In this document: one piece after another, positions 1-50,399 of the stretch
Position numbering within the stretch: the first letter of the stretch is position 1
Layout of the letters: each line of letters opens with the position of its first letter
Source of the DNA: Pelomyxa schiedti
Lineage: Eukaryota; Protista; Evosea
Assembly: GCA_020536535.1 (NCBI GenBank)
Contig: JAHLWZ010000388.1
Span: 1-50,399, forward strand
DNA: 50,399 nucleotides
Direction of reading: 5' to 3'
Made by a program: the position numbers and the translations under genes
Notes under the pieces: model-generated
The model's database searches: none
Seen by the model: only the letters and a program-made list of their open reading frames with translations
Told to the model about the DNA's origin: nothing

Positions 1-678
1 TGGGATTTTTGTGTACAGTGTAGTGTTGCATTTTTGGATTCAAACCGTGAGGTAACACACTGTGGTTGCAGAAGTTTGAGCACGAGAACCAGTCATATGA
101 TCCATCAAAGAGAATCCCATCCCACAAGAGAACCCCAGAAACGGAATTGCTTTTTGGGTTTCATACCTTGACAAGAAGAAGAGGAACAGGATTTGTTTTT
201 TTCGTCAGTATTCGTAGAAGTGCCCGTAGTAGGTCTCGAATATCAACGCGATGCAACCAACACAAACAACAATAGAGACAAAGAAACAATGGGTGGTTTG
301 GGTGTCACACTTCGTCTGGGAATCCGTCGTACCCCTTATGCTCCCCGACGCCGCTTCCCACTGCTTCTTCCCGACACCGTCTTGCACCCCTCCCCATTAT
401 CGTCATGGGCCCGCTCATGCCTCGTCGTCGTCCTCATCGACAACAACGATCGCCGCCGCAACCCATCATCCCACCACAGCCACAACACCGACGGAAGAGC
501 AGGAGGATGAGGAGGAGGACGACAACAACATGGGGATCGAGTATCACCGGATACCATCACTCAAGCGCAAGCACGTGGTCCCGCTGCTGCGTCTTGCCGA
601 GGCCCTGTTCCCCCTCGTTGGGCTCGTGTGCCGGGGCGTGAGGCGGTCGCGGGGCGCCAGGTCGTCGAGCCGCCGCCG
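1..678. repeat. Diverged segmental duplicate of 16252-16908 (junction behind the kinase remnant plus 5' part of the ankyrin-like gene)
   Basis: 1-118 matches 16252-16369 (tgggatttttgtgtacagtgtagtgttgcatttttgg...). Both copies encode MQPTQTTIETKKQWVVWVSHFVWESVVPLMLPDAASHCFFPTPSC. Small indels and substitutions separate them (PPHYRHG vs PPHYYRHG). Confidence 0.95.
251..678 (+). CDS. 5' portion of an ankyrin-like repeat protein gene (paralog of 16476-18973), cut off by the scaffold gap
   Basis: ORF 251..784 is nearly identical to the first ~145 aa of ORF 16476..18731 and runs into the N gap at 679. Confidence 0.8.
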
Positions 679-778
679 NNNNNNNNNNNNNNNNNNNNNN
701 NNNNNNNNNNNNNNNNNNNNNNNNNNNNNNNNNNNNNNNNNNNNNNNNNNNNNNNNNNNNNNNNNNNNNNNNNNNNNN
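679..778. other. Scaffold gap (100 N)
   Basis: Run of 100 N; true size unknown. Confidence 1.
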
Positions 779-2181
779 TTCTAAGTACTGGGTGTGCTGT
801 GTCTCGATTTGCTCCTCTCTGGAAATTACCAAAAGCTGAAAAGGGGACTGCAAACAGTGCCGCACTAAGGGCCATTGAGAGGGTTCGGCCTGTCATTTAT
901 AGAGAGTTACATGACTACTGGATGAAGAGACCTTTCAACCACATCCCCAAGCCAGTCACTGAAGACAAGTTCGGTTTTATTGCAGTAATTGCTGACCACC
1001 CATAATAATAAATAAGCCATATGCACTGAAGACCCCCACCAGTGATGCATTCATCCACCAGGTGAAAGCCTATGATAAACATCATGGCTTTCACACTGTA
1101 AAAAAACATGTGGTGGTCTCAGCTACGGCACCACATTACTGTGTGGCCATTGGAAAAGCCTGTGCAGGTGCCACAAGTGATAAGACCGATTTTGATGACC
1201 TGTGGAGTTCTCTGTATCCTCCTTTACTGAAGAGAAAGCCAGATGATACTTCTTTCCCAGAGCATGCTACCTGGGCAGTTCTTCTTGATAGTGGATATAT
1301 TGGGGCTAGCCGTCTTCCAAAGTATCACTGTCACTTACTTTTTTTTTCCCCGTTTTAATCCATCTCAGTGTGCATAAAGTTGTACTGCCTCGGCCCTCCA
1401 GCCACTCAAGCCACTATAGCCAGAAAGACCTTGACGATCTCCGCAAGAAAAGGTCTGTCAACCTGTTGTCAGTTTTCTTACTTTCACACAGAGTTTGTGT
1501 GGAATGCTTTTTTGGTAGGATGACTGTACTATGGCGTATCTTGCTTGTGCCCTATCCTTTTGACCAGCAGCATTTGGATGTGGATGTAGACATTATGATA
1601 ATGCTCACTAATGCTCACATAGAGTAAGAAGCTGTTTTACACAACTGTGATTTACAATTCTCACCAGGGAACGTGACTTGCATTCTGGGGACCAGAACTC
1701 CTATGTTAGGATTTGCAAACTCCGGGAGAAAGAAGCTGCAGATGTAAGACACAAACGTCAGCAGCAGCGAGACAGTTCAATGGACTCTGCCAGTAAGAGG
1801 CCCAATCTCAGCAAACAGTATGAAACAAATGAACCACAACGATCCCCACCTTCTCCGTCACCACTTCAGTCATTGCAATCGCAACCGCAGCCGCAATCGC
1901 AGCCGCAATCGCAATCACAACCACAACCACAATCGCCATTGCAGTTGCAATCTCAATCGCAATCACCATCGCAATCTCAGTCACAATCGCAACCACAACG
2001 CATTCACCGTCGCGGCCACAGGCGCCACCACATCCACAACCACAGCCACAACCACAACTCCAATCCCAATCGCAATTGCCGGCCCAGCCACAAACCAATC
2101 CCTAGAGGCAGACACAACCACAACCACACAATCACCTGTGCCACAAGTCATACCCTTACACAAATAACCACATACTCATGA
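779..2181 (+). mobile_element. Intron-containing DDE transposase-like gene (DDE_Tnp_4, PIF/Harbinger-related), 5' end lost in the gap, probably degenerate
   Basis: Motifs VIAD(H), WAVLLDSGYIG and RVCVECFFGRMTVLWRIL...MLTNAH fit the D-D-E triad of DDE_Tnp_4 nucleases. GT-AG introns at 1322-1368, 1453-1491 and ~1624-1667 join ORFs 1062..1358, 1370..1627 and 1678..2181 in frame (RLP-N-VHK; LRKK-R-VCVE; HIE-ERDL). The frame is broken just after ADH (TAA TAA TAA at ~1003-1011). Confidence 0.72.
1860..2135 (+). repeat. Hexamer-based low-complexity repeat (CAATCG/CAACCA/CAGCCG) encoding an S/Q/P- and H/N-rich transposase tail
   Basis: Directly visible tandem hexamers; translation QSQPQPQSQPQSQSQ... 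in ORF 1678..2181. Confidence 0.9.
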
Positions 2182-3293
2182 AGATGTCTTCCCCCAGTGT
2201 AGATCAGATTGCATTCATACAACAACCCTCCAATCCCCACAACTCTTCAAACAGCACGCACAACCCTGTTTATAGTTTTCAATGAAATTTCTTTCACAGT
2301 GATATTTCAAGGAAATCTTGACATTCACTGCGCAAAGCAAAAGGTAAACCGGTTTGCATTTTCAATCCGGATCCTCTGGCAGATCCGGATAAGGACGCAG
2401 ATTCGCAGTGCATTTTCAAAGCGAATCACCCCCCCAAAATCACAGCCTGGGGGGAGTAAACCGGACACCCCCCGGTAATCCGTTTTTGGTCCAATACAAA
2501 GATATGTGAGTGGTGTCCCTGACGGGGACGAACACGTTTGTAGCGAGATAAGGAGGGAACAAAGTCTTTATTTATTTTAATTGATCTGGTGGAGTCTGTG
2601 GTGAAAGTGGTGTTGCTTATAAACCCTGTCTCCCAGTAATTCCAGGTATTCAGTGGACCCACGCACCCGTGATAAGCTTTTAAACGCTTTAGAATCCGTT
2701 TTGAATAGCTTTTGAATCCGTTTTCAATCCCTTTTCAACTCTGTGCTTCCTTTCGTTTGGGGCAGAACTTGCTTCTGTGCAGCCGAAGTTTTGCATTAAA
2801 AACAAAAAAACTTGCAGGCAGTGTCGACAGATGGTGCTGTGACGGTGACCAGTGGGGGCAAACTCCGCGGGCAGTGGTAACGATAAATGACCAAGCCCTT
2901 CGGCAGTGGTCAACAGTGGAGTCCAACGATGACGGCAGTCAACAATGTGAGGTCTGCGGCAATCGTGGTCAACATTGGGAGCTCTTATCAGGTTTGCCAC
3001 TTTCTTTCATTTTTTGGTATCTATTTATCAGGGAAACATGGTGCCTTTCATTGTTACAAAATGCCAGGCTTTCCCACCGTTCTTTGCAAGGCAAAATAAC
3101 ATCCAGAAGGTGTGATGGGACTGCAATATACAATGCTGAGGTACATCACAGGGATACACCATCGCTAGGTTCAGAATTGACCAGTGATTTGGTGGTTTGT
3201 AGCATTCCCGCGTTTAATAAAACACTTGCTGGGTGTTGTACATATGATCCTCATGATTGCTGCACTAATCTCATTGCAGAGTGCACGCTGGTA

Positions 3294-3381
3294 GTGCCGG
3301 AAATGATCGCTTCAGTGCCGGAAATATCCACTTCCATGCCGGAAATGTCTGCTTCTGTGTTGGAAATATCCGCTTCAGTGC
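3294..3381 (+). repeat. 21-bp tandem minisatellite, about 4.2 copies
   Basis: gtgccggaaatgatcgcttca / gtgccggaaatatccacttcc / atgccggaaatgtctgcttct / gtgttggaaatatccgcttca. Confidence 0.9.
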
Positions 3382-3534
3382 AGGCTGATGCACCATTCCA
3401 CAACATCGTGATTGCAACATAGTCGCGATTCCACCATGATGGAACTCTCCTTGCCACTATGCTGCCTTACCAGGTACACTCTCCTTTCACCAGGATACCT
3501 CCAAAACCATACAAGAACGCCGTAATAAAATAAT

Positions 3535-4150
3535 GTGGTTTGGGGTTTCACTGCGGCTCACCCTGGTTCACCCAGATTCACTGCGTTTCACCCCAGTTCA
3601 CCCCGTTTTGCTCTGCTCAATCTGATCCACCCTGAACCGACCATCCCAGTTTGTTGTGTTCCACCGGCTCACCTTGTTTCACTCCACTTCGCTTCATTCC
3701 ATCCCGACCATCCAGAAGGAGACGGTATACACTGACAATCAACAGCAACCTGACGGAATACGGCAGACCAACGGTGTTTACTCTATTCTACTCCGGCTTC
3801 ACTCCGTTTTACTCCGTTCCGCTTCGTTTTACTCCATCCCACTCCACTTTATTTGGCTCCGCTCCGCCTTCGGCTCCACTCCGTTTTACTCGCCCCGTTT
3901 CCGCCTAGCTTTACTCCGCTCCGCTCCGTTTTCGCCCCGCTTTACTCCGCTCCGGTTCGTTTTCGCCCTGCTCTACTCCGCTCCGGTTCGTTTTCGCCCT
4001 GCTCTACTCCGCTCCGCTCAGTTTTGCTCCCCCTTACTCCGCTTCGCTCCGTTTTCCCCCGTTTTGCTTCGCCTTACTCAGCTGTACATCGCTTTACTCT
4101 ATTCTGCCCCGTTTACTGTGCCTTCTCCAATTCACTATAATTGCTGCGAT
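3535..4150. repeat. Pyrimidine-rich cryptic satellite built from pentamers (ctccg/ttcac/ttact) with a ~31-bp higher-order unit
   Basis: actccgctccggttcgttttcgccctgctct occurs twice exactly from ~3944, with many degenerate copies on both sides. Confidence 0.85.
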
Positions 4151-4739
4151 TTACTCCGAACCACCTGAACTATCCCACACCAGCCCAACTATATCAGGCT
4201 ATGCACATACACCCGCGCAAGCACAGTCCACCCCACGTTTGCGTTCAGAGAGGGAGTGGGCTGATGTCTCATGAAGGAACAGAGCAGAGAGAGAAGGCTA
4301 GTCAAGTGGGAGGGGCTGGGAGATAGAATGTCCGGCAGCAGCCTTGAGGATTACTGTGCAAGAACGGGAGTGGGGGGAGGGGGGGAGAGGGCTCGTCAAC
4401 CGAATCACTGAGTACCACATTGTCACTCCAGTTTATTATGATTACTCCAGTTCAGCTCGATACTCTCCGATTACCCCGGCTTACTCTAACTTACTCGGTT
4501 TACCTTTGAGGACCCCCTTGATACCCAGAGAGCGTTTAAGAGAAGGAGGGAATGTGTGGGGTCCCACCCAACCCAGTGACCAATCACAGTCGAGGTCACC
4601 CAACCTGGAACTGGGCTCAGGCCTCTGATCTCCCATCACACTGACGTCACCATCACTCCAAGCACGAATCACACACAACACAGACGATAACGAGAATCTC
4701 TTATCCTTTCGTACGATCGGTTCGTGGTCCTGCAGGGTA

Positions 4740-4986
4740 CCGTATGTTGGGAAACCTTCGTTCCAGACTTTCGTTGCCGAAAACTTCCATTGTCGAAAAC
4801 TTTTGTTGCCGAAAACGTGCGTCGGTAAAAAAGTTCGTTCCGGCACCTAAAACCACGACACTTGATAGTCTGCGAAAATGATCGTCGCCGAAAACTTTCG
4901 TTGGGTGCTGTGGGCTACGAAAAATTTGGGCAACGAAAGTTTTCGGCGACGAAAGTTTGTTGGAACGAAGGTTTCTCAACATACGG
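4740..4986. mobile_element. MITE, 247 bp, Tc1/mariner(pogo)-like ends with a TA target-site duplication
   Basis: TIRs CCGTATGTTG(G/A)GAAACCTTCGTTCCA match 25/26. TA lies immediately outside both ends (4738-4739, 4987-4988). Internal ~16-bp subterminal repeats (ACTTTCGTTGCCGAAA-like) occur in both orientations. No coding capacity. Confidence 0.88.
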
Positions 4987-5176
4987 TACAGTACACCCCT
5001 TCATCCCTACAGAGGCAAGTTCTTTTGGAACATGGGGAACAACAAGTGTATCCAGTTGTCTTGACTTCTCAATAATAATGCCTATTGTTTGATTGTGAAA
5101 AATACTGTAGTGTGCTTCTTAGATACTTGTTTTATCGCAAACAAAAACCTACACTCTCAATTTTCGTCATTAGATA

Positions 5177-8100
5177 CTATACCCAATTCATGCTGAGTAT
5201 CTGGGACATTGTGGGACGGGCGTTGGGATCACTGGCCCAGCAATTCACCACGATGGTCTTGGCCCAACTGGGTAGTTCCGGTGCCGGCGGTGATTTCGGC
5301 AATTGTGGGAGTATCTTGCCGAGCGCCAGGTCCCGCACAATGTCTGAGGGTCTCATGGTAGCCTGCCGGTTTCTGTGAACCCGGAAGTATGCTGAGTAGG
5401 CCTCGAGGTGGCTGAATGGCGAACTTATGGGATCCATCAGCTTGAATACCACGGTGGCTGTATTTTATTAGTAGGACCGGCAAAATGGGGTACTTACCAA
5501 AGCTCCAAACATCAGCCTTCGTGTCATACTTTTCACCATTGAGAACTTCGGGAGCATAAATTTCCAACACTGGCGCATCTCCAGCGGTGCCTCGCTGCGA
5601 CTGCGATGCATCAGAATACAGAACTTGAGACAGCCCGAAATCGGCAATCTGTTGGGTGATAAGTGATTTGTGGGACAAGGAGAGGATTGCAACCCAACCT
5701 TTGCCCAAGGGCCTGGCCCAGTTTCGTCCAATGAGGAAATGAAAATGTTCCCTGTGGTGGTGATATATTAATACTCTCTCTCTGCCGCGGAAGTTAAAGA
5801 AGACGCGAACCTGTGTGGAGATCACCGTGAACGATTGGGGGAGTCTGTGAGTGCAAATGTTCCAACCCACGTGCAACATCTTTCAGAATTTTCACTTTCA
5901 TGGTCATGGGAATGATTCTATCCAAAAGCTGGGTGGTGTTTTCACCTTTTTCAAGGCACACCCGGATGAGATCGCTCAACTCAGGCTTCTTGATTTTTGT
6001 GTCTTCCAAGATTTTAATGAGAGGAGGAACAATGGGAACGACGAGTTCCGTGACCAACCACAGGTGTGGGTGAAGGCACGCACCATAGAACTTGACAACA
6101 TTTGGATGTGAAGATACCACATTTAAAACTGACATCTCAAAGATAAATCGTGCGATGGATTGATATGTGAGTTCCCCCAACGGTTGTTTTACAGCAACAG
6201 GCAAGCCCTTCCGTGTTGCCCTCATCACTTGCCCAAACCCACCTTTGCCCACTGGTGTTTGGGATTGAAACTCGATTTCAGTTGGATCGATCACAGGCAG
6301 GTGTTCAAGGAGTATGTCTGGTGCAACTTCCGTAAGCTTCACGTCAACTTGCTCTGTCTGATTGTCTGGTGGGCAACGAAGACATTTCATCCCATATCGT
6401 GCAGCATCAAGCACAACTCTTTGCGGGAAACATGTGATGTTGGGTGGAACGCTGAACACCGGCAGCTGCACAGCAGGTTCCAAGGAGGTTGGGGTGGCAG
6501 ATTGATGCAGGAAGCGAAGCAAACAGTGAGGGCAGGGGAAAGACACATCTGCATTCGCTGCAAGGCCAATGTAATAGGACTCGATGAATTGAGTGATCAA
6601 AGTGGTTACATAAATTATCAAGCTCTTCCTTTTCCACAGTGCCGTTTCTTCTTTGCTTGTGACTGTTGGTTCAGATCCAAGAGATGGATCAGGTGCCTCC
6701 TCAATTGTGGTTCGCATGCAAATGTTGATTGTGTGTTGCTTGGCCTCGTGTGTCATAATCAACTTCTGCTTTGTGATGGAGGAGGATGTTGAATCTTGAA
6801 AACTGAGATTCTCAACGATAAGACCTTCGTTCCATGAAAACAGAGGGGCAGTTTCTGGAATTCCAAGCACCATCACCATCAACCTTGGGAAAAACCCGAT
6901 CGGGAGAAAGCGGAACTTGAGTATTCTCCCACTCATGACGACCTTGGTGCCTGCCCCAGTGGGTGCGGTCCAAAATGAGGCCGCTTCTGCACTTCCCTCA
7001 GAATAGCGAAGCGCCAGGTCCGGGAGAAGGGAAGGAACTAGTAGCCGGCCATCAGGCAGGGTGAACAGGATTTCAAAAGTCTGAAGCAGCTCAATAAGGG
7101 TAGCATGGTGTTCAGGGTAAAAAGAAGAAAAAACATGACGGATAGACTGGGGGAGCACGAAACCATATGTGACCCAGCTAGTTGTTCGTATGCCGATTAC
7201 TGATGTCATCACCTTGGAGAGGTATGAAGGTTTCAGCACAATCAACTCAGAAAGAGGGATTCCCGTTTTTTTCTTCAGTGAACATACTTGATTTTCAGAA
7301 GATGTGTTGTGTAATTTGTGTCTGAAATGTATGATACTCCCTGCATCCAAAAGGAAGTCAGAGCACATGGTAATTTCTCGTTGCTCGTAACCATCACACT
7401 TCCCAACACCCTTAGCTTTTGCAATTGCAACATATTCATCCCAATGTAATGTCTCAGCCAGCATACTGGCGAGATGCTTGTGCAATTCAACCCAGTTCGA
7501 GGGGACATCAATCTTCTGTTGTTTTGCAATTTCCTCCAATCTCTCAGAAACACGCTCCACAGCAGTCATGGATACACAACTGGCCTCTGTTTCAGTGTTC
7601 ATGATAATACCATCACCAGTGGCCACACTCAATCCAAAAACACTGTCAAACTGCTTGTCATGAGCTCTCATAATCTGGGCCAAAGCAGCACAGGCAGATT
7701 TGGTTGTGGTTTTGTCAAGGTGCGTTCCAACCAGAAGGATGTGAACCTTCTCACTGTGGCCTGTGGTGTCTGTTCTGTTTGAAGTTGCTTGCCTGAATGA
7801 CAGGTTTATCTGATCAACCCAATACTTGATCTTTGGTGGAAGTATCACAGATTCAGATTCACCATCCCATTGAACAAGTGCCAAATCGAAAATTAGCAGG
7901 AACACGGAGCTGCTGCGCAAGAAGAACTGGTGTGTTGGGTAAAGCACATCTTGACCTCCTGCAGTTTGCGTTACTCAATTAAAGAGTGGAAACGAGTGGT
8001 GGGGCAAACACACCCAAGTCCCAGGCAACCCACGTGTGACCACTGCGTCTGTTCAACTTGAATGGCAGAGTAAAAGAAATACCATCAGTGGCCATGTTTT

Positions 8101-11100
8101 TTTTCACATTGGTTGTGTTCCTGCGCTCCGTCAGGCACCTCAGCAGTGTTGTTTTTCCAACGGCACCATCACCCACCACAAGAAGCTTGTGACGCTTCCA
8201 CGCAACAGGCTCACCACTGTACATTACAGACTGTTTCAGAGTGTTCCATTTCTCCGCTCTGGACCGGCTTGGGATTGTGTCCTGTGGATTTTCCACCAGA
8301 TACATGCTGAGTATCTGGGACATTGTGGGACGAGCACGTGGGTCGCGGACCCAGCAGTTCTCCAAAATGGTCTTGGCCCAACTGGGTACTTCTGGTGCCG
8401 GTGGAGATTTTGGCAATCGTGGGAGTATCTTTCCAAACCCCAGGTCCCGCGAAATTTCTACAAAGTTGAGAACAGCCTTGTGGTGCTTTTGAATTCGGCA
8501 GTATGTGGGGTCGGCCTCAAGGTGGCTGAAGGGGGAACTTATGGGATCAACCAGGTTGAAAACAGTCATTGCTGTAGTTGTTTTGGTTTTGTTGTAAGAG
8601 TGGGAGGAATGATGGATGAAGAAGTGTTTACCAAAACTCCAAACATCAGCCTTCGTGTCATACTTTTCACCGTTGAGAACTTCAGGACCATAGGTGAAGA
8701 CCTTGCCCTCTAATGAGCTTCTCGTGGACTTAGATTCTCCGGAATATAGAACTTGAGACAACCCGAAATCGGCAATCTGTTGGATGATAAGTGATTTGTG
8801 GGACAAGGAGAGGAGTTGCGAGTCAACCTTTGCCCAAGGGCCTGGCCCAGTTTCGTCCAATGAGGAAATGAAAATGTTCCCTGTGGTGTGATATATTAAT
8901 ACTCTCTCTGCCACTGAAGTTAAAGAAGACGTGAACCTGTGTGGAGATCGCCGTGGACGATGGGGGGATTCTGTGAGTGCAAATATTCCAAGCCACGTGC
9001 AACATCTTTCAGAATTTTCACCCTCATGGTCATGGGAATGATTCTATCCAAAAGCTGGGTGGTGTTTTCACCTTTTTCAAGGCACACCTGGATCCAACCC
9101 TGCAAGTCCGGCTTCTTGATTTTTGTGTCTCCCAGGATTGTCATGATACTTGGGGGAACAATGGTAACGACGAGTTCCATTACCAACCACAGGTGTGGGT
9201 GAAGGCATGCGCCATAGAACTTGACAACATTTGGATGTGAAGATACCACATTCAGAAGGGTTGTCTCAAAGATAAATTGTGTGATGGATTGATATGTGAG
9301 TTCCCCCAACGGTTGTTTTACAGCAACAGGCAAACCCTTCCGCGTTGCCCTCAACACTTGCCCAAACCCACCTTTGCCCACCGGTGTTTGGGATTGAAAC
9401 TCGATTTCAGTTGGATCGATCACAGGCAGGTGTTCAAGGAGTATGTCTGGTGCAACTTCCGTAAGCTTCACGTCAACTTGCTCTGTCTGATTGTCTGGTG
9501 GGCAACGAAGACATTTCATCCCATATCGTGCAGCATCAAGCACGACTCGTTGCGGGAAACGTGTGATGTCGGGTGGAACGCTGAACACCGAGGAGGTTGG
9601 GGTGGCAGATTGATGCAGGAAGCGAAGCAAACAATGAGAGCAAGGGAAAGATACATCTGCATTCGCTGCGAGGCCAATGTAATAGGACTCGATGAATTGA
9701 GTGATCAAAGTGGTTACATAAATTATCAAGCTCTTCCTTTTCCACAGTGCCGTTTCTTCTTTGCTTGTGATGGTTGGTTCAGATCCAAGAGATGGATCAG
9801 GTGCCTCCTCGATTGTGGTTCGCATGCAAATGTTGATTGTGTGTTGCTTGGCCTCGTGTGTCATAAACAACTTCTGCTTTGTGATGGACGAGGATGCTGA
9901 ATCTTGGATACTGAGATTCTCAACGATAAGACCTTCGTTCCATGCAAACAGAGGGGCAGTTTCTGGAATTCCAAGCACCATCACCATCAACCTTGGGAAA
10001 AACCCGATCGGGAGAAATCTGAACTTGAGTATTCGCCCGCTCATGACGACCTTGGTGCCTGTCCCAGTGGGTGCGGTCCAAAATGAGGCCGCTTCTGCAC
10101 TTCCCTCAGAATAGCGAGGCGCCAGGTCCGGGAGAAGGGAAGGAACTAGTAGCCGGCCATCAGGCAGGGTGAACAGGATTTCAAAAGTCTGAAGCAGCTC
10201 AATAAGGGTGGTGTACTGCTCGGGGGGAAACTCCTCAAAAACATGGTGAATTTTCTTCTGTTCCACAAATCCGTTTGTGAACCAAGTTGTTGTCTTGATA
10301 CTAATGACAGATGTCATCACCTTGGAGAGGTATGAAGGTTTCAGCACAATCAACTCAGAAAGAGGGATTCCTGTTTCCTTTCTTTTCCGCCAGCAGCTTG
10401 ATTTTCGAGAAGATGTGTATAATTGATTGCTGTGCCTGAAATGTATGATGCTCCCTGCATCCAAAAGGAAGTCAGAGCACATGGTAATTTCTCGTTGCTC
10501 TGTGGTATCATACTTCCCAACACCCTTAGCTTTTGCAATTGCAACATATTCATCCCAATGTAATGTGTCAGCCGACATGCTGGCGAGATGTTTGTGCAAT
10601 TTAACCCAGTTCGAGGTGACGGCAATCTTCTGTTGTTTTGCAATTTCCTCCAATCTCTCAGAAACACGCTCCACAGCAGTCATGGATACACAACTGGCCT
10701 CTGTTTCAGTGTTCATGATAATACCATCACCAGTGGCCACACTCAATCCAAAAACACTGTCAAACTGCTTGTCATGAGCTCTCATAATCTGGGCCAAAGC
10801 AGCACAGGCAGATTTGGTTGTGGTTTTGTCAAGGTGCGTTCCAACCAGAAGGATGTGAACCTTCTCACTGTGGCCTGTGGTGTCTGTTCTGTTTGAAGTT
10901 GCTTGCCTGAATGACAGGTTTATCTGATCAACCCAATACTTGATCTTTGGTGGAAGTATCACAGATTCAGATTCACCATCCCATTGAACAAGTGCCAAAT
11001 CGAAAATTAGCAGGAACACGGAGCTGCTGCGCAAGAAGAACTGGTGTGTTGGGTAAAGCACATCTTGACCTCCTGCAGTTTGCGTTACTCAATTAAAGAG

Positions 11101-14100
11101 TGGAAACGAGTGGTGGGGCAAACACACCCAAGTCCCAGGCAACCCACGTGTGTTCGCTGAGGCTGTTCAACTTGAATGGTGGAGGGATAGAAACTCCATC
11201 AGTGGCCATGTTTCTTGTCACATCGGTTGTGTTCATGTTCTTCCTCAGGCACCTCAGCAGTGTTGTTTTTCCAGCAGCACCATCACCCACCACAAGAAGC
11301 TTGTGACTCTTCCACTCAACAGGCTCGCAATTGTGCATTACAAACTGCTTCATTGTGTCCCATTTCTCAACCCTGAACCTGTCTGGGATTGTGTCCAGAG
11401 GATTTTCCATCAGATTGACAAATTTGACCTTGTGCAGCCACTGTGGAAGTGCACTCAGTTGGTTAAAGGACAGGTCAAGTGACTTGCAGCAAGCCACACA
11501 CTTCAAACTTGGGTGAATAGAGGGCAAATTGAGGAAGGACAGGTCCACGTCTTGATGTGACAATGCTCCAGAAAGACCAACTTCCTTCACTGCATTCCAG
11601 TTGTGGGCCTGAACCCACATTCGAAACAACCTTGAGACAACTGCCAGCAGTTTAAAACCTGGCTTCAAGTTCAATAAAATATCAAGCAGTTGGCGCACTG
11701 CAGTTGGTCCCATGTCCCTCACATTGACACCATTTTTGAAAATCAATGATTCCACAATCTCTCGGAATTTGGTGGAATTAGAAGCTGTGAGTAAGGCAAC
11801 TTTCAGAACTTCTACACATGAACCCTCATCCTTTAACACTGTTGGCACGTTTACGTGCAGGAGTGAGCGAATTCCAGTTGAGGGCTCTAACTGAATGCCT
11901 TCTTTGAGGGAGCTCCCCACCATTTCTCCTGAGCTGGAGGCAATGGCCAACATGGCATCAACGGTGTCTTCTGCTTGCCTTGCCCAAATTGGGAGATACT
12001 GTTGCACAGCATTCAACACAATGTCCAGTTTTGTGCTGTCACCCACTGCAACACAACTCCGCATCGCTTTCTTGAAATTGGAGCGATCTCCCGAGTTGAG
12101 GTTGAATTCAGTGATCACTGAATTATAAAGAGAAATATTTTCACCAGTGAGATACCCAGGTCCATGGTTCTTCACTGTTGAAAAAGGAAGAACGAGAACA
12201 GTCGAGAGAGCCAAAGACAGTTAAAAAAAAAAAAAAGAGAACACCAACACACACAGATGGGAATGCAAAGGCTTTGGAGAATCTTGTTTCCTTCGTTTCC
12301 AGCAAGAATCGCTGAAATATTCAAGGTGAATATTGGAGATTACGACTTTGCAGGCGTCAAACAGGCAGGGGGTTTCGTACCTGTCCAATCTTGGACCACC
12401 TGATCCTCGTTTGTTGTTATTGTTGTGTCATAAATAACAGTCAATTTCTCGATCCTTCTGTTTCGCTTCAAAGCGGCAAAAACAGTGGAATCAATCCAAC
12501 TCCCTTTTTATTTCCAGTGTGAGTGTGTGGGGAAGAGAAAGAGAAAATTAAAAAGAAAAGGGAAAAGGACAAGTAAAAAGGACAAGAAAAGGGATACAAT
12601 GAAGTTGCAGTTCTGTGATGCTGAAGTTTGTTCCCAAGAGTGTAACAAACTGTTTGAAGTCCTTGTCCTCACATTTTGTGTTTCCTTTTTGAGAATGAGG
12701 AAGAAGAAACCAATGTAATATGATGGAAGAAGAGAAAGTGAAACTGGAAATGTCGAGTGATGAGAGTTGATCCATGAGCCTGAAAAGCCACTTCTCACTT
12801 CCTTGGGTCAGTGAATCTGGCAGTGGTTAGTGAGTGATACTCGGTGGGAGGAAGAAAGGGAAGGCTGGGGGAGAGAAGGCACTCTGGAGACTCAAACTGA
12901 AGTCATTCCTCTGGAAAGATTGAACAGCTTTGACAACGGCTTTTACAGCACGCTCTGAGAGCACAAAGTCTGCCACCATGGTTTTTGTTAATATTTCAAA
13001 GAATGGGTGTGGGAGAGCAAACCGGAGAGAGAGAGCGATTTCAAGGAAGTGCAAGAACTCAGGTGTGTTGATATTGCCTCTTCCAATTTTTCTTGTTCGA
13101 GTCGATTGAAACCTGTCAAGCACGAACAATCAATTGGTTTGGCTTGAATGTTTGGAAAAATCATGGGAGATGATACTGATTGAGGATCCAATTGCACAAT
13201 ACTGGAGTTCGGTGCATTGAAAAACGGAGGAGAGCAACTCATTGTCAGCCACAGTCAAACCTTTCAACATTTCAAGTAAATGCAAGCCCCCCAAATTTGC
13301 AGGTTTTTTTGTGGAAAATAGTTGAGTTGGTTCACACAAACTTTTCAAAGAAAACTTTGAGCAGATATCTCTTTGGTCAGATATAATCTTGGTCAGGACT
13401 TTGCAGTCACTGAAGCTGTAATAACCTTGATCTCAATTTTAGATGTGTGATGAGAAGTGGTTTTTTGAGTAATTAGCAGGGAGATGACGAAACCGATGTC
13501 AATCACGACTTCGCCATTTGCCTGACTGATGATACTTTGGCTGTCCCTTGTTGTCCACGAATATCGGAAACTTTCCGGCCCATTTGCCGCTGTATTTGAG
13601 CCTTTCTTTTAATACATGGATCGTGTCATTTGGGGATCTAACCTGGGTTTGGCTCAAACTGCGTTTTTGTGCTGAAACCACCGATTTTGGCACCTTTGTG
13701 TGCCTCCCTCAGTATGTCTGTGAGGGTTGTTGCACCTGTCCACTCGGTGATTGTATCGGCGCAAACCTAAAAAATAAATTAATTTATTGTACTCACCAGT
13801 GAACCAATTAAAAAAAAAAATAAATAAATAAAATCTCATAACGTGCATTGGGGACATATACCATCGAAGCCATGGCAAAGCACTCAAGCAACCCAATTGT
13901 TGCACAGGGAGCAAGTGAATGGGAAGCAGAATGGTCAGGATCGAAACCAGCAACAAAAAACAGGAATGGCTGATGTGTTGCCCTGTTTTTTGCCCACAAA
14001 CTCCCATAAAGTAATTCCAAAGTTTCAGGAATTGCATCAAAGAATGCACGATCATTTGGAGTGCAAACAACAAGAACAGCTTTCATTGTTCCCTGTGCAC

Positions 14101-14606
14101 ATCCTTGGAACTCTTGGGGCCTAAGAATAATCCCTTATTTCTTTTTCTGTTGTTTTACTTTGTTCGTGTAATTTTAATAAATAAATGTAAATTAATAAAT
14201 AAAACGCAACAAACAAAACAACAACAATAAATAATACTAATCATAACAACAACAACAATTATGCATACCTGTCCACGTAAATCAATTCAATTGCCTTGTG
14301 CTGCCCCAGCGGCGCCAGCACGCCTGCGCCCCCCTGCGCACCGCCCCCCCCGCCACCCTTGTTGTTCCCCTTCCCTTTCCCGCGGGAGCGGCGGCCACCC
14401 CGACGAGTCGCTGCGGCGTCGTCCTCCCCCCCCTCGGCGGGGGCTGCGCGGACGAGGCGGTCCAGCGCGTCGGGGGAGGGTGCCACCACGTAGCACTTTG
14501 GCGGCGCGTTCTCGCCGTCTTCTTCGTGTGGCTCCCCGTCTCCTCGCACGGCGTGTGGGTGTGGGTGTGGCGGTGCGGGACTGCTAGTACTCGTTGGTGT
14601 GGACAT
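5177..14606 (-). CDS. Roco-family kinase A, multi-exon: degenerate GTPase-like N-terminus, LRR-like region, ROC-COR-kinase, then a second ROC-COR-kinase
   Basis: ATG at 14606. ROC G1 GDGAAGKTT (ORF 11093..12214) and GDGAVGKTT (ORF 7979..8914); G3 WDLG|GQD across an intron; G4 GTHLD. Kinase motifs GKGGFG, VAVK, HGDLHTGN (spliced), DFG, (A/G)PE and DVWSFG occur in both modules. Manual exon phases were checked for the first exons (14606-14269, 14120-13862, 13766-13643, 13601-13494). Confidence 0.88.
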
Positions 14607-14918
14607 GTGGTAAGTTGGTTTGAGTTATTTTGTAAGTTCGTTTCGACGCATCGCAACAGTTGCCGCTACATCTCTGTGATATCACCTTCATACGCGGTTC
14701 CCTGAAAACTGTGTTGATAGGAAAATAAGGCAAGAAATTTCATTGAAAACTGTTTAGTGTACGGGTCATCTGTTGGGGACAATTGGTGGTTTTTTGTCTT
14801 GAGGTGATTGGTTATTGTTGTTGTAGCTCCTCAGGGAAATGGGTGAGAACGAATGTTCTGGTTCCACATGGTTGATACCAACTAGTTGTCTTTTCAATGA
14901 AATCAAACCAGGAGGAAA

Positions 14919-15813
14919 ATGTCTGCAGCGGCACCCCAGCAGGTATGTCGTCTGCGTTTGTGCCCGGTTGTTTTATCCAAGTCTCAATTCCACAGCAGTG
15001 CACACTTTTTGAGGCAGAGCGCAATGTCATCAAAACACTGACTGCCTCTAATCCAATGAAAGCAGGGGAGATTTGGTTCCTCATCTCATCGACTTGGTTC
15101 AAGAGCTGGAAAAAATACGTATCATACTTTTACTTTCCCTCATGCTCATCTGGCTGGGGTGCTGTATGTTATTTGCACTTATTTCTTTGGTGGGGTTTGA
15201 ACCAGGGTTAGGCAACACCCAGACCAGGACCGATCCGAAATAGTGAGCTCCTTGGGGAAGACGGTGAGCTCAAACATTCCGTGTTGGAGCTGACACACTA
15301 TGAGGTGGTCAGTGGTGTTGTGTGGAATACACTGAAGGGATGGTATTCTGGTGGGCCTGACATCCCTCGTCCTGTGATTTCCTTCCTTGGTCTGTACGGA
15401 AATGTTTGTCTCTCAGTGGAGCTGCAGCCACTGAGACTGCACATTGTTAAATCATCTGATACAACGGCTTCTGTGTTGGCATACTTCAGCAGAATTGACA
15501 CTGTTGGTCATCTTAAGGTACACTTCAAGCATAAGCACAAGTATAATTGACACCAGAAAACAATGTGTGAGAGAATGGGATTGGAGCCAGACAACATCCA
15601 CGTGTGGGACTACCACGGCGGCTCTTGGCTCAAGAAGCTTCATGATACGCAAACTCTGCACTCTGAACAGATTATTAACAACCAAAAGGTACTTCGAACA
15701 ATACTATGTTTCTAGAAAATAATCCTTCCTTGCAGGTTATGCTGGCTGAAAAAAATGATGCTGGGCTTTGGCCAAGCCATGGACGAGTGTATTTTGGTGT
15801 TTCCAATAGCTAA
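14919..15813 (+). CDS. Stand-alone DUSP + Ubl domain protein (USP4/11/15-type N-terminus without a catalytic domain), copy 1
   Basis: Spliced product MSAAAPQQ..WFLISSTWFKSWKKY|ATPRPGPIRNSELL...HYEVVSGVVWNTLKGWYSGGPDIPRPVI...VELQPL (DUSP), then FSRIDTVGHLK|KTMCERMGLEPDNIHVWDY...|VMLAEKNDAGLWP (Ubl end motif), with a stop at 15811-15813. Confidence 0.8.
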
Positions 15814-15931
15814 ATAACCCCTATTGTTTGGTTGTCTTGTGAAAAAGAAAACAGCCAGGTCATCCGGGTCGCTGCAGCGTCCCGGCGAGGGCTGCGTTCA
15901 ATGACACTCAGGAATTCCTAAGTGATCTTCG

Positions 15932-16260
15932 GTGACATAGACAAGGACCAATCCATGCTGAGTATCTGGGTCACTGTGGGACGGGCACGTGGATCGCGGA
16001 CCCAGCAGTTCTCCAAAATGGACTTGGCCCAACTGGGTAGTTCACGTGCCGGCGGCGACGATTTCGGCAATTGTGGGAGTGTCTTGCCGAGCGCCAGGTC
16101 CGCGCAATGTCGGAGGGTATCATGATAGCCTGCCGGTTTTGATGAACTCGGAAGTACGCCGAGTCGGCCTCAAGGTGGCTGAACGGGATCCATCAGCTTG
16201 AACACCATCATTGCTGCGAAAGGGTTTTTAGTATTTTGATGAAGGGAAGAAGTGGGATTT
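15932..16260 (-). pseudogene. Remnant of the last Roco kinase exon and last intron (duplicate of 19112-19456)
   Basis: Aligns to the 3' end of Roco B (ENCWVRDPRARPTVTQILSMDWS). A ~10-bp deletion after LMDP shifts the frame. Homology stops at the intron donor (gtgggattt, 16260). Confidence 0.88.
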
Positions 16261-16475
16261 TTGTGTACAGTGTAGTGTTGCATTTTTGGATTCAAACCGT
16301 GAGGTAACACACTGTGGTTGCAGAAGTTTGAGCACGAGAACCAGTCATATGATCCATCAAAGAGAATCCCATCAAACTTGCTCAAACTCAATTGCTTTTT
16401 GGGTTTCATACCTTGATTTTTGTTTTTTTCAGTCAGTATTCGTAGAAGTGGTAGTAGGTCTCGAATATCAACGCG

Positions 16476-18973
16476 ATGCAACCAACACAAACAACAATAG
16501 AGACAAAGAAACAATGGGTGGTTTGGGTGTCACACTTCGTCTGGGAATCCGTCGTACCCCTGATGCTCCCCGACGCCGCTTCCCACTGCTTCTTCCCGAC
16601 ACCGTCTTGTAGCCCCCCTCACTACTATCGTCATGGGCCCACTCACGCCTCATCGTCGTCCTCATCGACAACAACGATCGCCGCCGCAACCCATCATCCC
16701 ACCACAGCCACAACACCGACGGAAGAGCAGGAGGAGGATGAGGAGGAGGACGACAACAACATGGGGATCGAGTATCACCGGATACCACCACTCAAGCGCA
16801 AGCACGTGGTCCCGCTGCTGCGTCTTGCCGAGGCCCTGTTCCCCCTCGTTGGGCTCGTGTGCCGGGGCGTGAGGCGGTCGCGGGGCGCCAGGTCGTCGAG
16901 CCGCCGCCGGCTCCTCGAGTGCTGCGGCGAAGCCAACAGCCCCCGCTGCTGCGCGTGGGTCGTGGCTCGCTACGGGTGCACCGGGCAGCGGTACTCGCTC
17001 CACTCCCCCACTGATGCCACTGAGGGTGTGCAGTGGCCTTTGAGGGCGGGGGGCCACTGGAAGGAGTGCATGTCGGTGTTGATTGGGATGAGTGCTGGTG
17101 GGCACCTTGATTCTGCAAAAAGGTTTGTTGACGAGGGAGCCCCTTGGGGTTCTCTGTCCTGGCCCGATTCCGTGGCTTCTACTGCTGCTGCTACTGCTGC
17201 TGCTGCTGCTGCTACTGCTACTGCTTCGGCTTCATCGCCTTCGAGTCGTGGAGTTGTGTTCTACCCACTGCCAACTTGCGCGTCTCCAAGCAGCGGCGGT
17301 GCTGATGTGACAATCGGCACTCTTGACAGCGTGTTTTGGGGTAATAAGGCCATCCCAAGGCTTCTTGACCGATCAGCCAAACGGGGACACCTGGAGACAC
17401 TCAAGTGGGCCCTCTCAAGATTTGGAGGAACTGATGAGAGTTGGTGGTTGCTGAGACGAGTGTTCGCGGCAGCCCGTGGCTTCCAGCTGGACACCATCAT
17501 CTGGTTGTCACACACATTCAACTTGACAGAAAGGCTGACTGGGAAGTTTGACCTCAAGTACTGGGGAGTACCCAAGAATGTATCTGACGTCAAAAGGCTT
17601 GTTGAAACCTTTCCTCAATGGAAGCACGATTTTGAGGCCCTGGCGTGGAAAACAGTGAAGAGCAAATCGCCAACAGAGGAGATCATAAAGGTGTGCCAAT
17701 GGCTTGTGGAGTATTTTCCCGATGAGCACTTTTACTTCACTGACACAAAGCACTGTGAAGTCGTCAAGTGGGCATTGCAAAGTGTAAATTCCTCCTTGGT
17801 TGATGTCAGCCTCAGGTGGTACTTGCCAATTGCAGAGGATGTGCAGTTTCTGAAGTGGCTCATTGAGAGGGCACACCCAACACAATCGGAGTTTATTCTG
17901 GCCTGCTCAAACAGAAAGGACAACGTGGCCATTGCAAAATTGGTGGCTGCGAAAACCCTCCCAAGTGCGGATGAGGTGATGGAGGGTCTTAATATGGCAC
18001 TGTCTGACTGCAATTCCCGAATTGCCACGTGGCTGGAGGAATACTACTTCAACATCACCAAATCAAAGCCGAAGCTCACTCTTCCTGCAGTGTGTGCGTT
18101 TCATTGCTTTGATTCTTTTCCACATAACTGGGCTGAGTGGTTTTGCTGCCATGCCGAGGGTGTACCAATGACAGAGAAAGAAGTTCTTCGTGCACTTCAA
18201 GGGATGAGGGGTGATGAAGATCGGCTGGGATCCCATATTGAGCCCTCCCTATTTCTGATAGAGAAATTTTCCCCCAATTTGAGTTCATTGAACCTACTCG
18301 CCTACCTGAAAGCAGCAGCAGAAACTGGTGATTTCCGGAATGTAAAGAAGGTGGTCTCCTTGGCAGAGTCATCCCCAGAGTTAGAAATCCAGCCAATTGA
18401 TGCTCTGGAAGTGCTCTATGAATCTATTACACACAGCAAGATATTCAAATGGCTGATGTTGCACTTCAATTTGGTTTCAGTCATGCAGGAGAGGGACAAA
18501 GTGCAACGACTCATGATGCTTATTTCCTGTGAAAAATACAGCTGTGCACGCTGGTTTTTTAAGCAGCTGCACGGTCTGTCCCCCAAGGTACTACCCCCCA
18601 ATTCACATACACAAACTGACTGCTTAAACCCAACTCACCTCCTCAACAGAGTTTATTTATGGAAGACAAGATTAAAACACGAGGAACTGCAATGGTGGGT
18701 GGCCATTGGAATGTTGACTTTGCAGGCTTGAGTTTGCTGATGAGAATGTTCCCGGACATCAACATAGGAGAGTGGTCCAGGTTATCGCTTGTGGCTTTTT
18801 CATCACCACTCAACCTCCAGCTTTTGCACCTTGAGCCCCTCCCGTCTGAGCTGGAGCCCTTTTACCCTTTTTCCTTCAGCTTGGATGAAAGCATGTGGTG
18901 GCTGCAGGGTAGGACGCAAACCCCTCATTTCAACACCACACAAGCTCCTTTGGAGGACGAAGACACACTGTGA
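16476..18973 (+). CDS. Ankyrin-like helical repeat protein, ~811 aa, lineage-specific family
   Basis: 751-aa ORF with degenerate ankyrin-like motifs (GMSAGGHLDSAKRFV, SAKRGHLETLKWAL, AAARGFQLDTIIWL). A phase-0 GT-AG intron at 18588-18649 joins it in frame to ORF 18659..18973. Confidence 0.72.
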
Positions 18974-19124
18974 AAGAAAAGAGTGCAAAGAGGTAATAAA
19001 GCTTTTTTCGTGTTGAAAAAGTTCGTTCTTCCCTCAACGCGGGAGGGTGAGTGTGTTCAGGAATGAGAACTGGTTGAAGTGACGAATGAACCATTGCATT
19101 TTTGGATTACTGTGATTACATAGA

Positions 19125-22100
19125 CTAGGACCAATCCATGCTGAGTATCTGGGTCACTGTGGGACGGGCACGTGGGTCGCGGACCCAGCAGTTCTCCAAA
19201 ATGGTCATAGCCCAACTGGGTAGTTCACGTGCCGGCGGCGATTTCGGCAATTGTGGGAGTATCTTGCCGAGCGCCAGGTCCCGCGCAATTCGCGTGGGTA
19301 TCATGGCAGCCTGCCGGTTTTGGTTAACCCGGAAGTATGTTGAATCGGCTTCAAGGTGGCTGAACGGCGAACTTATGGGATCCAGCAGCTTGAATACCAT
19401 CATTGCTGAAAAAAGGTTTTTTTTTAGTATATTGATGAATGGAAGAAGTGGGATTTACCAAAACTCCAAACATCAGCCTTCGTGTCATACTTTTCCGTAT
19501 TGAAAACTTCGGGGGCATAGATTTCAAACATTGATGTATTTGCAAGAGTGTTTATCTGGGACTGTGATGCTCCGGAATACAGAACTTGAGACAGCCCGAA
19601 ATCGGCAATCTGTGAAATAGCTAAGTGATTTGTGAGAAAAGGAGCCAACCTTTGCCCAAGGGCCTGGCCCAGTTTCGTCCAACGAAGAAATGAAAATGTT
19701 CCCTGTGGTGTGATATATTAATACTCTCTCTGCCGCGGAAGTTAAAGAAGACGCAGACCTATGTGGAGATCGCCGTGAACGATGGGAGGAGTCTGTGAGT
19801 GCAAATGTTCCAAGCCACGTGCAACATCTTTCAAAATATTCACCCTCATGGGCATGGGAATGACTTGATCCAAAAGCCGGGTGGTGTTATCAACTTTTTC
19901 GAGGCACACCCAGATGAGATCACCCAGGTCAGGCTTCTTGATTTTTGTGTCTCCCAGAATTTTCATGATACTTGGGGGAACAATGGGAACAACAAGTTCC
20001 ATGACCAGCAACAGGTGCGGGGGCTGGCACACACCAAAGAACTTTACAATATTGGGATGTGAAGGTACCGCATTCAAAAGTGTTGCCTCACCTATAAACT
20101 GTGCAATGGATTGGGATGTGACTTCCCCTAATGGTTGTTTTACAACCACAGGCATGTCCCTCCACGTTGCTCTCATCACTTGCCCAAAGCATCCTTGACT
20201 CACAAGTGCTTGTGATTGAAGCTCGATTTCACTTGGATCGATCACAGGCAAGTGATCAAGGAGTATGTCTGGTGCAACTTCTGAAAGTTCCACATCAACT
20301 TGCTCTGTCTGACTGTCTGGTGGGCAACGAAGATATTTCGTTCCACATTTTGCAGCATCAAGCACAGTGTCTTGTGGGAAACATGTGATGTTGGGTGGAA
20401 CGCTGAACACCAACTTTGACGCTGAGGTTGCTGCTGTTGACACTGAATCGGCTTTATGGTGGGGGTGATGAGAGGAAGGAATTGACTGCTCCTGGGTTTG
20501 GTCGAGATTCAGGAGTTGAAGCAAGCAATGAGGGCAAGGGAAAGATACATCTACGTTCGCTGCAAGGTCGCGATAATAGGAATCGATGAATTGAGTGATC
20601 AAAGTGGTTACATAAATTATCAAGCTCTTCCTTTTCCACAGAGGCGTTTCTTCTTTGCTTGTGATGGTTGGTTCAGATCCGGGAGATGAATGAGGTGCCC
20701 CATCAATTGTAGTTTGCATGCAAATGTTGATTGTGTGTTGCTTGGCCTCGTGTGTCATAATCAACTTCTGCTTTATGACGGACGAGGAAGCTGAATCTTG
20801 GATACTGAGATTCTCAATGACGAGACCTTCGTTCCATGCCAACAGAGGGGAAGTTTCTGGAAGTCCAAGCACCATCACCATCAACCTTGGGAAAAGCCCA
20901 ACTGGGAGAAACTTGAACTTGAGAACTCTCCCGCTCATGACAACCTTGGTGCTCGGAGTGGCAGGTGAGGTCCAGAAACTGGGTACTCTACTGCCCTCTG
21001 GAAAACCATGTGGAAGGTCTGGGAGAAGGAAAGGAACCAGGAGGCGGCCATCAGGCATGTCGAACAGGATTTCAAAAGTTTGAAGCAGCTCAAGAAGTGT
21101 GGCATGCTGGAATGGAGGGAATCCAGTAAAAAGCTGAGGAAGAATTTTATTCCTCCGGAGCACGAAACCATTTTCGACCCAGCTGGATGTTCTTATGCTG
21201 ATCACTGATGTCATCACCTTGGAGAGGAAAGCTGGTTTCAACACAATCAAGTCAGAAAGTGTCATCCCAGTTTTCCTCCTCAGGAAAGATGAGTCTGACT
21301 TATGTGAAGATTGCCCCATCAGAGTGCTGCGCACTTGCTTGTGATGCCTGAAATGTATGATGCTCCCTGCGTCCAACAGGAAGTCAGAACACATGTCAAT
21401 TTCTCCTTGGTCAATAACATCGCTCTGTCCAACACCCTTTGACTTTGCAATTGCAACATAGTCACTCCAAATAAGCGTATCGTCTGGCATGGCTGTCAGG
21501 TGCTTGTGCAATTGAACCCAGTTTGATGATACAGCAATCTGACGGGTATTTGCGATTAGCTCCAATTTGTCTGAAACTCGCTCCACAGCACCCTTGACAC
21601 GTATTGCTTCTGTTTCATCCAGTACAATACCATCACCAGTGGCCACACTCAATCCAAAAACACCATCAAACTGCTTGTTATGAGATTTCATTATTGCTCG
21701 CAAAGCAAGGCAGGCAAGGAAGGGCTCAGTTTTGTCAAGGTGTGTTCCCACAAGAACAATATGAACCTTGGCAAGAAACTCCTCTGTCCTGGTTTCAGTT
21801 GCTTGCCTGAATGACAGATTTATCAGATCCACCCAATACTTGATTTTTGGTGGAAGTATCACAGATTCACCATCCCATGGCACAAGTGACAAGTCGAAAA
21901 GTAACAAGAACACGGAGAGACTGCACAAGAAGAACTGGTGTGTTGGGTAAAGCACATCTTGACCTCCTGCAAAATTTTGTGTCACTCAATAAATAGTAAA
22001 AAATGGGAAACGAGTGGTGGGGCAAACACACCCAAATCCCAGGCAACCCATGTGTGTTCACTGTGGCTGTTCAACTTGAATGGTGGAGGAACAGAAATAC

Positions 22101-25100
22101 TATCAGTGGCCTCAGTTTTTTTCACATTGGTTGTGTTCCTGTTCTTCCTCAGGCACCTCAGCAGTGTTGTTTTCCCCACACCACCATCACCCACAAGTAA
22201 AACCTTGTGACTCTTCCACTCAACAGGCTCACCACTGTACATCACAAACTGCTTCATTGTGTCCCATTTCTCAGCCCTGAACCTGCTTGGGATTGTGTCC
22301 AGAGGATTTTCCGTCAGATTGACAAATTTGACTCTGTGCATCCATTGAGGAAGTGCACTCAGTTGGTTGAAGGACAGGTCAAGTGACTTGCAGCAAGCCA
22401 CAAATTCCAAAATGGGGGGAAGAGTGCGCAAATTGAGGAAGGACAGGTCCACGTCTTGATGTGACAATGCTCCAGAAAGGCCAACTTCCTGCACTGCAGT
22501 CCAGTTGTGGGCCTCAACCCACACTCGAAACAATCTCGAGACAACTGACAGCAGTTTAAAGCCTGGCTTGAAGGTCAGTAAAATATCAAGCAGTTGGCGC
22601 ACCGCAGTTGGTCCCATGTCTCTCACATTGACACCATTTTTGAAAATCAATGATTCCACCATCTCTTTGAATTTGGAAAGATTGGAGGCTGTCTGGATTG
22701 CAGTTTGAAGAAGTGTGACACATGATTCCTCATCTTGGATGACTGTTGGCACTTTTACCTTTTTTACTCTTGGTTCTGGGTCTTGGATTTCTGTTGAGTT
22801 GGGTAGTATCTGAAGGCCTCTTTTGATGGAGCTCCCCGCCATTTCCTGTGAGCTCGATGCAATATCCAACATGATATCAATCGCATCTTCTTCTTGTTCT
22901 GGACCGGCCCAAATTGGGAGATACTGCTGTGCAGCATTCAACACAATGTCCAGTTTTGTGCTGTCACCCACTGCAACACAACCTCGCATTGCTTTCTTGA
23001 AATTGGAGCTATCTCCCGAGTCGAGGTTGAATTCAGTGATCACTGAATTATAAAGAGAAATATTTTCACCAGTGAGATCCTCAGGTCCAAGGTTATTCAC
23101 TGAGGAAAAGAAAGAAGGAGAACAGTTCAGAGAGAGCAAAGACAGTTAAAAAAAAGAACAAGCAAAAAGAGAGAACACCAACACACACAGATGGGAATGC
23201 AAAGGCTTCGGAGAATCTTGTTTCCTTCATTTCCATCAAGGACCACTGAAATAAGGTGAACATGTTGGAGATGGTGTGTTGGGAGTCTTACCTCTCCACT
23301 CCCCTGCTGGATGAAGGCCGTGTATTGTGTCATAAATAACAGTCAATTTCTCGATCCTTCTGTTTCGTTTCAAAGCGGCAAAAACGGTGGAATCAATCCA
23401 ACTCCCTTGTTATTTCCAGTGTGAGTGTGTGGGTGAAGAGAAGAGAAAAGGGGGAAAAGGGATACAATGAAGCTGGAGTTCTTTGATGCTGAAGTTTGTT
23501 CCCAAGAGTGTCACAAACTTTTCGAAGTCCTTATCCTCACATTTTGCGTTTCCTTTCAGAGAATGAGGAAATCAATTTAATATATGATGGGGGGAGAAGA
23601 GAAAGTGAAACTGGAAATGTCTAGTGACGAGAGTTGATCCATGAGCATGAAAATCCACTTCTCACTTCCTTGGGTCAGTGAATCTGCGGTGATCAGTCAG
23701 TGAACCTCAATAGTCTCAAAGGGAGGTTTGGGGAAGGAGAACACACTCTGGAGACTCAAACTGAAGTCATGCCTCTGGAAAGATTGAACAGCTTTGACAA
23801 CGGCTTTTACAGCACGCTCTGAGAGAACAAAGTCTGCCACCAGATATTTTAGTGTTAACCATTACACTCACAAAGGAAAAAGGGAAAAAGGGAAAAAGGG
23901 AAAAAGGGAAAAAGGGAAAAAGGGAAAAAAAAGGAAAAAAAAAAAAGCAAATGGGGTTTGGGGTGAAGAACCGGAGAGAGAGAGCGATTTCAAGGAAGTG
24001 CAAGAACTCAGGTGTGTTGATATTGCCTCCTCCAATTTTTCTTGTTCGGGTCGATTGAAACCTGTCAAACACAAACAATCAATTGGTTTGGCTTGAATGT
24101 TTTGAAAAATCATGGGGGATGCTACTGATTGAAGACCCAATTGCACAATATTGGAGTTTGGTGCATTGAAAAACGGAGGAGAGCAACTCATTGTCAGCCA
24201 CAGTCAAACCTTCACAAAGTAAGTGCAAGCTCCAAATTTGAAACAGTCGGCTCACAAACTTTTCAAAGAAAACTTTGGGCATATGTCTCTGTTGGCAGAC
24301 ACAATCTTGGTCAGGACTTTACAGTCACTGAAGCTGTAATAACCTTGATCTCAATTTTAGTTTTTTTGTTCGTCAAGGATATGACGAACCGATGTCAATG
24401 ACGACTTCGTCAGTTGCCTGACTGATGATACTTTGGCTGTCCCTTGTTGTCCACGAATATCGGAAACTTTCTGGCCCAGTTGCTGCGAGATTTAACGTTA
24501 TCCTTTTAATTGATAAATGGTATCCATTTGGGGATCCAACCTGGGTTTGGCTCAAACTGCGTTTTTGTGCTGAAACCTCCGATTTTGGCACCTTTGTGTG
24601 CCTCCCTCAGTATGTCTGAGACTATTGTCGCACCTGTCCACTCGGTGATTTTATCGGCGCAAAACTAAAAGTTAGTATTTATCAGAGACATATCAAGAAA
24701 GTATGAGTCTTGTTGCAAATGGATTGGGGTTGCATATACCATTGAAGCCATGGCAAAGCACTCAATCAACCCAACAGCTGCACGGGGAGCATTGTCAGGA
24801 TCGAAACCAGCAACAAAAAACAGGAATGGCTGCTGTGTTGCCTGGTTTTTTGCCCACGAATGCCCGTAAAGTAACTCCAAAGTTTCAGGAATTTCGTCGA
24901 AGAATGCACGATCATTTGGAGTGCAAACAACAAGAACAACTTTCATTGCTCCCTGTGCACATCCTCGGAACTCTTGAGGCCTAAAAATTCCTTAATTCCT
25001 TTCTCTGGATTTCTAGGAAACTTTTTTCAAATAATTACAAATAAAAGCAACAAACAAAGAAACAATAAAACGAGGCACGAATATATACCCACACAATAAT

Positions 25101-25621
25101 AGTAGTAGTAGTAAATACAGGTTACTAGTGCCGGACAAACCCCCACCCCACCCCATGCGCACACACCTGTCCACATAAATCAATTCCATGGAGTTATCAA
25201 CCCCCAACTGCACCACCACCCCCCCCTGCCGCTCCCCCTCCCCCGTGTCCCCCTGTGCCCCACCCCCGCCCCCCCCTTGTTGTTCCCCCCCCTTGTTGCC
25301 CTTGCTCCCCTTGTTCCCCTTGTTCCCCTTGCCCCCCTTCCCCTTCCCCTTCCCTCCTGCGCCCCCACGCCCGCGGCGCCCGCCCCCCCGAGTCGCTGCA
25401 GCGTCCTCCTCCGCTGCTGCCAGGACGAGGCGGGCCACCGCGTCGGGGGAGGGTGCCACCACGTAGCACTTGGGCGGCGCGCTCTCGTCCGGCGGCGCGT
25501 CTCGTTCCTCGTGGTGGTGGCGGCGCTCGTCGGGGCGGCTACCACTCGTGGTGGTGTTGGTTGTTGTCGCGTCGTCCCCCTGGGCGTCTTGGGGGATTGT
25601 CGCTGTGGGGGTCTTGGACAT
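19125..25621 (-). CDS. Roco-family kinase B (degenerate GTPase-like N-terminus, LRR-like region, ROC, COR, kinase)
   Basis: ATG at 25621. GDGGVGKTT in ORF 21982..23139; ROC-COR-kinase N-lobe in ORF 19742..21985; DFG/APE exon in 19424..19648; last exon 19125..19403. The glycine loop is altered (SQGCFG) and VAVK reads VVVK. Confidence 0.88.
23875..23946. repeat. Intronic (GGGAAAAA)n microsatellite in Roco B
   Basis: Directly visible 8-mer repeats; a polypyrimidine tract on the coding strand. Confidence 0.9.
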
Positions 25622-25716
25622 GTTGTTTGCTTTTTTTTACGTTTCGTCGGGGAGAGTTGGTTATTATTCTTTCGGAACATTCTCGGAACTCGAACACTGC
25701 AGTGTAAATACCACCG

Positions 25717-25777
25717 ATCCTGAGCGACGATAACGAAAAGTACAGCGTTCCGGTCTGTGGATTATTTTATTCAGCCA
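25717..25777. promoter_or_regulatory. 61-bp upstream element of Roco B; reverse complement of 33710-33770 upstream of Roco C
   Basis: 59/61 identity to the reverse complement of 33710-33770; lies 96 bp upstream of the Roco B ATG. Regulatory role is inferred from position only. Confidence 0.5.
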
Positions 25778-25941
25778 TTTACTCCTGGTCTAAGGGAGAA
25801 GGAATCTTGAGGACTCAGAGGGGCGAACAGGTTTTCGCCTAAACACGAACTTAACGACAAAGATCGACGCAACAGCAGGCACTCCGGGTGTACGCGTTAA
25901 CTTTTCAGTTTTCATTTCTTATTGTTTATGCATAATAGGAA

Positions 25942-26780
25942 ATGGTTGACTGGATGAGCGCTCAACAACAGTCGCAGTTTTTGAAGTACAACCAGTGGGT
26001 TGTCATGCAAGGGTCAACTGGGGGTGTTTTCCTCACTGGGCCAACTACTAGGAGCTGTGGTCGGTCACATTCACGTGAGGAAGCATTGCTTGTAGAAATA
26101 GTCCCCCTTTCTGCTTCTAGGGTATTTGTGCTTTGCAAGGTCATTTGAAAATTTCTCACTTCGAGTTATTTCTAGTCAGGACAAGCAGTCTTGAAAGGCG
26201 ATCCCTTTTATCTGAGGACAAGGGACCAACAATATCTGCAGGCTGTTTGCATTTAATTAATCGTATTTCTAATGCCAGATACAGAGGGGGAACTTGATAT
26301 CCGAATCCGGGGACTTGACCTCAGTGCATGGTTCTGAGAGGTTCGATTTTGTTCTTTCAAGAAACCCAACGCAAACAGTTGATATCCCTTGGGACGGTAT
26401 TCTGTCATCTCGTCATATATATTCACTACATTATTATTACCCTTAGTTACAGCACCACCGCCTTTTCTTAAAAATAAAAATAATAATAATTGCCACTGGC
26501 AGAGACAAGGATAATATCTCTGATATATAATTCTAACGAGATAACTACAACAACAACAGATGCCAATCAGCCACTTGGATCACCAATACTTCTCAGCAGC
26601 GAGATTGGAATCACATTTGGAGGCACAGCCGGCAACGGATTCGCGAGCACGAGGGACCCCAACAACTCCAACAGGCGTGCAATGACACTCAGGGATTCCG
26701 ATAATCCCTCCTGTGTTGTCAACTGGTGGGCTGCTCACGAGAGACTTCGTTTTCACGCTGTTGGTGGATACAACCTCTAG
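25942..26780 (+). CDS. Putative 4-exon gene (~230 aa), possibly beta-trefoil-like; 5' end uncertain
   Basis: Three GT-AG introns give consistent phases: ...PLSASR|SGQAVLKGDPFYLRTRDQQYLQA|IQRGNLISESG...DIPWD|ETRIISLIY...GGYNL*. This links ORFs 25942..26148 and 26490..26780. Confidence 0.5.
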
Positions 26781-26890
26781 TTCCCCCACTCAAAATTCAC
26801 AAACGGAATGAAAATAATAAATGGACCATTTATTATTGATTTATTGGAAAGGAAAATTCCTTCGAAGTGACGGGGGTAGTAAGTACGCGG

Positions 26891-29800
26891 TTAGAAGCCA
26901 GCAAGACCGAGAATATCGGTCATTGTGGGACGGGCACGTGGGTCGCGGACCCAGCAGTTGACCACGATGGTCTTGGCCCAACCGGGTAGTTCCGGTGCCG
27001 GTGGTGATTTTGGCAATTTCGGGAGTATCTTGCCGAGCCCCAGATCTCGCGCAATGTCCGAGGGTCTCATGGTAGCCTGCCGGTTTCTGTGGACCCGGAA
27101 ATATGTGGAGTCGGCCTCAAGGTGGCTGAACGGCGAACTTATGGGATCCATCAGCTTGAAAACAGCCATTGCTTGTTTTTGTTTGTTTTGTTTGGATTTT
27201 GGAGTTAGAGCCGGAGTACTGGCAAAGTGGGGAATTTACCAAAGCTCCAAACATCGGCCTTCGTATCATACTTTTCCAGATTGAAATCTTCGGGCGAATA
27301 TATTTCCAACATTGTCTCTTTTACTCCCAGAGTGCCTCTCCGGGAGTCTCCTGCTCCGGAATAAAGAACTTGTGACAGACCAAAATCAGCAATCTGGATA
27401 AATACATTGTTGAGCAATAGAGCCACTGAAAAAAACGGAACCTTTGCCCAAGGGCCGGGGCTGGATTCATCCAAGGAGCAAATAAAAATGTTTCCTGTGA
27501 ACTATTATTCTCCACAAAATTAAGGAAGGAATAATAGAACCTGTGTGGAGGTCACCGTGAACAATGGGAGGTTTCCGGGTGTGCAAAAATTCCAGGCCCC
27601 GGGCCACGTCTTTCAAGATCTTCTTCCTCATGCTCATTGGAAGGACTTGGTCCAAGAATCGGGTGGTGTTTTCCCCTTTTTCAAGACACACCCGCACCAA
27701 GTCGTTCAAGTCCGGTTTCTTGATTTTAGTGTCTCCAAGAAGTTTTATGACACTCGGTGGAATGATGGGACAAATAAGCTCCATCACCAAGGAAAGGTTC
27801 GGGACAAGACAAGCACCATAGAACTTGACAATATTTGGATGCGCGGAAACTGCGTTCAGAAGTGTTGTCTCAAAGATGAACGCTGCAATGGCTTGGGGTG
27901 TGACCACCTCCTCCAATGGTTGTTTTACAGCCACGAGTTTGTCCTGATATGTTGCCTTCCGCACTTGCCCAAAACCTCCTTTGCCCAATGGTGGCTGGGG
28001 AGATATCTCGAGTTCTGCAGGAGCAATCACAGGCAAGTGCTCGAGGAGGATATCTGGTGCAATTTCTGTCAGCTCCACTTCAACACTTTCTGTCTTGTCA
28101 GCTTGGCAAAGCAGATACTTCGTTCCTGATTTTGCCGTTTCAAGGACTGTTTTTTCGGGGAAACATGTTGTGTTTGGTGGCAGGCACACAACACTTTTTA
28201 CAGGCTCAGGCTCTGTGGGTGGTGCCGCTGGCTCAGGGGTGGCTGCTTTGTGATGGTGGTGATGATGATGGGGTTTTTGTGTTGGACCAGAACGTAGAAA
28301 TTGAAGCAAGCAATGGGAGCAAGGAAAAGAGGTCTCCAGTCCAATTAATAAATCATTGTAGGCAGACTCCATGAATTGCTTGATCAAAGTCATAACATAG
28401 ATTATCAAGCTCTTCCTTTTCCACAGTGGTGTTTCTTCTTTGGTGGTGATATTCGGTGCTGACCCTTGGGGTGAATTCGCTGGCTCCTCAATTGTGGTTT
28501 GCATGCAAATGTTGATTGCATGTTTTTTATCTTCGTCTGTTGAATGTTGCATGACCTCGTGTGTCATAAGCAGTTTCTGCTTTATTACGGACGAGGGTGC
28601 TGAATCTTGGAGACTGAGATTTTCGATGACGAGACCTTCGTTCCATGCCAACAGAGAGACTGTTTCTGGAAGTCCAAGCACCATCACCATCAACCTTGGG
28701 AAAAACCCAACTGGGAGAAACTTGAACTTGAGAACTCTCCCGCTCATGACAACCTTGGTGCTCGGAGTGGCAGGTGAGGCCCAGAACGAGAGCGCTTCTT
28801 CACTGCCCTCTGAAGAACACTGCGCAAGTTCTGGGAGAAGGGAAGGAACAAGAAGGCGGCCATCAGGCATGTTGAACAGGATATCAAAATTTTTAAGCAG
28901 CTCAATAAGGCTGTCATGATGGCATTGAGGGAGCCCAGAAAAAAGCTGAGGGATATGCTTCTTGAGCACGAAACCATTTTTGACCCAGCCGGTTGTTCTT
29001 ATGCTGATCACTGATGTCATCACCTTGGAGAGGTAAGCTGGTTTCAACACAATCAACTCAGAAAGTGCGATCCCAGGTTTTTTCCCTGGAAGGATACATT
29101 TGCCTGATTTCTGTGAAGATTGCCCCATCAGAGTGCTGCGCACTTGCTTCTGGTGCCTGAAATGTATGATGCTCCCAGCATCCAACAGGAAGTCAGAGCA
29201 CATGGTAATTTCTCCTTGATCAAGAACATCGCTCTTCCCAACACCCTTTGACTTTGCAATTGCAACATAGTCGTTCCAAACAGTCGTCTCTGCTGGCATG
29301 GCCGTCAGGTGATTGTGCAATTGAACCCAGTCTGATGATACAGCAATCTGACGGGCATCGGCGATTTCCTCCAATTTGTTGGAAAGTCGCTCCACAACAC
29401 CCTTAACAGCCAAATTTTCCGTTTCAGTGAGTATAATACCATCTCCAGTGGCCACACTCAGAGCGAAAACTGCATCAAACTTCTTGTCATGGGCTTTCAT
29501 TATTGACCGCAAAGCAGTGCAGGCAGGCTTGGTCTCAGTTTTGTCAAGGTGTGTTCCAACAAGAACAATATGAACCTTCTCCCTAAGCTCCTCTCCCCTG
29601 CTTTCGGTTGCTTGATTGAATGACAGATTTATCTGATCCACCCAATACTTGATTTTTGGTGGAAGTATCACAGAGTCACCATCCCATTGCACAAGTGCCA
29701 AATCGAAAAGTAACAAGAACACAGAGCTGCTGCACAAGAAGAACTGATGTGATGGGTAAAGCACATCTTGACCTCCTGCAAAATTTTGTGTGCAATCAAT

Positions 29801-32800
29801 CTTTTAAAAATGGGAAATGAGAGGTGGGGCAAACACACCCAAATCCCAGGCAACCCATGTGTGTTCACTGCGGCTGTTCAACTTGAATGGTGGAGGGATA
29901 GAAACTCCATCAGTGGCCTCGTTTTTTTTCACATCGGTTGTGTTCATGTTCTGCCTCAGGCACCTCAGCAGTGTTGTTTTCCCCACACCACCATCACCCA
30001 CAAGTAAAACTTTGTGACTCTTCCACGGAACAGGATCACCACTGTACATCACAAACTGCTTCATTGTGTCCCATTTCTCGGCCCTGAACCTGTCTGGGAT
30101 TGAGTGCAGAGGATTTTCCATCAGATTGACAAATTTGACTCTGTGCATCCATTGAGGAAGTGCACTCAGTTGGTTGAAGGACAGGTCAAGTGACTTGCAG
30201 CAAGCCACAAATTCCAAAATGGGGGGAAGAGTGCGCAAATTGAGGAAGGACAGGTCCACGTCTTGATGTGACAATGCTCCAGAAAGGCCAACTTCCTGCA
30301 CTGCAGTCCAGTTGTGGGCCTCAACCCACACTCGAAACAATCTCGAGACAACTGACAGCAGTTTAAAGCCTGGCTTGAAGGTCAGTAAAATATCAAGCAG
30401 TTGGCGCACCGCAGTTGGTCCCATGTCTCTCACATTGACACCATTTTTGAAAATCAATGATTCCACCATCTCTTTGAATTTGGAAAGATCGGAGGCTGTC
30501 CGGATTGCAGTTTGAAGAAGTGTGACACATGATTCCTCATCTTGGATGACTGTTGGCACTTTTACCTTTTTTAATGTTGAGTCTTCCTCAGGAATTTCGA
30601 TTGGCACGGTTTTTAAGCCCTTTCCAGCCTTAGTTGGGGCTAACTGAATGCCTCCTTTGATGGAATTGCCCGCCAACCCTCCTGTGTTTGATGCAATGGC
30701 CAACATGATATCAATCACATCTTCTTGCTCTGGTCCTGTCCAATTTGGGAGATACTGTTGTGCAGCATTCAACACAATGTCCAGTTTTGTGCTGTCACCC
30801 ACTGCAACACAACCTCGCATTGCTTTCTTGAAATTGGAGCGAACTCCCGAGTCGAGGTTGAATTCAGTGATCACTGAATTATAAAGAGAAATATTTTCAC
30901 CAGTGAGATCCCCAGGTTCAAGGTACTTCACTGAGGAAAAGAAAGAACGAGAACAGTTGAGAGAGAAAAGACAGTTTAAAAAAAAAAGAGAACACCAACA
31001 CACACAGATGGGAATGCAAAGGCTCCGGAGAATCTTGTTTCCCCCGTTTCTTTCAAGGACCGCTGAAATAATACACAAGGTGAACATGTTGAAGATGGTG
31101 AGTTGGGAGTCTTACCTATCCACTCCCCTGCTGGATGAAGGTTGTTTATTGTGTCATAAATAACAGTCAATTTCTCGATCCTTCTGTTTCGTTTCAAAGC
31201 GGCAAAAACGGGGGCTTCAATCCAACTCCCTTGTTATTTCCAGTGTGAATGGAAGAGAAAAGGGAAAAAGGGATACAATGAAGCTGGAGTTCTTTGATGC
31301 TGAAGTTTGTTCCCAAGAGTGTCGCAAATTTTTCTATGGCCTCAGCCTCACATTTTGCGTTTCCTTTTTGAGAATGAGCAAAATCAATTTAAAATATGAT
31401 GGGGGGAGAAGAGAAAGTGAAACTGGAAATGTCTAGTGACGAGAGTTGATTCATGAGCCCGAAAATCCACTTCTCACTTCCTTGGGTCAGTGAATCTGCG
31501 GTGATCAGTGAGTGATACTCAGTGGGCTTGGAGTGGATGGCTGGGGGGAAGGGAGAGAACACACTCTGGAGACTCAAACTGAAGTCATGCCTCTGGAAAG
31601 ATTGAACAGCTTTGACAACGGCTCTTACAGTGAGCTCTGAGAGCACAAAGTCTGCCACCAAATATTTTTGTTAATATTTCCAAGGAAAGGGAAAAAATAA
31701 ATGGGGATCACGAACCGGAGAGAGACAGCGTTTTCAAGGCAGTGCAAGAACTCAAGTGTGTTGATATTGCCTCTTCCAATTTTTCTTGTTCAGGTTGGTC
31801 GAAAGCTGTCAAACAATCAATTGGTTTGGCTTGAATATTTGGAAAAAGCAGATGATACTGATTGAGGATCCAATTGCACAATATTGGAGTTTGGTGCATT
31901 GAAAAACGGAGGAGAGCAACTCATTGTCGGCCACAGTCAAACCTTTCAACATTTCACAAAGTAAGCAATAGAACCTCCAAAATGGCACAAACTTTTCAAA
32001 GAAAACTTGGAGCAGAAATCTTTGTTGGAAGACACAATCTTGGTCAGGACCTTGTAGTCACTGAAGCTGTAATAACCTTGATCTCAATTTTAGTTTTTTT
32101 GTTCGTCAAGGATATGACGAACCGATGTCAATGACGACTTCGTCAGTTGCCTGACTGATGATACTTTGGCTGTCCCTTGTTGTCCACGAATATCGGAAAC
32201 TTTCTGGCCCAGTTGCTGCGAGATTTAACGTTATCCTTTTAATTGATAAATGGTATCCATTTGGGGATCCAACCTGGGTTTGGCTCAAACTGCGTTTTTG
32301 TGCTGAAACCTCCGATTTTGGCACCTTCGTGTGCCTCCCTCAGTATATCTGCAAATATTGTTGCATCTGCCCACTGTGTGATTTTATCGGCGCAAAACTA
32401 AAGCTAAATTAATAGATATGCTATAAAGTGCATTGGGGCCATATACCATTGAAGCCATGGCAAAACAATCAAGTAATCCAACTGCTGGATGGGAAGCAGG
32501 AGAACAGGAAGTTGCATGATCAGGATCGAAACCAGCAACAAAAAAAAGAAATGGTTGCTGTGTTGCCCTGTTTTTTGCCCACGAACGACCGTAAAGTAAT
32601 TCCAAAGCTTCTGGAAGTGCGTTGAAGAATGCGCGATCAGTCAGAGTGCAAACAACAAGAACAACTTTCATTGCTCCCTGTGCACATCCCCGGAACTCTT
32701 GAGGCCTAAAAATTCTTTAATCACATGTCTTTGTAGTTTTTCCAGTAACTTTTTTTCCTTTGTTTTTTAAAGAAAAAAAGAACTATAAAAATCCCCCCAT

Positions 32801-33636
32801 GAGCTCCATCCATCCACCCACACACATACACGCACACACCTGTCCACATAAATCAATTCAATGGACTTATCAACCCCCAGTTGCACCACCTGACCCTTCA
32901 CACTACCACCACCACCTGCATCCCCTCCTTTCCCCTTGCCCCCTGTCCCCGTACCCCCCTTGCCTCCCCCTCCTCCGGTCTCGCTCTCGCTCTCGCTCTC
33001 GCTCCCGTACGCCCCCGTGCCCGTGCCCGTGGGCGTGGCCGCGGCCGCCGCGGTTGGCTTGTCCACCACCACCGCCGGAGACGCTCGTGGGGTGGCGGGG
33101 CTGCTGGGGATGGCTGGCGAGGCCGATGGCGGGGGTGGCGCGGGGGCTGCCGCGGCCGCCGCTTCCTTTGCGGCGCGGACGAGGCGGTCCAGCGCGTCGG
33201 GGGAGGGTGCCACCACGTAGCACTTTGGCGGCGCGTTCTCGGCCGGGTCGTACTCCCCGCCGTACTCCTCGTCGTTGTCTTCTTCCTCATCCTCCTCCTC
33301 CTCCTCCTCCTCCTCCTCTTCTTCTTCCTCCTCCTCGTCCTCGCCGCCGCTGTCGTCACCACCATCGGCGGCCCCCCCGGCGTCGCGGTCTCCTTCGTGG
33401 GCGCCTGGTGGGACGGCACCCTGCGGATGGGGCTCGGGATCGGGCGGCGGGGGGGCGCTCGTGGTAGTGGTAGTTGAGGCGGCGGCGGTGGTGGTGGTGG
33501 TAGCCGCGTCGTCGCCGGGGTGTCCGGGCTCGTCTTGGGGGGTAGGTGTATTGGACTTGGACGACCTGGATTTGGATTTGGATTTGTACTTAAGGGATGG
33601 GGGTGTGGATGTGGACGTGGAAGTAGATGTCGACAT
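26891..33636 (-). CDS. Roco-family kinase C (degenerate GTPase-like N-terminus, LRR-like region, ROC, COR, kinase)
   Basis: Likely ATG at 33636 (MSTSTSTS...). GDGGVGKTT in ORF 29804..31087; ORF 27467..29764 has GTHLD, GKGGFG, VAVK and HGDLHTG; DFG/SPE exon; TAA at 26891-26893. Confidence 0.88.
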
Positions 33637-33709
33637 TGTGATCAGTTGGTTCGCTTCTTTTTGTTTTTTTTTTTCCGAGGAAACGTTGATGTAATGCATA
33701 AACAACACA

Positions 33710-33818
33710 TGGCTGAATAAAATAATCAACAGACCGGAACGCTGTACTTTTCGTTATCGTCACTCAGGATTGTGTCATCACCCAGTCTCAGCGGTCGGGT
33801 GTTTTTTTTATTCAGCCA
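33710..33818. promoter_or_regulatory. 13-bp perfect inverted repeat (TGGCTGAATAAAA ... TTTTATTCAGCCA) bracketing 83 bp upstream of Roco C
   Basis: Arms at 33710-33722 and 33806-33818, within the 190-bp intergenic region. Function is inferred. Confidence 0.55.
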
Positions 33819-33825
33819 AATGGTA

Positions 33826-34932
33826 CTAACCCAACAGCGAAATTTGCATTGGGAAAGCCACTGGAAGGGGCCACCCAACAATTTCCACATTGAACATTGG
33901 ACACCCAGAGTGAACTTCATGCACAGTGATTCCACTGGTTGAAACCAGAAAAACAAAACCAGCCTCAAATTGAACACTCCCACACTGTGACCCCAGTGAC
34001 ACCACTTTCACAAGCTTGGTTGTCCCAGAAGAGCAATCCCAAATATCATAAGAGTTGGTGTGCCCTTCACTGCAAATGCAGAACTGGAAGGCACTCAGCT
34101 GAGACAGTACCACACCCTTGTTGTAGTCTGCCAATCTTCTGGCACTTGAAGTGCCTTCTTCCAACTCAATAAGAAAGAACATGTATCCTTGGAGGACAAC
34201 CATCACAAACAGACGGCTTCCACCTTCTTTCCTTCTCATTATCACGGTTGCCCTCAAGTACCAGGCCACCCCCTCTTGTAATGGCAGCCAAAATGTCGTT
34301 GAGCTCCACAAATCAAGTGAAGCTGCCCCCATTGAGTGCTCCACATCGACAACAATACACACAACAGTTGGCCAGAGTGACAACCTGTCAGCAAGCACAA
34401 TCACCATCTGGTTCGGTTCCACCATGTCAAAGCTCATTCCCTCCATCTCCAGCTGCATCCCACGATAGTTTGGAACCACCAAATCACTGTCTGCTCTCTG
34501 TCCCGGCCTCTTCGTGATACTCAGCAGACCGCATTCCCCAACCAACAAAGCACTCCCACCAGTGACAATCCACGCCGTGTTTGCAGCCACCCACCTTGAC
34601 CTGTACACACCAAGTGGTGGCTCAGTGGCGCTTCCACTCCTCCCCATGGATTCACACACACCAAGTGCAGTGATTCCACACACAGGTGACACACCAAAGG
34701 AAATCCACTCACTGGCCCAACAATGTGGCTTCTTTCCCTTGATCCTCACGGCCATCACCTTCTCGGTCAGGAGCTCAGCAATCGAGTCCCACAATGCACA
34801 CAACAACGCCGGACCCTGCGATCCCAAAACCCTCAACTTCGACGAGGAAGAAGCAGATGCCCGGTTTGAGGTCGAGGACGCGCCAATGAGGAACGTGATC
34901 AACTGCGACCACACGAGGGGGTTGGCATCCAT
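33826..34932 (-). CDS. Orphan-family protein, paralog of 35083-36327, beta-rich (possibly propeller-like)
   Basis: Single-exon ORF, likely starting at MDANPLVWSQL. Shares VWSQLxTxLxG, LRxLxxxGxxL..WDxxAxxLTE and WxSFGVSPxCGIT with its neighbour. Confidence 0.7.
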   Translation of the reverse strand: MDANPLVWSQLITFLIGASSTSNRASASSSSKLRVLGSQGPALLCALWDSIAELLTEKVMAVRIKGKKPHCWASEWISFGVSPVCGITALGVCESMGRSGSATEPPLGVYRSRWVAANTAWIVTGGSALLVGECGLLSITKRPGQRADSDLVVPNYRGMQLEMEGMSFDMVEPNQMVIVLADRLSLWPTVVCIVVDVEHSMGAASLDLWSSTTFWLPLQEGVAWYLRATVIMRRKEGGSRLFVMVVLQGYMFFLIELEEGTSSARRLADYNKGVVLSQLSAFQFCICSEGHTNSYDIWDCSSGTTKLVKVVSLGSQCGSVQFEAGFVFLVSTSGITVHEVHSGCPMFNVEIVGWPLPVAFPMQISLLG

Positions 34933-35082
34933 CAAAAGAGAGGAACGGCTGAAACTGGGGTGATCAAATGTGCGGCACCGCGTAACTCTGACCCCACGCC
35001 CGTTTTCGGGGTTGATGAATTCCCACTTGTGGGTTGCCGCGTTTGACGTCGGTTGGTGATGCATCGGACGAATTTGCTTTTT

Positions 35083-36327
35083 TTATTCGATTTGATCAAA
35101 GGGTTTTTGGCTACTGAAATTTCCACGATCACACAATACTGGGCCATAACAATAGACAGAGGAGACACCAGGGGCTTCAATACTAAGAACGAGCTGACCA
35201 GTGTATACCTCATAAACGCAGACTTGGGCACCCCTTGTGCAAAAAAAAAAGCCAGCCTCCACTGAACATTGCCATGAGGGTGATGGCGAAGGTGGTGAAA
35301 GGGTGGGAGCCGCGTGCAGGTGCATCACTTTGATGATCCTTGTTGTGGGTTGGCTGCACTCCCATATTTCATACTCTGGGTCAAAGTAGTAGTAACTACA
35401 GCAGAACATCCACTCGTTCAGCTGTGCCACGTCATCATACTCTTCTTCTGTTGCCAGTTCCTTTGTTGTGCCTGTGGCTGCATCCATCTCCACATACTTC
35501 GACACGTACCTTACCTTCTCTTCCCTTCTCACAATGACCACCCGGGAGCCTGTCACCCTCCTTCTGAGTGTCAGTGTTGGTTCTGGTGCAATGTTTCCTC
35601 GCGCCTCAAACACATACTTCGAAGTGCTGACAACACTGAGGCACTTGGTACGATAAGAGGCTTTCACATCAATCACAGTGCAAACAGCGCACGTGTCATT
35701 GGCCCACACAATAAGCAACTCATTTGGAGCCACCTTATCAAAAGTGAGGCTTCTCACAAACATCCCACGCCGTGGCTCAGGTGCCACAGTCCTAAAGCCA
35801 ACAACAGCAACGCCATTGTCACCCTCCTGATGCGCACCATCACCACCAACCACCACCACAGGCTCAAACCTGAATTCCACAAGATATTCACCACCCTCCT
35901 CCACAACAGCACTCGCAATGAACCAGCAGGAATTCAGCACGGAATTCAGCACGCTCACAGTGTATGGCTTTCTCACGTGTGTGAGTGGTGGTGGCTGGTA
36001 CTCACTGACACGACTCCTGGTCCTTGTTATTCCACACAGCGGCGACACACCGAACGACACCCACAATGACCAGTTCCCTGCGTCCGCTGTCAAATTAACG
36101 GCGAGCGTTTCCTCAGTGAGCACGGCAGCCACGCAGTCCCACACAACCACAACCAACGACGCCCCGTGCTGCGACAGCAACCTCAGTGCCGACGACGACG
36201 ACGACGACGGTGAGTGAGAAGAACGCGTCGTTGTTGATGTCGATGATGTGGTGGTGGCGGCGGCTCCGATTCCAAGGAGGAGTGTCATGAGCTGGGACCA
36301 CACTTTGGGCCACAACCAGGACACCAT
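35083..36327 (-). CDS. Orphan-family protein, paralog of 33826-34932
   Basis: ORF 35083..36534, likely starting at MVSWLWPKVWSQL (36327). Same shared motifs as above. Confidence 0.7.
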   Translation of the reverse strand: MVSWLWPKVWSQLMTLLLGIGAAATTTSSTSTTTRSSHSPSSSSSSALRLLSQHGASLVVVVWDCVAAVLTEETLAVNLTADAGNWSLWVSFGVSPLCGITRTRSRVSEYQPPPLTHVRKPYTVSVLNSVLNSCWFIASAVVEEGGEYLVEFRFEPVVVVGGDGAHQEGDNGVAVVGFRTVAPEPRRGMFVRSLTFDKVAPNELLIVWANDTCAVCTVIDVKASYRTKCLSVVSTSKYVFEARGNIAPEPTLTLRRRVTGSRVVIVRREEKVRYVSKYVEMDAATGTTKELATEEEYDDVAQLNEWMFCCSYYYFDPEYEIWECSQPTTRIIKVMHLHAAPTLSPPSPSPSWQCSVEAGFFFCTRGAQVCVYEVYTGQLVLSIEAPGVSSVYCYGPVLCDRGNFSSQKPFDQIE

Positions 36328-36674
36328 TCCCGCCCGCGTCGGTTGTGGTGCGACGCCGCCGATTATGGGTTGTCGAGGCTGAGCGTGTCGTCGGGGTACT
36401 GGTGGACTTGTTGTTGACGGTAGTAGAGGTGAGGCAAACCACGGGGGCGCGAAGGGGTATGATGATAGTGTGACGGCGATGGGAGAACCCCGGGGGCCCA
36501 CACGATGCAACATCGAAGAACCACCACCAATCATCTATGATGGAAAATTTCGGATTGGTCTGACAATCTGTAACCAACCACGTTCCGTGCCGATGAGAAG
36601 AAGGGGAGTGAAAGAATGAAGAGGACAGTACTAGATTGTCATCTTCTTTTTGAGGGTAAACCAGAGATTCCTGG

Positions 36675-39171
36675 TCAGAACAGGGAAAAACGGGCACCAA
36701 CGCTCTTTGAGAGCCAAGGGGACTGGGTACCCTTTGACTGTGTTTGCACCATCAGAATGGTGTCGTCAATGATGTCCCCAAATGGTGTTCCTGGACGTGC
36801 CTTCTCTGCAACTGTGTGTTTGGTGAGTGAAGAGAAGGAAGATGGGTGGACACACACCTTCAAGGAAACAGCCAGTGAAGAAACTTCTTGATTCAATGAC
36901 GTGGATGAGTTCCGGGTGTGCAGTGCAGGTTCTCTCTGTGTGGCTAATTCACCACTCACACCCAGACCCGTGGATTTGGTCCTGGGACATCATCCTCATC
37001 AATGACGAAAGAAGATTTTCCAGCAGGCTGCATGGTGATTTACCCAACAAGCCCAGGTTTTTTTCTTGTCCAGTGACGTTTTTTTTTTCATGAGCACACA
37101 GGTGGTGAGGTCAGACTGCTTCTTGATTTCTTCCAGCACAACTCCAAGCATGGGTGCCTTGTACTTCATTACATTAAAGCCAGGTTCGGTGAAAGCGACG
37201 TCATCTGATGTCATCAGGAGGAAGTTGTGCCCTTTGATTTGCCTGCCATGTCCTGCAAAGTAAAAGATGCTTGCAACCTTTTTTGAGTGTCATTGTTGGG
37301 TTGATGTGAATGTGACACCACCACTGACCTTGTTTCTTGCTTTCTTTTGTTCCTTTAAAGTTGCTTTGAACTTTTCCAGGTTACTGGTAAACTCTTCAAT
37401 GTTTGGAATGTTCAAATGGCACGCAACTTCAAAGTTGCATTTGGTCCTCAAGAACTTTTTGAAAGGTAATTTTAAGGGGTTTAATTGTAATAACTGAGAA
37501 AGAAAGATTGTGAAGTCAACAAACCGCGGAAACACATTCTGCATCAGTGATTGTGTTCTTCAGGGAAAACTGCCCACCATATGATTCATTTCCCACAACA
37601 AATGCAAAGCATTTGTAATTCAGCTCAGGACTGAAAAGAGGTGGCAAGCCTGCATTTGTTTTGGATTCAGTGTGGAGGAAAACAGGAAAATGCAATCACC
37701 TGTATTGGTGTCCCTCAATTGCCTTTGCAATTGTGCAACTTGTGACTCCAAGTCTTTGATCTGCATGGAACGACTGAGATTGTTTGTGTTAGTGGTTGGT
37801 TGTTTTGTTTATGTTTATCTTTATATTTATTTGTTTGAGTTGTTTTAACTGAGATGAAACAGAGATTCGGCGCTGCTGCAGTGGCTGCTGGGTTGCCAAG
37901 TGTGATCGAACCTCTTCTGCAATGATTTCCGCATCTCCCACAACGATTCCAAGGCTGCAAAGCTGCTGAACAGTGTAACTGGCCAGTGTTCTTCCCCGGA
38001 GTTTTGCTGATCTGATGACGTTGAGGCAGTCATTGTCCAGCCCATGAGAACCAAGCCACACACACACCTGATCCACGTTGGCTGTTGAAAGGCAAAACAC
38101 TGGTTGTTGTGGTGCTGATGCTTTCCCCTGTGAATTTGCTGTAGATTGGTGGTCATTTGGCGGTGGTTTGGGTGGCAAATTGGTTGGCTTTGGAGTTTCA
38201 ATTTTGGTGGGTGAACGTGTCTGCAAAGAAGAATCTGCACTTAATGGTGGTGTGCCGTTGTCATTTTTGAAAGCCATGGCAATGGTAATGTAGAACGCCT
38301 CAATGATGTCAAGGAACTCATCTCGCACATCTTCGTACTTGTATGTACTGTCTCTCAAATACAATTCCCCATTGTCCAGTGCTGGCAGCCACCCCAGCCC
38401 CAACTCCTCAAAGTTCACCGAGTGGCGCACGATCGGGGCACCTCTGGCCCCAAGCATCTCACTGATCAGGGGCAGGTCGCGATCAGACACCTTTCTGCGT
38501 GTGGGTGTGATGTAGTAGTACACTGGTACATCTCTGGCAAGCAACAAGGCCTCGTCGAGAGTTTGAACGCAGAATGCTACGAACCAAGCAGCAACCCCTT
38601 CACTGGACCTTCCACCAAGGGCGCTCAGCCAACTGAGGCAGCCATCCGGTCTGGCCAGCAATTCAGCTATCTCACAGAACACCTTGAGGGTAACCACTTC
38701 CGTCTCAGCACCAGCCCGTGCATCGACCCCCAAAACGGCGGGAATGGCGGCATTAAATATGGGGGGTGTGTCATCCTCGGACCTGACCTCGGGATGTGTG
38801 ACACCTGGCATCACTAAAATAATGAGCCGTGGTGCCAAGGGTTGACCTGATATTAGATTGTGCCATTCTTCATCTAAACAGTAGCCGTCGTCGGAGGTGG
38901 CAAGGAAGACGAACAAGTCGATTCTGGGCAGTGGGACGATTGGCGACGATGGTGGGCACGGGGAAGGAGAGGAAGGAGGGGACCAAGGCGGCGAGAGGAC
39001 TACGTGCCTGTGGACAGAGGCAAAGCCGCAGGCGCGGAGGAGGATCTCCACCAGGAGGGAGTATGGCGCAATGCGGGGTTGAAACAAAATGCAACAGCTT
39101 TTGGATTGGGCGATGTTTGTTTCCTGGATGTTTGTTCCCTGCGGGGTCACCGTTCCTTGGTTGTTGCCCAT
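36675..39171 (-). CDS. MG-start protein with TIR-like and unknown N-terminal domains, SAM, coiled coil and a caspase-like (peptidase C14, paracaspase-type) domain; disrupted around the catalytic Cys
   Basis: ORF 37789..39171 has MGNNQG and a SAM (VDQVCVWLGSHGL...LRGRTLASYTVQQLCSLGIVVGDAEII). Four in-phase GT-AG introns give KDLESQVAQLQRQL, then CFAFVVGNESY..LKNTITDAECVSA|FLRTKCNFEV...|VASIFYFAGHGRQIKGHNFLL. The C-terminus QTQSKGTQSPWLSKSVGARFSLF* matches the C14 terminal QxPW..S motif. Confidence 0.78.
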
Positions 39172-39645
39172 GTTTTTTGTTTAACTTTGTGATGGCCACC
39201 GAAAAAGGGATTCACCAAATCAACGAAAAGAAAAGAAAGCTGATTCATCCACTTTGGTTCCCGCTTTCTCGCTACAATCGTGTCCACTCCCCGTCAGGGA
39301 CACCGCGGATTATGGGTAGCCGAGGCTGATTGCCTTCTGTTTGATAATTCTTGGTGTTGGGTTTCCAAGTTGGAATCTGGGGTACAGGAAATCAAACAAG
39401 GAAAAACATGAACCATTTTCAAGCAGAAGTCACGGTGTGAAGACCAATTGGAGTACCCAAAAAGGCAGCAAGACCCAAAACTGGTACTCGTTCACCAAAC
39501 ACAGTGGTACACCAACACATGTGACTGCATCTTGAAACAGTAATACGATGTACATTCCTGCCGATGAGAAGAAGGGGAGTGAAAGAATGAAGAGGACAGT
39601 ACTAGATTGTCATCTTCTTTTTGAGGGTAAACCAGAGATTCCTGG

Positions 39646-40593
39646 TCAGAACAGGGAAAAACGGGCACCAACGCTCTTTGAGAGCCAAGGGGACTGGGTA
39701 CCCTTTGACTGTGTTTGCACCATCAGAATGGTGTCGTCAATGATGTCCCCATTGTCCAGTGCTGGCAGCCACCCCAGCCCCAACTCCTCAAAGTTCACTG
39801 AGTGGCGCACGATCGGGGCACCCCTGGCCCCAAGCATCTCGCTGATCAGGGGCAGGTTGCGATCAGACACCTTTCTGCGTGTGGGTGTGATGTAGTAGTA
39901 CACTGGTTCATCTGCAGTTGCACCATCTCTGGCCAGCAACAAGGCCTTGTTGAGAGTGTGAACGCAGAATGCCATGAACCAAGGGACCCCTTTGCAAGGC
40001 CCGGCCACAGGGCATGGGGAAGTAGTCACCAGGCACACTCAGCTGCCTGGGGCAGCCCTCTGGGCTTGGCAGCAGCAATTCAATTCAGCGCCAGCATCAA
40101 CCGCCGAAACGGCGGGCATAAAGGAAGATAATACAGCGTCGAACCTGAGCTCCATCACGGAAGCGCCTGGTGCTACGAAAATAAAGAGGTGGTGTCTCAT
40201 AGTCAACTCGCCCAAATCGTCCGCCCCTAAGGAGTCGTCGTCATTCACGGTGGTGACGCAGATGTGGAAGTCAAAGCTGTCCGCCGAGACCTTCAACGGC
40301 GACGATGGTGGGCATGGGGAAGGGGAGGGAGAGGCAGAGGCAGAGGGAGAGGGAGGAGGGGCACAAGGCAGGGGGAGGACTACGTGCCTGAAAACCGAGG
40401 TAACGCCGCAGGCGCGGAGGAGGAGCTCCACCAGGAGCGAGTACGGGGCAAGTTGGGGTCGGAAAGAGAGGCAGCAGCGGCTGTTGGGCCTGGTGTATGC
40501 CTGAGATGTGTACCGGGCCTCCCGGATCGTGGGTCCTTCGTTGTCGCCCATTTGCTTGGCCGCTCGGGTCGTGGATCCTTGGTTGTTGCCCAT
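39646..40593 (-). pseudogene. Internally deleted paralog of the SAM/caspase-like gene
   Basis: MGNNQG...LAPYSLLVELLLRACG, an in-frame TGA at 40039-40041, then YYYITPTRRKVSDRNLPL...LDNG fused directly to DIIDDTILMVQTQ...RFSLF*. 39559-39751 duplicates 36588-36780. Confidence 0.85.
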
Positions 40594-40776
40594 TTGGTTT
40601 TTTCTTTGAAAAACCTCGGAGGTACCTTTTTGATCAAAGCACCAAGAGATGTGGGATCAAAAATAACTGGGAGAAACAAAGATTTGATTACGACCAACAG
40701 AGGGCGCTATTCATCGTGTGGCCCCAATCGTCATGAACCCAAACAAAGTTTTTCTTCCAGGAAATCAAACAAAACA

Positions 40777-41708
40777 ATGGCAGCAGCGACACTCCCGCCG
40801 GTTTGGTGTCTGCGTTTGTCCCGATTCTTGTATCCAAGTCTCAATTCCACAGCAGTGTGCACCTTCTGAGGCAGAACGCGATGTCATTAAAACACTGACT
40901 GCCACTCATCCAATGAAAGCTGGGGAGATTTGGTTCCTCATCTCATTAAGATGGTTCACTTGCTGGAAAATTTACGTTTCATACTATTGCTCTCCCTCGA
41001 GCTCATCTGGTTGCGGTGCCGTATGTTCTTTGCCCCATATTACAAAAATGATTCATATAATTCATGTTCTTTGAAGGGGTTGTTTGAACACTCTAGTTAG
41101 GCCCCCAGACCAGGACCGATTTCGAACAGTGATCTCCTTGAGGAAGATGGTGAGCTCAAATATTCTGTGTCGGAGATGACACACTATGAGGTGGTCAGCG
41201 GTGTTGTGTGGAATACACTGAAGGGATGGTACTCTGGTGGGCCTGACATCCCTCGTCCTGTGATTTCCTTCCCTGCTCTGTACGGAAATGTTCGTCTCTC
41301 GGTGGAGCTGCAGCCACTGAGACTGCACATTGCCAAATCATCTGATACAACAGCTTCTGTGTTGGCATACTTCAGCAGAATTGACACTGTTGGTCATCTT
41401 AAGGTAGAGACCATTTTCAAGCAGAAGTACAATTATAATTCACTCACACCAGAAAACAATGTGTGAGAGAATGGGATTGGAGCCAGACAACATCCACGTG
41501 TGGGACTACCACAGCGGCATTTGGCTCAAGGAACTTCATGATCAACAAACTCTGCACTCTGAACAGATTCTTCACAACCAAACGGTTATTCTTGATAATA
41601 TGCTTCCAATAATGGACAAAAAGAAGTTTAATGGTTGACTAGGTTATGCTGGATGAAAAAAAAGATGATGGGTTTTGGCCAAGCCGCAGGAGATACTACT
41701 ACCCATAG
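40777..41708 (+). CDS. Stand-alone DUSP + Ubl domain protein, copy 2
   Basis: MAAATLPP|..WFLISLRWFTCWKIY|..PRPGPISNSDLL...WYSGGPDIPRPVI...FSRIDTVGHLK|KTMCERMGLEPDNIHVWDY...|VMLDEKKDDGFWPSRRRYYYP* (TAG at 41706-41708). Confidence 0.8.
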
Positions 41709-41920
41709 GTTTGTGGTTCAGGAGCTAAATAAATAATGCCCCACCCGAAAAATCGATAAATCGCTTTCTCAGGTCATAAGTGCCAGCTGCCGGTAGATCT
41801 GACAACAATTAAATCGCTGGTCCCAAGACTTTGAAAATGCCCGCACTAATGTGCTGGTTGTGCAGGGTACCGTGTACAAAAAAAAATTGTTCTTTTCCAC
41901 CATTAAACGAACAACAGGCC

Positions 41921-44760
41921 TTAACTTTGTTCACAGTTTTTTCTGTCGAAAATCCTGAGGAGCTGAGTCATTGTGGGACGGGCGTTGGGATCGCGAACCC
42001 AGCAATTCACCACGATGGTCATGGCCCAACTGGGTAGTTTGGGTGCCGGTGGTGATTTTGGAAGTTGTGGGAGTATCTTGCCGAGTGCCAGTTCTCCTGC
42101 AACGCGCATGTCGATCATTTGAGCCTGCCCATTGAAAAACCGGAAATATGTGAAATCAAGGTGGCTGAAGGGCGAATTTATGGGATCCATCAGCCTGAAA
42201 ACAGCCATTGCTTTATTTATTTTTGTGTTGGTTAGGGCTGTTGCTGCACAAAAAGGTATTTACCAAAGCTCCAAACATCAGCCTTTGTGTCAGACTTTTC
42301 ATGATTGAAATCTTCGGGCGAATATACTTCCAACTGTGCCCGGCCAAAGGCGTATCTCCGACTCTGTGCTGCTCCGGAATAAAGAACTTGAGACAACCCA
42401 AAATCAGCAATCTGGTATCAGCTAGTGAGCAATATCGAACAACAGTAAAAAGTGGAACCTTTGCCCAAGGGCCGGGGCTGGATTCATCCAAGGAGCAAAT
42501 AAAAATGGTTCCTGTGAAGCATTACTCTCTATAAAATTAAGGAAGGAATAATAGAACCTGTGTGGAGGTCACCGTGAACAATGGGAGGTTTCCGGGTGTG
42601 CAAAAATTCCAGGCCCCGAGCCACGTCTTTCAAGATCTTCTTCCTCATGCTCATTGGAAGGACTTGGTCCAAGAATCGGGTGCTGTTTTCCCCTTTTTCA
42701 AGACACACCCGCACCAAGTCGTTCAAGTCCGGTTTCTTGATTTTAGTGTCTCCAAGAAGTTTTATGACACTCGGTGGAATGATGGGACAAACAAGCTCCA
42801 TCACCAAGTAAAGGTTCGGGACAAGACAAGCACCATAGAACTTGACAATATTTGGATGTGCAGAAACTGCGTTCAGAAGTGTTGCCTCAAAGATGAACGC
42901 TGCAATGGCTTGGGGTGTGACCACCTCCTCCAATGGTTGTTTTACAGCCACGGGTTTGCCCTGATATGTTGCCCTCAGCACTTGCCCGAAACCACCTCTT
43001 CCCAATGGTTGCTGGGCGGATATCTCGAGTTCTGCAGGAGCAATCACAGGCAAGTGCTCGAGGAGGATATCTGGTGCAATTTCTGTCAGCTCCACTTCAA
43101 CACTTTCTGTCTTGTCAGCTTGGCAAAGCAGATACTTCGTTCCTGATTTTGCAGTTTCAAGGACTGTTCTTTCGGGGAAACATGTTGTGTTTGGTGGCAG
43201 GCACACAACACTATGTACAGGTTGTTGTGTTGGACCAAAACGCAGGAATTGAAGCAAGCAATGAGGGCAAGGAAAAGAGGTATCCAATCCATTTAATAAA
43301 TCATTGTAGGAATACTCCATGAATTGCTTGATCAAAGTCATCACGTGGAGTATCAAGCTCTTCCTTTTCCACAGTGGTGTTTCTTCTTTGGTGATATTCA
43401 GTGCTGACCCTTGGGGTGAATTCGCTGGCTCCTCAATTGTGGTTTGCATGCAAATGTTGATTGCATGTTTTTTGTCTTTTTCCGTTGAATGTTGCATGAC
43501 CTCGTGTGTCATAAGCAGTTTCTGCTCTATGACGGACGAAGAAGCTGAATCTTGGATACTGAGATTTTCAATGATAAGACCTTCATTCGATGCAAACAGA
43601 GAGACTGTTTCTGGAATTCCAAGCACCATCACCATCAACCTTGGGAAAAACCCAATTGGTAGAAAGTGGAACCTGAGAACTCTCCCGCTCATGACAACCT
43701 TGGTGCCTGTCCCAGTGGGTGCGGTCCAAAATGAGGCTGCTTTTGCACTTTCCTCAGAAGAGCAATGCGTGAGGTCCGGAAGAAGGGAGGGAGCTACTAG
43801 GCGCCCGTCGGACATGGTGAACAGGATTTCAAAAGTCTGCAATAGCTCAAGAAGGGTGGCATGCTGTTGAGGGGGAAATTCAGCAAAAAGCTGAGGGATA
43901 TTCCTCCGGAGCACAAAACCATTTGTGACCCAGCCAGTTGTTCGTATTCTGGTCACTGATGTCATCACCTTGGAGAGGAAAGCTGGTTTCAACACAATCA
44001 AGTCAGAAAGTGCCATCCCAGTTTTCCTCCTCAGGAAAGCTGAGTCTGACTTAGGCGAAGATTGCCCCATCAGAGTGCTGCACACTTTATTGTGGTGCCT
44101 GAAATGTATGATGCTCCCTGCGTCCAACAGGAAGTCAGAACACATGTCAATTTCTCCTTGATCACTACCATCGCTCTGTCCAACACCCTTTGACTTTGCA
44201 ATTGCAACATAGTCACTCCAAATAAGCGTATCGTCTGGCATGGCTGTCAGGTGCTTGTGCAATTGAACCCAGTTTGATGATACAGTAATCTGACGGGTAT
44301 TTGCGATTTCCTCCAATTTGTCTGAAACTCGCTCCACAGCACCCTTGACACATATTGTTTCTGTTTCATCCAGTGCAATACCATCACCAGTGGCCACACT
44401 CAATCCAAAAACACCATCAAACTGCTTGTTATGAGATTTCATTATTGCTCGCAAAGCAAGGCAGGCAGGGAAGGGCTCAGTTTTGTCAAGGTGTGTTCCA
44501 ACAAGAACAATATGAACCTTCTCTTGCCTGAATGACATATTTATCAGATCCACCCAATACTTGATTTTTGGTGGAAGTATCACGGAATCACCATTCCAGT
44601 CAACAAGTGATAAGTCGAAAAGTAACAAGAAGACAGATCTGCTGCACAAGAAGAACTGATGTGATGGGTAAAGCACATCTTGACCTCCTGCCAAATTTTG
44701 TGTCACTCCATAAATAAAAAAAAAGGGGGAAAATGAGAGTGGTGGGGCAAACACACCCAA
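41921..44760 (-). CDS. ROC-COR-kinase module D2 (3' module of Roco D, or the end of a separate gene hidden by the gap)
   Basis: Begins at the gap edge with the ROC WDLG|GQD intron. ORF 42529..44928 has GTHLD, GRGGFG, VAVK and HGDLHTG; DFG/SPE exon; TAA at 41921-41923. Confidence 0.82.
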
Positions 44761-44860
44761 NNNNNNNNNNNNNNNNNNNNNNNNNNNNNNNNNNNNNNNN
44801 NNNNNNNNNNNNNNNNNNNNNNNNNNNNNNNNNNNNNNNNNNNNNNNNNNNNNNNNNNNN
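44761..44860. other. Scaffold gap (100 N)
   Basis: Run of 100 N between two ROC-COR segments. Confidence 1.
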
Positions 44861-47800
44861 GGGGGATATTCAGCAAAAACCTGGGGAATTTTATTCTGTT
44901 CCACAAGACAAGCCCATTTGTGAGCCAACCAGTCATCTTGATACTAATGACCGAAGTCATCACCTTGGAGAGGTATGAAGGTTTCAGCACAATCAACTCT
45001 GAAAGTGGTATTCCCGTTTTTTTCTTCAGTGAGCATAAGCTTGATTTTCGTGAGGAGATGCTGTGTAATCTGTGATGCCTGAAATGTATGATGCTCCCTG
45101 CATCCAACAGGAAGTTGGAGCACATGGTAATTTCACCTTGATCAATAACGTCACTATACCCAACACCCTTTGACTTTGCAATTTCAGTATATTCATTCCA
45201 ATGTAATGTGTCAGCTTGCATATGGGCGAGATGTTTGTGCACTTCAATCCAGTTCGAGGAGACTGCAATCTTCTGTTGTTGTGCAATTTCCTCCAATTTC
45301 ACAGAAACACACTCCACAGTGGTATGAGATACACGGACCTCTGTTTCATTCATGATAAGACCATCACCAGTGGCCACACTCAATGCAAAAAGACCATCAA
45401 ACTGCTTGTGATGAGCCAAGGCACTGCAGGCAGATTTGGTTGTGGTTTTGTCAAGGTGTGTTCCCACCAGAATGATGTTAGCCTTCTCACTGTAGCCTGT
45501 GGTGTCTGTCCTGTTTGAAGTTGCTTGATTGAATGACATTTTTATCAGATCCACCCAGTACTTGATCTTTGGTGGAAGTATCACAGATTCACCGTCCCAT
45601 TCAACAAGTGACAAGTCGAAAAGTAACAAGAACACAGAGCTGCTGCACAAGAAGAACTGATGTGATGGGTAAAGCACATCTTGACCTCCTGCAAAATTTT
45701 GTGTCACTCCATAAATAAAAAAAAGTGAGAAATGAGAGGTGGGGCAAACACACCCAAATCCCAGGCAACCCATGTGTGTTCACTGTGGCTGTTCAACTTG
45801 AATGGTGGAGGGATAGAAATACCACCAGTGGCCTCAGTTTTTGTCACATCGGTTGTGTTCATGTTCTTCCTCAGGCACCTCAGCAGAGTTGTTTTCCCCA
45901 CACCACCATCACCCACAAGTAAAACCTTGTGACTCTTCATTGTGTCCCATTTCTCAGCCCTGAACCTGTTTGGGATTGTGTCCAGTGGATTTTCCATCAG
46001 ATTGACAAAATTCACCTTGTGCATCCACTGTGGAAGTGCACTCAGTTGGTTGAAGGACAGGTCAAGTGACTTGCAGCAAGCCACAAATTCCAAAATGGGG
46101 GGAAGAGTGCGCAAATTGAGGAAGGACAGGTCCACGTCCTGATGTGACAATGCTCCAGAAAGACCAACTTCCTGCACTGCAGTCCAGTTGTGGGCCTGAA
46201 CCCACACTCGAAACAATCTCGAGACAACTGACAGCAGTTTAAAGCCTGGCTTGAAGGTCAGTAAAATATCAAGCAGTTGGCGCACCGCAGTTGGTCCCAT
46301 GTCTCTCACATTGACACCATTTTTGAAAATCAATGATTCCACCATCTCTTTGAATTTGGAAAGATCGGAGGCTGTCCGGATTGCAGTTTGAAGAAGTGTG
46401 ACACATGATTCCTCATCTTGGATGACTGTTGGCACTTTTACCGTTTTTACTGTTGGGTCTGGATTTGGAATTCCATACGAGAGCGCTAACCTTTTGATGG
46501 TGCTCCCCACCAGCCCTCCTGAGTTTGCTGCAATATCCAACATGATATCAATTGCATCTTCTTCTTGTTCTGGTCCTGCCCAAATTGGGAGATACTGTTG
46601 GGCAGCATTCAACACAATGTCCAGTTTTGTGCTGTCACCCACTGCAACACAACCTCGCATTGCTTTCTTAAAATGGGAGCGAACTCCCGAGTCAAGGTTG
46701 AATTCAGTGATCACTGAATTATAAAGAGAAATATTTTCACCAGTGACAGGCTCAAGGTTCTTAACTGCAGAAAAGAAAGAATGAGCACAGTTCAGTGAGA
46801 GGGTGACAGTTTAAAAAAAAAAAAACAAAAGAGAACAAACACACAGATGGGAATGCAAAGGCTCCTGAGAATCTTGTTTCCTTCAAGTACTGCTGAATAA
46901 TACACAAGGTGAACATGTTGGAGATGACGTGTTTGGGGGGTTTCACACCTCTCCAATCTTGGACAACCTGAGCCTCGTTTGTTGTTATTGTTGTGTCATA
47001 AATAACAGTCAATTTCTCAATCCTTCTGTTTCGTTTCAAAGCGGCAAAAACGGTGGAATCAATCCAACTCCCTTTTTATCCAGTGTGAGCAAGTGGGGGA
47101 AGAGAAAGAGAAAACTAAAAAGAGAAAAAGGGAAAAGGGAAAAGTGAAAAGTGAAAAGGGATACAATGAAGCTGGAGTTCTTTGATGCTGAAGTTTGTTC
47201 CCAAGAGTTTCGCAAATTTTTCTATGGCCTCAGTCTCACATTTTGCGTTTCCTTTTTGAGAATGAGTAATCAATTTAAAGTATGATGGGGGAGCAGAGAA
47301 AGTGAAACTGGAAATGTCGAGTGACGAGAGTTGATCCATGAGCCCGAAAATCCACTTCTCACTTCCTTGGGTCAGTGAATCTGGCAGTGATCAGTCAGTG
47401 AGACTCAGTGGGCTCGGAGGAGAAGGCTGGGGGAAGAGAGAGAACACACTCTGGAGACTCAAACTGAAGTCATGCCTCTGGAAAGAATGAACAGCTGTGA
47501 CAACGGCTTTGACAACACGCTCTGAGAGAACAAAGTCTGCCACCAGATATTTTAGTGTTAACCATCACACTCACAAAGGAAAAAGGAAAAAGGAAAAAGG
47601 AAAAAGGAAAAAGGAAAAAGGAAAAAGGAAAAAGGAAAAAGGAAAAAGGAAAAAGGAAAAAGGAAAAAGGAAAAAGGAAAAAGGAGATCACAAACCAGAG
47701 AGAGAGAGCGATTTCAAGGAAGTGCAAGAACTCAGGTGCGTTGATATTGCCTCCTCCAATTTTTCTTGTTCGGGTTGATTGAAACCTAAACAATCAATTG

Positions 47801-49333
47801 GTTTGGCTTCAATGTTTTGAAAAATCATGGGGGGATGATACTGATTGAAGACCCGATTGAGCAATACTGGAGTTTGGTGCATTGAAAAACGGAGGAGAGC
47901 AACTCATTGTCAGCCACAGTCAAACCTTTCAACATTTCCCAAAGTAAGTGCAATTTGTAGTTTTTTGTGGGAAACAGTGTTGGGTTGGTTCACAAACTTT
48001 TCAAAGAAAACTTTGAGCAGATGTCTCTTTTGTCAGACAAAATCTTGGTCAGGACTTTGCAGTCACTGAAGCTGTAATAACCTTGATCTCAATTTTAGAT
48101 TCGAGGTGAGAGGTTGTTTTTTGCGTAGTTAGTATCAAGGAGATGACTAACCGATGTCAATCACGACGTCATCATTTGCCTGACTAATGATGTTTTTGCA
48201 GTCCCTTGTTGTCCACGAATATCGGAAACTTTCCAGCCCAGTTGTTGCTGTATTTGACCCTTTTTTTGATCATGAATGGGTAAACTGTATTCATTTGGGG
48301 ACAAACCAACCTGGGTTTGGCTCAAATTGCGTTTTTGTGCTGAAACCACCGATTTTGGCACCTTTGTGTGCCTCCCTCAGTATGTCCGTGAGGGTCGTTG
48401 AACTTGTCCACTCTGTGATTTTATCGGCGCAAAACTAAAAAATAAATGAATAGAGCTCTCATACAGTGTATTGGGGCCAGATACCATTGAAGCCATGGCG
48501 AAGCACTCAATCAACCCAACAGCTGCATGGGGAGCAAGTGAATGGGCAGTATTGTCTGGATTGAAACCAGCAACAAAAAACAGGAATGGCTGCCGCGTTG
48601 CCCTGTTTTTTGCCCACAAACTCCCATAAAGTAATTCCAAAGTTTCAGGAATTGCGTCGAAGAATGCACGATCATTTGGAGTGCACACAACAAGAACAAC
48701 TTTCATTGCTCCCCGTGCACATCCCTGGAACTCTTGAGGCCTAAAAATTCCTTATTTTTTACTTATGTCGTTTTACTGTGGTTCTATACCATAAAGTAAA
48801 AGAATAAAGGCAAACAAACGAAACAATAAAAGGAGGCACGATTATGTACTAATTATGCACCTGTCCACATAAACCAATTCGATTGACTTGTGCGGCCCCA
48901 GCGCCGCCGCCGTGTCCCCCTGTGCAACACCCGCGCCCCCGCCGCCTTCCCCCTCCTTGTTGCCCTTGCTCCCCTTGCTGCCCTTGCTCCCCTTGCTGCC
49001 CTTGCTCCCCTTGTTGTTCCCCTTCCCGCGCATGACGCGGCTGCGGCGGCCGCGGCCACCTCGGGCCGCTGTGGCGTCCGCCCCCTCCCCCTCGGCGAGG
49101 GCTGCGCGGACGAGGCGGTCGGCCGCGTCGCGGGAGGGTGCCACCACGTAGCACTTGGCCGGCGCGGGCGCGTCTGGCCCCTCGTCGCCATCGCCGCCGC
49201 CCTCCCCGTCGCCTCGCTCGGCGGGTTGCTGGTGTGGGCGTGGGTGTGGCGGAGGCGTGGGGCTAGTAGTACTCGGGGTGGTTGTTGTTGCTGTGGTGAC
49301 CGCGTTGTCCCCGCTTGTGGGTGTCTTGGACAT
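44861..49333 (-). CDS. Roco D, 5' part (degenerate GTPase-like N-terminus, LRR-like region, ROC, start of COR), possibly frameshifted
   Basis: ATG at 49333 (MSKTPTSG...KCYVVAPSRDAADRLVRAA...ELVYVDR). GDGGVGKTT in ORF 45704..46714; ROC/COR in 44703..45773. A 5-bp duplication at 44903-44912 shifts the frame. Confidence 0.8.
47578..47685. repeat. Intronic (GGAAAAA)n microsatellite, about 15 copies, in Roco D
   Basis: Directly visible perfect 7-mer array. Confidence 0.95.
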
Positions 49334-49539
49334 GTTGATTTCGAATCACACCCAGAGTGGGTTCCAAACTGTTCCCAGGTGGTCTCAAAAGTGGAGAAAG
49401 TGAGAGGTAAAATCACAACGGGCTCGATGTGGGAGCTCCCAATGTTGGTGGTTTTAGCACTGAAGTTGTTGTGGTTGTCACAGAAGGTGGAGTTTGAGGT
49501 ACTTCTTGAACACCACATGTTGGTAGGAGTTGTATGTCA

Positions 49540-50283
49540 TCATCTCTTAGAGGTGGTGGAGCTATTGGAAATCAAGTGGTTCTCATCCACAAGTTTCCAC
49601 CTCCAATCATCGTTGAACTCTGTACCAGCCAAGAAGTTGGTAAAAGCATCCAAAAGGGTTGTCTTCCCAGAACCAGTTTCACCGATCACCAGGAAGGTGT
49701 AGTACTTCTTTGTGTAATACTTCTTAGATGGGTACTGAAACAGTGGTAAAGTGGGACCTGCCCGCTTTATGGTGAGAAGCTTGCATCCCTCGGGGGGAGG
49801 TCTTGGTGGCCTCACTAATGTTGAAATGTGGCGGTGAACGAGGTAAACTTTGCCTGGAGAAGAACTGCATAATAGCTGAATAATCTTCTCTGATGAATAG
49901 CCGGCCTCAATAAACTCACATATTGCAGCTTTCTCACTGTCTAACAAAGTAGCGGCAGGAGCACCGTCGAGAGCTGCAGCTGTGACTGGTGTATTAGTAG
50001 CCTCCACTGAGACCGACTGTGATGTCGAGGAGGTCAGGGAAGGGACTGTGACAGGGACTGATAACGCCCTGAGGGCGTCGAGTAGTTTCTTCTTGTTGCC
50101 GAATTTTAGTCCAGACTCAGCCAGAAGGTCGGCCTGGTCATCACTAGGAAGACCACTCAGAACGGCGAGGGAGTCAAAGCCCAGCGAAATAAGCTTGTCA
50201 AACAGTTGCTGGGACAATTCAGGCGGTTGCAACTTGAGTCCCTGGCACCACAAGTTGAGCCTCTCCCCCTCATTCCCTGACAT
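49540..50283 (-). CDS. SAM-like domain plus truncated septin/AIG1-like P-loop GTPase (probable pseudogene)
   Basis: Likely start MSGNEGER (50283). SAM-like LNLWCQGLKL...LISLGFDSL...SGLKFGNKKKLLDAL, then FLVIGETGSGKTTLLDAFTNFLAGTEFNDDWRWKLVDE, then a stop before any G3 (DTPG-type) motif. Confidence 0.65.
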   Translation of the reverse strand: MSGNEGERLNLWCQGLKLQPPELSQQLFDKLISLGFDSLAVLSGLPSDDQADLLAESGLKFGNKKKLLDALRALSVPVTVPSLTSSTSQSVSVEATNTPVTAAALDGAPAATLLDSEKAAICEFIEAGYSSEKIIQLLCSSSPGKVYLVHRHISTLVRPPRPPPEGCKLLTIKRAGPTLPLFQYPSKKYYTKKYYTFLVIGETGSGKTTLLDAFTNFLAGTEFNDDWRWKLVDENHLISNSSTTSKR

Positions 50284-50399
50284 TCCCGTCGTAGTACTAC
50301 TGGTTATTGAACTTGTAGTTTGCTCTGTGTTTCCAACGGGTTCTTTTTGGTTTGTTTTAATTGTCCAAATATCAAGACTGAATATTGACATTATATATT

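Follow-up and report, generated by a model that had tools for sequence, protein, structure and literature searches.

The doubled core

Can one LRRK2-like "Roco" gene carry its catalytic core twice, and would both copies then be made as one protein? The question is raised by a gene of the anaerobic amoeba Pelomyxa schiedti on the minus strand of contig JAHLWZ010000388.1, within the window analysed here (the whole stretch of DNA, 50,399 nucleotides). In this gene the GTPase-COR-kinase core is doubled head to tail within a single reading frame. Our preferred reading, to which we assign a probability of about 0.65, is that an old in-frame tandem duplication probably gives rise to one chain of ~2300-2700 aa with two active cores. 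There is still no agreement on how Roco proteins couple dimerisation to GTP turnover and kinase output, a question given weight by LRRK2 and Parkinson's disease. If the gene is expressed as one chain, it would offer (i) both halves of a putative dimer, each with a kinase, as a natural test construct; and (ii) cores that can be mutated singly without mixing protomers. If it is never expressed as a single chain, the locus would be a case of ordinary tandem gene-family turnover.

We mapped the GenBank protein KAH3763351.1 onto the window. The spliced window sequence equals this protein exactly; its 15 introns are all GT-AG and 40-94 nt long, and its stop codon lies at 5179-5177. The features of the double core are as follows.

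5177..12979, minus strand: double Roco coding sequence (KAH3763351.1), 2315 aa, 16 exons
8303..11414, minus strand: module A, comprising half-LRR/pre-ROC linker, Roc, COR-A, COR-B and kinase
11302-10918, minus strand: module A Roc, Pfam 43.3 bits; G1 box at 11287-11264
10614-10132, minus strand: module A COR-A, Pfam 48.9 bits
10035-9664, minus strand: module A COR-B, 16.1 bits, under the Pfam threshold
9396-8306, minus strand: module A kinase, Pfam 129.9 bits
5180..8299, minus strand: module B, comprising linker, Roc, COR-A, COR-B and kinase, with the native tail ..SQILSMNWV
8188-7804, minus strand: module B Roc, Pfam 47.9 bits; G1 box at 8173-8150
7503-7024, minus strand: module B COR-A, Pfam 53.1 bits
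6927-6517, minus strand: module B COR-B, 18.3 bits, under the Pfam threshold
6267-5180, minus strand: module B kinase, Pfam 137.2 bits

The repeated unit, which consists of pre-ROC linker, Roc, COR-A/B and kinase, is 3114 bp long and occurs twice on the minus strand, at 11414-8303 and 8302-5189. Identity between the two is 88-89% at the DNA level and 85% at the protein level. The sequence-only reading had proposed two complete Roc-COR-kinase modules in one frame with a period of 3114 bp. Both proposals were borne out, the first by the repeat, the spliced model and Pfam matches in each half, and the second by a direct repeat at an offset of 3114 (8300-11415 versus 5186-8301; 88.9% identity over 3149 columns). 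Tandem Repeats Finder, run with a longest period of 500 and so blind to a 3.1-kb unit, reported only 16-bp repeats near 4767-4974. Pfam gathering scores are 27 for Roc (PF08477), 35.3 for COR-A (PF16095) and 27 for COR-B (PF25497). Roc, COR-A and the kinase (PF07714) exceed gathering in both modules, and COR-B is correctly placed but sub-threshold. A Pfam search upstream of Roc (residues 1-393) gave no match to any family; inspection by eye suggests LRR-like motifs (LDLSFNQLSALP.., VNLMENPLDTIP) ahead of Roc.

Both Roc domains retain the GTPase motifs GDGA(A/V)GKT, WDLGGQ and GTHLD (i.e. GxxxxGKT, DxxGQ and THxD), and both kinases retain GKGGFG (G-loop), VAVK, HGDLHTGN, DFG and Y(G/A)PE. The earlier description of "two different kinases" applies in part: the C-lobes of A and B are 72% identical and their activation loops differ, but the catalytic motifs that we checked are all alike.

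The join between the modules

8302-8300, minus strand: junction codon TAT (Tyr1343), preceded by ..SQILSM of the kinase A tail and followed by LVENPQDTIP
8571-8014, minus strand: junction exon, 558 nt, between introns 8631-8572 and 8013-7959

The minus-strand frame is free of stops from the tail of kinase 1 (..RPTMSQILSM) through YLVENPQDTIP.. to the second G1 box, GDGAVGKT. The junction exon encodes the end of the kinase A C-lobe, a 43-aa linker and Roc-B as far as WDLG. The join had been placed at ~8300-8302 with a 2-3 nt microhomology (AAT), and our alignment agrees on both counts: the join codon is the TAT at 8302-8300, and the kinase-tail match ends in ATG (8305-8303) while the linker match begins with (A/T)AT CTG, so that AAT is common to both parents. 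An open reading frame said to run across the join (7979..8914) does lack a stop, but two introns within it (8827-8777 and 8631-8572) are in frame and stop-free themselves. The join is in frame, three codons ahead of the native stop position, and falls within the last LRR-like motif (placed by eye). Copy B keeps the native end, ..SQILSM-NWV-stop, with its stop at 5177-5179; after kinase A, the native stop and the 3' flank are both missing.

We propose that the duplication arose by a microhomology-mediated join at AAT, which connected the codon three places short of the stop with the final LRR-like motif in front of Roc. In this event copy A would have lost its stop codon and 3' end, and the order would have become N-terminal region, (Roc-COR-kinase)A, 43-aa linker, (Roc-COR-kinase)B. 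Afterwards both cores would have been under purifying selection and exchanged sequence by gene conversion. The gene would thus exemplify a signalling enzyme that doubles its catalytic core through one microhomology join just before the stop codon, with gene conversion then keeping the two copies alike.

We considered whether the join might be an artefact, that is, a multiple-displacement-amplification chimera or an assembly error that stitched two single-core genes together. Amplification chimeras are thought to arise at short microhomologies. The join lies at one, in a gene that belongs to a repetitive family and includes a 530-bp identical tract. The assembly was built from GenomiPhi-amplified single cells, a chimera-prone source, using SPAdes --sc and RNA read pairs for scaffolding (PMC8887013). 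However, the reads come from a pool of several cells that were amplified independently (PMC8887013), and a random chimera should therefore not dominate the consensus. The flanks of the join have just 3 nt in common, too few to mislead a k-mer graph, and match their sister copies at 64-85% identity; hence no assembly-graph repeat accounts for the join. Mis-threading via the 530-bp repeat would alter only the number of modules and cannot remove the join, and no native linker in the window is the same as that of module B.

The same breakpoint in a paralog

The breakpoint recurs, again in frame, on contig JAHLWZ010001366.1 of this assembly (protein KAH3731670.1), in a paralog of ~72% DNA identity. 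This paralog is colinear over the join, with a linker 16 aa (48 nt) shorter and in-frame deletions of its own. The recurrence of the breakpoint on an independent contig, in sequence this diverged, argues against a whole-genome-amplification chimera, and we regard an artefact of either kind as highly improbable.

The second junction also bears on the possibility that the duplication is real but no two-core protein is made, either because module B has an internal start or because splicing yields single-core isoforms. As an example of the latter, donor 11128 could be joined to acceptor 7958, which is homologous and of the same phase. The tandem layout would then be a means of choosing between modules. 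Introns do occupy homologous positions and phases in the two modules, and single-core paralogs of the same design adjoin the double gene. When the 185-aa junction exon was compared with proteins of 102-324 aa, there were no matches at all and hence no transcript-derived fragment over the join, which would fit single-core products but is uninformative either way. On the other side, an intron of 3.1 kb would not suit a gene whose introns measure 40-94 nt, and kinase A has neither its own stop codon nor its own 3' flank. Moreover, the frame is kept over the join in two ~72% identical paralogs despite a 48-nt change in length, which argues for a translated join, since an untranslated one would not require a frame. 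We consider exclusively single-core products unlikely, and we infer that the double gene is transcribed and translated as a single chain.

A paralog in the window may share this layout.

41951..48748, minus strand: paralog "gene 4", likely a second double Roco, interrupted by an N gap at 44761-44860

Gene 4 reads N-terminus, Roc and partial COR to 44862, then the N gap, then Roc-COR-kinase from 44760 to 41951. Contig L001, 95.6% identical to window positions 44760-39746, carries an in-frame fusion of a kinase tail with a pre-ROC linker, just upstream of the point at which the window sequence starts again. Gene 4 is thus likely, from its sequence, to be a second double Roco. We compared the ends of the two contigs at the N gap for a common repeat that might account for the break in gene 4, and found nothing decisive. 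The only other N run in the window is at 679-778, and none lies within the double-core region.

In a tree of Roc-COR-A modules, A modules were not grouped against B modules. Module 1A paired with 1B because of gene conversion, 4A joined the 1A/1B group, and 4B joined genes 2 and 3. This grouping cannot date the duplication, and we therefore relied on the common breakpoint instead.

Selection and gene conversion

10623..11152, minus strand: 530-bp tract in module A, 100% identical to 7509-8038
7509..8038, minus strand: partner of the 530-bp tract, in module B

The identical tract takes in the last part of Roc exon 1, the 55-nt intron of Roc and the stretch from Roc switch II to just ahead of COR-A, and it indicates recent gene conversion between the modules. 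Across the modules, dN/dS for A versus B is 0.41 (bootstrap 0.33-0.52); in the least-converted blocks it is 0.39, with dS of 0.58. With paralog gene 2 as outgroup, branch omega is 0.37 for A, 0.47 for B and 0.38 for the outgroup branch. All five exonic indels between A and B are multiples of three, and none of the five intronic ones is. These patterns point to purifying selection on both modules, at an omega (0.4) that is relaxed relative to core enzymes.

This relaxation raises the question of whether one core of the fused gene is redundant and becoming a pseudo-domain with a scaffold role only. In addition to the moderately relaxed omega of 0.41, branch omega is near or above 1 in small blocks (A columns 1-120 and B columns 241-420). 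Yet both cores preserve all the catalytic motifs that we checked and are free of frameshifts and stops, although dS reaches ~0.8 in some blocks, and the whole-module branch omegas match that of the single-core outgroup. Decay of one core therefore seems improbable to us.

Relation to known Roco proteins

We searched protein databases as a whole, and the literature, and found no other double Roc-COR chain. The sequence-only reading had likewise known of no described example. That view stands for the databases and literature, but the gene itself was already deposited as KAH3763351.1 and a second contig has the same junction; because the fused model was deposited, the layout is undescribed rather than unseen. 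KAH3763351.1 is an automatic GenBank model that already gives the fused reading, and the genome paper passes over its layout without remark (PMC8887013). The double core is a real, new variant within the known Roco family.

Among solved structures, the best matches are to the kinase of Roco4 (4F0F, E 4e-26) and to the Roc-COR of LRRK2 (6VNO/7LHT, E about 1e-23). The double Roco shares with the LRRK2 and Dictyostelium Roco4 type the domain order Roc, COR-A, COR-B and TKL-like kinase. It differs from this single-core type in having the whole core twice per chain, in lacking WD40 past the kinase (the native end lies 3 residues beyond the kinase domain), in its non-RD kinase (HGD), and in giving no Pfam LRR match ahead of Roc. 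Among neighbouring P. schiedti paralogs, KAH3763356.1 (1638 aa, window 25189-19128) is like the double gene in exon-intron plan and N-terminal region. Protein identity between such paralogs and the double gene is 60-94% by segment. The neighbours have one core and end in ..SQILSM(D/N)W(S/V)-stop; in the double gene this stop disappeared with the join.

Tandem GTPases or kinases in a single chain are known from EngA/Der, GIMAP8 and Miro, and from JAK, RSK/MSK and plant tandem-kinase proteins. In some of these the copies pair with or regulate one another, and in several one copy has turned pseudo-enzyme, whereas the double Roco keeps its motifs in both cores. To our knowledge, the combined GTPase-COR-kinase unit is repeated in none of them. 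DAPK1 has a single kinase, N-terminal and of CaMK type, together with a single Roc-COR. As in the double Roco, the DAPK1 kinase lies upstream of Roc-COR in one chain (PMC6337361). In the double Roco, in contrast, the kinase-to-Roc adjacency comes from repetition of the Roc-COR-kinase block.

CtRoco and LRRK2 are known to couple COR-mediated dimerisation to GTP turnover, as GAD-type (dimer-activated) Roco GTPases (PMC6337361). By analogy, the two COR-B/Roc units might pair in cis, as a built-in form of the dimer that Roco GTPases usually make through COR between separate chains, carrying kinases with differing activation loops; this intramolecular pseudo-dimer, also raised by the sequence-only reading, is a tentative proposal. 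A fuller version, in which the Roc-COR units would pair via COR-B and Roc as a "covalent dimer" and at least two Pelomyxa paralogs would have retained this layout since before their divergence to ~72% DNA identity, is in our view rather doubtful. If true, protein concentration would have no part in the regulation of the GTPase cycle and the two distinct kinases. Between the modules, COR-B shows the highest conservation of any segment (95.7% aa), which gene conversion could explain equally well.

Extent of the gene

12980..14606, minus strand: likely extra N-terminal exons of the double Roco, colinear with KAH3763356.1 exons 1-8

This region is annotated as a separate 309-aa gene (14606-13393), and its AG/GT flanks are retained. 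The paralog-type start codon is ATT in the double Roco, and the frame is open upstream as far as an ATG at 14606. These exons probably belong to the same gene. The automatic model is partly inconsistent: its 45-nt intron in module A is doubtful, and it splits off the N-terminus. Plus-strand open reading frames at 8036-8713, 6160-6792 and 9277-9900 gave no family in a Pfam search, and we therefore read them as antisense noise. The gene's shortest intron, 40 nt at 5497-5458 in module B, has to be spliced for kinase B.

Two Roc-COR-kinase cores share one reading frame

Pelomyxa schiedti is an anaerobic archamoeba, and the window corresponds to contig JAHLWZ010000388.1 (50,399 bp) in its assembly GCA_020536535.1. 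Comparison of the window with itself revealed a direct repeat, in which 8300-11415 aligns with 5186-8301 at an offset of 3114 (88.9% identity over 3149 columns). The repeat belongs to a double Roco gene and is coded entirely on the minus strand. The features referred to below are as follows.

12979-5177, minus strand: double Roco gene, GenBank KAH3763351.1
11414-8303, minus strand: module A, the upstream Roc-COR-kinase unit
8299-5180, minus strand: module B, the downstream unit
48748-41951, minus strand: gene 4, a Roco paralog

The downstream copy keeps the native gene end, RPTMSQILSM followed by NWV and a stop codon (5179-5177); in the upstream copy, RPTMSQILSM runs into YLVENPQDTIP and on into a second P-loop, GDGAVGKT. 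A three-way comparison placed the join at the codon TAT (8302-8300): the kinase-tail match stops at ATG 8305-8303, the pre-ROC linker match begins (A/T)AT CTG, and AAT at the join is common to both parents. On one side the join lies three codons ahead of the stop, and on the other it falls within the last LRR-like motif (VNLMENPLDTIP) upstream of Roc. The coordinates, 3114-bp period and AAT microhomology proposed in the sequence-only reading were all borne out by these two comparisons.

The junction recurs on a second contig

Chimeras form readily in amplified single-cell DNA, which is what speaks for an artefactual join. The source DNA was of this chimera-prone kind: it came from single cells, was whole-genome amplified (GenomiPhi), sequenced by Illumina and Nanopore, assembled with SPAdes --sc and then P_RNA_scaffolder; annotation relied on Augustus, PASA and EVM (PMC8887013). 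However, the two sides of the join have only 3 nt in common and match their sister copies at 64-85% identity, so a k-mer graph could not have misjoined them. A 530-bp identical tract (10623-11152 = 7509-8038, with the Roc intron inside) is the only long exact repeat within the gene. Mis-threading through it can neither create nor remove the join, because a single path uses each piece once (linker A, repeat, rest of A, join, linker B, repeat, rest of B); module number could be underestimated, not overestimated.

The most telling point is that another contig in this assembly, JAHLWZ010001366.1 (7241 bp), shows the same junction. Its protein, KAH3731670.1, begins inside a kinase tail and reads RPTMTQLLSN-NLLDTKNPVAVYSGEPVEWKSHK on to GDGGVGKT, then a full Roc-COR-kinase unit. 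The DNA is colinear with window 8459-5190 through the join at 72% identity; the breakpoint is identical in position (AGC AxT / AAT CTx), and the linker, shorter by 16 aa (48 nt), keeps the frame. A random chimera would not arise again in a sequence that has diverged and acquired in-frame deletions independently. There is thus a high probability that the two-core architecture is real, and an artefact is very improbable.

The second contig also bears on gene 4. It is 90-96% identical to the window below an N gap (95.6% against 44760-39746) and ends where that gap begins; it is an allele of the below-gap sequence or else a very recent copy of it. Beyond the gap, window 48748-44862 encodes an N-terminus, Roc and part of COR. 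On these grounds, and presuming the scaffold join, gene 4 is probably another double Roco whose middle falls in the gap. The gap (44761-44860) interrupts a Roco gene, with a partial module on one flank and the beginning of the next module on the other, and JAHLWZ010001366.1 carries the junction missing there. This and the other 100-N gap in the window (679-778) probably originate from the P_RNA_scaffolder step.

Both cores are intact and constrained

Roc, COR-A and protein kinase exceed Pfam gathering scores in each half; COR-B lies in the expected place in both but below the Pfam threshold. Both cores retain GDGA(A/V)GKT, WDLGGQ and GTHLD, along with the kinase motifs GKGGFG, VAVK, HGDLHTGN, DFG and Y(G/A)PE. 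Of the solved structures, the Roco4 kinase of Dictyostelium and LRRK2 Roc-COR lie closest. Protein identity between modules is 85% overall and uneven along the unit.

Amino acid identity between modules A and B, by segment
Linker: 63%
Roc: 92%
COR-A: 77%
COR-B: 96%, the best-conserved segment
Kinase N-lobe: 87%
Kinase C-lobe: 72%, activation loops differ

DNA identity is likewise a mosaic, from 64% to 100% along the unit. Together with the 530-bp tract, this is the pattern left by gene conversion acting on old copies rather than by a recent duplication. The dN/dS between modules is 0.41 (Nei-Gojobori; bootstrap 0.33-0.52), and the least-converted blocks have dS 0.58 and omega 0.39 (0.28-0.54). 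With the paralog gene 2 as outgroup, branch omega is 0.37 for A and 0.47 for B against 0.38 for the outgroup branch, so neither core drifts neutrally. That one core is sliding toward pseudo-domain status is therefore highly unlikely, given these whole-module values and the catalytic motifs found in both. Five exonic indels separate the modules (3, 3, 21, 3 and 6 nt), as do five intronic ones (2, 1, 1, 10 and 10 nt), a pattern that supports the exon-intron model and coding constraint on both modules.

The gene model

The long ORFs are separated by GT-AG introns, 40-94 nt in length, whose positions are homologous between the two modules: one Roc intron per module, between WDLG and GQDVLYP, and three per module in the kinase C-half, at HGDLHT/GNIF, PWAK/IADFG and DVWSF/A. 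A protein search matched KAH3763351.1 (2315 aa, annotated 'leucinerich repeat kinase'), which maps exactly to the window (12979 to 5177) in 16 exons. The join, at residues 1342/1343, falls in exon 8571-8014; an automatic model of the fused reading is thus already public.

Two points in this model look mistaken. (i) It splices 45 nt (10480-10436, minus strand) from module A, removing CSDFLLDAGSIIHFR; because CSDFLLDAGSIIHFR is coding in module B and in the single-core paralog KAH3763356.1, the intron was probably called in error. (ii) In the annotation the first ~300 residues form a gene of their own (309 aa; 14606-13393, minus strand). Each of the paralog's eight upstream exons has a colinear match here whose AG/GT flanks are conserved, so the 309-aa gene probably belongs to the double Roco as its detached 5' part. 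The true protein is probably nearer 2,700 aa, an estimate made without a built model. In the 309-aa gene region the paralog-type ATG is ATT, and upstream of it an open frame encodes a low-complexity G/A/R/P-rich extension beginning at ATG 14606. In module B, kinase intron 3 (5497-5458, minus strand) is only 40 nt long, with two 10-nt deletions; its counterpart measures 60 nt in module A and 53 nt in gene 2. Kinase B requires removal of this 40-nt intron, and the exon downstream is still constrained (omega 0.36).

Predicted product

Once spliced, the gene gives a single open reading frame that encodes two cores, each complete and constrained. Since kinase A lacks its stop and 3' flank, transcripts from the gene promoter would have no obvious end before module B. 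This loss, and a frame through the join kept in two diverged paralogs, favour a single two-core polypeptide, to which we assign a probability of about 0.65. Single-core isoforms, made through an internal start or module-skipping splicing, are unlikely, as they leave the conserved frame through the join unaccounted for. COR-B and Roc mediate Roco GTPase dimerisation (PMC6337361), and one chain with two Roc-COR units could satisfy the dimer interface in cis; such a pseudo-dimer is a tentative proposal, less likely than not. COR-B is also the segment most alike between the modules, a likeness that gene conversion would explain just as well.

Occurrence and neighbourhood

The sequence-only reading knew of no described example. 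A HMMER search with a 713-aa Roc-COR-kinase exon against 1.84 billion representative proteins (E <=0.001) gave 2910 matches; among the best 150, only a few had two kinases and none had two Roc-COR stretches. Pooled with a word-based search (proteins of 960-3054 aa), the set of 194 proteins contained one double, KAH3763351.1. The kinase-join-Roc stretch of this protein, searched against proteins of 1273-4051 aa, was 100% covered by itself and at most 64% by others, and a protein search with the junction exon gave no matches. A literature search for two Roc or Roc-COR units per chain yielded only accounts of a dimer's two protomers. These checks were broad, with top matches inspected, rather than exhaustive. 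The architecture was thus found nowhere else in the protein and literature searches, but its fused model was already public, in GenBank without comment. The genome paper does not discuss Roco proteins and uses 'kinase' three times, all metabolic (PMC8887013).

An orphan kinase-tail fragment (15945-16216, minus strand; TQILSMDWS, stop lost) adjoins a DUSP-domain gene copy (14884-15778), a pairing also seen after gene 4 and on JAHLWZ010001366.1. The stretch 14884-16216 looks like what is left of a segmental duplication in which no more than the 3' end of a Roco gene was carried along. Two 16-bp tandem arrays, at 4767-4816 and 4913-4974 (within 4737-4989), form an inverted repeat some 200 bp past the stop codon of the double Roco. 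Further downstream, an annotated 514-aa gene (338-3187, plus strand) has a weak DDE_Tnp_4 (transposase) match, and a transposon relic may adjoin the Roco cluster.

Follow-up and report, generated by a model that had tools for sequence, protein, structure and literature searches.

A tandem array of Roco kinase genes with caspase-family and DUSP-Ubl neighbours in a Pelomyxa schiedti scaffold, probably of birth-and-death origin

Scaffold JAHLWZ010000388.1 of Pelomyxa schiedti, an anaerobic amoeba, was analysed over its entire length, so that the window was the whole stretch of 50,399 nucleotides. The results indicated that a single Pelomyxa-specific Roco subfamily has probably expanded here into a tandem array by birth and death, in a duplication-prone stretch that has collected lineage-specific, fast-expanding signalling families. 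The original prediction had held that this was no random neighbourhood, and this was supported: the array is tandem and shows gene conversion, one dead remnant, partial copies and passengers duplicated along with it. We infer that the genes lie together mostly because of a shared history and genome compartment. It is possible that the genes act jointly as an immune or cell-death system.

Four Roco genes were found on the minus strand. They contained six Roc-COR-kinase modules in all, because two of the genes are in-frame double Rocos. The Roco units, each about 6.3 kb long, were segmental duplicates in tandem with a DNA identity of 72-89% (Table 1), and intron positions and motifs were conserved throughout the copies. 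Module B was 88.9% identical to module A over 3149 bp, and an ORF at 7982-9043 ran free of stops from the C-lobe of the A kinase to the Roc domain of B. The N-terminal part of module A consisted of a low-complexity first exon followed by a stretch without a family match. Four Roco loci with duplications, conversions and pseudogenes had been described, and this was confirmed by the tandem units and by the remnant with its in-frame stop. Gene D was also considered as a pseudogene. This was rejected, since its stop at 29804-29806 lies within a conserved in-frame intron before the GGQD exon.

Table 1. Position and character of the features in the window
Feature	Position	Strand	Duplicated unit	Remarks
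Roco module B	5183..8301	-	5183-8301	N-terminus truncated (from about residue 155, P0001 numbering), then Roc-COR-kinase; in frame after A
Roco module A	8300..14624	-	8300-14593	complete N-terminal region with about three putative LRRs ahead of Roc-COR-kinase
DUSP-Ubl gene 1	14876..15778	+		stand-alone; without USP catalytic domain
Roco 3' remnant (last kinase exon)	15947..16260	-		dead; in-frame stop
Family Y ORF, 757 aa	16458..18728	+		without Pfam family
Roco gene C	19130..25636	-	19130-25500	
Roco gene D	26891..33636	-	26909-32757	annotated as 1920 aa
Family X ORF, 418 aa	33829..35082	-		unannotated in GenBank
Family X ORF, 483 aa	35086..36534	-		unannotated; 27% identical to the neighbouring X ORF
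Pelo_4796	36675..39171	-		MG start, N-domain, SAM-like segment, Peptidase_C14
Inverted block in caspase domain	36894..37102	.		opposite orientation in RNA contigs, DNA contigs and paralogue
Pelo_4797	39646..40593	-		263-aa mosaic fragment of the caspase gene: a portion of its N-domain plus its final 25 residues
DUSP-Ubl gene 2	40777..41708	+		annotated 230 aa; convergent with the 3' end of Roco E1
Roco module E1	41921..44760	-	41952-44760	Roc-COR-kinase; 5' side cut by gap; nearest relative D
Scaffold gap, 100 N	44761..44860	.		hidden content probably about 2.2 kb: remainder of E2 and start of E1
Roco module E2	44861..49345	-	44861-49275	N-terminal region, putative LRRs, Roc, start of COR-A; 3' side cut by gap
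P-loop ORF, 285 aa	49543..50397	-		runs off scaffold end; Walker A about 50 residues before stop

The domains of the Roco copies were examined by motif and by Pfam score. The Roc motifs GDGGVGKTT, DLGGQD and GTHLDK were present in every copy. Pfam Roc gave 20.8-23.9 bits, which was under the cut-off of 27 bits because an intron splits the domain. Directly after Roc, COR-A was detected with 48-61 bits (cut-off 35.3); COR-B gave 16.9-24.3 bits, under its cut-off of 27. The kinase domain scored 49-56 bits (cut-off 23.1). About three LxxLxLxxNxL repeats were seen by eye in the alignment N-terminal of Roc, and a Pfam search of the Roco units gave no LRR match. The motif VHGDLHTG was found in the kinases of B, A, C, D, E1 and contig L003, and in a 42% identical paralogue in L004. 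Since HGD replaces HRD in all of them, these are non-RD kinases, as predicted. VAVK and DFG were kept. With the P-loop, DxxGQ, THLD, VAVK, HGD and DFG intact, each Roco would be an active GTP-regulated kinase, which may dimerise via COR and receive input from its N-terminal region.

LRRK2, the kinase of Parkinson's disease, is a member of the Roco family. The array genes resembled the Dictyostelium Roco kinases and human LRRK1 and LRRK2 in the order LRR-Roc-COR-kinase, the LRRs being putative here, and in the motifs GxxxxGKT, DxxGQ, THLD, VAVK and DFG. However, the catalytic loop carried HGD, whereas the known proteins have HRD or YRD. In addition, the array genes showed only about three LRRs and a long N-terminal region without a family match, and they formed a tandem array in which two genes had two Roc-COR-kinase modules in a single reading frame. 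A natural array of non-RD, active-looking copies, some of them fused in frame as double Rocos, is useful for comparing how much fusion and divergence the Roc-COR-kinase arrangement tolerates.

The divergence between copies depended on the exon. In the pre-Roc exon, the mutual dS of C, D and E2 was 0.11-0.13. In the Roc-COR-kinase exon, dS was 0.48 for C-D and 0.44 for C-E1, and 0.15 for A-B and 0.20 for D-E1. This mosaic meant that gene conversion had homogenised parts of neighbouring copies. Pairwise dN/dS among the paralogs was 0.28-0.64 (Nei-Gojobori), with a top sliding window of 0.63. By these pairwise values this is relaxed purifying selection, not diversifying selection. The array was similar to plant NLR/RLK clusters in that genes had been duplicated in tandem and partly converted, and in having incomplete copies and a dead remnant. 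Unlike those clusters, it showed neither detected diversifying selection nor a visibly varying ligand-binding repeat domain.

These observations give a course of events. A unit of about 6.3 kb was copied head to tail; it comprises the long N-terminal region with about three putative LRRs, followed by Roc, COR and the non-RD HGD kinase. Twice, a truncated copy was placed directly behind a full copy, and the reading frame runs on from one into the other, so that A-B and E2-E1 are double Rocos. Parts of adjacent copies were subsequently evened out by gene conversion. The small DUSP-Ubl gene, tail to tail with the Roco 3' end, was copied along with that end. Between the Roco units are the N-domain-SAM-caspase gene with its fragment, the pair of X ORFs and the single Y ORF.

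The two predicted DUSP-Ubl genes were both recovered. DUSP scored 49.0 and 49.1 bits (cut-off 29.3), and the annotated 230-aa product had a weak precomputed Ubiquitin_3 match. The two genes were 81% identical, with an exon dN/dS of about 0.46. They belonged to one duplicated block, in which 14893-15778 and 15947-16260 corresponded to 40755-41685 and 41952 onward. Both copies came from a single duplication and therefore count as evidence only once. USP4, USP11 and USP15 likewise have a DUSP domain (49 bits in the Pelomyxa genes) with a Ubiquitin_3-type Ubl after it. In contrast to these, the Pelomyxa proteins were stand-alone, of about 230 aa, and without a USP catalytic domain; three copies of one origin were found, each tail to tail with a Roco gene.

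The assembly itself could have generated much of this complexity, if stitched haplotigs or chimeras had inflated the copy number and created fragments. The P. schiedti assembly was made from seven amplified cells with SPAdes in single-cell mode and was scaffolded on RNA with P_RNA_scaffolder (PMC8887013). Several places in the scaffold pointed in this direction. The gap united two non-contiguous pieces: its flanks, 43871-44760 and 44861-45757, were mutually paralogous (73% identity over 933 bp). Since the flanks align to each other, crossing the gap leads to a point about 300 codons earlier in the Roco protein, and the sequence there is neither continuous nor a single reading frame. About 2.2 kb was probably absent there, judged by contig L003, which is a copy of 39746-44760 at 95.6% identity. 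The block at 36894-37102 was inverted relative to the reads. DNA contigs left the scaffold at 39375, 39562 and 40902, and no DNA contig covered 40137-40333. However, the Roco units differed by 11-28% in DNA and had conserved introns and open frames, which meant that they were true paralogues and not haplotigs. Approximately 75% of the words sampled from 36000-41900 were present in independent DNA contigs, and L003 matched the scaffold in gene order and repeated the A-B read-through junction. We therefore regard a largely artefactual origin as quite improbable, and the tandem array of true paralogues as the better reading.

The inversion affected the caspase gene Pelo_4796. About 210 bp of this gene was inverted and trimmed in the scaffold, and the adjoining bases coding for the catalytic Cys motif were missing; a search of the flanks for inverted repeats found none. 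Contigs from two single-cell RNA runs served as RNA evidence, and the splicing of Pelo_4796 was visible in them (minus-strand introns at 36812-36857, 37455-37524 and 37631-37699). The catalytic His (FAGHG) was encoded in the scaffold. The Cys motif was found as ILDACRQ in the loose end of an RNA contig adjoining 36894, and it was present in the paralogues P0008, P0012 and P0013. The public scaffold thus contains a gap concealing probably about 2.2 kb and an inversion that deletes the catalytic cysteine of a caspase from the annotated protein.

Peptidase_C14 was detected in Pelo_4796 with 53.9 bits and in P0008 with 84.8 bits (cut-off 21.4). With C14 above threshold, and with the AGHG His and the ILDACR Cys in P0008 and the RNA contigs, the protein was like members of the caspase superfamily such as MALT1 and the metacaspases. 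A MALT1-type paracaspase has death and Ig domains flanking the protease, and Arg specificity. A Pfam search found no death or Ig domains in Pelo_4796, whose protease domain was instead fused to a SAM-like segment and a Pelomyxa-only N-domain. MALT1 was the best solved-structure sequence match of the caspase domain, weakly (E 0.011-0.03), and a single-sequence PDB search of that domain gave no matches. The predicted MALT1-type identity was thus not borne out. SAM_1 gave 14.9-16.8 bits (cut-off 23) at the same place in P0006, P0008, P0010, P0012 and P0014. Neither SAM nor the catalytic part of the caspase was found in Pelo_4797. Of the two SAM/caspase loci described, Pelo_4796 stood as a C14 gene with a SAM segment under threshold, and Pelo_4797 did not.

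The N-domain of Pelo_4796 comprised a flavodoxin-like alpha/beta part and a conserved helical part. Among 1.84 billion representatives, its relatives were confined to Pelomyxa. A TIR domain had been proposed here; Pfam gave no TIR match at E up to 1, and a profile search of PDB sequences with the N-domain found none. An AF2 model from a 9-sequence alignment reached pLDDT 60, and a 5-sequence alignment gave pLDDT 33. In the pLDDT 60 model, the VIA-align Z scores of residues 21-174 were tied among the flavodoxin-like domain of a flavodiiron protein (6h0d, 9.1), flavodoxin (8.7), CheY (8.2) and the RPS4 TIR (8.2). The matches from Foldseek against the PDB and from a shape search of the atlas were all of a generic alpha/beta kind. 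The language-model neighbours were all TIR (0.82-0.86), which is a lead only. On the predicted model, the assignment of the N-domain goes no further than a flavodoxin-like fold, and TIR was unconfirmed. In pairing a SAM-like segment with an alpha/beta domain of the flavodoxin/TIR class at its N-terminus, Pelo_4796 is reminiscent of SARM1-type SAM + TIR proteins. However, there was no TIR match in Pfam or by PDB sequence, the structural score of TIR was tied with those of flavodoxin and CheY, Pelo_4796 paralogues did not conserve the candidate catalytic Glu, and the effector was a caspase and not a TIR. Pelo_4796 may be a membrane-anchored protease, with oligomerisation of its SAM segment bringing about activation by proximity. 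The Pelomyxa-only N-domain-SAM-caspase family suggests proximity-activated proteases built from the amoeba's own parts.

The families X and Y recurred near related genes at other loci. A family Y paralogue (43% identical) was located directly downstream of the caspase paralogue P0012 in L007, and a partial family Y copy (92% identical) lay at 1-678 of the window. Family X was found again next to the caspase paralogue of L007, and in L004 a Roco gene had an X member on either side. The new observation is that the X ORFs adjoining the caspase gene and the 757-aa ORF have paralogues that flank another caspase paralogue elsewhere. This recurrence of X and Y beside caspase and Roco genes may be more than hitch-hiking. 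For the 483-aa family X ORF, the language model gave an F-box/beta-propeller lead.

At the scaffold end, a SAM-GTPase gene of septin or AIG1 type had been predicted. In the P-loop ORF only Walker A was matched (AAA_29, 30.8 bits, with many other P-loop families weakly). The SAM-like stretch was recognisable only by eye; Pfam gave no SAM match, and hhalign against a local SAM profile gave a probability of 0.3%. Septin-type clusters appeared only as low-score Atlas leads (0.77-0.83), and the septin/AIG1 identity was unconfirmed.

We then considered an integrated innate-immunity or cell-death cluster held together by selection, with the Rocos as sensors or transducers, the SAM-caspase as executioner, and DUSP-Ubl and the F-box-like family X as ubiquitin control. 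Domains typical of immunity or cell death were present, namely the non-RD kinase, Peptidase_C14 with His and Cys in transcripts, and the SAM-like segment. The flavodoxin/TIR-class fold of the N-domain, whose nearest language-model clusters are TIR, was consistent with it. The same was true of the X-caspase-Y and X-Roco-X arrangements seen again at other loci, and of paralogue P0008, which has an unrelated Roc-kinase gene 5 kb away. P. schiedti also carries prokaryotic endosymbionts (PMC10579272). However, pairwise dN/dS gave no signal of positive selection, the DUSP-Ubl copies were not mutually independent, and the TIR, MALT1-type and GTPase assignments were unconfirmed. A Roc-kinase gene was found within 10 kb at two of the six independent caspase-paralogue loci, this window included, and the other four had no Roc gene within that distance. 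We consider selection for one integrated cluster unlikely, and shared history in a duplication-prone stretch the preferred explanation. The tandem birth-and-death array in the original proposal was supported; the dN/dS of 0.28-0.64 and the few caspase loci with a nearby Roc kinase counted against a joint receptor-kinase/protease system.

A more far-reaching idea is a lineage-specific, linked surveillance or death toolkit, in which myristoylated N-domain-SAM-caspases neighbouring X, Y and non-RD Rocos would police the obligate prokaryotic endosymbionts or invaders by an NLR- or MALT1-like logic that arose independently in Archamoebae. We regard this as speculative and improbable. If X, Y and Roco were functionally linked, this would be a rare case of a free-living, endosymbiont-bearing protist whose death or immune module is clustered in the genome. 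In the toolkit reading, family X is described as F-box/propeller-like and family Y as a repeat-protein family.

The Roco array and most of the genes listed in the original prediction were real. The region was best read as a Roco array shaped by birth and death in a stretch prone to duplication, with lineage-specific genes that were co-duplicated or co-resident. A functioning immune or death system was a minority possibility. The scaffold contained errors at the 44761-44860 gap and within the caspase gene.

Main features of the scaffold, with strand and basis
Feature	Position	Strand	Basis
Roco unit B	5183-8301	-	self-alignment
Roco unit A	8300-14593	-	self-alignment
DUSP-Ubl gene 1	14876-15778	+	DUSP 49 bits
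Roco 3' remnant, in-frame stop	15947-16260	-	self-alignment
Roco unit C	19130-25500	-	self-alignment
Roco unit D	26909-32757	-	self-alignment
Pelo_4796 (caspase gene)	36675-39171	-	Peptidase_C14 above threshold; introns in RNA contigs
Pelo_4797	39646-40593	-	mosaic fragment
DUSP-Ubl gene 2	40777-41708	+	DUSP 49 bits
Roco unit E1	41952-44760	-	self-alignment
Roco unit E2	44861-49275	-	self-alignment

Pfam searches of long minus-strand ORFs gave COR-A (48-61 bits) and kinase (49-56 bits) matches, with Roc P-loops upstream. Self-alignment showed head-to-tail units of ~6.3 kb each. Intron sites were conserved before GGQD, after HTG, before IADFG and after DVWSFG, and the motifs GDGGVGKTT, DLGGQD, GTHLDK, VAVK and DFG were intact. 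The kinases had been described as non-RD, and this was borne out by the catalytic loop VHGDLHTG, which was shared by all Roco copies and by a paralogue of 42% identity from a different contig. About three LRRs were visible by eye before Roc, and no Pfam match to LRRs was obtained upstream of Roc. A stop at 29804-29806 in Roco D was considered as a lesion and rejected, since it falls within a conserved intron. The first exon of each full Roco copy (14262-14624, 25016-25636, 32770-33753 and 48845-49345, minus strand) was of low complexity and retained a short conserved motif (PPKCYVVAPSPDALDRLVRAA ... IELIYVDR).

The ORF at 7982-9043 ran stop-free from the kinase C-lobe of A into the Roc of B. 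The same read-through was seen in P0002 on contig JAHLWZ010001366.1 (L003), which starts in the last exon of the upstream kinase. The assembly (GCA_020536535.1; 52.4 Mb, 19,876 predicted proteins) was derived from seven whole-genome-amplified single cells, assembled with SPAdes in single-cell mode and scaffolded with P_RNA_scaffolder (PMC8887013). This meant that its N gaps were RNA-based contig joins. Two N runs were present in the window, at 679-778 and 44761-44860. The scaffold opened, before the first gap (1-678), with a copy (92% identity) of the initial ~650 bp of the region (16253-16909) of family Y, a 757-aa ORF.

In the case of the second gap, window self-comparison showed paralogous flanks (43871-44760 and 44861-45757, 73% over 933 bp). 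A mapped Pelomyxa Roco protein placed residues 258-506 right of the gap and repeated 258-976 on the left. On the minus strand, COR-A preceded the gap; an intron followed it, together with the exon carrying GGQDVLY, where the C-terminal half of Roc starts. Based on these three results, the flanks were neither continuous nor in one frame, and they are the 5' portion of module E2 and the 3' portion of E1. L003 (7241 bp) was 95.6% identical to 39746-44760 and extended 427 bp beyond. A Roco 3' end made up its first 188 bp, and a truncated Roco start came directly after it, a junction as in A-B. By homology with A-B, the gap is predicted to conceal ~2.2 kb and locus E to be, like A-B, an in-frame double Roco. 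The gap-spanning product, annotated at 1822 aa, is thus incomplete.

Pairwise dN/dS among Roco copies was 0.28-0.48 in the Roc-COR-kinase exon (60-codon window maximum 0.43) and 0.40-0.64 in the pre-Roc exon (top window 0.63). In the pre-Roc exon, C, D and E2 differed by a dS of 0.11-0.13; in the following exon, dS was 0.48 for C-D, 0.15 for A-B and 0.20 for D-E1. This mosaic, together with dN/dS, was consistent with conversion among neighbours and relaxed purifying selection, although the pairwise tests are weak. A diversifying receptor system had been proposed; the pattern, with dN/dS of 0.28-0.64, did not fit diversifying selection, with the same weakness of pairwise tests.

Co-location was checked within 10 kb of five further caspase-gene paralogues. 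P0008 lay 5 kb from an unrelated Roc-kinase gene. No Roc gene was found within 10 kb of the other four (P0010, P0011, P0012 and P0013), and P0010 and P0013 had other kinases nearby. A separate Peptidase_C14 call of 152 aa came 137 bp after P0010 (L005 10001-12346, 534 aa, N-domain and SAM-like), and the two are probably one gene divided by annotation. Two family X ORFs on the minus strand (33829-35082, 418 aa; 35086-36534, 483 aa) were absent from the GenBank annotation, in which the sole gene called there was one of 99 aa on the opposite strand. They shared 27% identity, with an F-box/propeller lead in Atlas (0.86). Their paralogues lay beside P0012 and on both sides of the Roco P0004. The family Y ORF (16458-18728) had a 43% identical paralogue immediately downstream of P0012.

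The two predicted DUSP-Ubl genes were present. The annotated 230-aa product had a weak Ubiquitin_3 match and no USP domain. Each gene faced the 3' end of a Roco tail to tail, gene and Roco end were duplicated together as a single block, and L003 had the same order. The copies were therefore one event plus an allele, and their linkage evidence was not independent.

Two SAM/caspase loci had been predicted. Pelo_4796 stood for Peptidase_C14, with SAM under the Pfam threshold; Pelo_4797 did not, being a mosaic without SAM or catalytic part. ORF 37792-39171 was 100% identical to NCBI protein Pelo_4796, and single-cell RNA contigs placed three GT..AG introns on the minus strand (36812-36857, 37455-37524 and 37631-37699). 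RNA contigs and two DNA runs joined 36894 and 37103 on opposite strands. The GT..AG of intron 36915-36964 lay on the plus strand, where the block also encoded NDVDEFRTRGF...YPTSPG, matching P0008. The RNA loose end adjoining 36894 encoded ILDACRQ, which is missing from the scaffold. The joint, the intron and the missing stretch indicated a local scaffold inversion with lost edges, probably a chimera from amplification or assembly. The annotated 662-aa product lacks Cys because of it; the real transcript retains both His and Cys. Against solved structures, the caspase-domain profile matched MALT1 best, weakly (E 0.011; metacaspase 0.34).

In a full HMMER search against 1.84 billion representatives, the N-domain occurred in eight proteins, every one of them from Pelomyxa schiedti; most also had SAM-like and C14 parts. 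An AF2 model from nine sequences (pLDDT 60, pTM 0.59) gave a flavodoxin-like alpha/beta fold at residues 21-174, for which flavodoxin, CheY and plant TIR tied in VIA-align (Z 8-9). Language-model neighbours were all TIR clusters (0.82-0.86), a lead only, and Pfam and PDB sequence searches found no TIR in the domain.

The L003 counterpart of Pelo_4797 was longer (Pelo_17498, 4585-7009), with two tandem N-domains and an annotated C-terminus that was the SAM exon read in the wrong frame. Read-derived DNA contigs departed from the scaffold at three points (39375, 39562 and 40902), with no contig covering 40137-40333. The region may be misassembled or haplotype-variable. At the end of the scaffold, the proposed SAM-GTPase was a 285-aa ORF in which only a Walker A motif was found.

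DDE_Tnp_4 is a Harbinger/PIF-type transposase profile. Two consecutive plus-strand ORFs at 996-1624 weakly matched its successive parts (9-92 and 114-158), and are probably a decayed or intron-split transposase.

Follow-up and report, generated by a model that had tools for sequence, protein, structure and literature searches.

An orphan N-terminal module conserved across a tandem array of Roco kinase genes in Pelomyxa schiedti

Roco kinases are intensively studied because of LRRK2, and how the Roc-COR-kinase core is controlled from the N-terminus is still an open question. The stretch of DNA analyzed here (the window, 50,399 nucleotides from the amoeba Pelomyxa schiedti) carries four Roco genes, A to D, that form a tandem, recombining array, and each of them opens with the same three short 5' exons. 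What kind of domain these exons encode is the question raised by this locus. The initial annotation had read it as a degenerate Rho/Ras-like GTPase placed as a decoy or sensor in front of an active Roc domain. At present it is a well-defined orphan domain, neither a demonstrated pseudo-GTPase nor a demonstrated immune decoy.

All four modules are located on the minus strand, at 14606-13643 (A), 25621-24541 (B), 33636-32274 (C) and 49333-48311 (D), and their conserved part of about 165 residues is split by a variable Gly/Lys/Arg-rich insert. In copy A, exon 1 (14269..14606) starts with a Ser/Thr/Pro-rich tail, followed by a conserved strand and helix (14436-14507), the insert (14328-14435) and a conserved '..LG....ELIYVD' segment (14271-14327), and ends at an AG/GT donor. 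Exon 2 (13862..14120) codes for 86 residues that make up the best conserved core, with C-x4-R, LELLYG, QPFLFFVAGFD and FAMASM, and exon 3 (13643..13766) contributes 'CAD.I', a predicted C-terminal helix and a conserved 'AK.GG(F/Y)S.K' tail. The corresponding three exons lie at 25167..25621, 24740..24980 and 24541..24664 in copy B, at 32840..33636, 32447..32705 and 32274..32397 in copy C (where exon 1 has a long acidic, Ser/Thr-rich tail), and at 48861..49333, 48485..48740 and 48311..48434 in copy D. Splice junctions (AG/GT, TTAG/G, ATG/GTAT and TTTAG/, all canonical sites) and intron phases are identical in the four copies. In gene A, a fourth exon (13489..13605, minus strand) encodes a conserved linker, 'F(R/K)YSW.TR ... 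IIDIG', that leads from the module to the LRR exons, and the downstream body (8923..12220, minus strand) comprises a helical region, the LRRs, a Roc P-loop exon ending in ...WDLG at the junction, and a Roc-COR-A-COR-B-kinase exon. DUSP-Ubl genes are interleaved with the Roco genes.

Relatives of the module were sought with an exon-2 profile in 1.84 billion proteins, and only two further paralogues were recovered, both Roco-linked and both from P. schiedti. The module is thus specific to this species as far as sequence comparison reaches, with relatives elsewhere undetected in those 1.84 billion proteins. One paralogue, P0002 (KAH3766749.1), is a 'leucine-rich repeat kinase' of 1753 aa in which, as in the exons of gene A, Pfam identifies Roc, COR-A, COR-B and kinase domains, with Roc followed directly by COR as is characteristic of Roco proteins. 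The Roc motifs downstream of the module (GDGxxGKT, WDLGGQ, THLD) are intact. We handled the window copies exon by exon and used P0002 as the complete example protein; copies A-D are collinear with it across LRR, Roc, COR and kinase. Its module, the sixth copy, is about 55% identical and free of the insert, and shares the place and phase of the module intron, which in this gene is a GC-AG intron. The fifth copy is annotated in GenBank as a separate hypothetical protein of 276 aa (P0001). A word search with exon 2 gave no candidate, that is, no free-standing homologue of 47-150 aa, and a Roco that would bridge the gap by having an intact Ras or Rab domain at its N-terminus was not recovered either, since word searches with regions 1-200 and 190-560 of P0002 returned P0002 itself and nothing else.

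The stand-alone annotation of P0001, together with the fact that word searches gave no long annotated protein of the window bearing the module, could mean that the three exons belong to a small gene of their own, or are an artefact of annotation, and lie outside the Roco protein. We consider this very improbable. In all four genes the module is continued on its own strand by linker and LRR exons that are collinear with the single-gene model P0002, and no gene intervenes (the exon 4 linker of copy A is collinear with residues 210-248 of P0001 and 203-230 of P0002), and the P0001 locus itself runs on into LRR exons. P0001 looks mis-annotated or truncated, since an upstream donor makes it skip the conserved 'ELIYVD'. 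That the published annotation was built with transcript evidence through PASA/EVM (PMC8887013) was also counted against a separate gene.

Conservation of the core across the four copies, as first proposed, was borne out not only by exons, junctions and phases but also by the proteins: exon 2 of B-D is 76-87% identical to that of copy A, 59 of the 86 positions are invariant among A-D, and 38 of the 86 remain so when the fifth copy and P0002 are included. The dN/dS values were 0.27-0.51 for exons 2 and 3 and 0.28-0.48 for the Roc-COR-kinase exon, indicating that the module is constrained to the same degree as the enzymatic core. The most conserved residues form three clusters, each located just past a predicted strand: Cys-x4-Arg (strand 4), AGFD (strand 5) and FAMASM-x-CAD (strand 6). 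Their being the best preserved part of the module suggests, at the level of sequence, a putative binding or active site that has been kept rather than a passive relic.

The insert sits between the 'KCYVVAPSPDA..RLV.AA' helix region and '..LG....ELIYVD', is rich in G/K/R/E/A, measures 36, 61, 88 and 58 residues in copies A, B, C and D, and is absent altogether from the divergent paralogue P0002. The early description of a copy-specific insert of very different lengths therefore holds, with the addition that short tandem repeats, in frame and with periods of 9, 6 and 3, make up the inserts: a period-9 repeat inside that of copy B (25226-25408), repeats of period 3, 6 and 15 in copy C (32899-33162) and a period-9/18 repeat coding for KGS/KGN units in copy D (48920-49093). 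It is a slippage-prone, disordered Gly/Lys/Arg tract in one surface loop, varying by repeat slippage and not by substitution. Such a basic disordered loop might be a spacer or tether that tolerates changes of length.

We have examined the module for the nucleotide-binding motifs of GTPases, and under the alignment originally proposed the bare sequence shows that G1, G3 and G4 are absent. At the place of G1 (GxxxxGK[ST]) copies A-D and the L001 copy have 'YVVAPS(P/R)DA', and P0002 has 'YVLGPEPGTSK', one residue short and with no Lys at the right place. At the place of G3 (DxxG) we find 'VDRPQ' ('FSPST' in P0002), and at those of G4 ([NT]KxD) and G5 (SA[KL]) 'AGFD(P/I)' and 'FAMASM'. By its sequence, then, the module is devoid of a nucleotide-binding motif. 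That the alignment to the Rac fold itself rises above chance was not confirmed. The pairs matched by eye are about 20% identical, mostly at hydrophobic strand residues, and similarity to GTPases was given by no statistical method: in Pfam at E<=10, neither the exons nor P0002:1-210 matched Ras, Roc or Arf; the PDB, searched with an exon-2 and a whole-module profile, gave 0 matches at E<=10; and when the module was compared by hhalign (local, global and low-mact) with a profile of the Roc domain of these same genes, the probability was 0.1%, and the sole long forced alignment did not pair the strands expected to be equivalent. Scans of single exons against Pfam, NCBIfam and PADLOC likewise gave only noise, under which we place YmgM (E 0.055), an NTP diphosphatase (E 0.19) and FoP_duplication (E 2.2, on the Gly/Arg insert). 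The same segments also fit by eye what we take to be TIR-like patterns (plant-TIR '..IVVFS..Y..S.WCL.EL..' and 'PIFY.VDPS'), and presumably a rhodanese-type 'C-x4-R...G' loop can be laid on them as well. Since these patterns fit too, by-eye matches are unspecific and were given little weight.

Some features do recall a G domain. A conserved hydrophobic 'VVxLG' and a turn precede 'ELIYVD', where a G domain has its b2-b3 hairpin (rows with 'ELIYVD' were misplaced by MAFFT, and the folding runs used alignments that omit them), and there are relic-like motifs at the place of G1 in P0002 ('LYVLGPEPGTSK') and at that of G3 in the other copies ('VDRPQEF'). In the GTPase fold, helices flank a sheet of six strands in the order 2-3-1-4-5-6, of which strand 2 is antiparallel. 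The first AlphaFold2 model has the element order b1-a1-b2-b3-a2-b4-a3-b5-b6-a5. Between strands 5 and 6 the module has a segment of just 11-17 residues, which leaves no room for a helix 4 of normal length. The element order cannot settle ancestry, because a G-like topology and a flavodoxin-like one of CheY/TIR type differ by one edge strand. When the two AlphaFold2 runs were compared by Foldseek against the PDB, by VIA-align in its wide mode and by an Atlas shape search, all matches were at noise level; among them, small GTPases aligned from end to end made up about 10 of the 37 highest-ranking weak rows that Foldseek gave for model 1, and the best VIA-align rows for the same model were Toprim-type folds. 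The language-model neighbours that have a family (two paralogues, two segments) were all Ras, Roc, Arf, Gtr1/RagA or CENP-M, the last being the nearest named neighbour of the C-terminal 130 residues, and none belonged to CheY, TIR, rhodanese or phosphatase families. Their scores of 0.80-0.89, with 95-162 shared features, fall in a range attributed to chance or to distant relatives. On these leads (neighbours, the element order of one model and relic-like motifs) the module may be a pseudo-GTPase of putative fold.

Taken jointly, the data are best explained if the module is a translated, selectively maintained, lineage-specific alpha/beta domain that heads each Roco gene of the array, with a G-like or flavodoxin-like fold and a regulatory role, to which we assign a rough probability of 0.45. 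The fold would most likely be a three-layer alpha/beta sandwich of G-domain or flavodoxin-like type, and in the former case the module would be a pseudo-GTPase in the style of class I, unable to bind GTP. The module would probably be a non-GTPase regulatory or docking unit. Its contact or ligand site would be the patch of invariant residues where strands 4-6 are predicted to end on the C-terminal side (Cys-x4-Arg, AGFD, FAMASM-x-CAD), and it would act either on Roc-COR/kinase in cis or on a partner.

A possible, more tentative alternative is that the module is some other Rossmann- or flavodoxin-like alpha/beta accessory domain, unrelated to GTPases and with its own ligand-binding or Cys-dependent catalytic site, hence functional in itself and no pseudo-enzyme. 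Its invariant residues lie just after predicted strands, where Rossmann-like domains put their active sites, and conservation between P0002 and the other copies is lowest at the equivalents of a nucleotide site, in the loop following strand 1 and where strand 3 ends. The Toprim-type rows of model 1 point the same way, and amoebozoan Rocos with another N-terminal domain derived from an enzyme, an inactive myotubularin, are known (PMC2927912). Against it, no such family was matched in Pfam, NCBIfam, PADLOC or PDB profiles, the language-model neighbours belong exclusively to the GTPase clan and the structural matches are all noise. We regard as doubtful the further step by which the head would be a hitherto undescribed alpha/beta domain whose live putative pocket, lined by the invariant Cys-x4-Arg loop, AGFD and FAMASM-x-CAD, senses a small anionic ligand or the redox state, or does Cys-dependent chemistry, and so gates Roc-COR-kinase in cis; were it true, an anaerobic amoeba would possess a family of ligand- or redox-gated kinases of LRRK type. 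A special case of the pseudo-GTPase reading derives the module from a Roc domain of the same gene that was duplicated internally and then decayed. Downstream of strand 3 and its Asp there is a conserved Gln, and two residues ahead of this Gln a codon is interrupted by an intron in the module (its first) as well as in Roc ('VDR^PQ' and 'WDLG^GQ'). However, the phases of these introns differ (2 vs 1), nothing in Roc corresponds to the second module intron, neither the Asp nor the Gln is present in P0002, and the profile-profile comparison with Roc was null, so this origin appears unlikely. We give still less credit to the integrated decoy or sensor, in which the module would imitate a GTPase of Rho/Rab type that pathogen effectors or regulators target, so that modifying it would trigger the Roco kinase. 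The tandem, recombining array, the interleaving with DUSP-Ubl genes and the hypervariable loop are circumstantial context for it. On the other hand, similarity to real Rho or Rab was not detected by Pfam or PDB profiles, effectors, GEFs and GAPs recognize the switch regions, which in the module are precisely what is missing or has been replaced, selection on the core is of the ordinary purifying kind, with diversifying selection not being seen, and the loop changes by slippage rather than by substitution.

Plant NLR integrated decoys also are extra domains fused to an LRR nucleotide-switch signalling protein in a tandem recombining cluster. However, they are recognizably homologous to effector targets (WRKY, HMA, kinase domains), while this module has no identifiable free-standing counterpart, the search of 1.84 billion proteins having given Roco-linked paralogues and none that stands free as an effector-targeted host protein would. 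Known pseudo-GTPase domains, that is, GTPase folds that lack the G motifs (PMC5593906), resemble the module in other respects: they are about the size of a G domain, lie in or are attached to signalling proteins, have all G motifs degraded and are thought to be scaffolds or interaction modules. They differ in that their fold comes from crystal structures and their failure to bind nucleotide was measured, whereas the module is known from sequence and its fold is putative; furthermore, its helix 4 would be missing or very short and its sequence link to them is undetectable. The IMLRK proteins (inactive myotubularin-LRR-ROCO-kinase, PMC2927912) are likewise Roco kinases found in many copies in amoebozoans, notably archamoebae, with a catalytically inactive, enzyme-derived domain before LRR-Roc-COR-kinase, as proposed here. 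Their N-terminus, a PH-GRAM plus a myotubularin phosphatase fold, spans several hundred residues and is detectable by HMM; Pfam found no myotubularin or GRAM match in P0002 or in the exons of the window, and a module of about 165 residues is too small for that fold.

LRRK2, LRRK1 and other Roco kinases share the downstream LRR, Roc (GxxxxGKT, DxxGQ, THLD), COR-A, COR-B and kinase. LRRK2 has N-terminal ARM and ANK repeats and binds Rab GTPases in trans. We know of no described Roco with the present module in cis, and a full-text literature search for 'Roco' with 'pseudoGTPase' found no paper. The value of the finding hinges on a structure. A Roco subfamily whose extra domain is compact and strongly conserved would lend itself naturally to the study of control in cis, be that domain a second, dead G-like one or a ligand-binding fold of a new type, and it comes with built-in comparisons, a loop-free paralogue and copies with loops of 36-88 residues.

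The DNA of the window is eukaryotic and intron-containing, and carries four LRR-Roc-COR-kinase (Roco) genes on the minus strand, copies A to D. We have found that the module encoded by their 5' exons 1-3, of about 165 residues, is a genuine and well-delimited orphan domain, restricted to one species, that heads a Roco subfamily. A tblastn search of the window with three segments from the 5' end of gene A detected exactly four occurrences, one ahead of each Roco gene and none elsewhere. Taking the splice sites straight from the genomic sequence, exons 1, 2 and 3 are located (all on the minus strand) at 14606-14269, 14120-13862 and 13766-13643 in copy A; 25621-25167, 24980-24740 and 24664-24541 in B; 33636-32840, 32705-32447 and 32397-32274 in C; and 49333-48861, 48740-48485 and 48434-48311 in D. 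The junctions (..GAC AG|GT.., ..TTAG|G CCC.., ..ATG|GTAT.. and ..TTTAG|..) are common to all four. The initial annotation had already placed the domain at the head of every Roco copy, at coordinates that match ours within a few bases, and had described its core as conserved; exon 2 (80-86 residues) indeed showed 76-87% identity to copy A, and all four copies agree at 59 of its 86 positions.

Exon 1 starts with a Ser/Thr/Pro-rich tail, followed by a conserved 'APPKCYVVAPSPDA.DRLVRAA', a Gly/Lys/Arg-rich variable tract and a conserved '(V/A)(V/A).LG....ELIYVD'. The copy-specific insert reported before was recovered, with 36, 61, 88 and 58 residues in A, B, C and D; it would sit at the switch-I position if 'VVxLG'-'ELIYVD' is the b2-b3 hairpin, which the conserved 'VVxLG' and the turn ahead of 'ELIYVD' resemble. 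In-frame tandem repeats with periods of 9, 6 or 3 (e.g., KGS/KGN units) make up the tract, so its length differences are slippage products. The dN/dS of exons 2 and 3 was 0.27-0.51 (Nei-Gojobori, copies A-D) and could not be told apart from that of the Roc-COR-kinase exon in these genes (0.28-0.48). The module is coding sequence under constraint. The dS values were 0.14-0.41 in the head module (exons 2-3 of A-D) and 0.44-0.79 in the core Roc-COR-kinase exons (starting at 11073, 21967, 29776 and 44688) outside the C-D pair. For A-B, A-C, A-D and B-D, four of the six pairs, head dS was about half of core dS; for B-C it was 0.57 of core dS, and C-D was reversed (0.41 vs. 0.20, i.e., twice). The closest pair also differs by region, A-B in the head and C-D in the core. 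This discordance suggests that the tandem copies exchange sequence by gene conversion or recombination.

We searched 1.84 billion cluster representatives with an exon-2 profile (HMMER) and found only two real matches, P0001 (KAH3766751.1, 276 aa, annotated 'hypothetical protein Pelo_1416') and P0002 (KAH3766749.1, 1753 aa, annotated 'leucinerich repeat kinase'). Both belong to Pelomyxa schiedti and lie on contig JAHLWZ010000116.1 (the stretch bearing them is called L001 here); the module is restricted to this species. The window encodes neither, and they are therefore fifth and sixth copies. P0002 is about 55% identical in exon 2 and about 45% overall. Its first module intron (L001 10214-10270) is GC-AG, a class amounting to 1.59% of P. 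schiedti introns (PMC8887013), and matches the GT-AG introns of the window copies in position and phase. The GenBank model of P0001 uses an upstream donor and omits the '...KSIELIYVD' segment (L001 17520-17900). At this locus the open frame continues past '...KSIELIYVD' to the AG|GT donor common to the window copies, and LRR exons lie downstream. P0001 is therefore the same type of gene, a fifth Roco head that was wrongly modelled or is cut short close to the end of the contig.

The initial annotation had read the module as a degenerate Rho/Ras-like pseudo-GTPase with destroyed G motifs. These motifs are absent, as it had proposed, and the small-GTPase similarity was undetectable wherever a search gave a statistic. 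No exon, nor P0002:1-210, matched Ras, Roc or Arf in Pfam at E<=10 (in the same protein, the Roc domain reaches 5e-14), NCBIfam and PADLOC gave no match to the module, and neither the exon-2 profile nor that of the whole module retrieved a PDB chain at E<=10. The profile comparison with the genes' own Roc domains, given below, was negative as well. Ras superfamily membership failed in every motif and profile test, and whether the module belongs to the pseudo-GTPase class depends on its fold. A language-model feature search (P0002:20-200, P0001:86-215) returned near neighbours that, where a family name was available, were all Ras, Roc, Arf, Gtr1/RagA or CENP-M, the latter a class-I pseudo-GTPase (PMC5593906); the scores (0.80-0.89, 95-162 shared features) are in a range that, for this tool, signifies chance or distant relatives. 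P0002 retains 'LYVLGPEPGTSK' at the would-be P-loop, and the other copies 'VDRPQEF' at the would-be DxxGQE. We take these neighbours, the hairpin, the relic motifs and the intron placement described below as post hoc leads for a G-like fold.

The structural test put forward with that reading was run with AlphaFold2 on P0002, a complete spliced sequence, the window exons supplying partial rows of the alignment. Residues 1-210 (model 1) gave a mean pLDDT of 47.7 and pTM of 0.37, and residues 22-190 (model 2) 51.3 and 0.47. The order of elements in model 1 (pLDDT 47.7), b1-a1-b2-b3-a2-b4-a3-b5-b6-a5, is G-domain-like save for the missing helix 4; in model 2 the N-terminal 67 residues were essentially unstructured and agreement with model 1 started only from strand 4. 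Foldseek searches of the PDB stayed at E 0.4 or above for model 1 and at 2 or above for model 2, about 10 of the 37 top weak rows for model 1 being Cdc42, Ran, Sar1, Rab, Rac or Arf (TM 0.22-0.29), and in an Atlas shape search with the predicted module all TM were <0.4. A G domain differs from a CheY/TIR-type flavodoxin-like domain by one edge strand, and the likeness to CheY has been remarked before (PMC5593906); the element order is therefore no proof of ancestry.

Four groups are invariant across the six sequences, 'VV.V.C-x4-R.FF', 'P..LELLYG..WA.N', 'QPFLFFVAGF' and 'FAMASM-x-CAD.I', which places them just past predicted strands 4, 5 and 6; at the sites that would match phosphate-binding loops P0002 differs from the remaining copies. 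Rather than a passive relic, these clusters resemble a preserved, putative binding or active site along the C-terminal edge of a parallel sheet. The Cys-x4-Arg loop comes directly after a hydrophobic strand and before a helix (14065-14048 in A); it resembles the anion-binding loops of Cys-dependent enzymes, with no family match in support. We consider the module a translated, lineage-specific head domain of these Roco kinases, whose alpha/beta fold, site and role we infer. A G-domain-like fold incapable of GTP binding has, in our estimate, slightly less than even odds (about 0.45), and the pseudo-GTPase label is plausible as a hypothesis. The module would act as a regulatory or docking unit via the invariant Cys/Arg/Asp patch, and its disordered basic loop would be a dispensable tether, since P0002 has none. 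For a fold that is predicted only, p190RhoGAP and CENP-M offer the nearest functional analogues in their class-I pseudo-GTPase domains (PMC5593906), and the nearest architectural one is the amoebozoan IMLRK family, with an inactive myotubularin ahead of LRR-ROCO-kinase (PMC2927912). In the library that we searched, no paper pairs 'Roco' with 'pseudoGTPase'.

The same invariant clusters could belong to a different Rossmann-like domain that has a ligand or catalytic site of its own, a reading that we regard as rather unlikely beside the G-like leads. Origin by duplication of Roc, a sub-case of the G-domain-like reading, is improbable. Every Roc domain is split by a phase 1 intron inside the G3 motif, WDLG|GQ (11120-11075 and equivalent sites in the other Roc copies), and module intron 1, in the codon two residues ahead of the Gln of 'VDRPQEF', is likewise placed, in a different phase; the profiles of the module and of the genes' own Roc domains matched with a probability of 0.1% (hhalign), and the only long alignment, obtained by lowering the threshold, did not keep the proposed strand equivalences in register. 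An integrated decoy, as initially suggested, appears highly improbable: the conservation pattern lends it no specific support, ordinary purifying selection acts on the core, and the sole hypervariable part changes via repeat slippage. That the three exons are not part of the Roco protein is hardly credible. In P0002, one gene model joins the module, here without any insert, to LRRs, Roc, COR-A, COR-B and kinase; the annotation drew on transcript evidence via PASA/EVM (PMC8887013). All four window genes are collinear with P0002 (module, linker, LRR, Roc, COR, kinase).

In the kinase of the Roco copies, VAVK and DFG are present, and the catalytic loop is HGDLH..N, not HRDLK..N (8923-8940 and equivalent sites), i.e., non-RD with Lys replaced by His, which makes kinase activity uncertain. 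A run of 100 N at 44761-44860, a scaffolding gap inside copy D, lies between two occurrences of the 'GGQDVLY...' Roc exon, which start at 45689 and 44688. This apparent duplication may be an assembly or scaffolding artefact; P_RNA_scaffolder was used for this genome (PMC8887013). Between genes A and B there is a 751-codon ORF (16476-18731, plus strand) with Ala/Ser/Thr low-complexity runs, its sole family match being a faint ankyrin (E 0.055). A DUSP-domain gene (14897-15550, plus strand; Pfam DUSP, E 9e-6) lies head-to-head with gene A, and on contig JAHLWZ010000116.1 DUSP or DUSP-ubiquitin-like genes (L001 16098-16902 and 19200-20251) alternate with the Roco copies. The array therefore appears to repeat as [Roco][DUSP-Ubl] units.

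Follow-up and report, generated by a model that had tools for sequence, protein, structure and literature searches.

Activation of caspase-like proteases usually depends on death-fold or repeat-based platforms. MALT1 carries death and Ig domains and clusters via CARD-BCL10 filaments, and its activation by induced proximity is established. In SARM1 (ARM-SAM-TIR) the SAM domain is the oligomerising hub of an effector protein whose C-terminal TIR domain is catalytic. The bacterial C14 (orthocaspase-like) proteins have neither a SAM domain nor the N-terminal module (N-module) described below.

Pelomyxa schiedti is an anaerobic, free-living amoeba. The literature searched contained no paper linking this species to caspases and none on a SAM-caspase in Archamoebae. 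The gene analysed here, Pelo_4796, lies in a 50,399-nt stretch of the P. schiedti assembly (GCA_020536535.1, JAHLWZ010000388.1:1-50399; hereafter the window), most of which is an array of Roc-COR-kinase genes. Taken together, the data make it probable that P. schiedti has a multigene family of its own, whose members run from a myristoylated N-terminus through a fast-evolving flavodoxin-like alpha/beta subdomain and a conserved orphan core domain of ~120 residues to a linker rich in Pro, a SAM domain and a C14 protease domain of bacterial type, and that Pelo_4796 is a rearranged copy within it.

Gene structure of Pelo_4796

Pelo_4796 (protein P0001, 662 aa) is deposited as a hypothetical protein and occupies the minus strand from 39171 to 36675. 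The sequence-only reading had treated 36675-39171 as a single span; a minus-strand gene with exactly these ends was found, but it is not in one frame. A 460-codon ORF opens at 39171 with MGNNQG, the caspase-like pieces downstream of it appear in other reading frames, and the stop of the gene is at 36675. A single continuous ORF across the span was ruled out, the frame changes being introns. At least five GT..AG introns are present, four of which were seen as joints in RNA contigs, and the spliced joints 37700>37630, 37525/37454 and 36858/36811 came from RNA contigs of two single-cell RNA runs (X1 and X2). A homology-guided gene model, with the intact paralogue P0004 as template, comprised exons 39171-37850, 37773-37700, 37649-37525, 37454-37329 and 37277-37103; in it 607 codons are open and each intron is bounded by GT..AG. 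These exons were joined for frame checks only; searches and folds used exon references or database proteins, never the joined model. The elements of the gene, all on the minus strand unless stated, were as follows.

37850..39171, minus strand: exon 1, 440 codons + 2 nt; open frame, 100% match to P0001
37774..37849, minus strand: intron 1, 76 nt, GT..AG; homology with P0004 (VSSHRSM...) and splice sites
37700..37773, minus strand: exon 2 of 74 nt, encoding the short heptad-like helix RSMQIKDLESQVAQLQRQLRDTNT; frame shared with P0004 (RSMLIKDLQAQVETLQQQL) and contig L001
37631..37699, minus strand: intron 2; joint 37700>37630 in X2, and in X1 via its loose end
37525..37649, minus strand: exon 3, start of C14 (KCFAFVVGNESYG...); Pfam C14, RNA contigs
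37455..37524, minus strand: intron 3, 70 nt; RNA joint 37454/37525 in X1 and X2
37329..37454, minus strand: exon 4, C14; RNA contigs, alignment of P0001 and P0004
37278..37328, minus strand: intron 4, 51 nt, GT..AG; a loose end of X1 at 37284 agrees with the joined form apart from one mismatch
37103..37277, minus strand: exon 5, catalytic His in FYFAGHG; Pfam C14, match to paralogous locus L002 ends at 37103, opposite-strand joint at 37103
36885..37102, no strand assigned: rearranged block with coding pieces on the plus strand; blastn match to L002 reversed, tblastn, opposite-strand RNA/DNA joints
36858..36884, minus strand: exon piece coding FFTGCFLE; RNA contigs, joint 36811/36858
36812..36857, minus strand: last intron, 46 nt; RNA joint in X1 and X2
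36675..36811, minus strand: last exon, C-terminus of C14 (...QSPWLSKSVGARFSLF, then stop); end conserved in paralogues

Exon 1 encodes the myristoylation motif, the N-terminal subdomain (N-subdomain), the conserved core, a Pro/Ser/Thr-rich linker and the SAM domain. Its donor at 37849 retains EEVRSHL of SAM helix 5, which is conserved in the family. The annotated donor at 37911 (AEE/SFHADQ) truncates the last SAM helix and was judged wrong because EEV(R/K/Q)SHL is kept in every paralogue; if the RNA-supported acceptor at 37631 is used, no other path holds the frame. For intron 2, homology supports the in-frame acceptor at 37650; RNA supports that at 37631, with which the frame of exon 2 runs into a stop. 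Between the two lie 19 nt (37631-37649), which the DNA contigs of the X3 and X4 runs lack and L002 retains. Part of exon 2 (37700-37746) was covered by an RNA contig; in X1 and X2, no RNA contig was found that covered intron 1 or the unique 5' half of Pelo_4796. A hand-drawn 31-nt intron at 37524 was ruled out by the RNA joint across intron 3. The coiled coil proposed from the sequence proved to be the heptad-like helix of the 74-nt exon, but it amounts to about 20 residues and was seen in the closest paralogues only.

The N-module and SAM domain

The features encoded by exon 1 were assigned as listed here.

39151..39171, minus strand: N-myristoylation motif MGNNQGT; fits PROSITE PS00008 at Gly2
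38632..39108, minus strand: N-subdomain, residues 22-180, with a Pro-rich insert; AF2 flavodoxin-like alpha/beta fold, contains YCLDEEW
38254..38619, minus strand: orphan core domain, residues 185-306, with YYxTPT, LPxI, SVNFEELGLGW and FLDIxEAFY; family alignments
37891..38100, minus strand: SAM domain, residues about 358-427; Pfam SAM_1 and SAM_2, family profile against the PDB

The N-terminus of Pelo_4796 is a putative N-myristoylation site that is conserved in relatives, as had been read from the sequence. MGN starts were also found in P0002, P0003, P0014, P0015, P0016 and at L002:6213, where the true start of the P0004 locus (MGNDES) differs from the annotated start. In all, MGN starts were seen in six paralogues and at the true start of L002, and most of the N-module genes begin in this way. 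In P0009, a clear transmembrane helix replaces the myristoylated subdomain, which supports a membrane setting for the family.

Between the N-subdomain and the SAM domain, the sequence-only reading had placed an unknown domain, and this corresponds to the orphan core. Pfam gave no family match for residues 1-320 of Pelo_4796, and the core domain itself had no Pfam match and no usable match in the atlas feature search. An exhaustive search of the core profile against 1.84 billion representative proteins returned only P. schiedti proteins and one spurious repeat protein. The AF2 model of the core was poor (pLDDT 30-40), as was that of the whole N-region (7 sequences, pLDDT 43.9), from which the Foldseek rows were unusable.

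The SAM domain was weak per protein but consistent by position, being matched by SAM_1 or SAM_2 in seven members. In Pelo_4796, SAM_1 matched residues 364-422 with an E-value of 0.0099 (16.7 bits against a cut-off of 23) and SAM_2 with 0.04. Six paralogues were matched at the same place (E 2.6e-4 to 9e-3), the best of them at 21.8 bits, also below the cut-off of 23. When the family SAM profile was compared with the PDB, 12/12 matches were SAM domains (E 0.018-0.9), among them, weakly, that of SARM1 (E 0.89). The SAM assignment made from the sequence stands, and the order of parts proposed there holds for the family as a whole: myristoyl motif, alpha/beta N-domain, unknown domain, SAM, short helix and C14.

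The N-subdomain had also been described as TIR-like. The AF2 model of residues 22-180, from ten sequences, had a pLDDT of 62 and a pTM of 0.58, with the order b-a-b-b-a-b-b-a-a, and the first ~160 residues are accordingly predicted to adopt a generic flavodoxin-like fold. In a VIA-align comparison with 48,161 chains, the model matched CbiG (Z 9.5), a ribose-binding-protein lobe (8.7), AerR (8.4) and ketopantoate reductase (8.2), and the RPS4/RRS1 TIR chain (4c6t) ranked 5/48,161 with Z 8.2, an rmsd of 3.5 and 96 aligned residues on this pLDDT 62 model. A Z of 8.2 falls in the range that VIA-align calls common; it was shared with B12-binding and CheY folds, and many CheY and flavodoxin folds followed the TIR chain in the ranking. 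Foldseek with the N-subdomain model gave a non-TIR best match at E 0.012 and nothing below E 0.01. In the atlas, the search by shape returned flavodoxin and NAD kinase and no TIR. All named neighbours in the language-model feature search were TIR clusters, with scores of 0.84-0.88 that lie below the tool's line of 0.9 and count as leads only. No TIR profile match was obtained in Pfam (E up to 10, nine members), in PADLOC (ten members) or in the PDB profile search.

A true but highly divergent TIR would make the family a membrane-anchored TIR-X-SAM-caspase in which the NAD-cleaving Glu may persist in the present copy (E101, in YCLDEEW). The strand-helix order fits this idea, the Glu falls in the helix after the third strand of the AF2 model, and TIR-STING and a 'cryptic TIR' were among the weak Foldseek rows; the rank of the RPS4/RRS1 chain and the TIR-named neighbours point the same way. 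Against it stand the missing profile matches, the tie of the TIR chain with CbiG, B12-binding, CheY and flavodoxin folds, the outcome of the shape search and the sub-threshold feature scores. In addition, a long Pro-rich insert occupies the would-be BB loop, and omega between close paralogues was 0.5-0.7 in the N-subdomain, indicating weak constraint. YCLDEEW, proposed as a catalytic-Glu motif, is exactly where it had been placed (38883-38863, minus strand), but its Glu is confined to Pelo_4796's subfamily and is Ser, Arg or Asp in other members; a conserved NADase site in the family is unlikely. The flavodoxin-like fold class is compatible with the TIR idea, with the order of elements also fitting, and the N-subdomain is at most a candidate TIR. 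Overall, a divergent TIR in the N-subdomain is considered unlikely. Somewhat more doubtful still is the fuller proposal of a membrane-anchored TIR-orphan domain-SAM-caspase in which SAM clustering would couple TIR-type and protease-type death or immune outputs, a combination that was not found in the literature searched. The preferred description of the N-subdomain remains that of a predicted flavodoxin-like fold.

The protease domain and its break

Pfam Peptidase_C14 (PF00656) matched Pelo_4796 with an E-value of 2.6e-14 (53.9 bits against a cut-off of 21.4), so that both a C14 match and a predicted flavodoxin-like fold, on both of which the sequence-only reading depended, were obtained. The match spans only profile positions 3-88/233, the half with the catalytic His, which is present in the G-H-G motif (FYFAGHG, His codon 37248-37250). 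For the catalytic Cys motif (D-x-C-R/H), no DNA match at ≤3 mismatches was found in the whole window; Pelo_4796 as assembled therefore encodes no catalytic Cys. The paralogue P0004 has a full C14 domain (profile 3-228, E 9e-24) with FYFAGHG and ILDACRE, ILDACR being the form that the Cys motif takes in the paralogues.

Comparison with the intact paralogous locus L002 showed collinearity down to 37103 and again from 36882, while 37059-36961 matched in reverse. The coding sequence for NDVDEFRTRGF...YPTSPG consists of two plus-strand pieces, 36894-36915 and 36966-37058, separated by a GT..AG intron of their own, and in tblastn residues 705-735 of P0004 matched the plus strand at 36963-37058 in frame +1 (81% identity, E 2e-11). 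The rearranged block lacks two coding pieces, 34 nt for the Cys motif and 46 nt for ..CKLLSHRNNG. In RNA contigs and some DNA contigs, 37103 is joined to 36894 on opposite strands, and these contigs carry the 34 nt and 46 nt that are absent from the window. The 30 letters before 36894, at a contig loose end, read ILDACRQADS, the catalytic Cys motif, and the intact order with ILDACRQ is carried by RNA and other DNA contigs of P. schiedti. Read straight on, the frame of Pelo_4796 meets a stop near 36997, soon after the His half. The deposited Pelo_4796 gene model is thus patched across a break.

Pelo_4796 adjoins a second, decayed copy, and the locus probably owes its present form to duplication, deletion, inversion and gene conversion. 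Two features flank or overlap the gene.

36588..36780, minus strand: 193-nt repeat with an exact (100%) copy at 39559-39751; comprises the final 106 nt of the CDS and 87 nt of 3' flank
39559..40593, minus strand: copy B, Pelo_4797; remnant of an MGNNQG N-domain that carries a frameshift and has lost internal sequence

In copy B, ...LDNG is followed directly by the 193-nt duplicate of the 3' end, the two being fused through the microhomology TGGGGA. A separate contig, L001 (Pelo_17498), matches window positions 44760-39746 over L001:428-5471 at 95.6% and contains a single 879-codon open frame with two tandem N-modules, followed by the SAM domain and helix exon. Among the Pelo_4796, copy B and L001 copies, dS was 0.5-0.6 in the N-subdomain against 0.08-0.16 in the core, and the lower value indicates gene conversion in the core.

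The match to the His half only, the inverted piece and the missing Cys DNA imply either a rearranged, protease-dead copy or an assembly artefact. One unbranched contig of the DNA run X4 (37004-37132) spans the right junction and contains the window-type variants at 37034, 37037 and 37049. The depth of this contig was 33, compared with 31 for the unique N-domain of Pelo_4796 and 46-93 for the intact form. The depth and the linked variants fit a distinct rearranged genomic copy.

Whole-genome-amplified single-cell data carry inverted chimeras. The gene might accordingly be intact in the organism, with the inversion and the two missing pieces arising from amplification and co-assembly, given that SPAdes was used to co-assemble seven pooled, whole-genome-amplified single cells (PMC8887013). 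The intact order in higher-depth DNA contigs and in all RNA contigs would agree with such an origin, as would an unrelated inverted loose end at 39562 and the left junction (36885-36901), which was spanned by none of the DNA contigs listed. However, an artefact would have to account for two junctions rather than one, and for the presence of window-type variants together with the right junction on an unbranched contig whose depth in X4 equals that of the unique region; moreover, the neighbouring copy B shows real decay at the locus. An artefact is therefore regarded as possible but doubtful, and it is rather likely that the break is real, that is, that a rearranged genomic copy exists. Pelo_4796 could alternatively make a working non-protease product, a truncated N-module-SAM protein that may or may not include the His half and that acts as a decoy or regulator of intact members via SAM-SAM binding. 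The first 607 codons are open in the homology-guided model, the family members P0014 and P0015 have naturally lost the catalytic Cys (LLDSFF), and if splicing used the RNA-supported acceptor at 37631, the protein would terminate right after the SAM domain and helix. This role is nonetheless improbable: no RNA was seen over the unique 5' half in X1 and X2, the cell would probably clear such transcripts as defective, and the N-subdomain is under weak constraint. Pelo_4796 is most likely a protease-dead or decaying paralogue.

Relatives and proposed mechanism of the family

The N-module-SAM-C14 layout is common to at least 10 P. schiedti paralogues. In other P. schiedti genes, the same SAM-C14 module is preceded by LRR (annotated NLRC3-like), Sel1, MORN or ankyrin (Ank-PARP_reg) domains; in these proteins the module is 45-78% identical and repeat-type N-terminal domains replace the orphan N-module. 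Outside Pelomyxa, matches in the profile search were limited to the protease part. NCBIfam gave a sub-threshold match to 'caspase, EACC1-associated type' only, and NCBIfam, PADLOC and phmmer of the whole protein against the PDB yielded nothing useful beyond C14.

The protease had been called paracaspase-like. By sequence comparison, it is nearer to the bacterial caspase family (E 6e-28) than to MALT1 (E 0.03), and the term is a loose one, besides which Pelo_4796 itself retains the His half only. The bacterial C14 protein P0021 of Thioploca sp. matches the protease of the intact paralogue end to end (28% identity over 246 residues), and the two share FYFAGHG, DACR and a C-terminal Q-x-PW motif. 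MALT1 was the best solved sequence match, yet a weak one (E 0.03-0.13), in which its YYAGHG and LDMCRK align to FYFAGHG and LDACRE of the family. The death and Ig domains of MALT1 had no Pfam match in P0001 or P0004. Whereas MALT1 clusters via filaments, the P. schiedti family would cluster via SAM, with activation by induced proximity as the likely shared principle. The comparison with SARM1 differs in the effector, which is a C14 protease in the P. schiedti family and TIR in SARM1, and in position, the candidate TIR-like part being N-terminal and without a conserved Glu.

In the mechanism proposed for intact members, the lipid anchor (or helix) would place the protein at a membrane, where the N-module may sense or regulate. 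The SAM domain would then drive self-association of the chains, and this clustering may activate C14 by induced proximity, by analogy with other clan CD proteases. The Pelo_4796 copy cannot complete the C14-activation step. Since it is without the catalytic Cys, and in this respect unlike MALT1, the MALT1-like output once suggested for it cannot come from the gene as assembled.

The Pelo_4796 copy matters mainly as evidence of rapid family turnover through duplication, deletion, inversion and gene conversion, and it also warns that a deposited gene model can bridge a break. More broadly, P. schiedti has an expanded module in which SAM stands directly before a bacterial-type caspase domain behind many different front ends, one of them a putative lipid-anchored N-module found in P. 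schiedti only among 1.84 billion proteins. If the TIR reading were true, the gene would be part of a wider, undescribed amoebal SAM-caspase set with swappable sensor domains. If SAM clustering activates the protease, the family would represent a separate route to induced proximity and a candidate protist immune or cell-death system.

Divergence within the N-module

The core of the N-module is almost identical among the copies, with dS values of 0.08-0.16 when window positions 38254-38619 of Pelo_4796 are compared with 39746-39913, in the adjoining decayed copy (Pelo_4797, copy B), and with contig L001, which carries the paralogue Pelo_17498. For the N-subdomain adjoining the core, however, dS between the same copies was 0.5-0.6. 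Because of this difference between neighbouring segments, the sequences point to gene conversion that would have been confined to the core.

Near the end of copy B, one contig from the DNA of run X3 departs from the window at 39562; beyond that point it carries the Pro-rich loop sequence of an N-domain in inverted copy. This continuation reflects a second rearrangement or, alternatively, a chimera formed during amplification.

Surroundings of Pelo_4796

Other features of the window
about 40790-41650, plus strand: DUSP-domain gene, recognised from the 95.6% match to L001
33826-36534, minus strand: a pair of long ORFs, of 412 and 483 codons, immediately downstream of Pelo_4796
679-778: scaffold gap, 100 N
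44761-44860: scaffold gap, 100 N

The DUSP-domain gene occupies the interval separating copy B from the next Roco kinase and is encoded on the opposite strand. The match to L001 begins exactly at the second scaffold gap. The two ORFs are Ser/Thr-rich in part, and neither gave a Pfam match.

Gene models and the intron 2 acceptors

The deposited model of the intact paralogue P0004 starts in the wrong frame; an in-frame MGNDES start is present at position 6213 of its locus (L002), followed by the CCxCF N-subdomain. For Pelo_17498 (L001:4585-7221), the deposited model includes a spurious intron that frameshifts the SAM domain. The DNA contains a single open frame of 879 codons, encoding two tandem N-modules and then SAM, and the contig ends within the helix exon.

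At the border of intron 2 and exon 3 of Pelo_4796, 19 nt (37631-37649) are flanked by two usable acceptor AGs, and these 19 nt are missing in every DNA contig of X3 as well as of X4. The downstream acceptor is the one used in RNA, which may come from another copy. The frame supported by homology is preserved with the upstream acceptor alone.

Variant family members

In the paralogue P0009, the place of the myristoylated subdomain of other family members is occupied by a strong transmembrane-like helix (residues 399-417; Kyte-Doolittle 19-residue mean, 2.53). Two further paralogues, P0014 and P0015, both possess the myristoyl motif and read LLDSFF at the Cys motif; they are natural Cys-less caspase-fold proteins.
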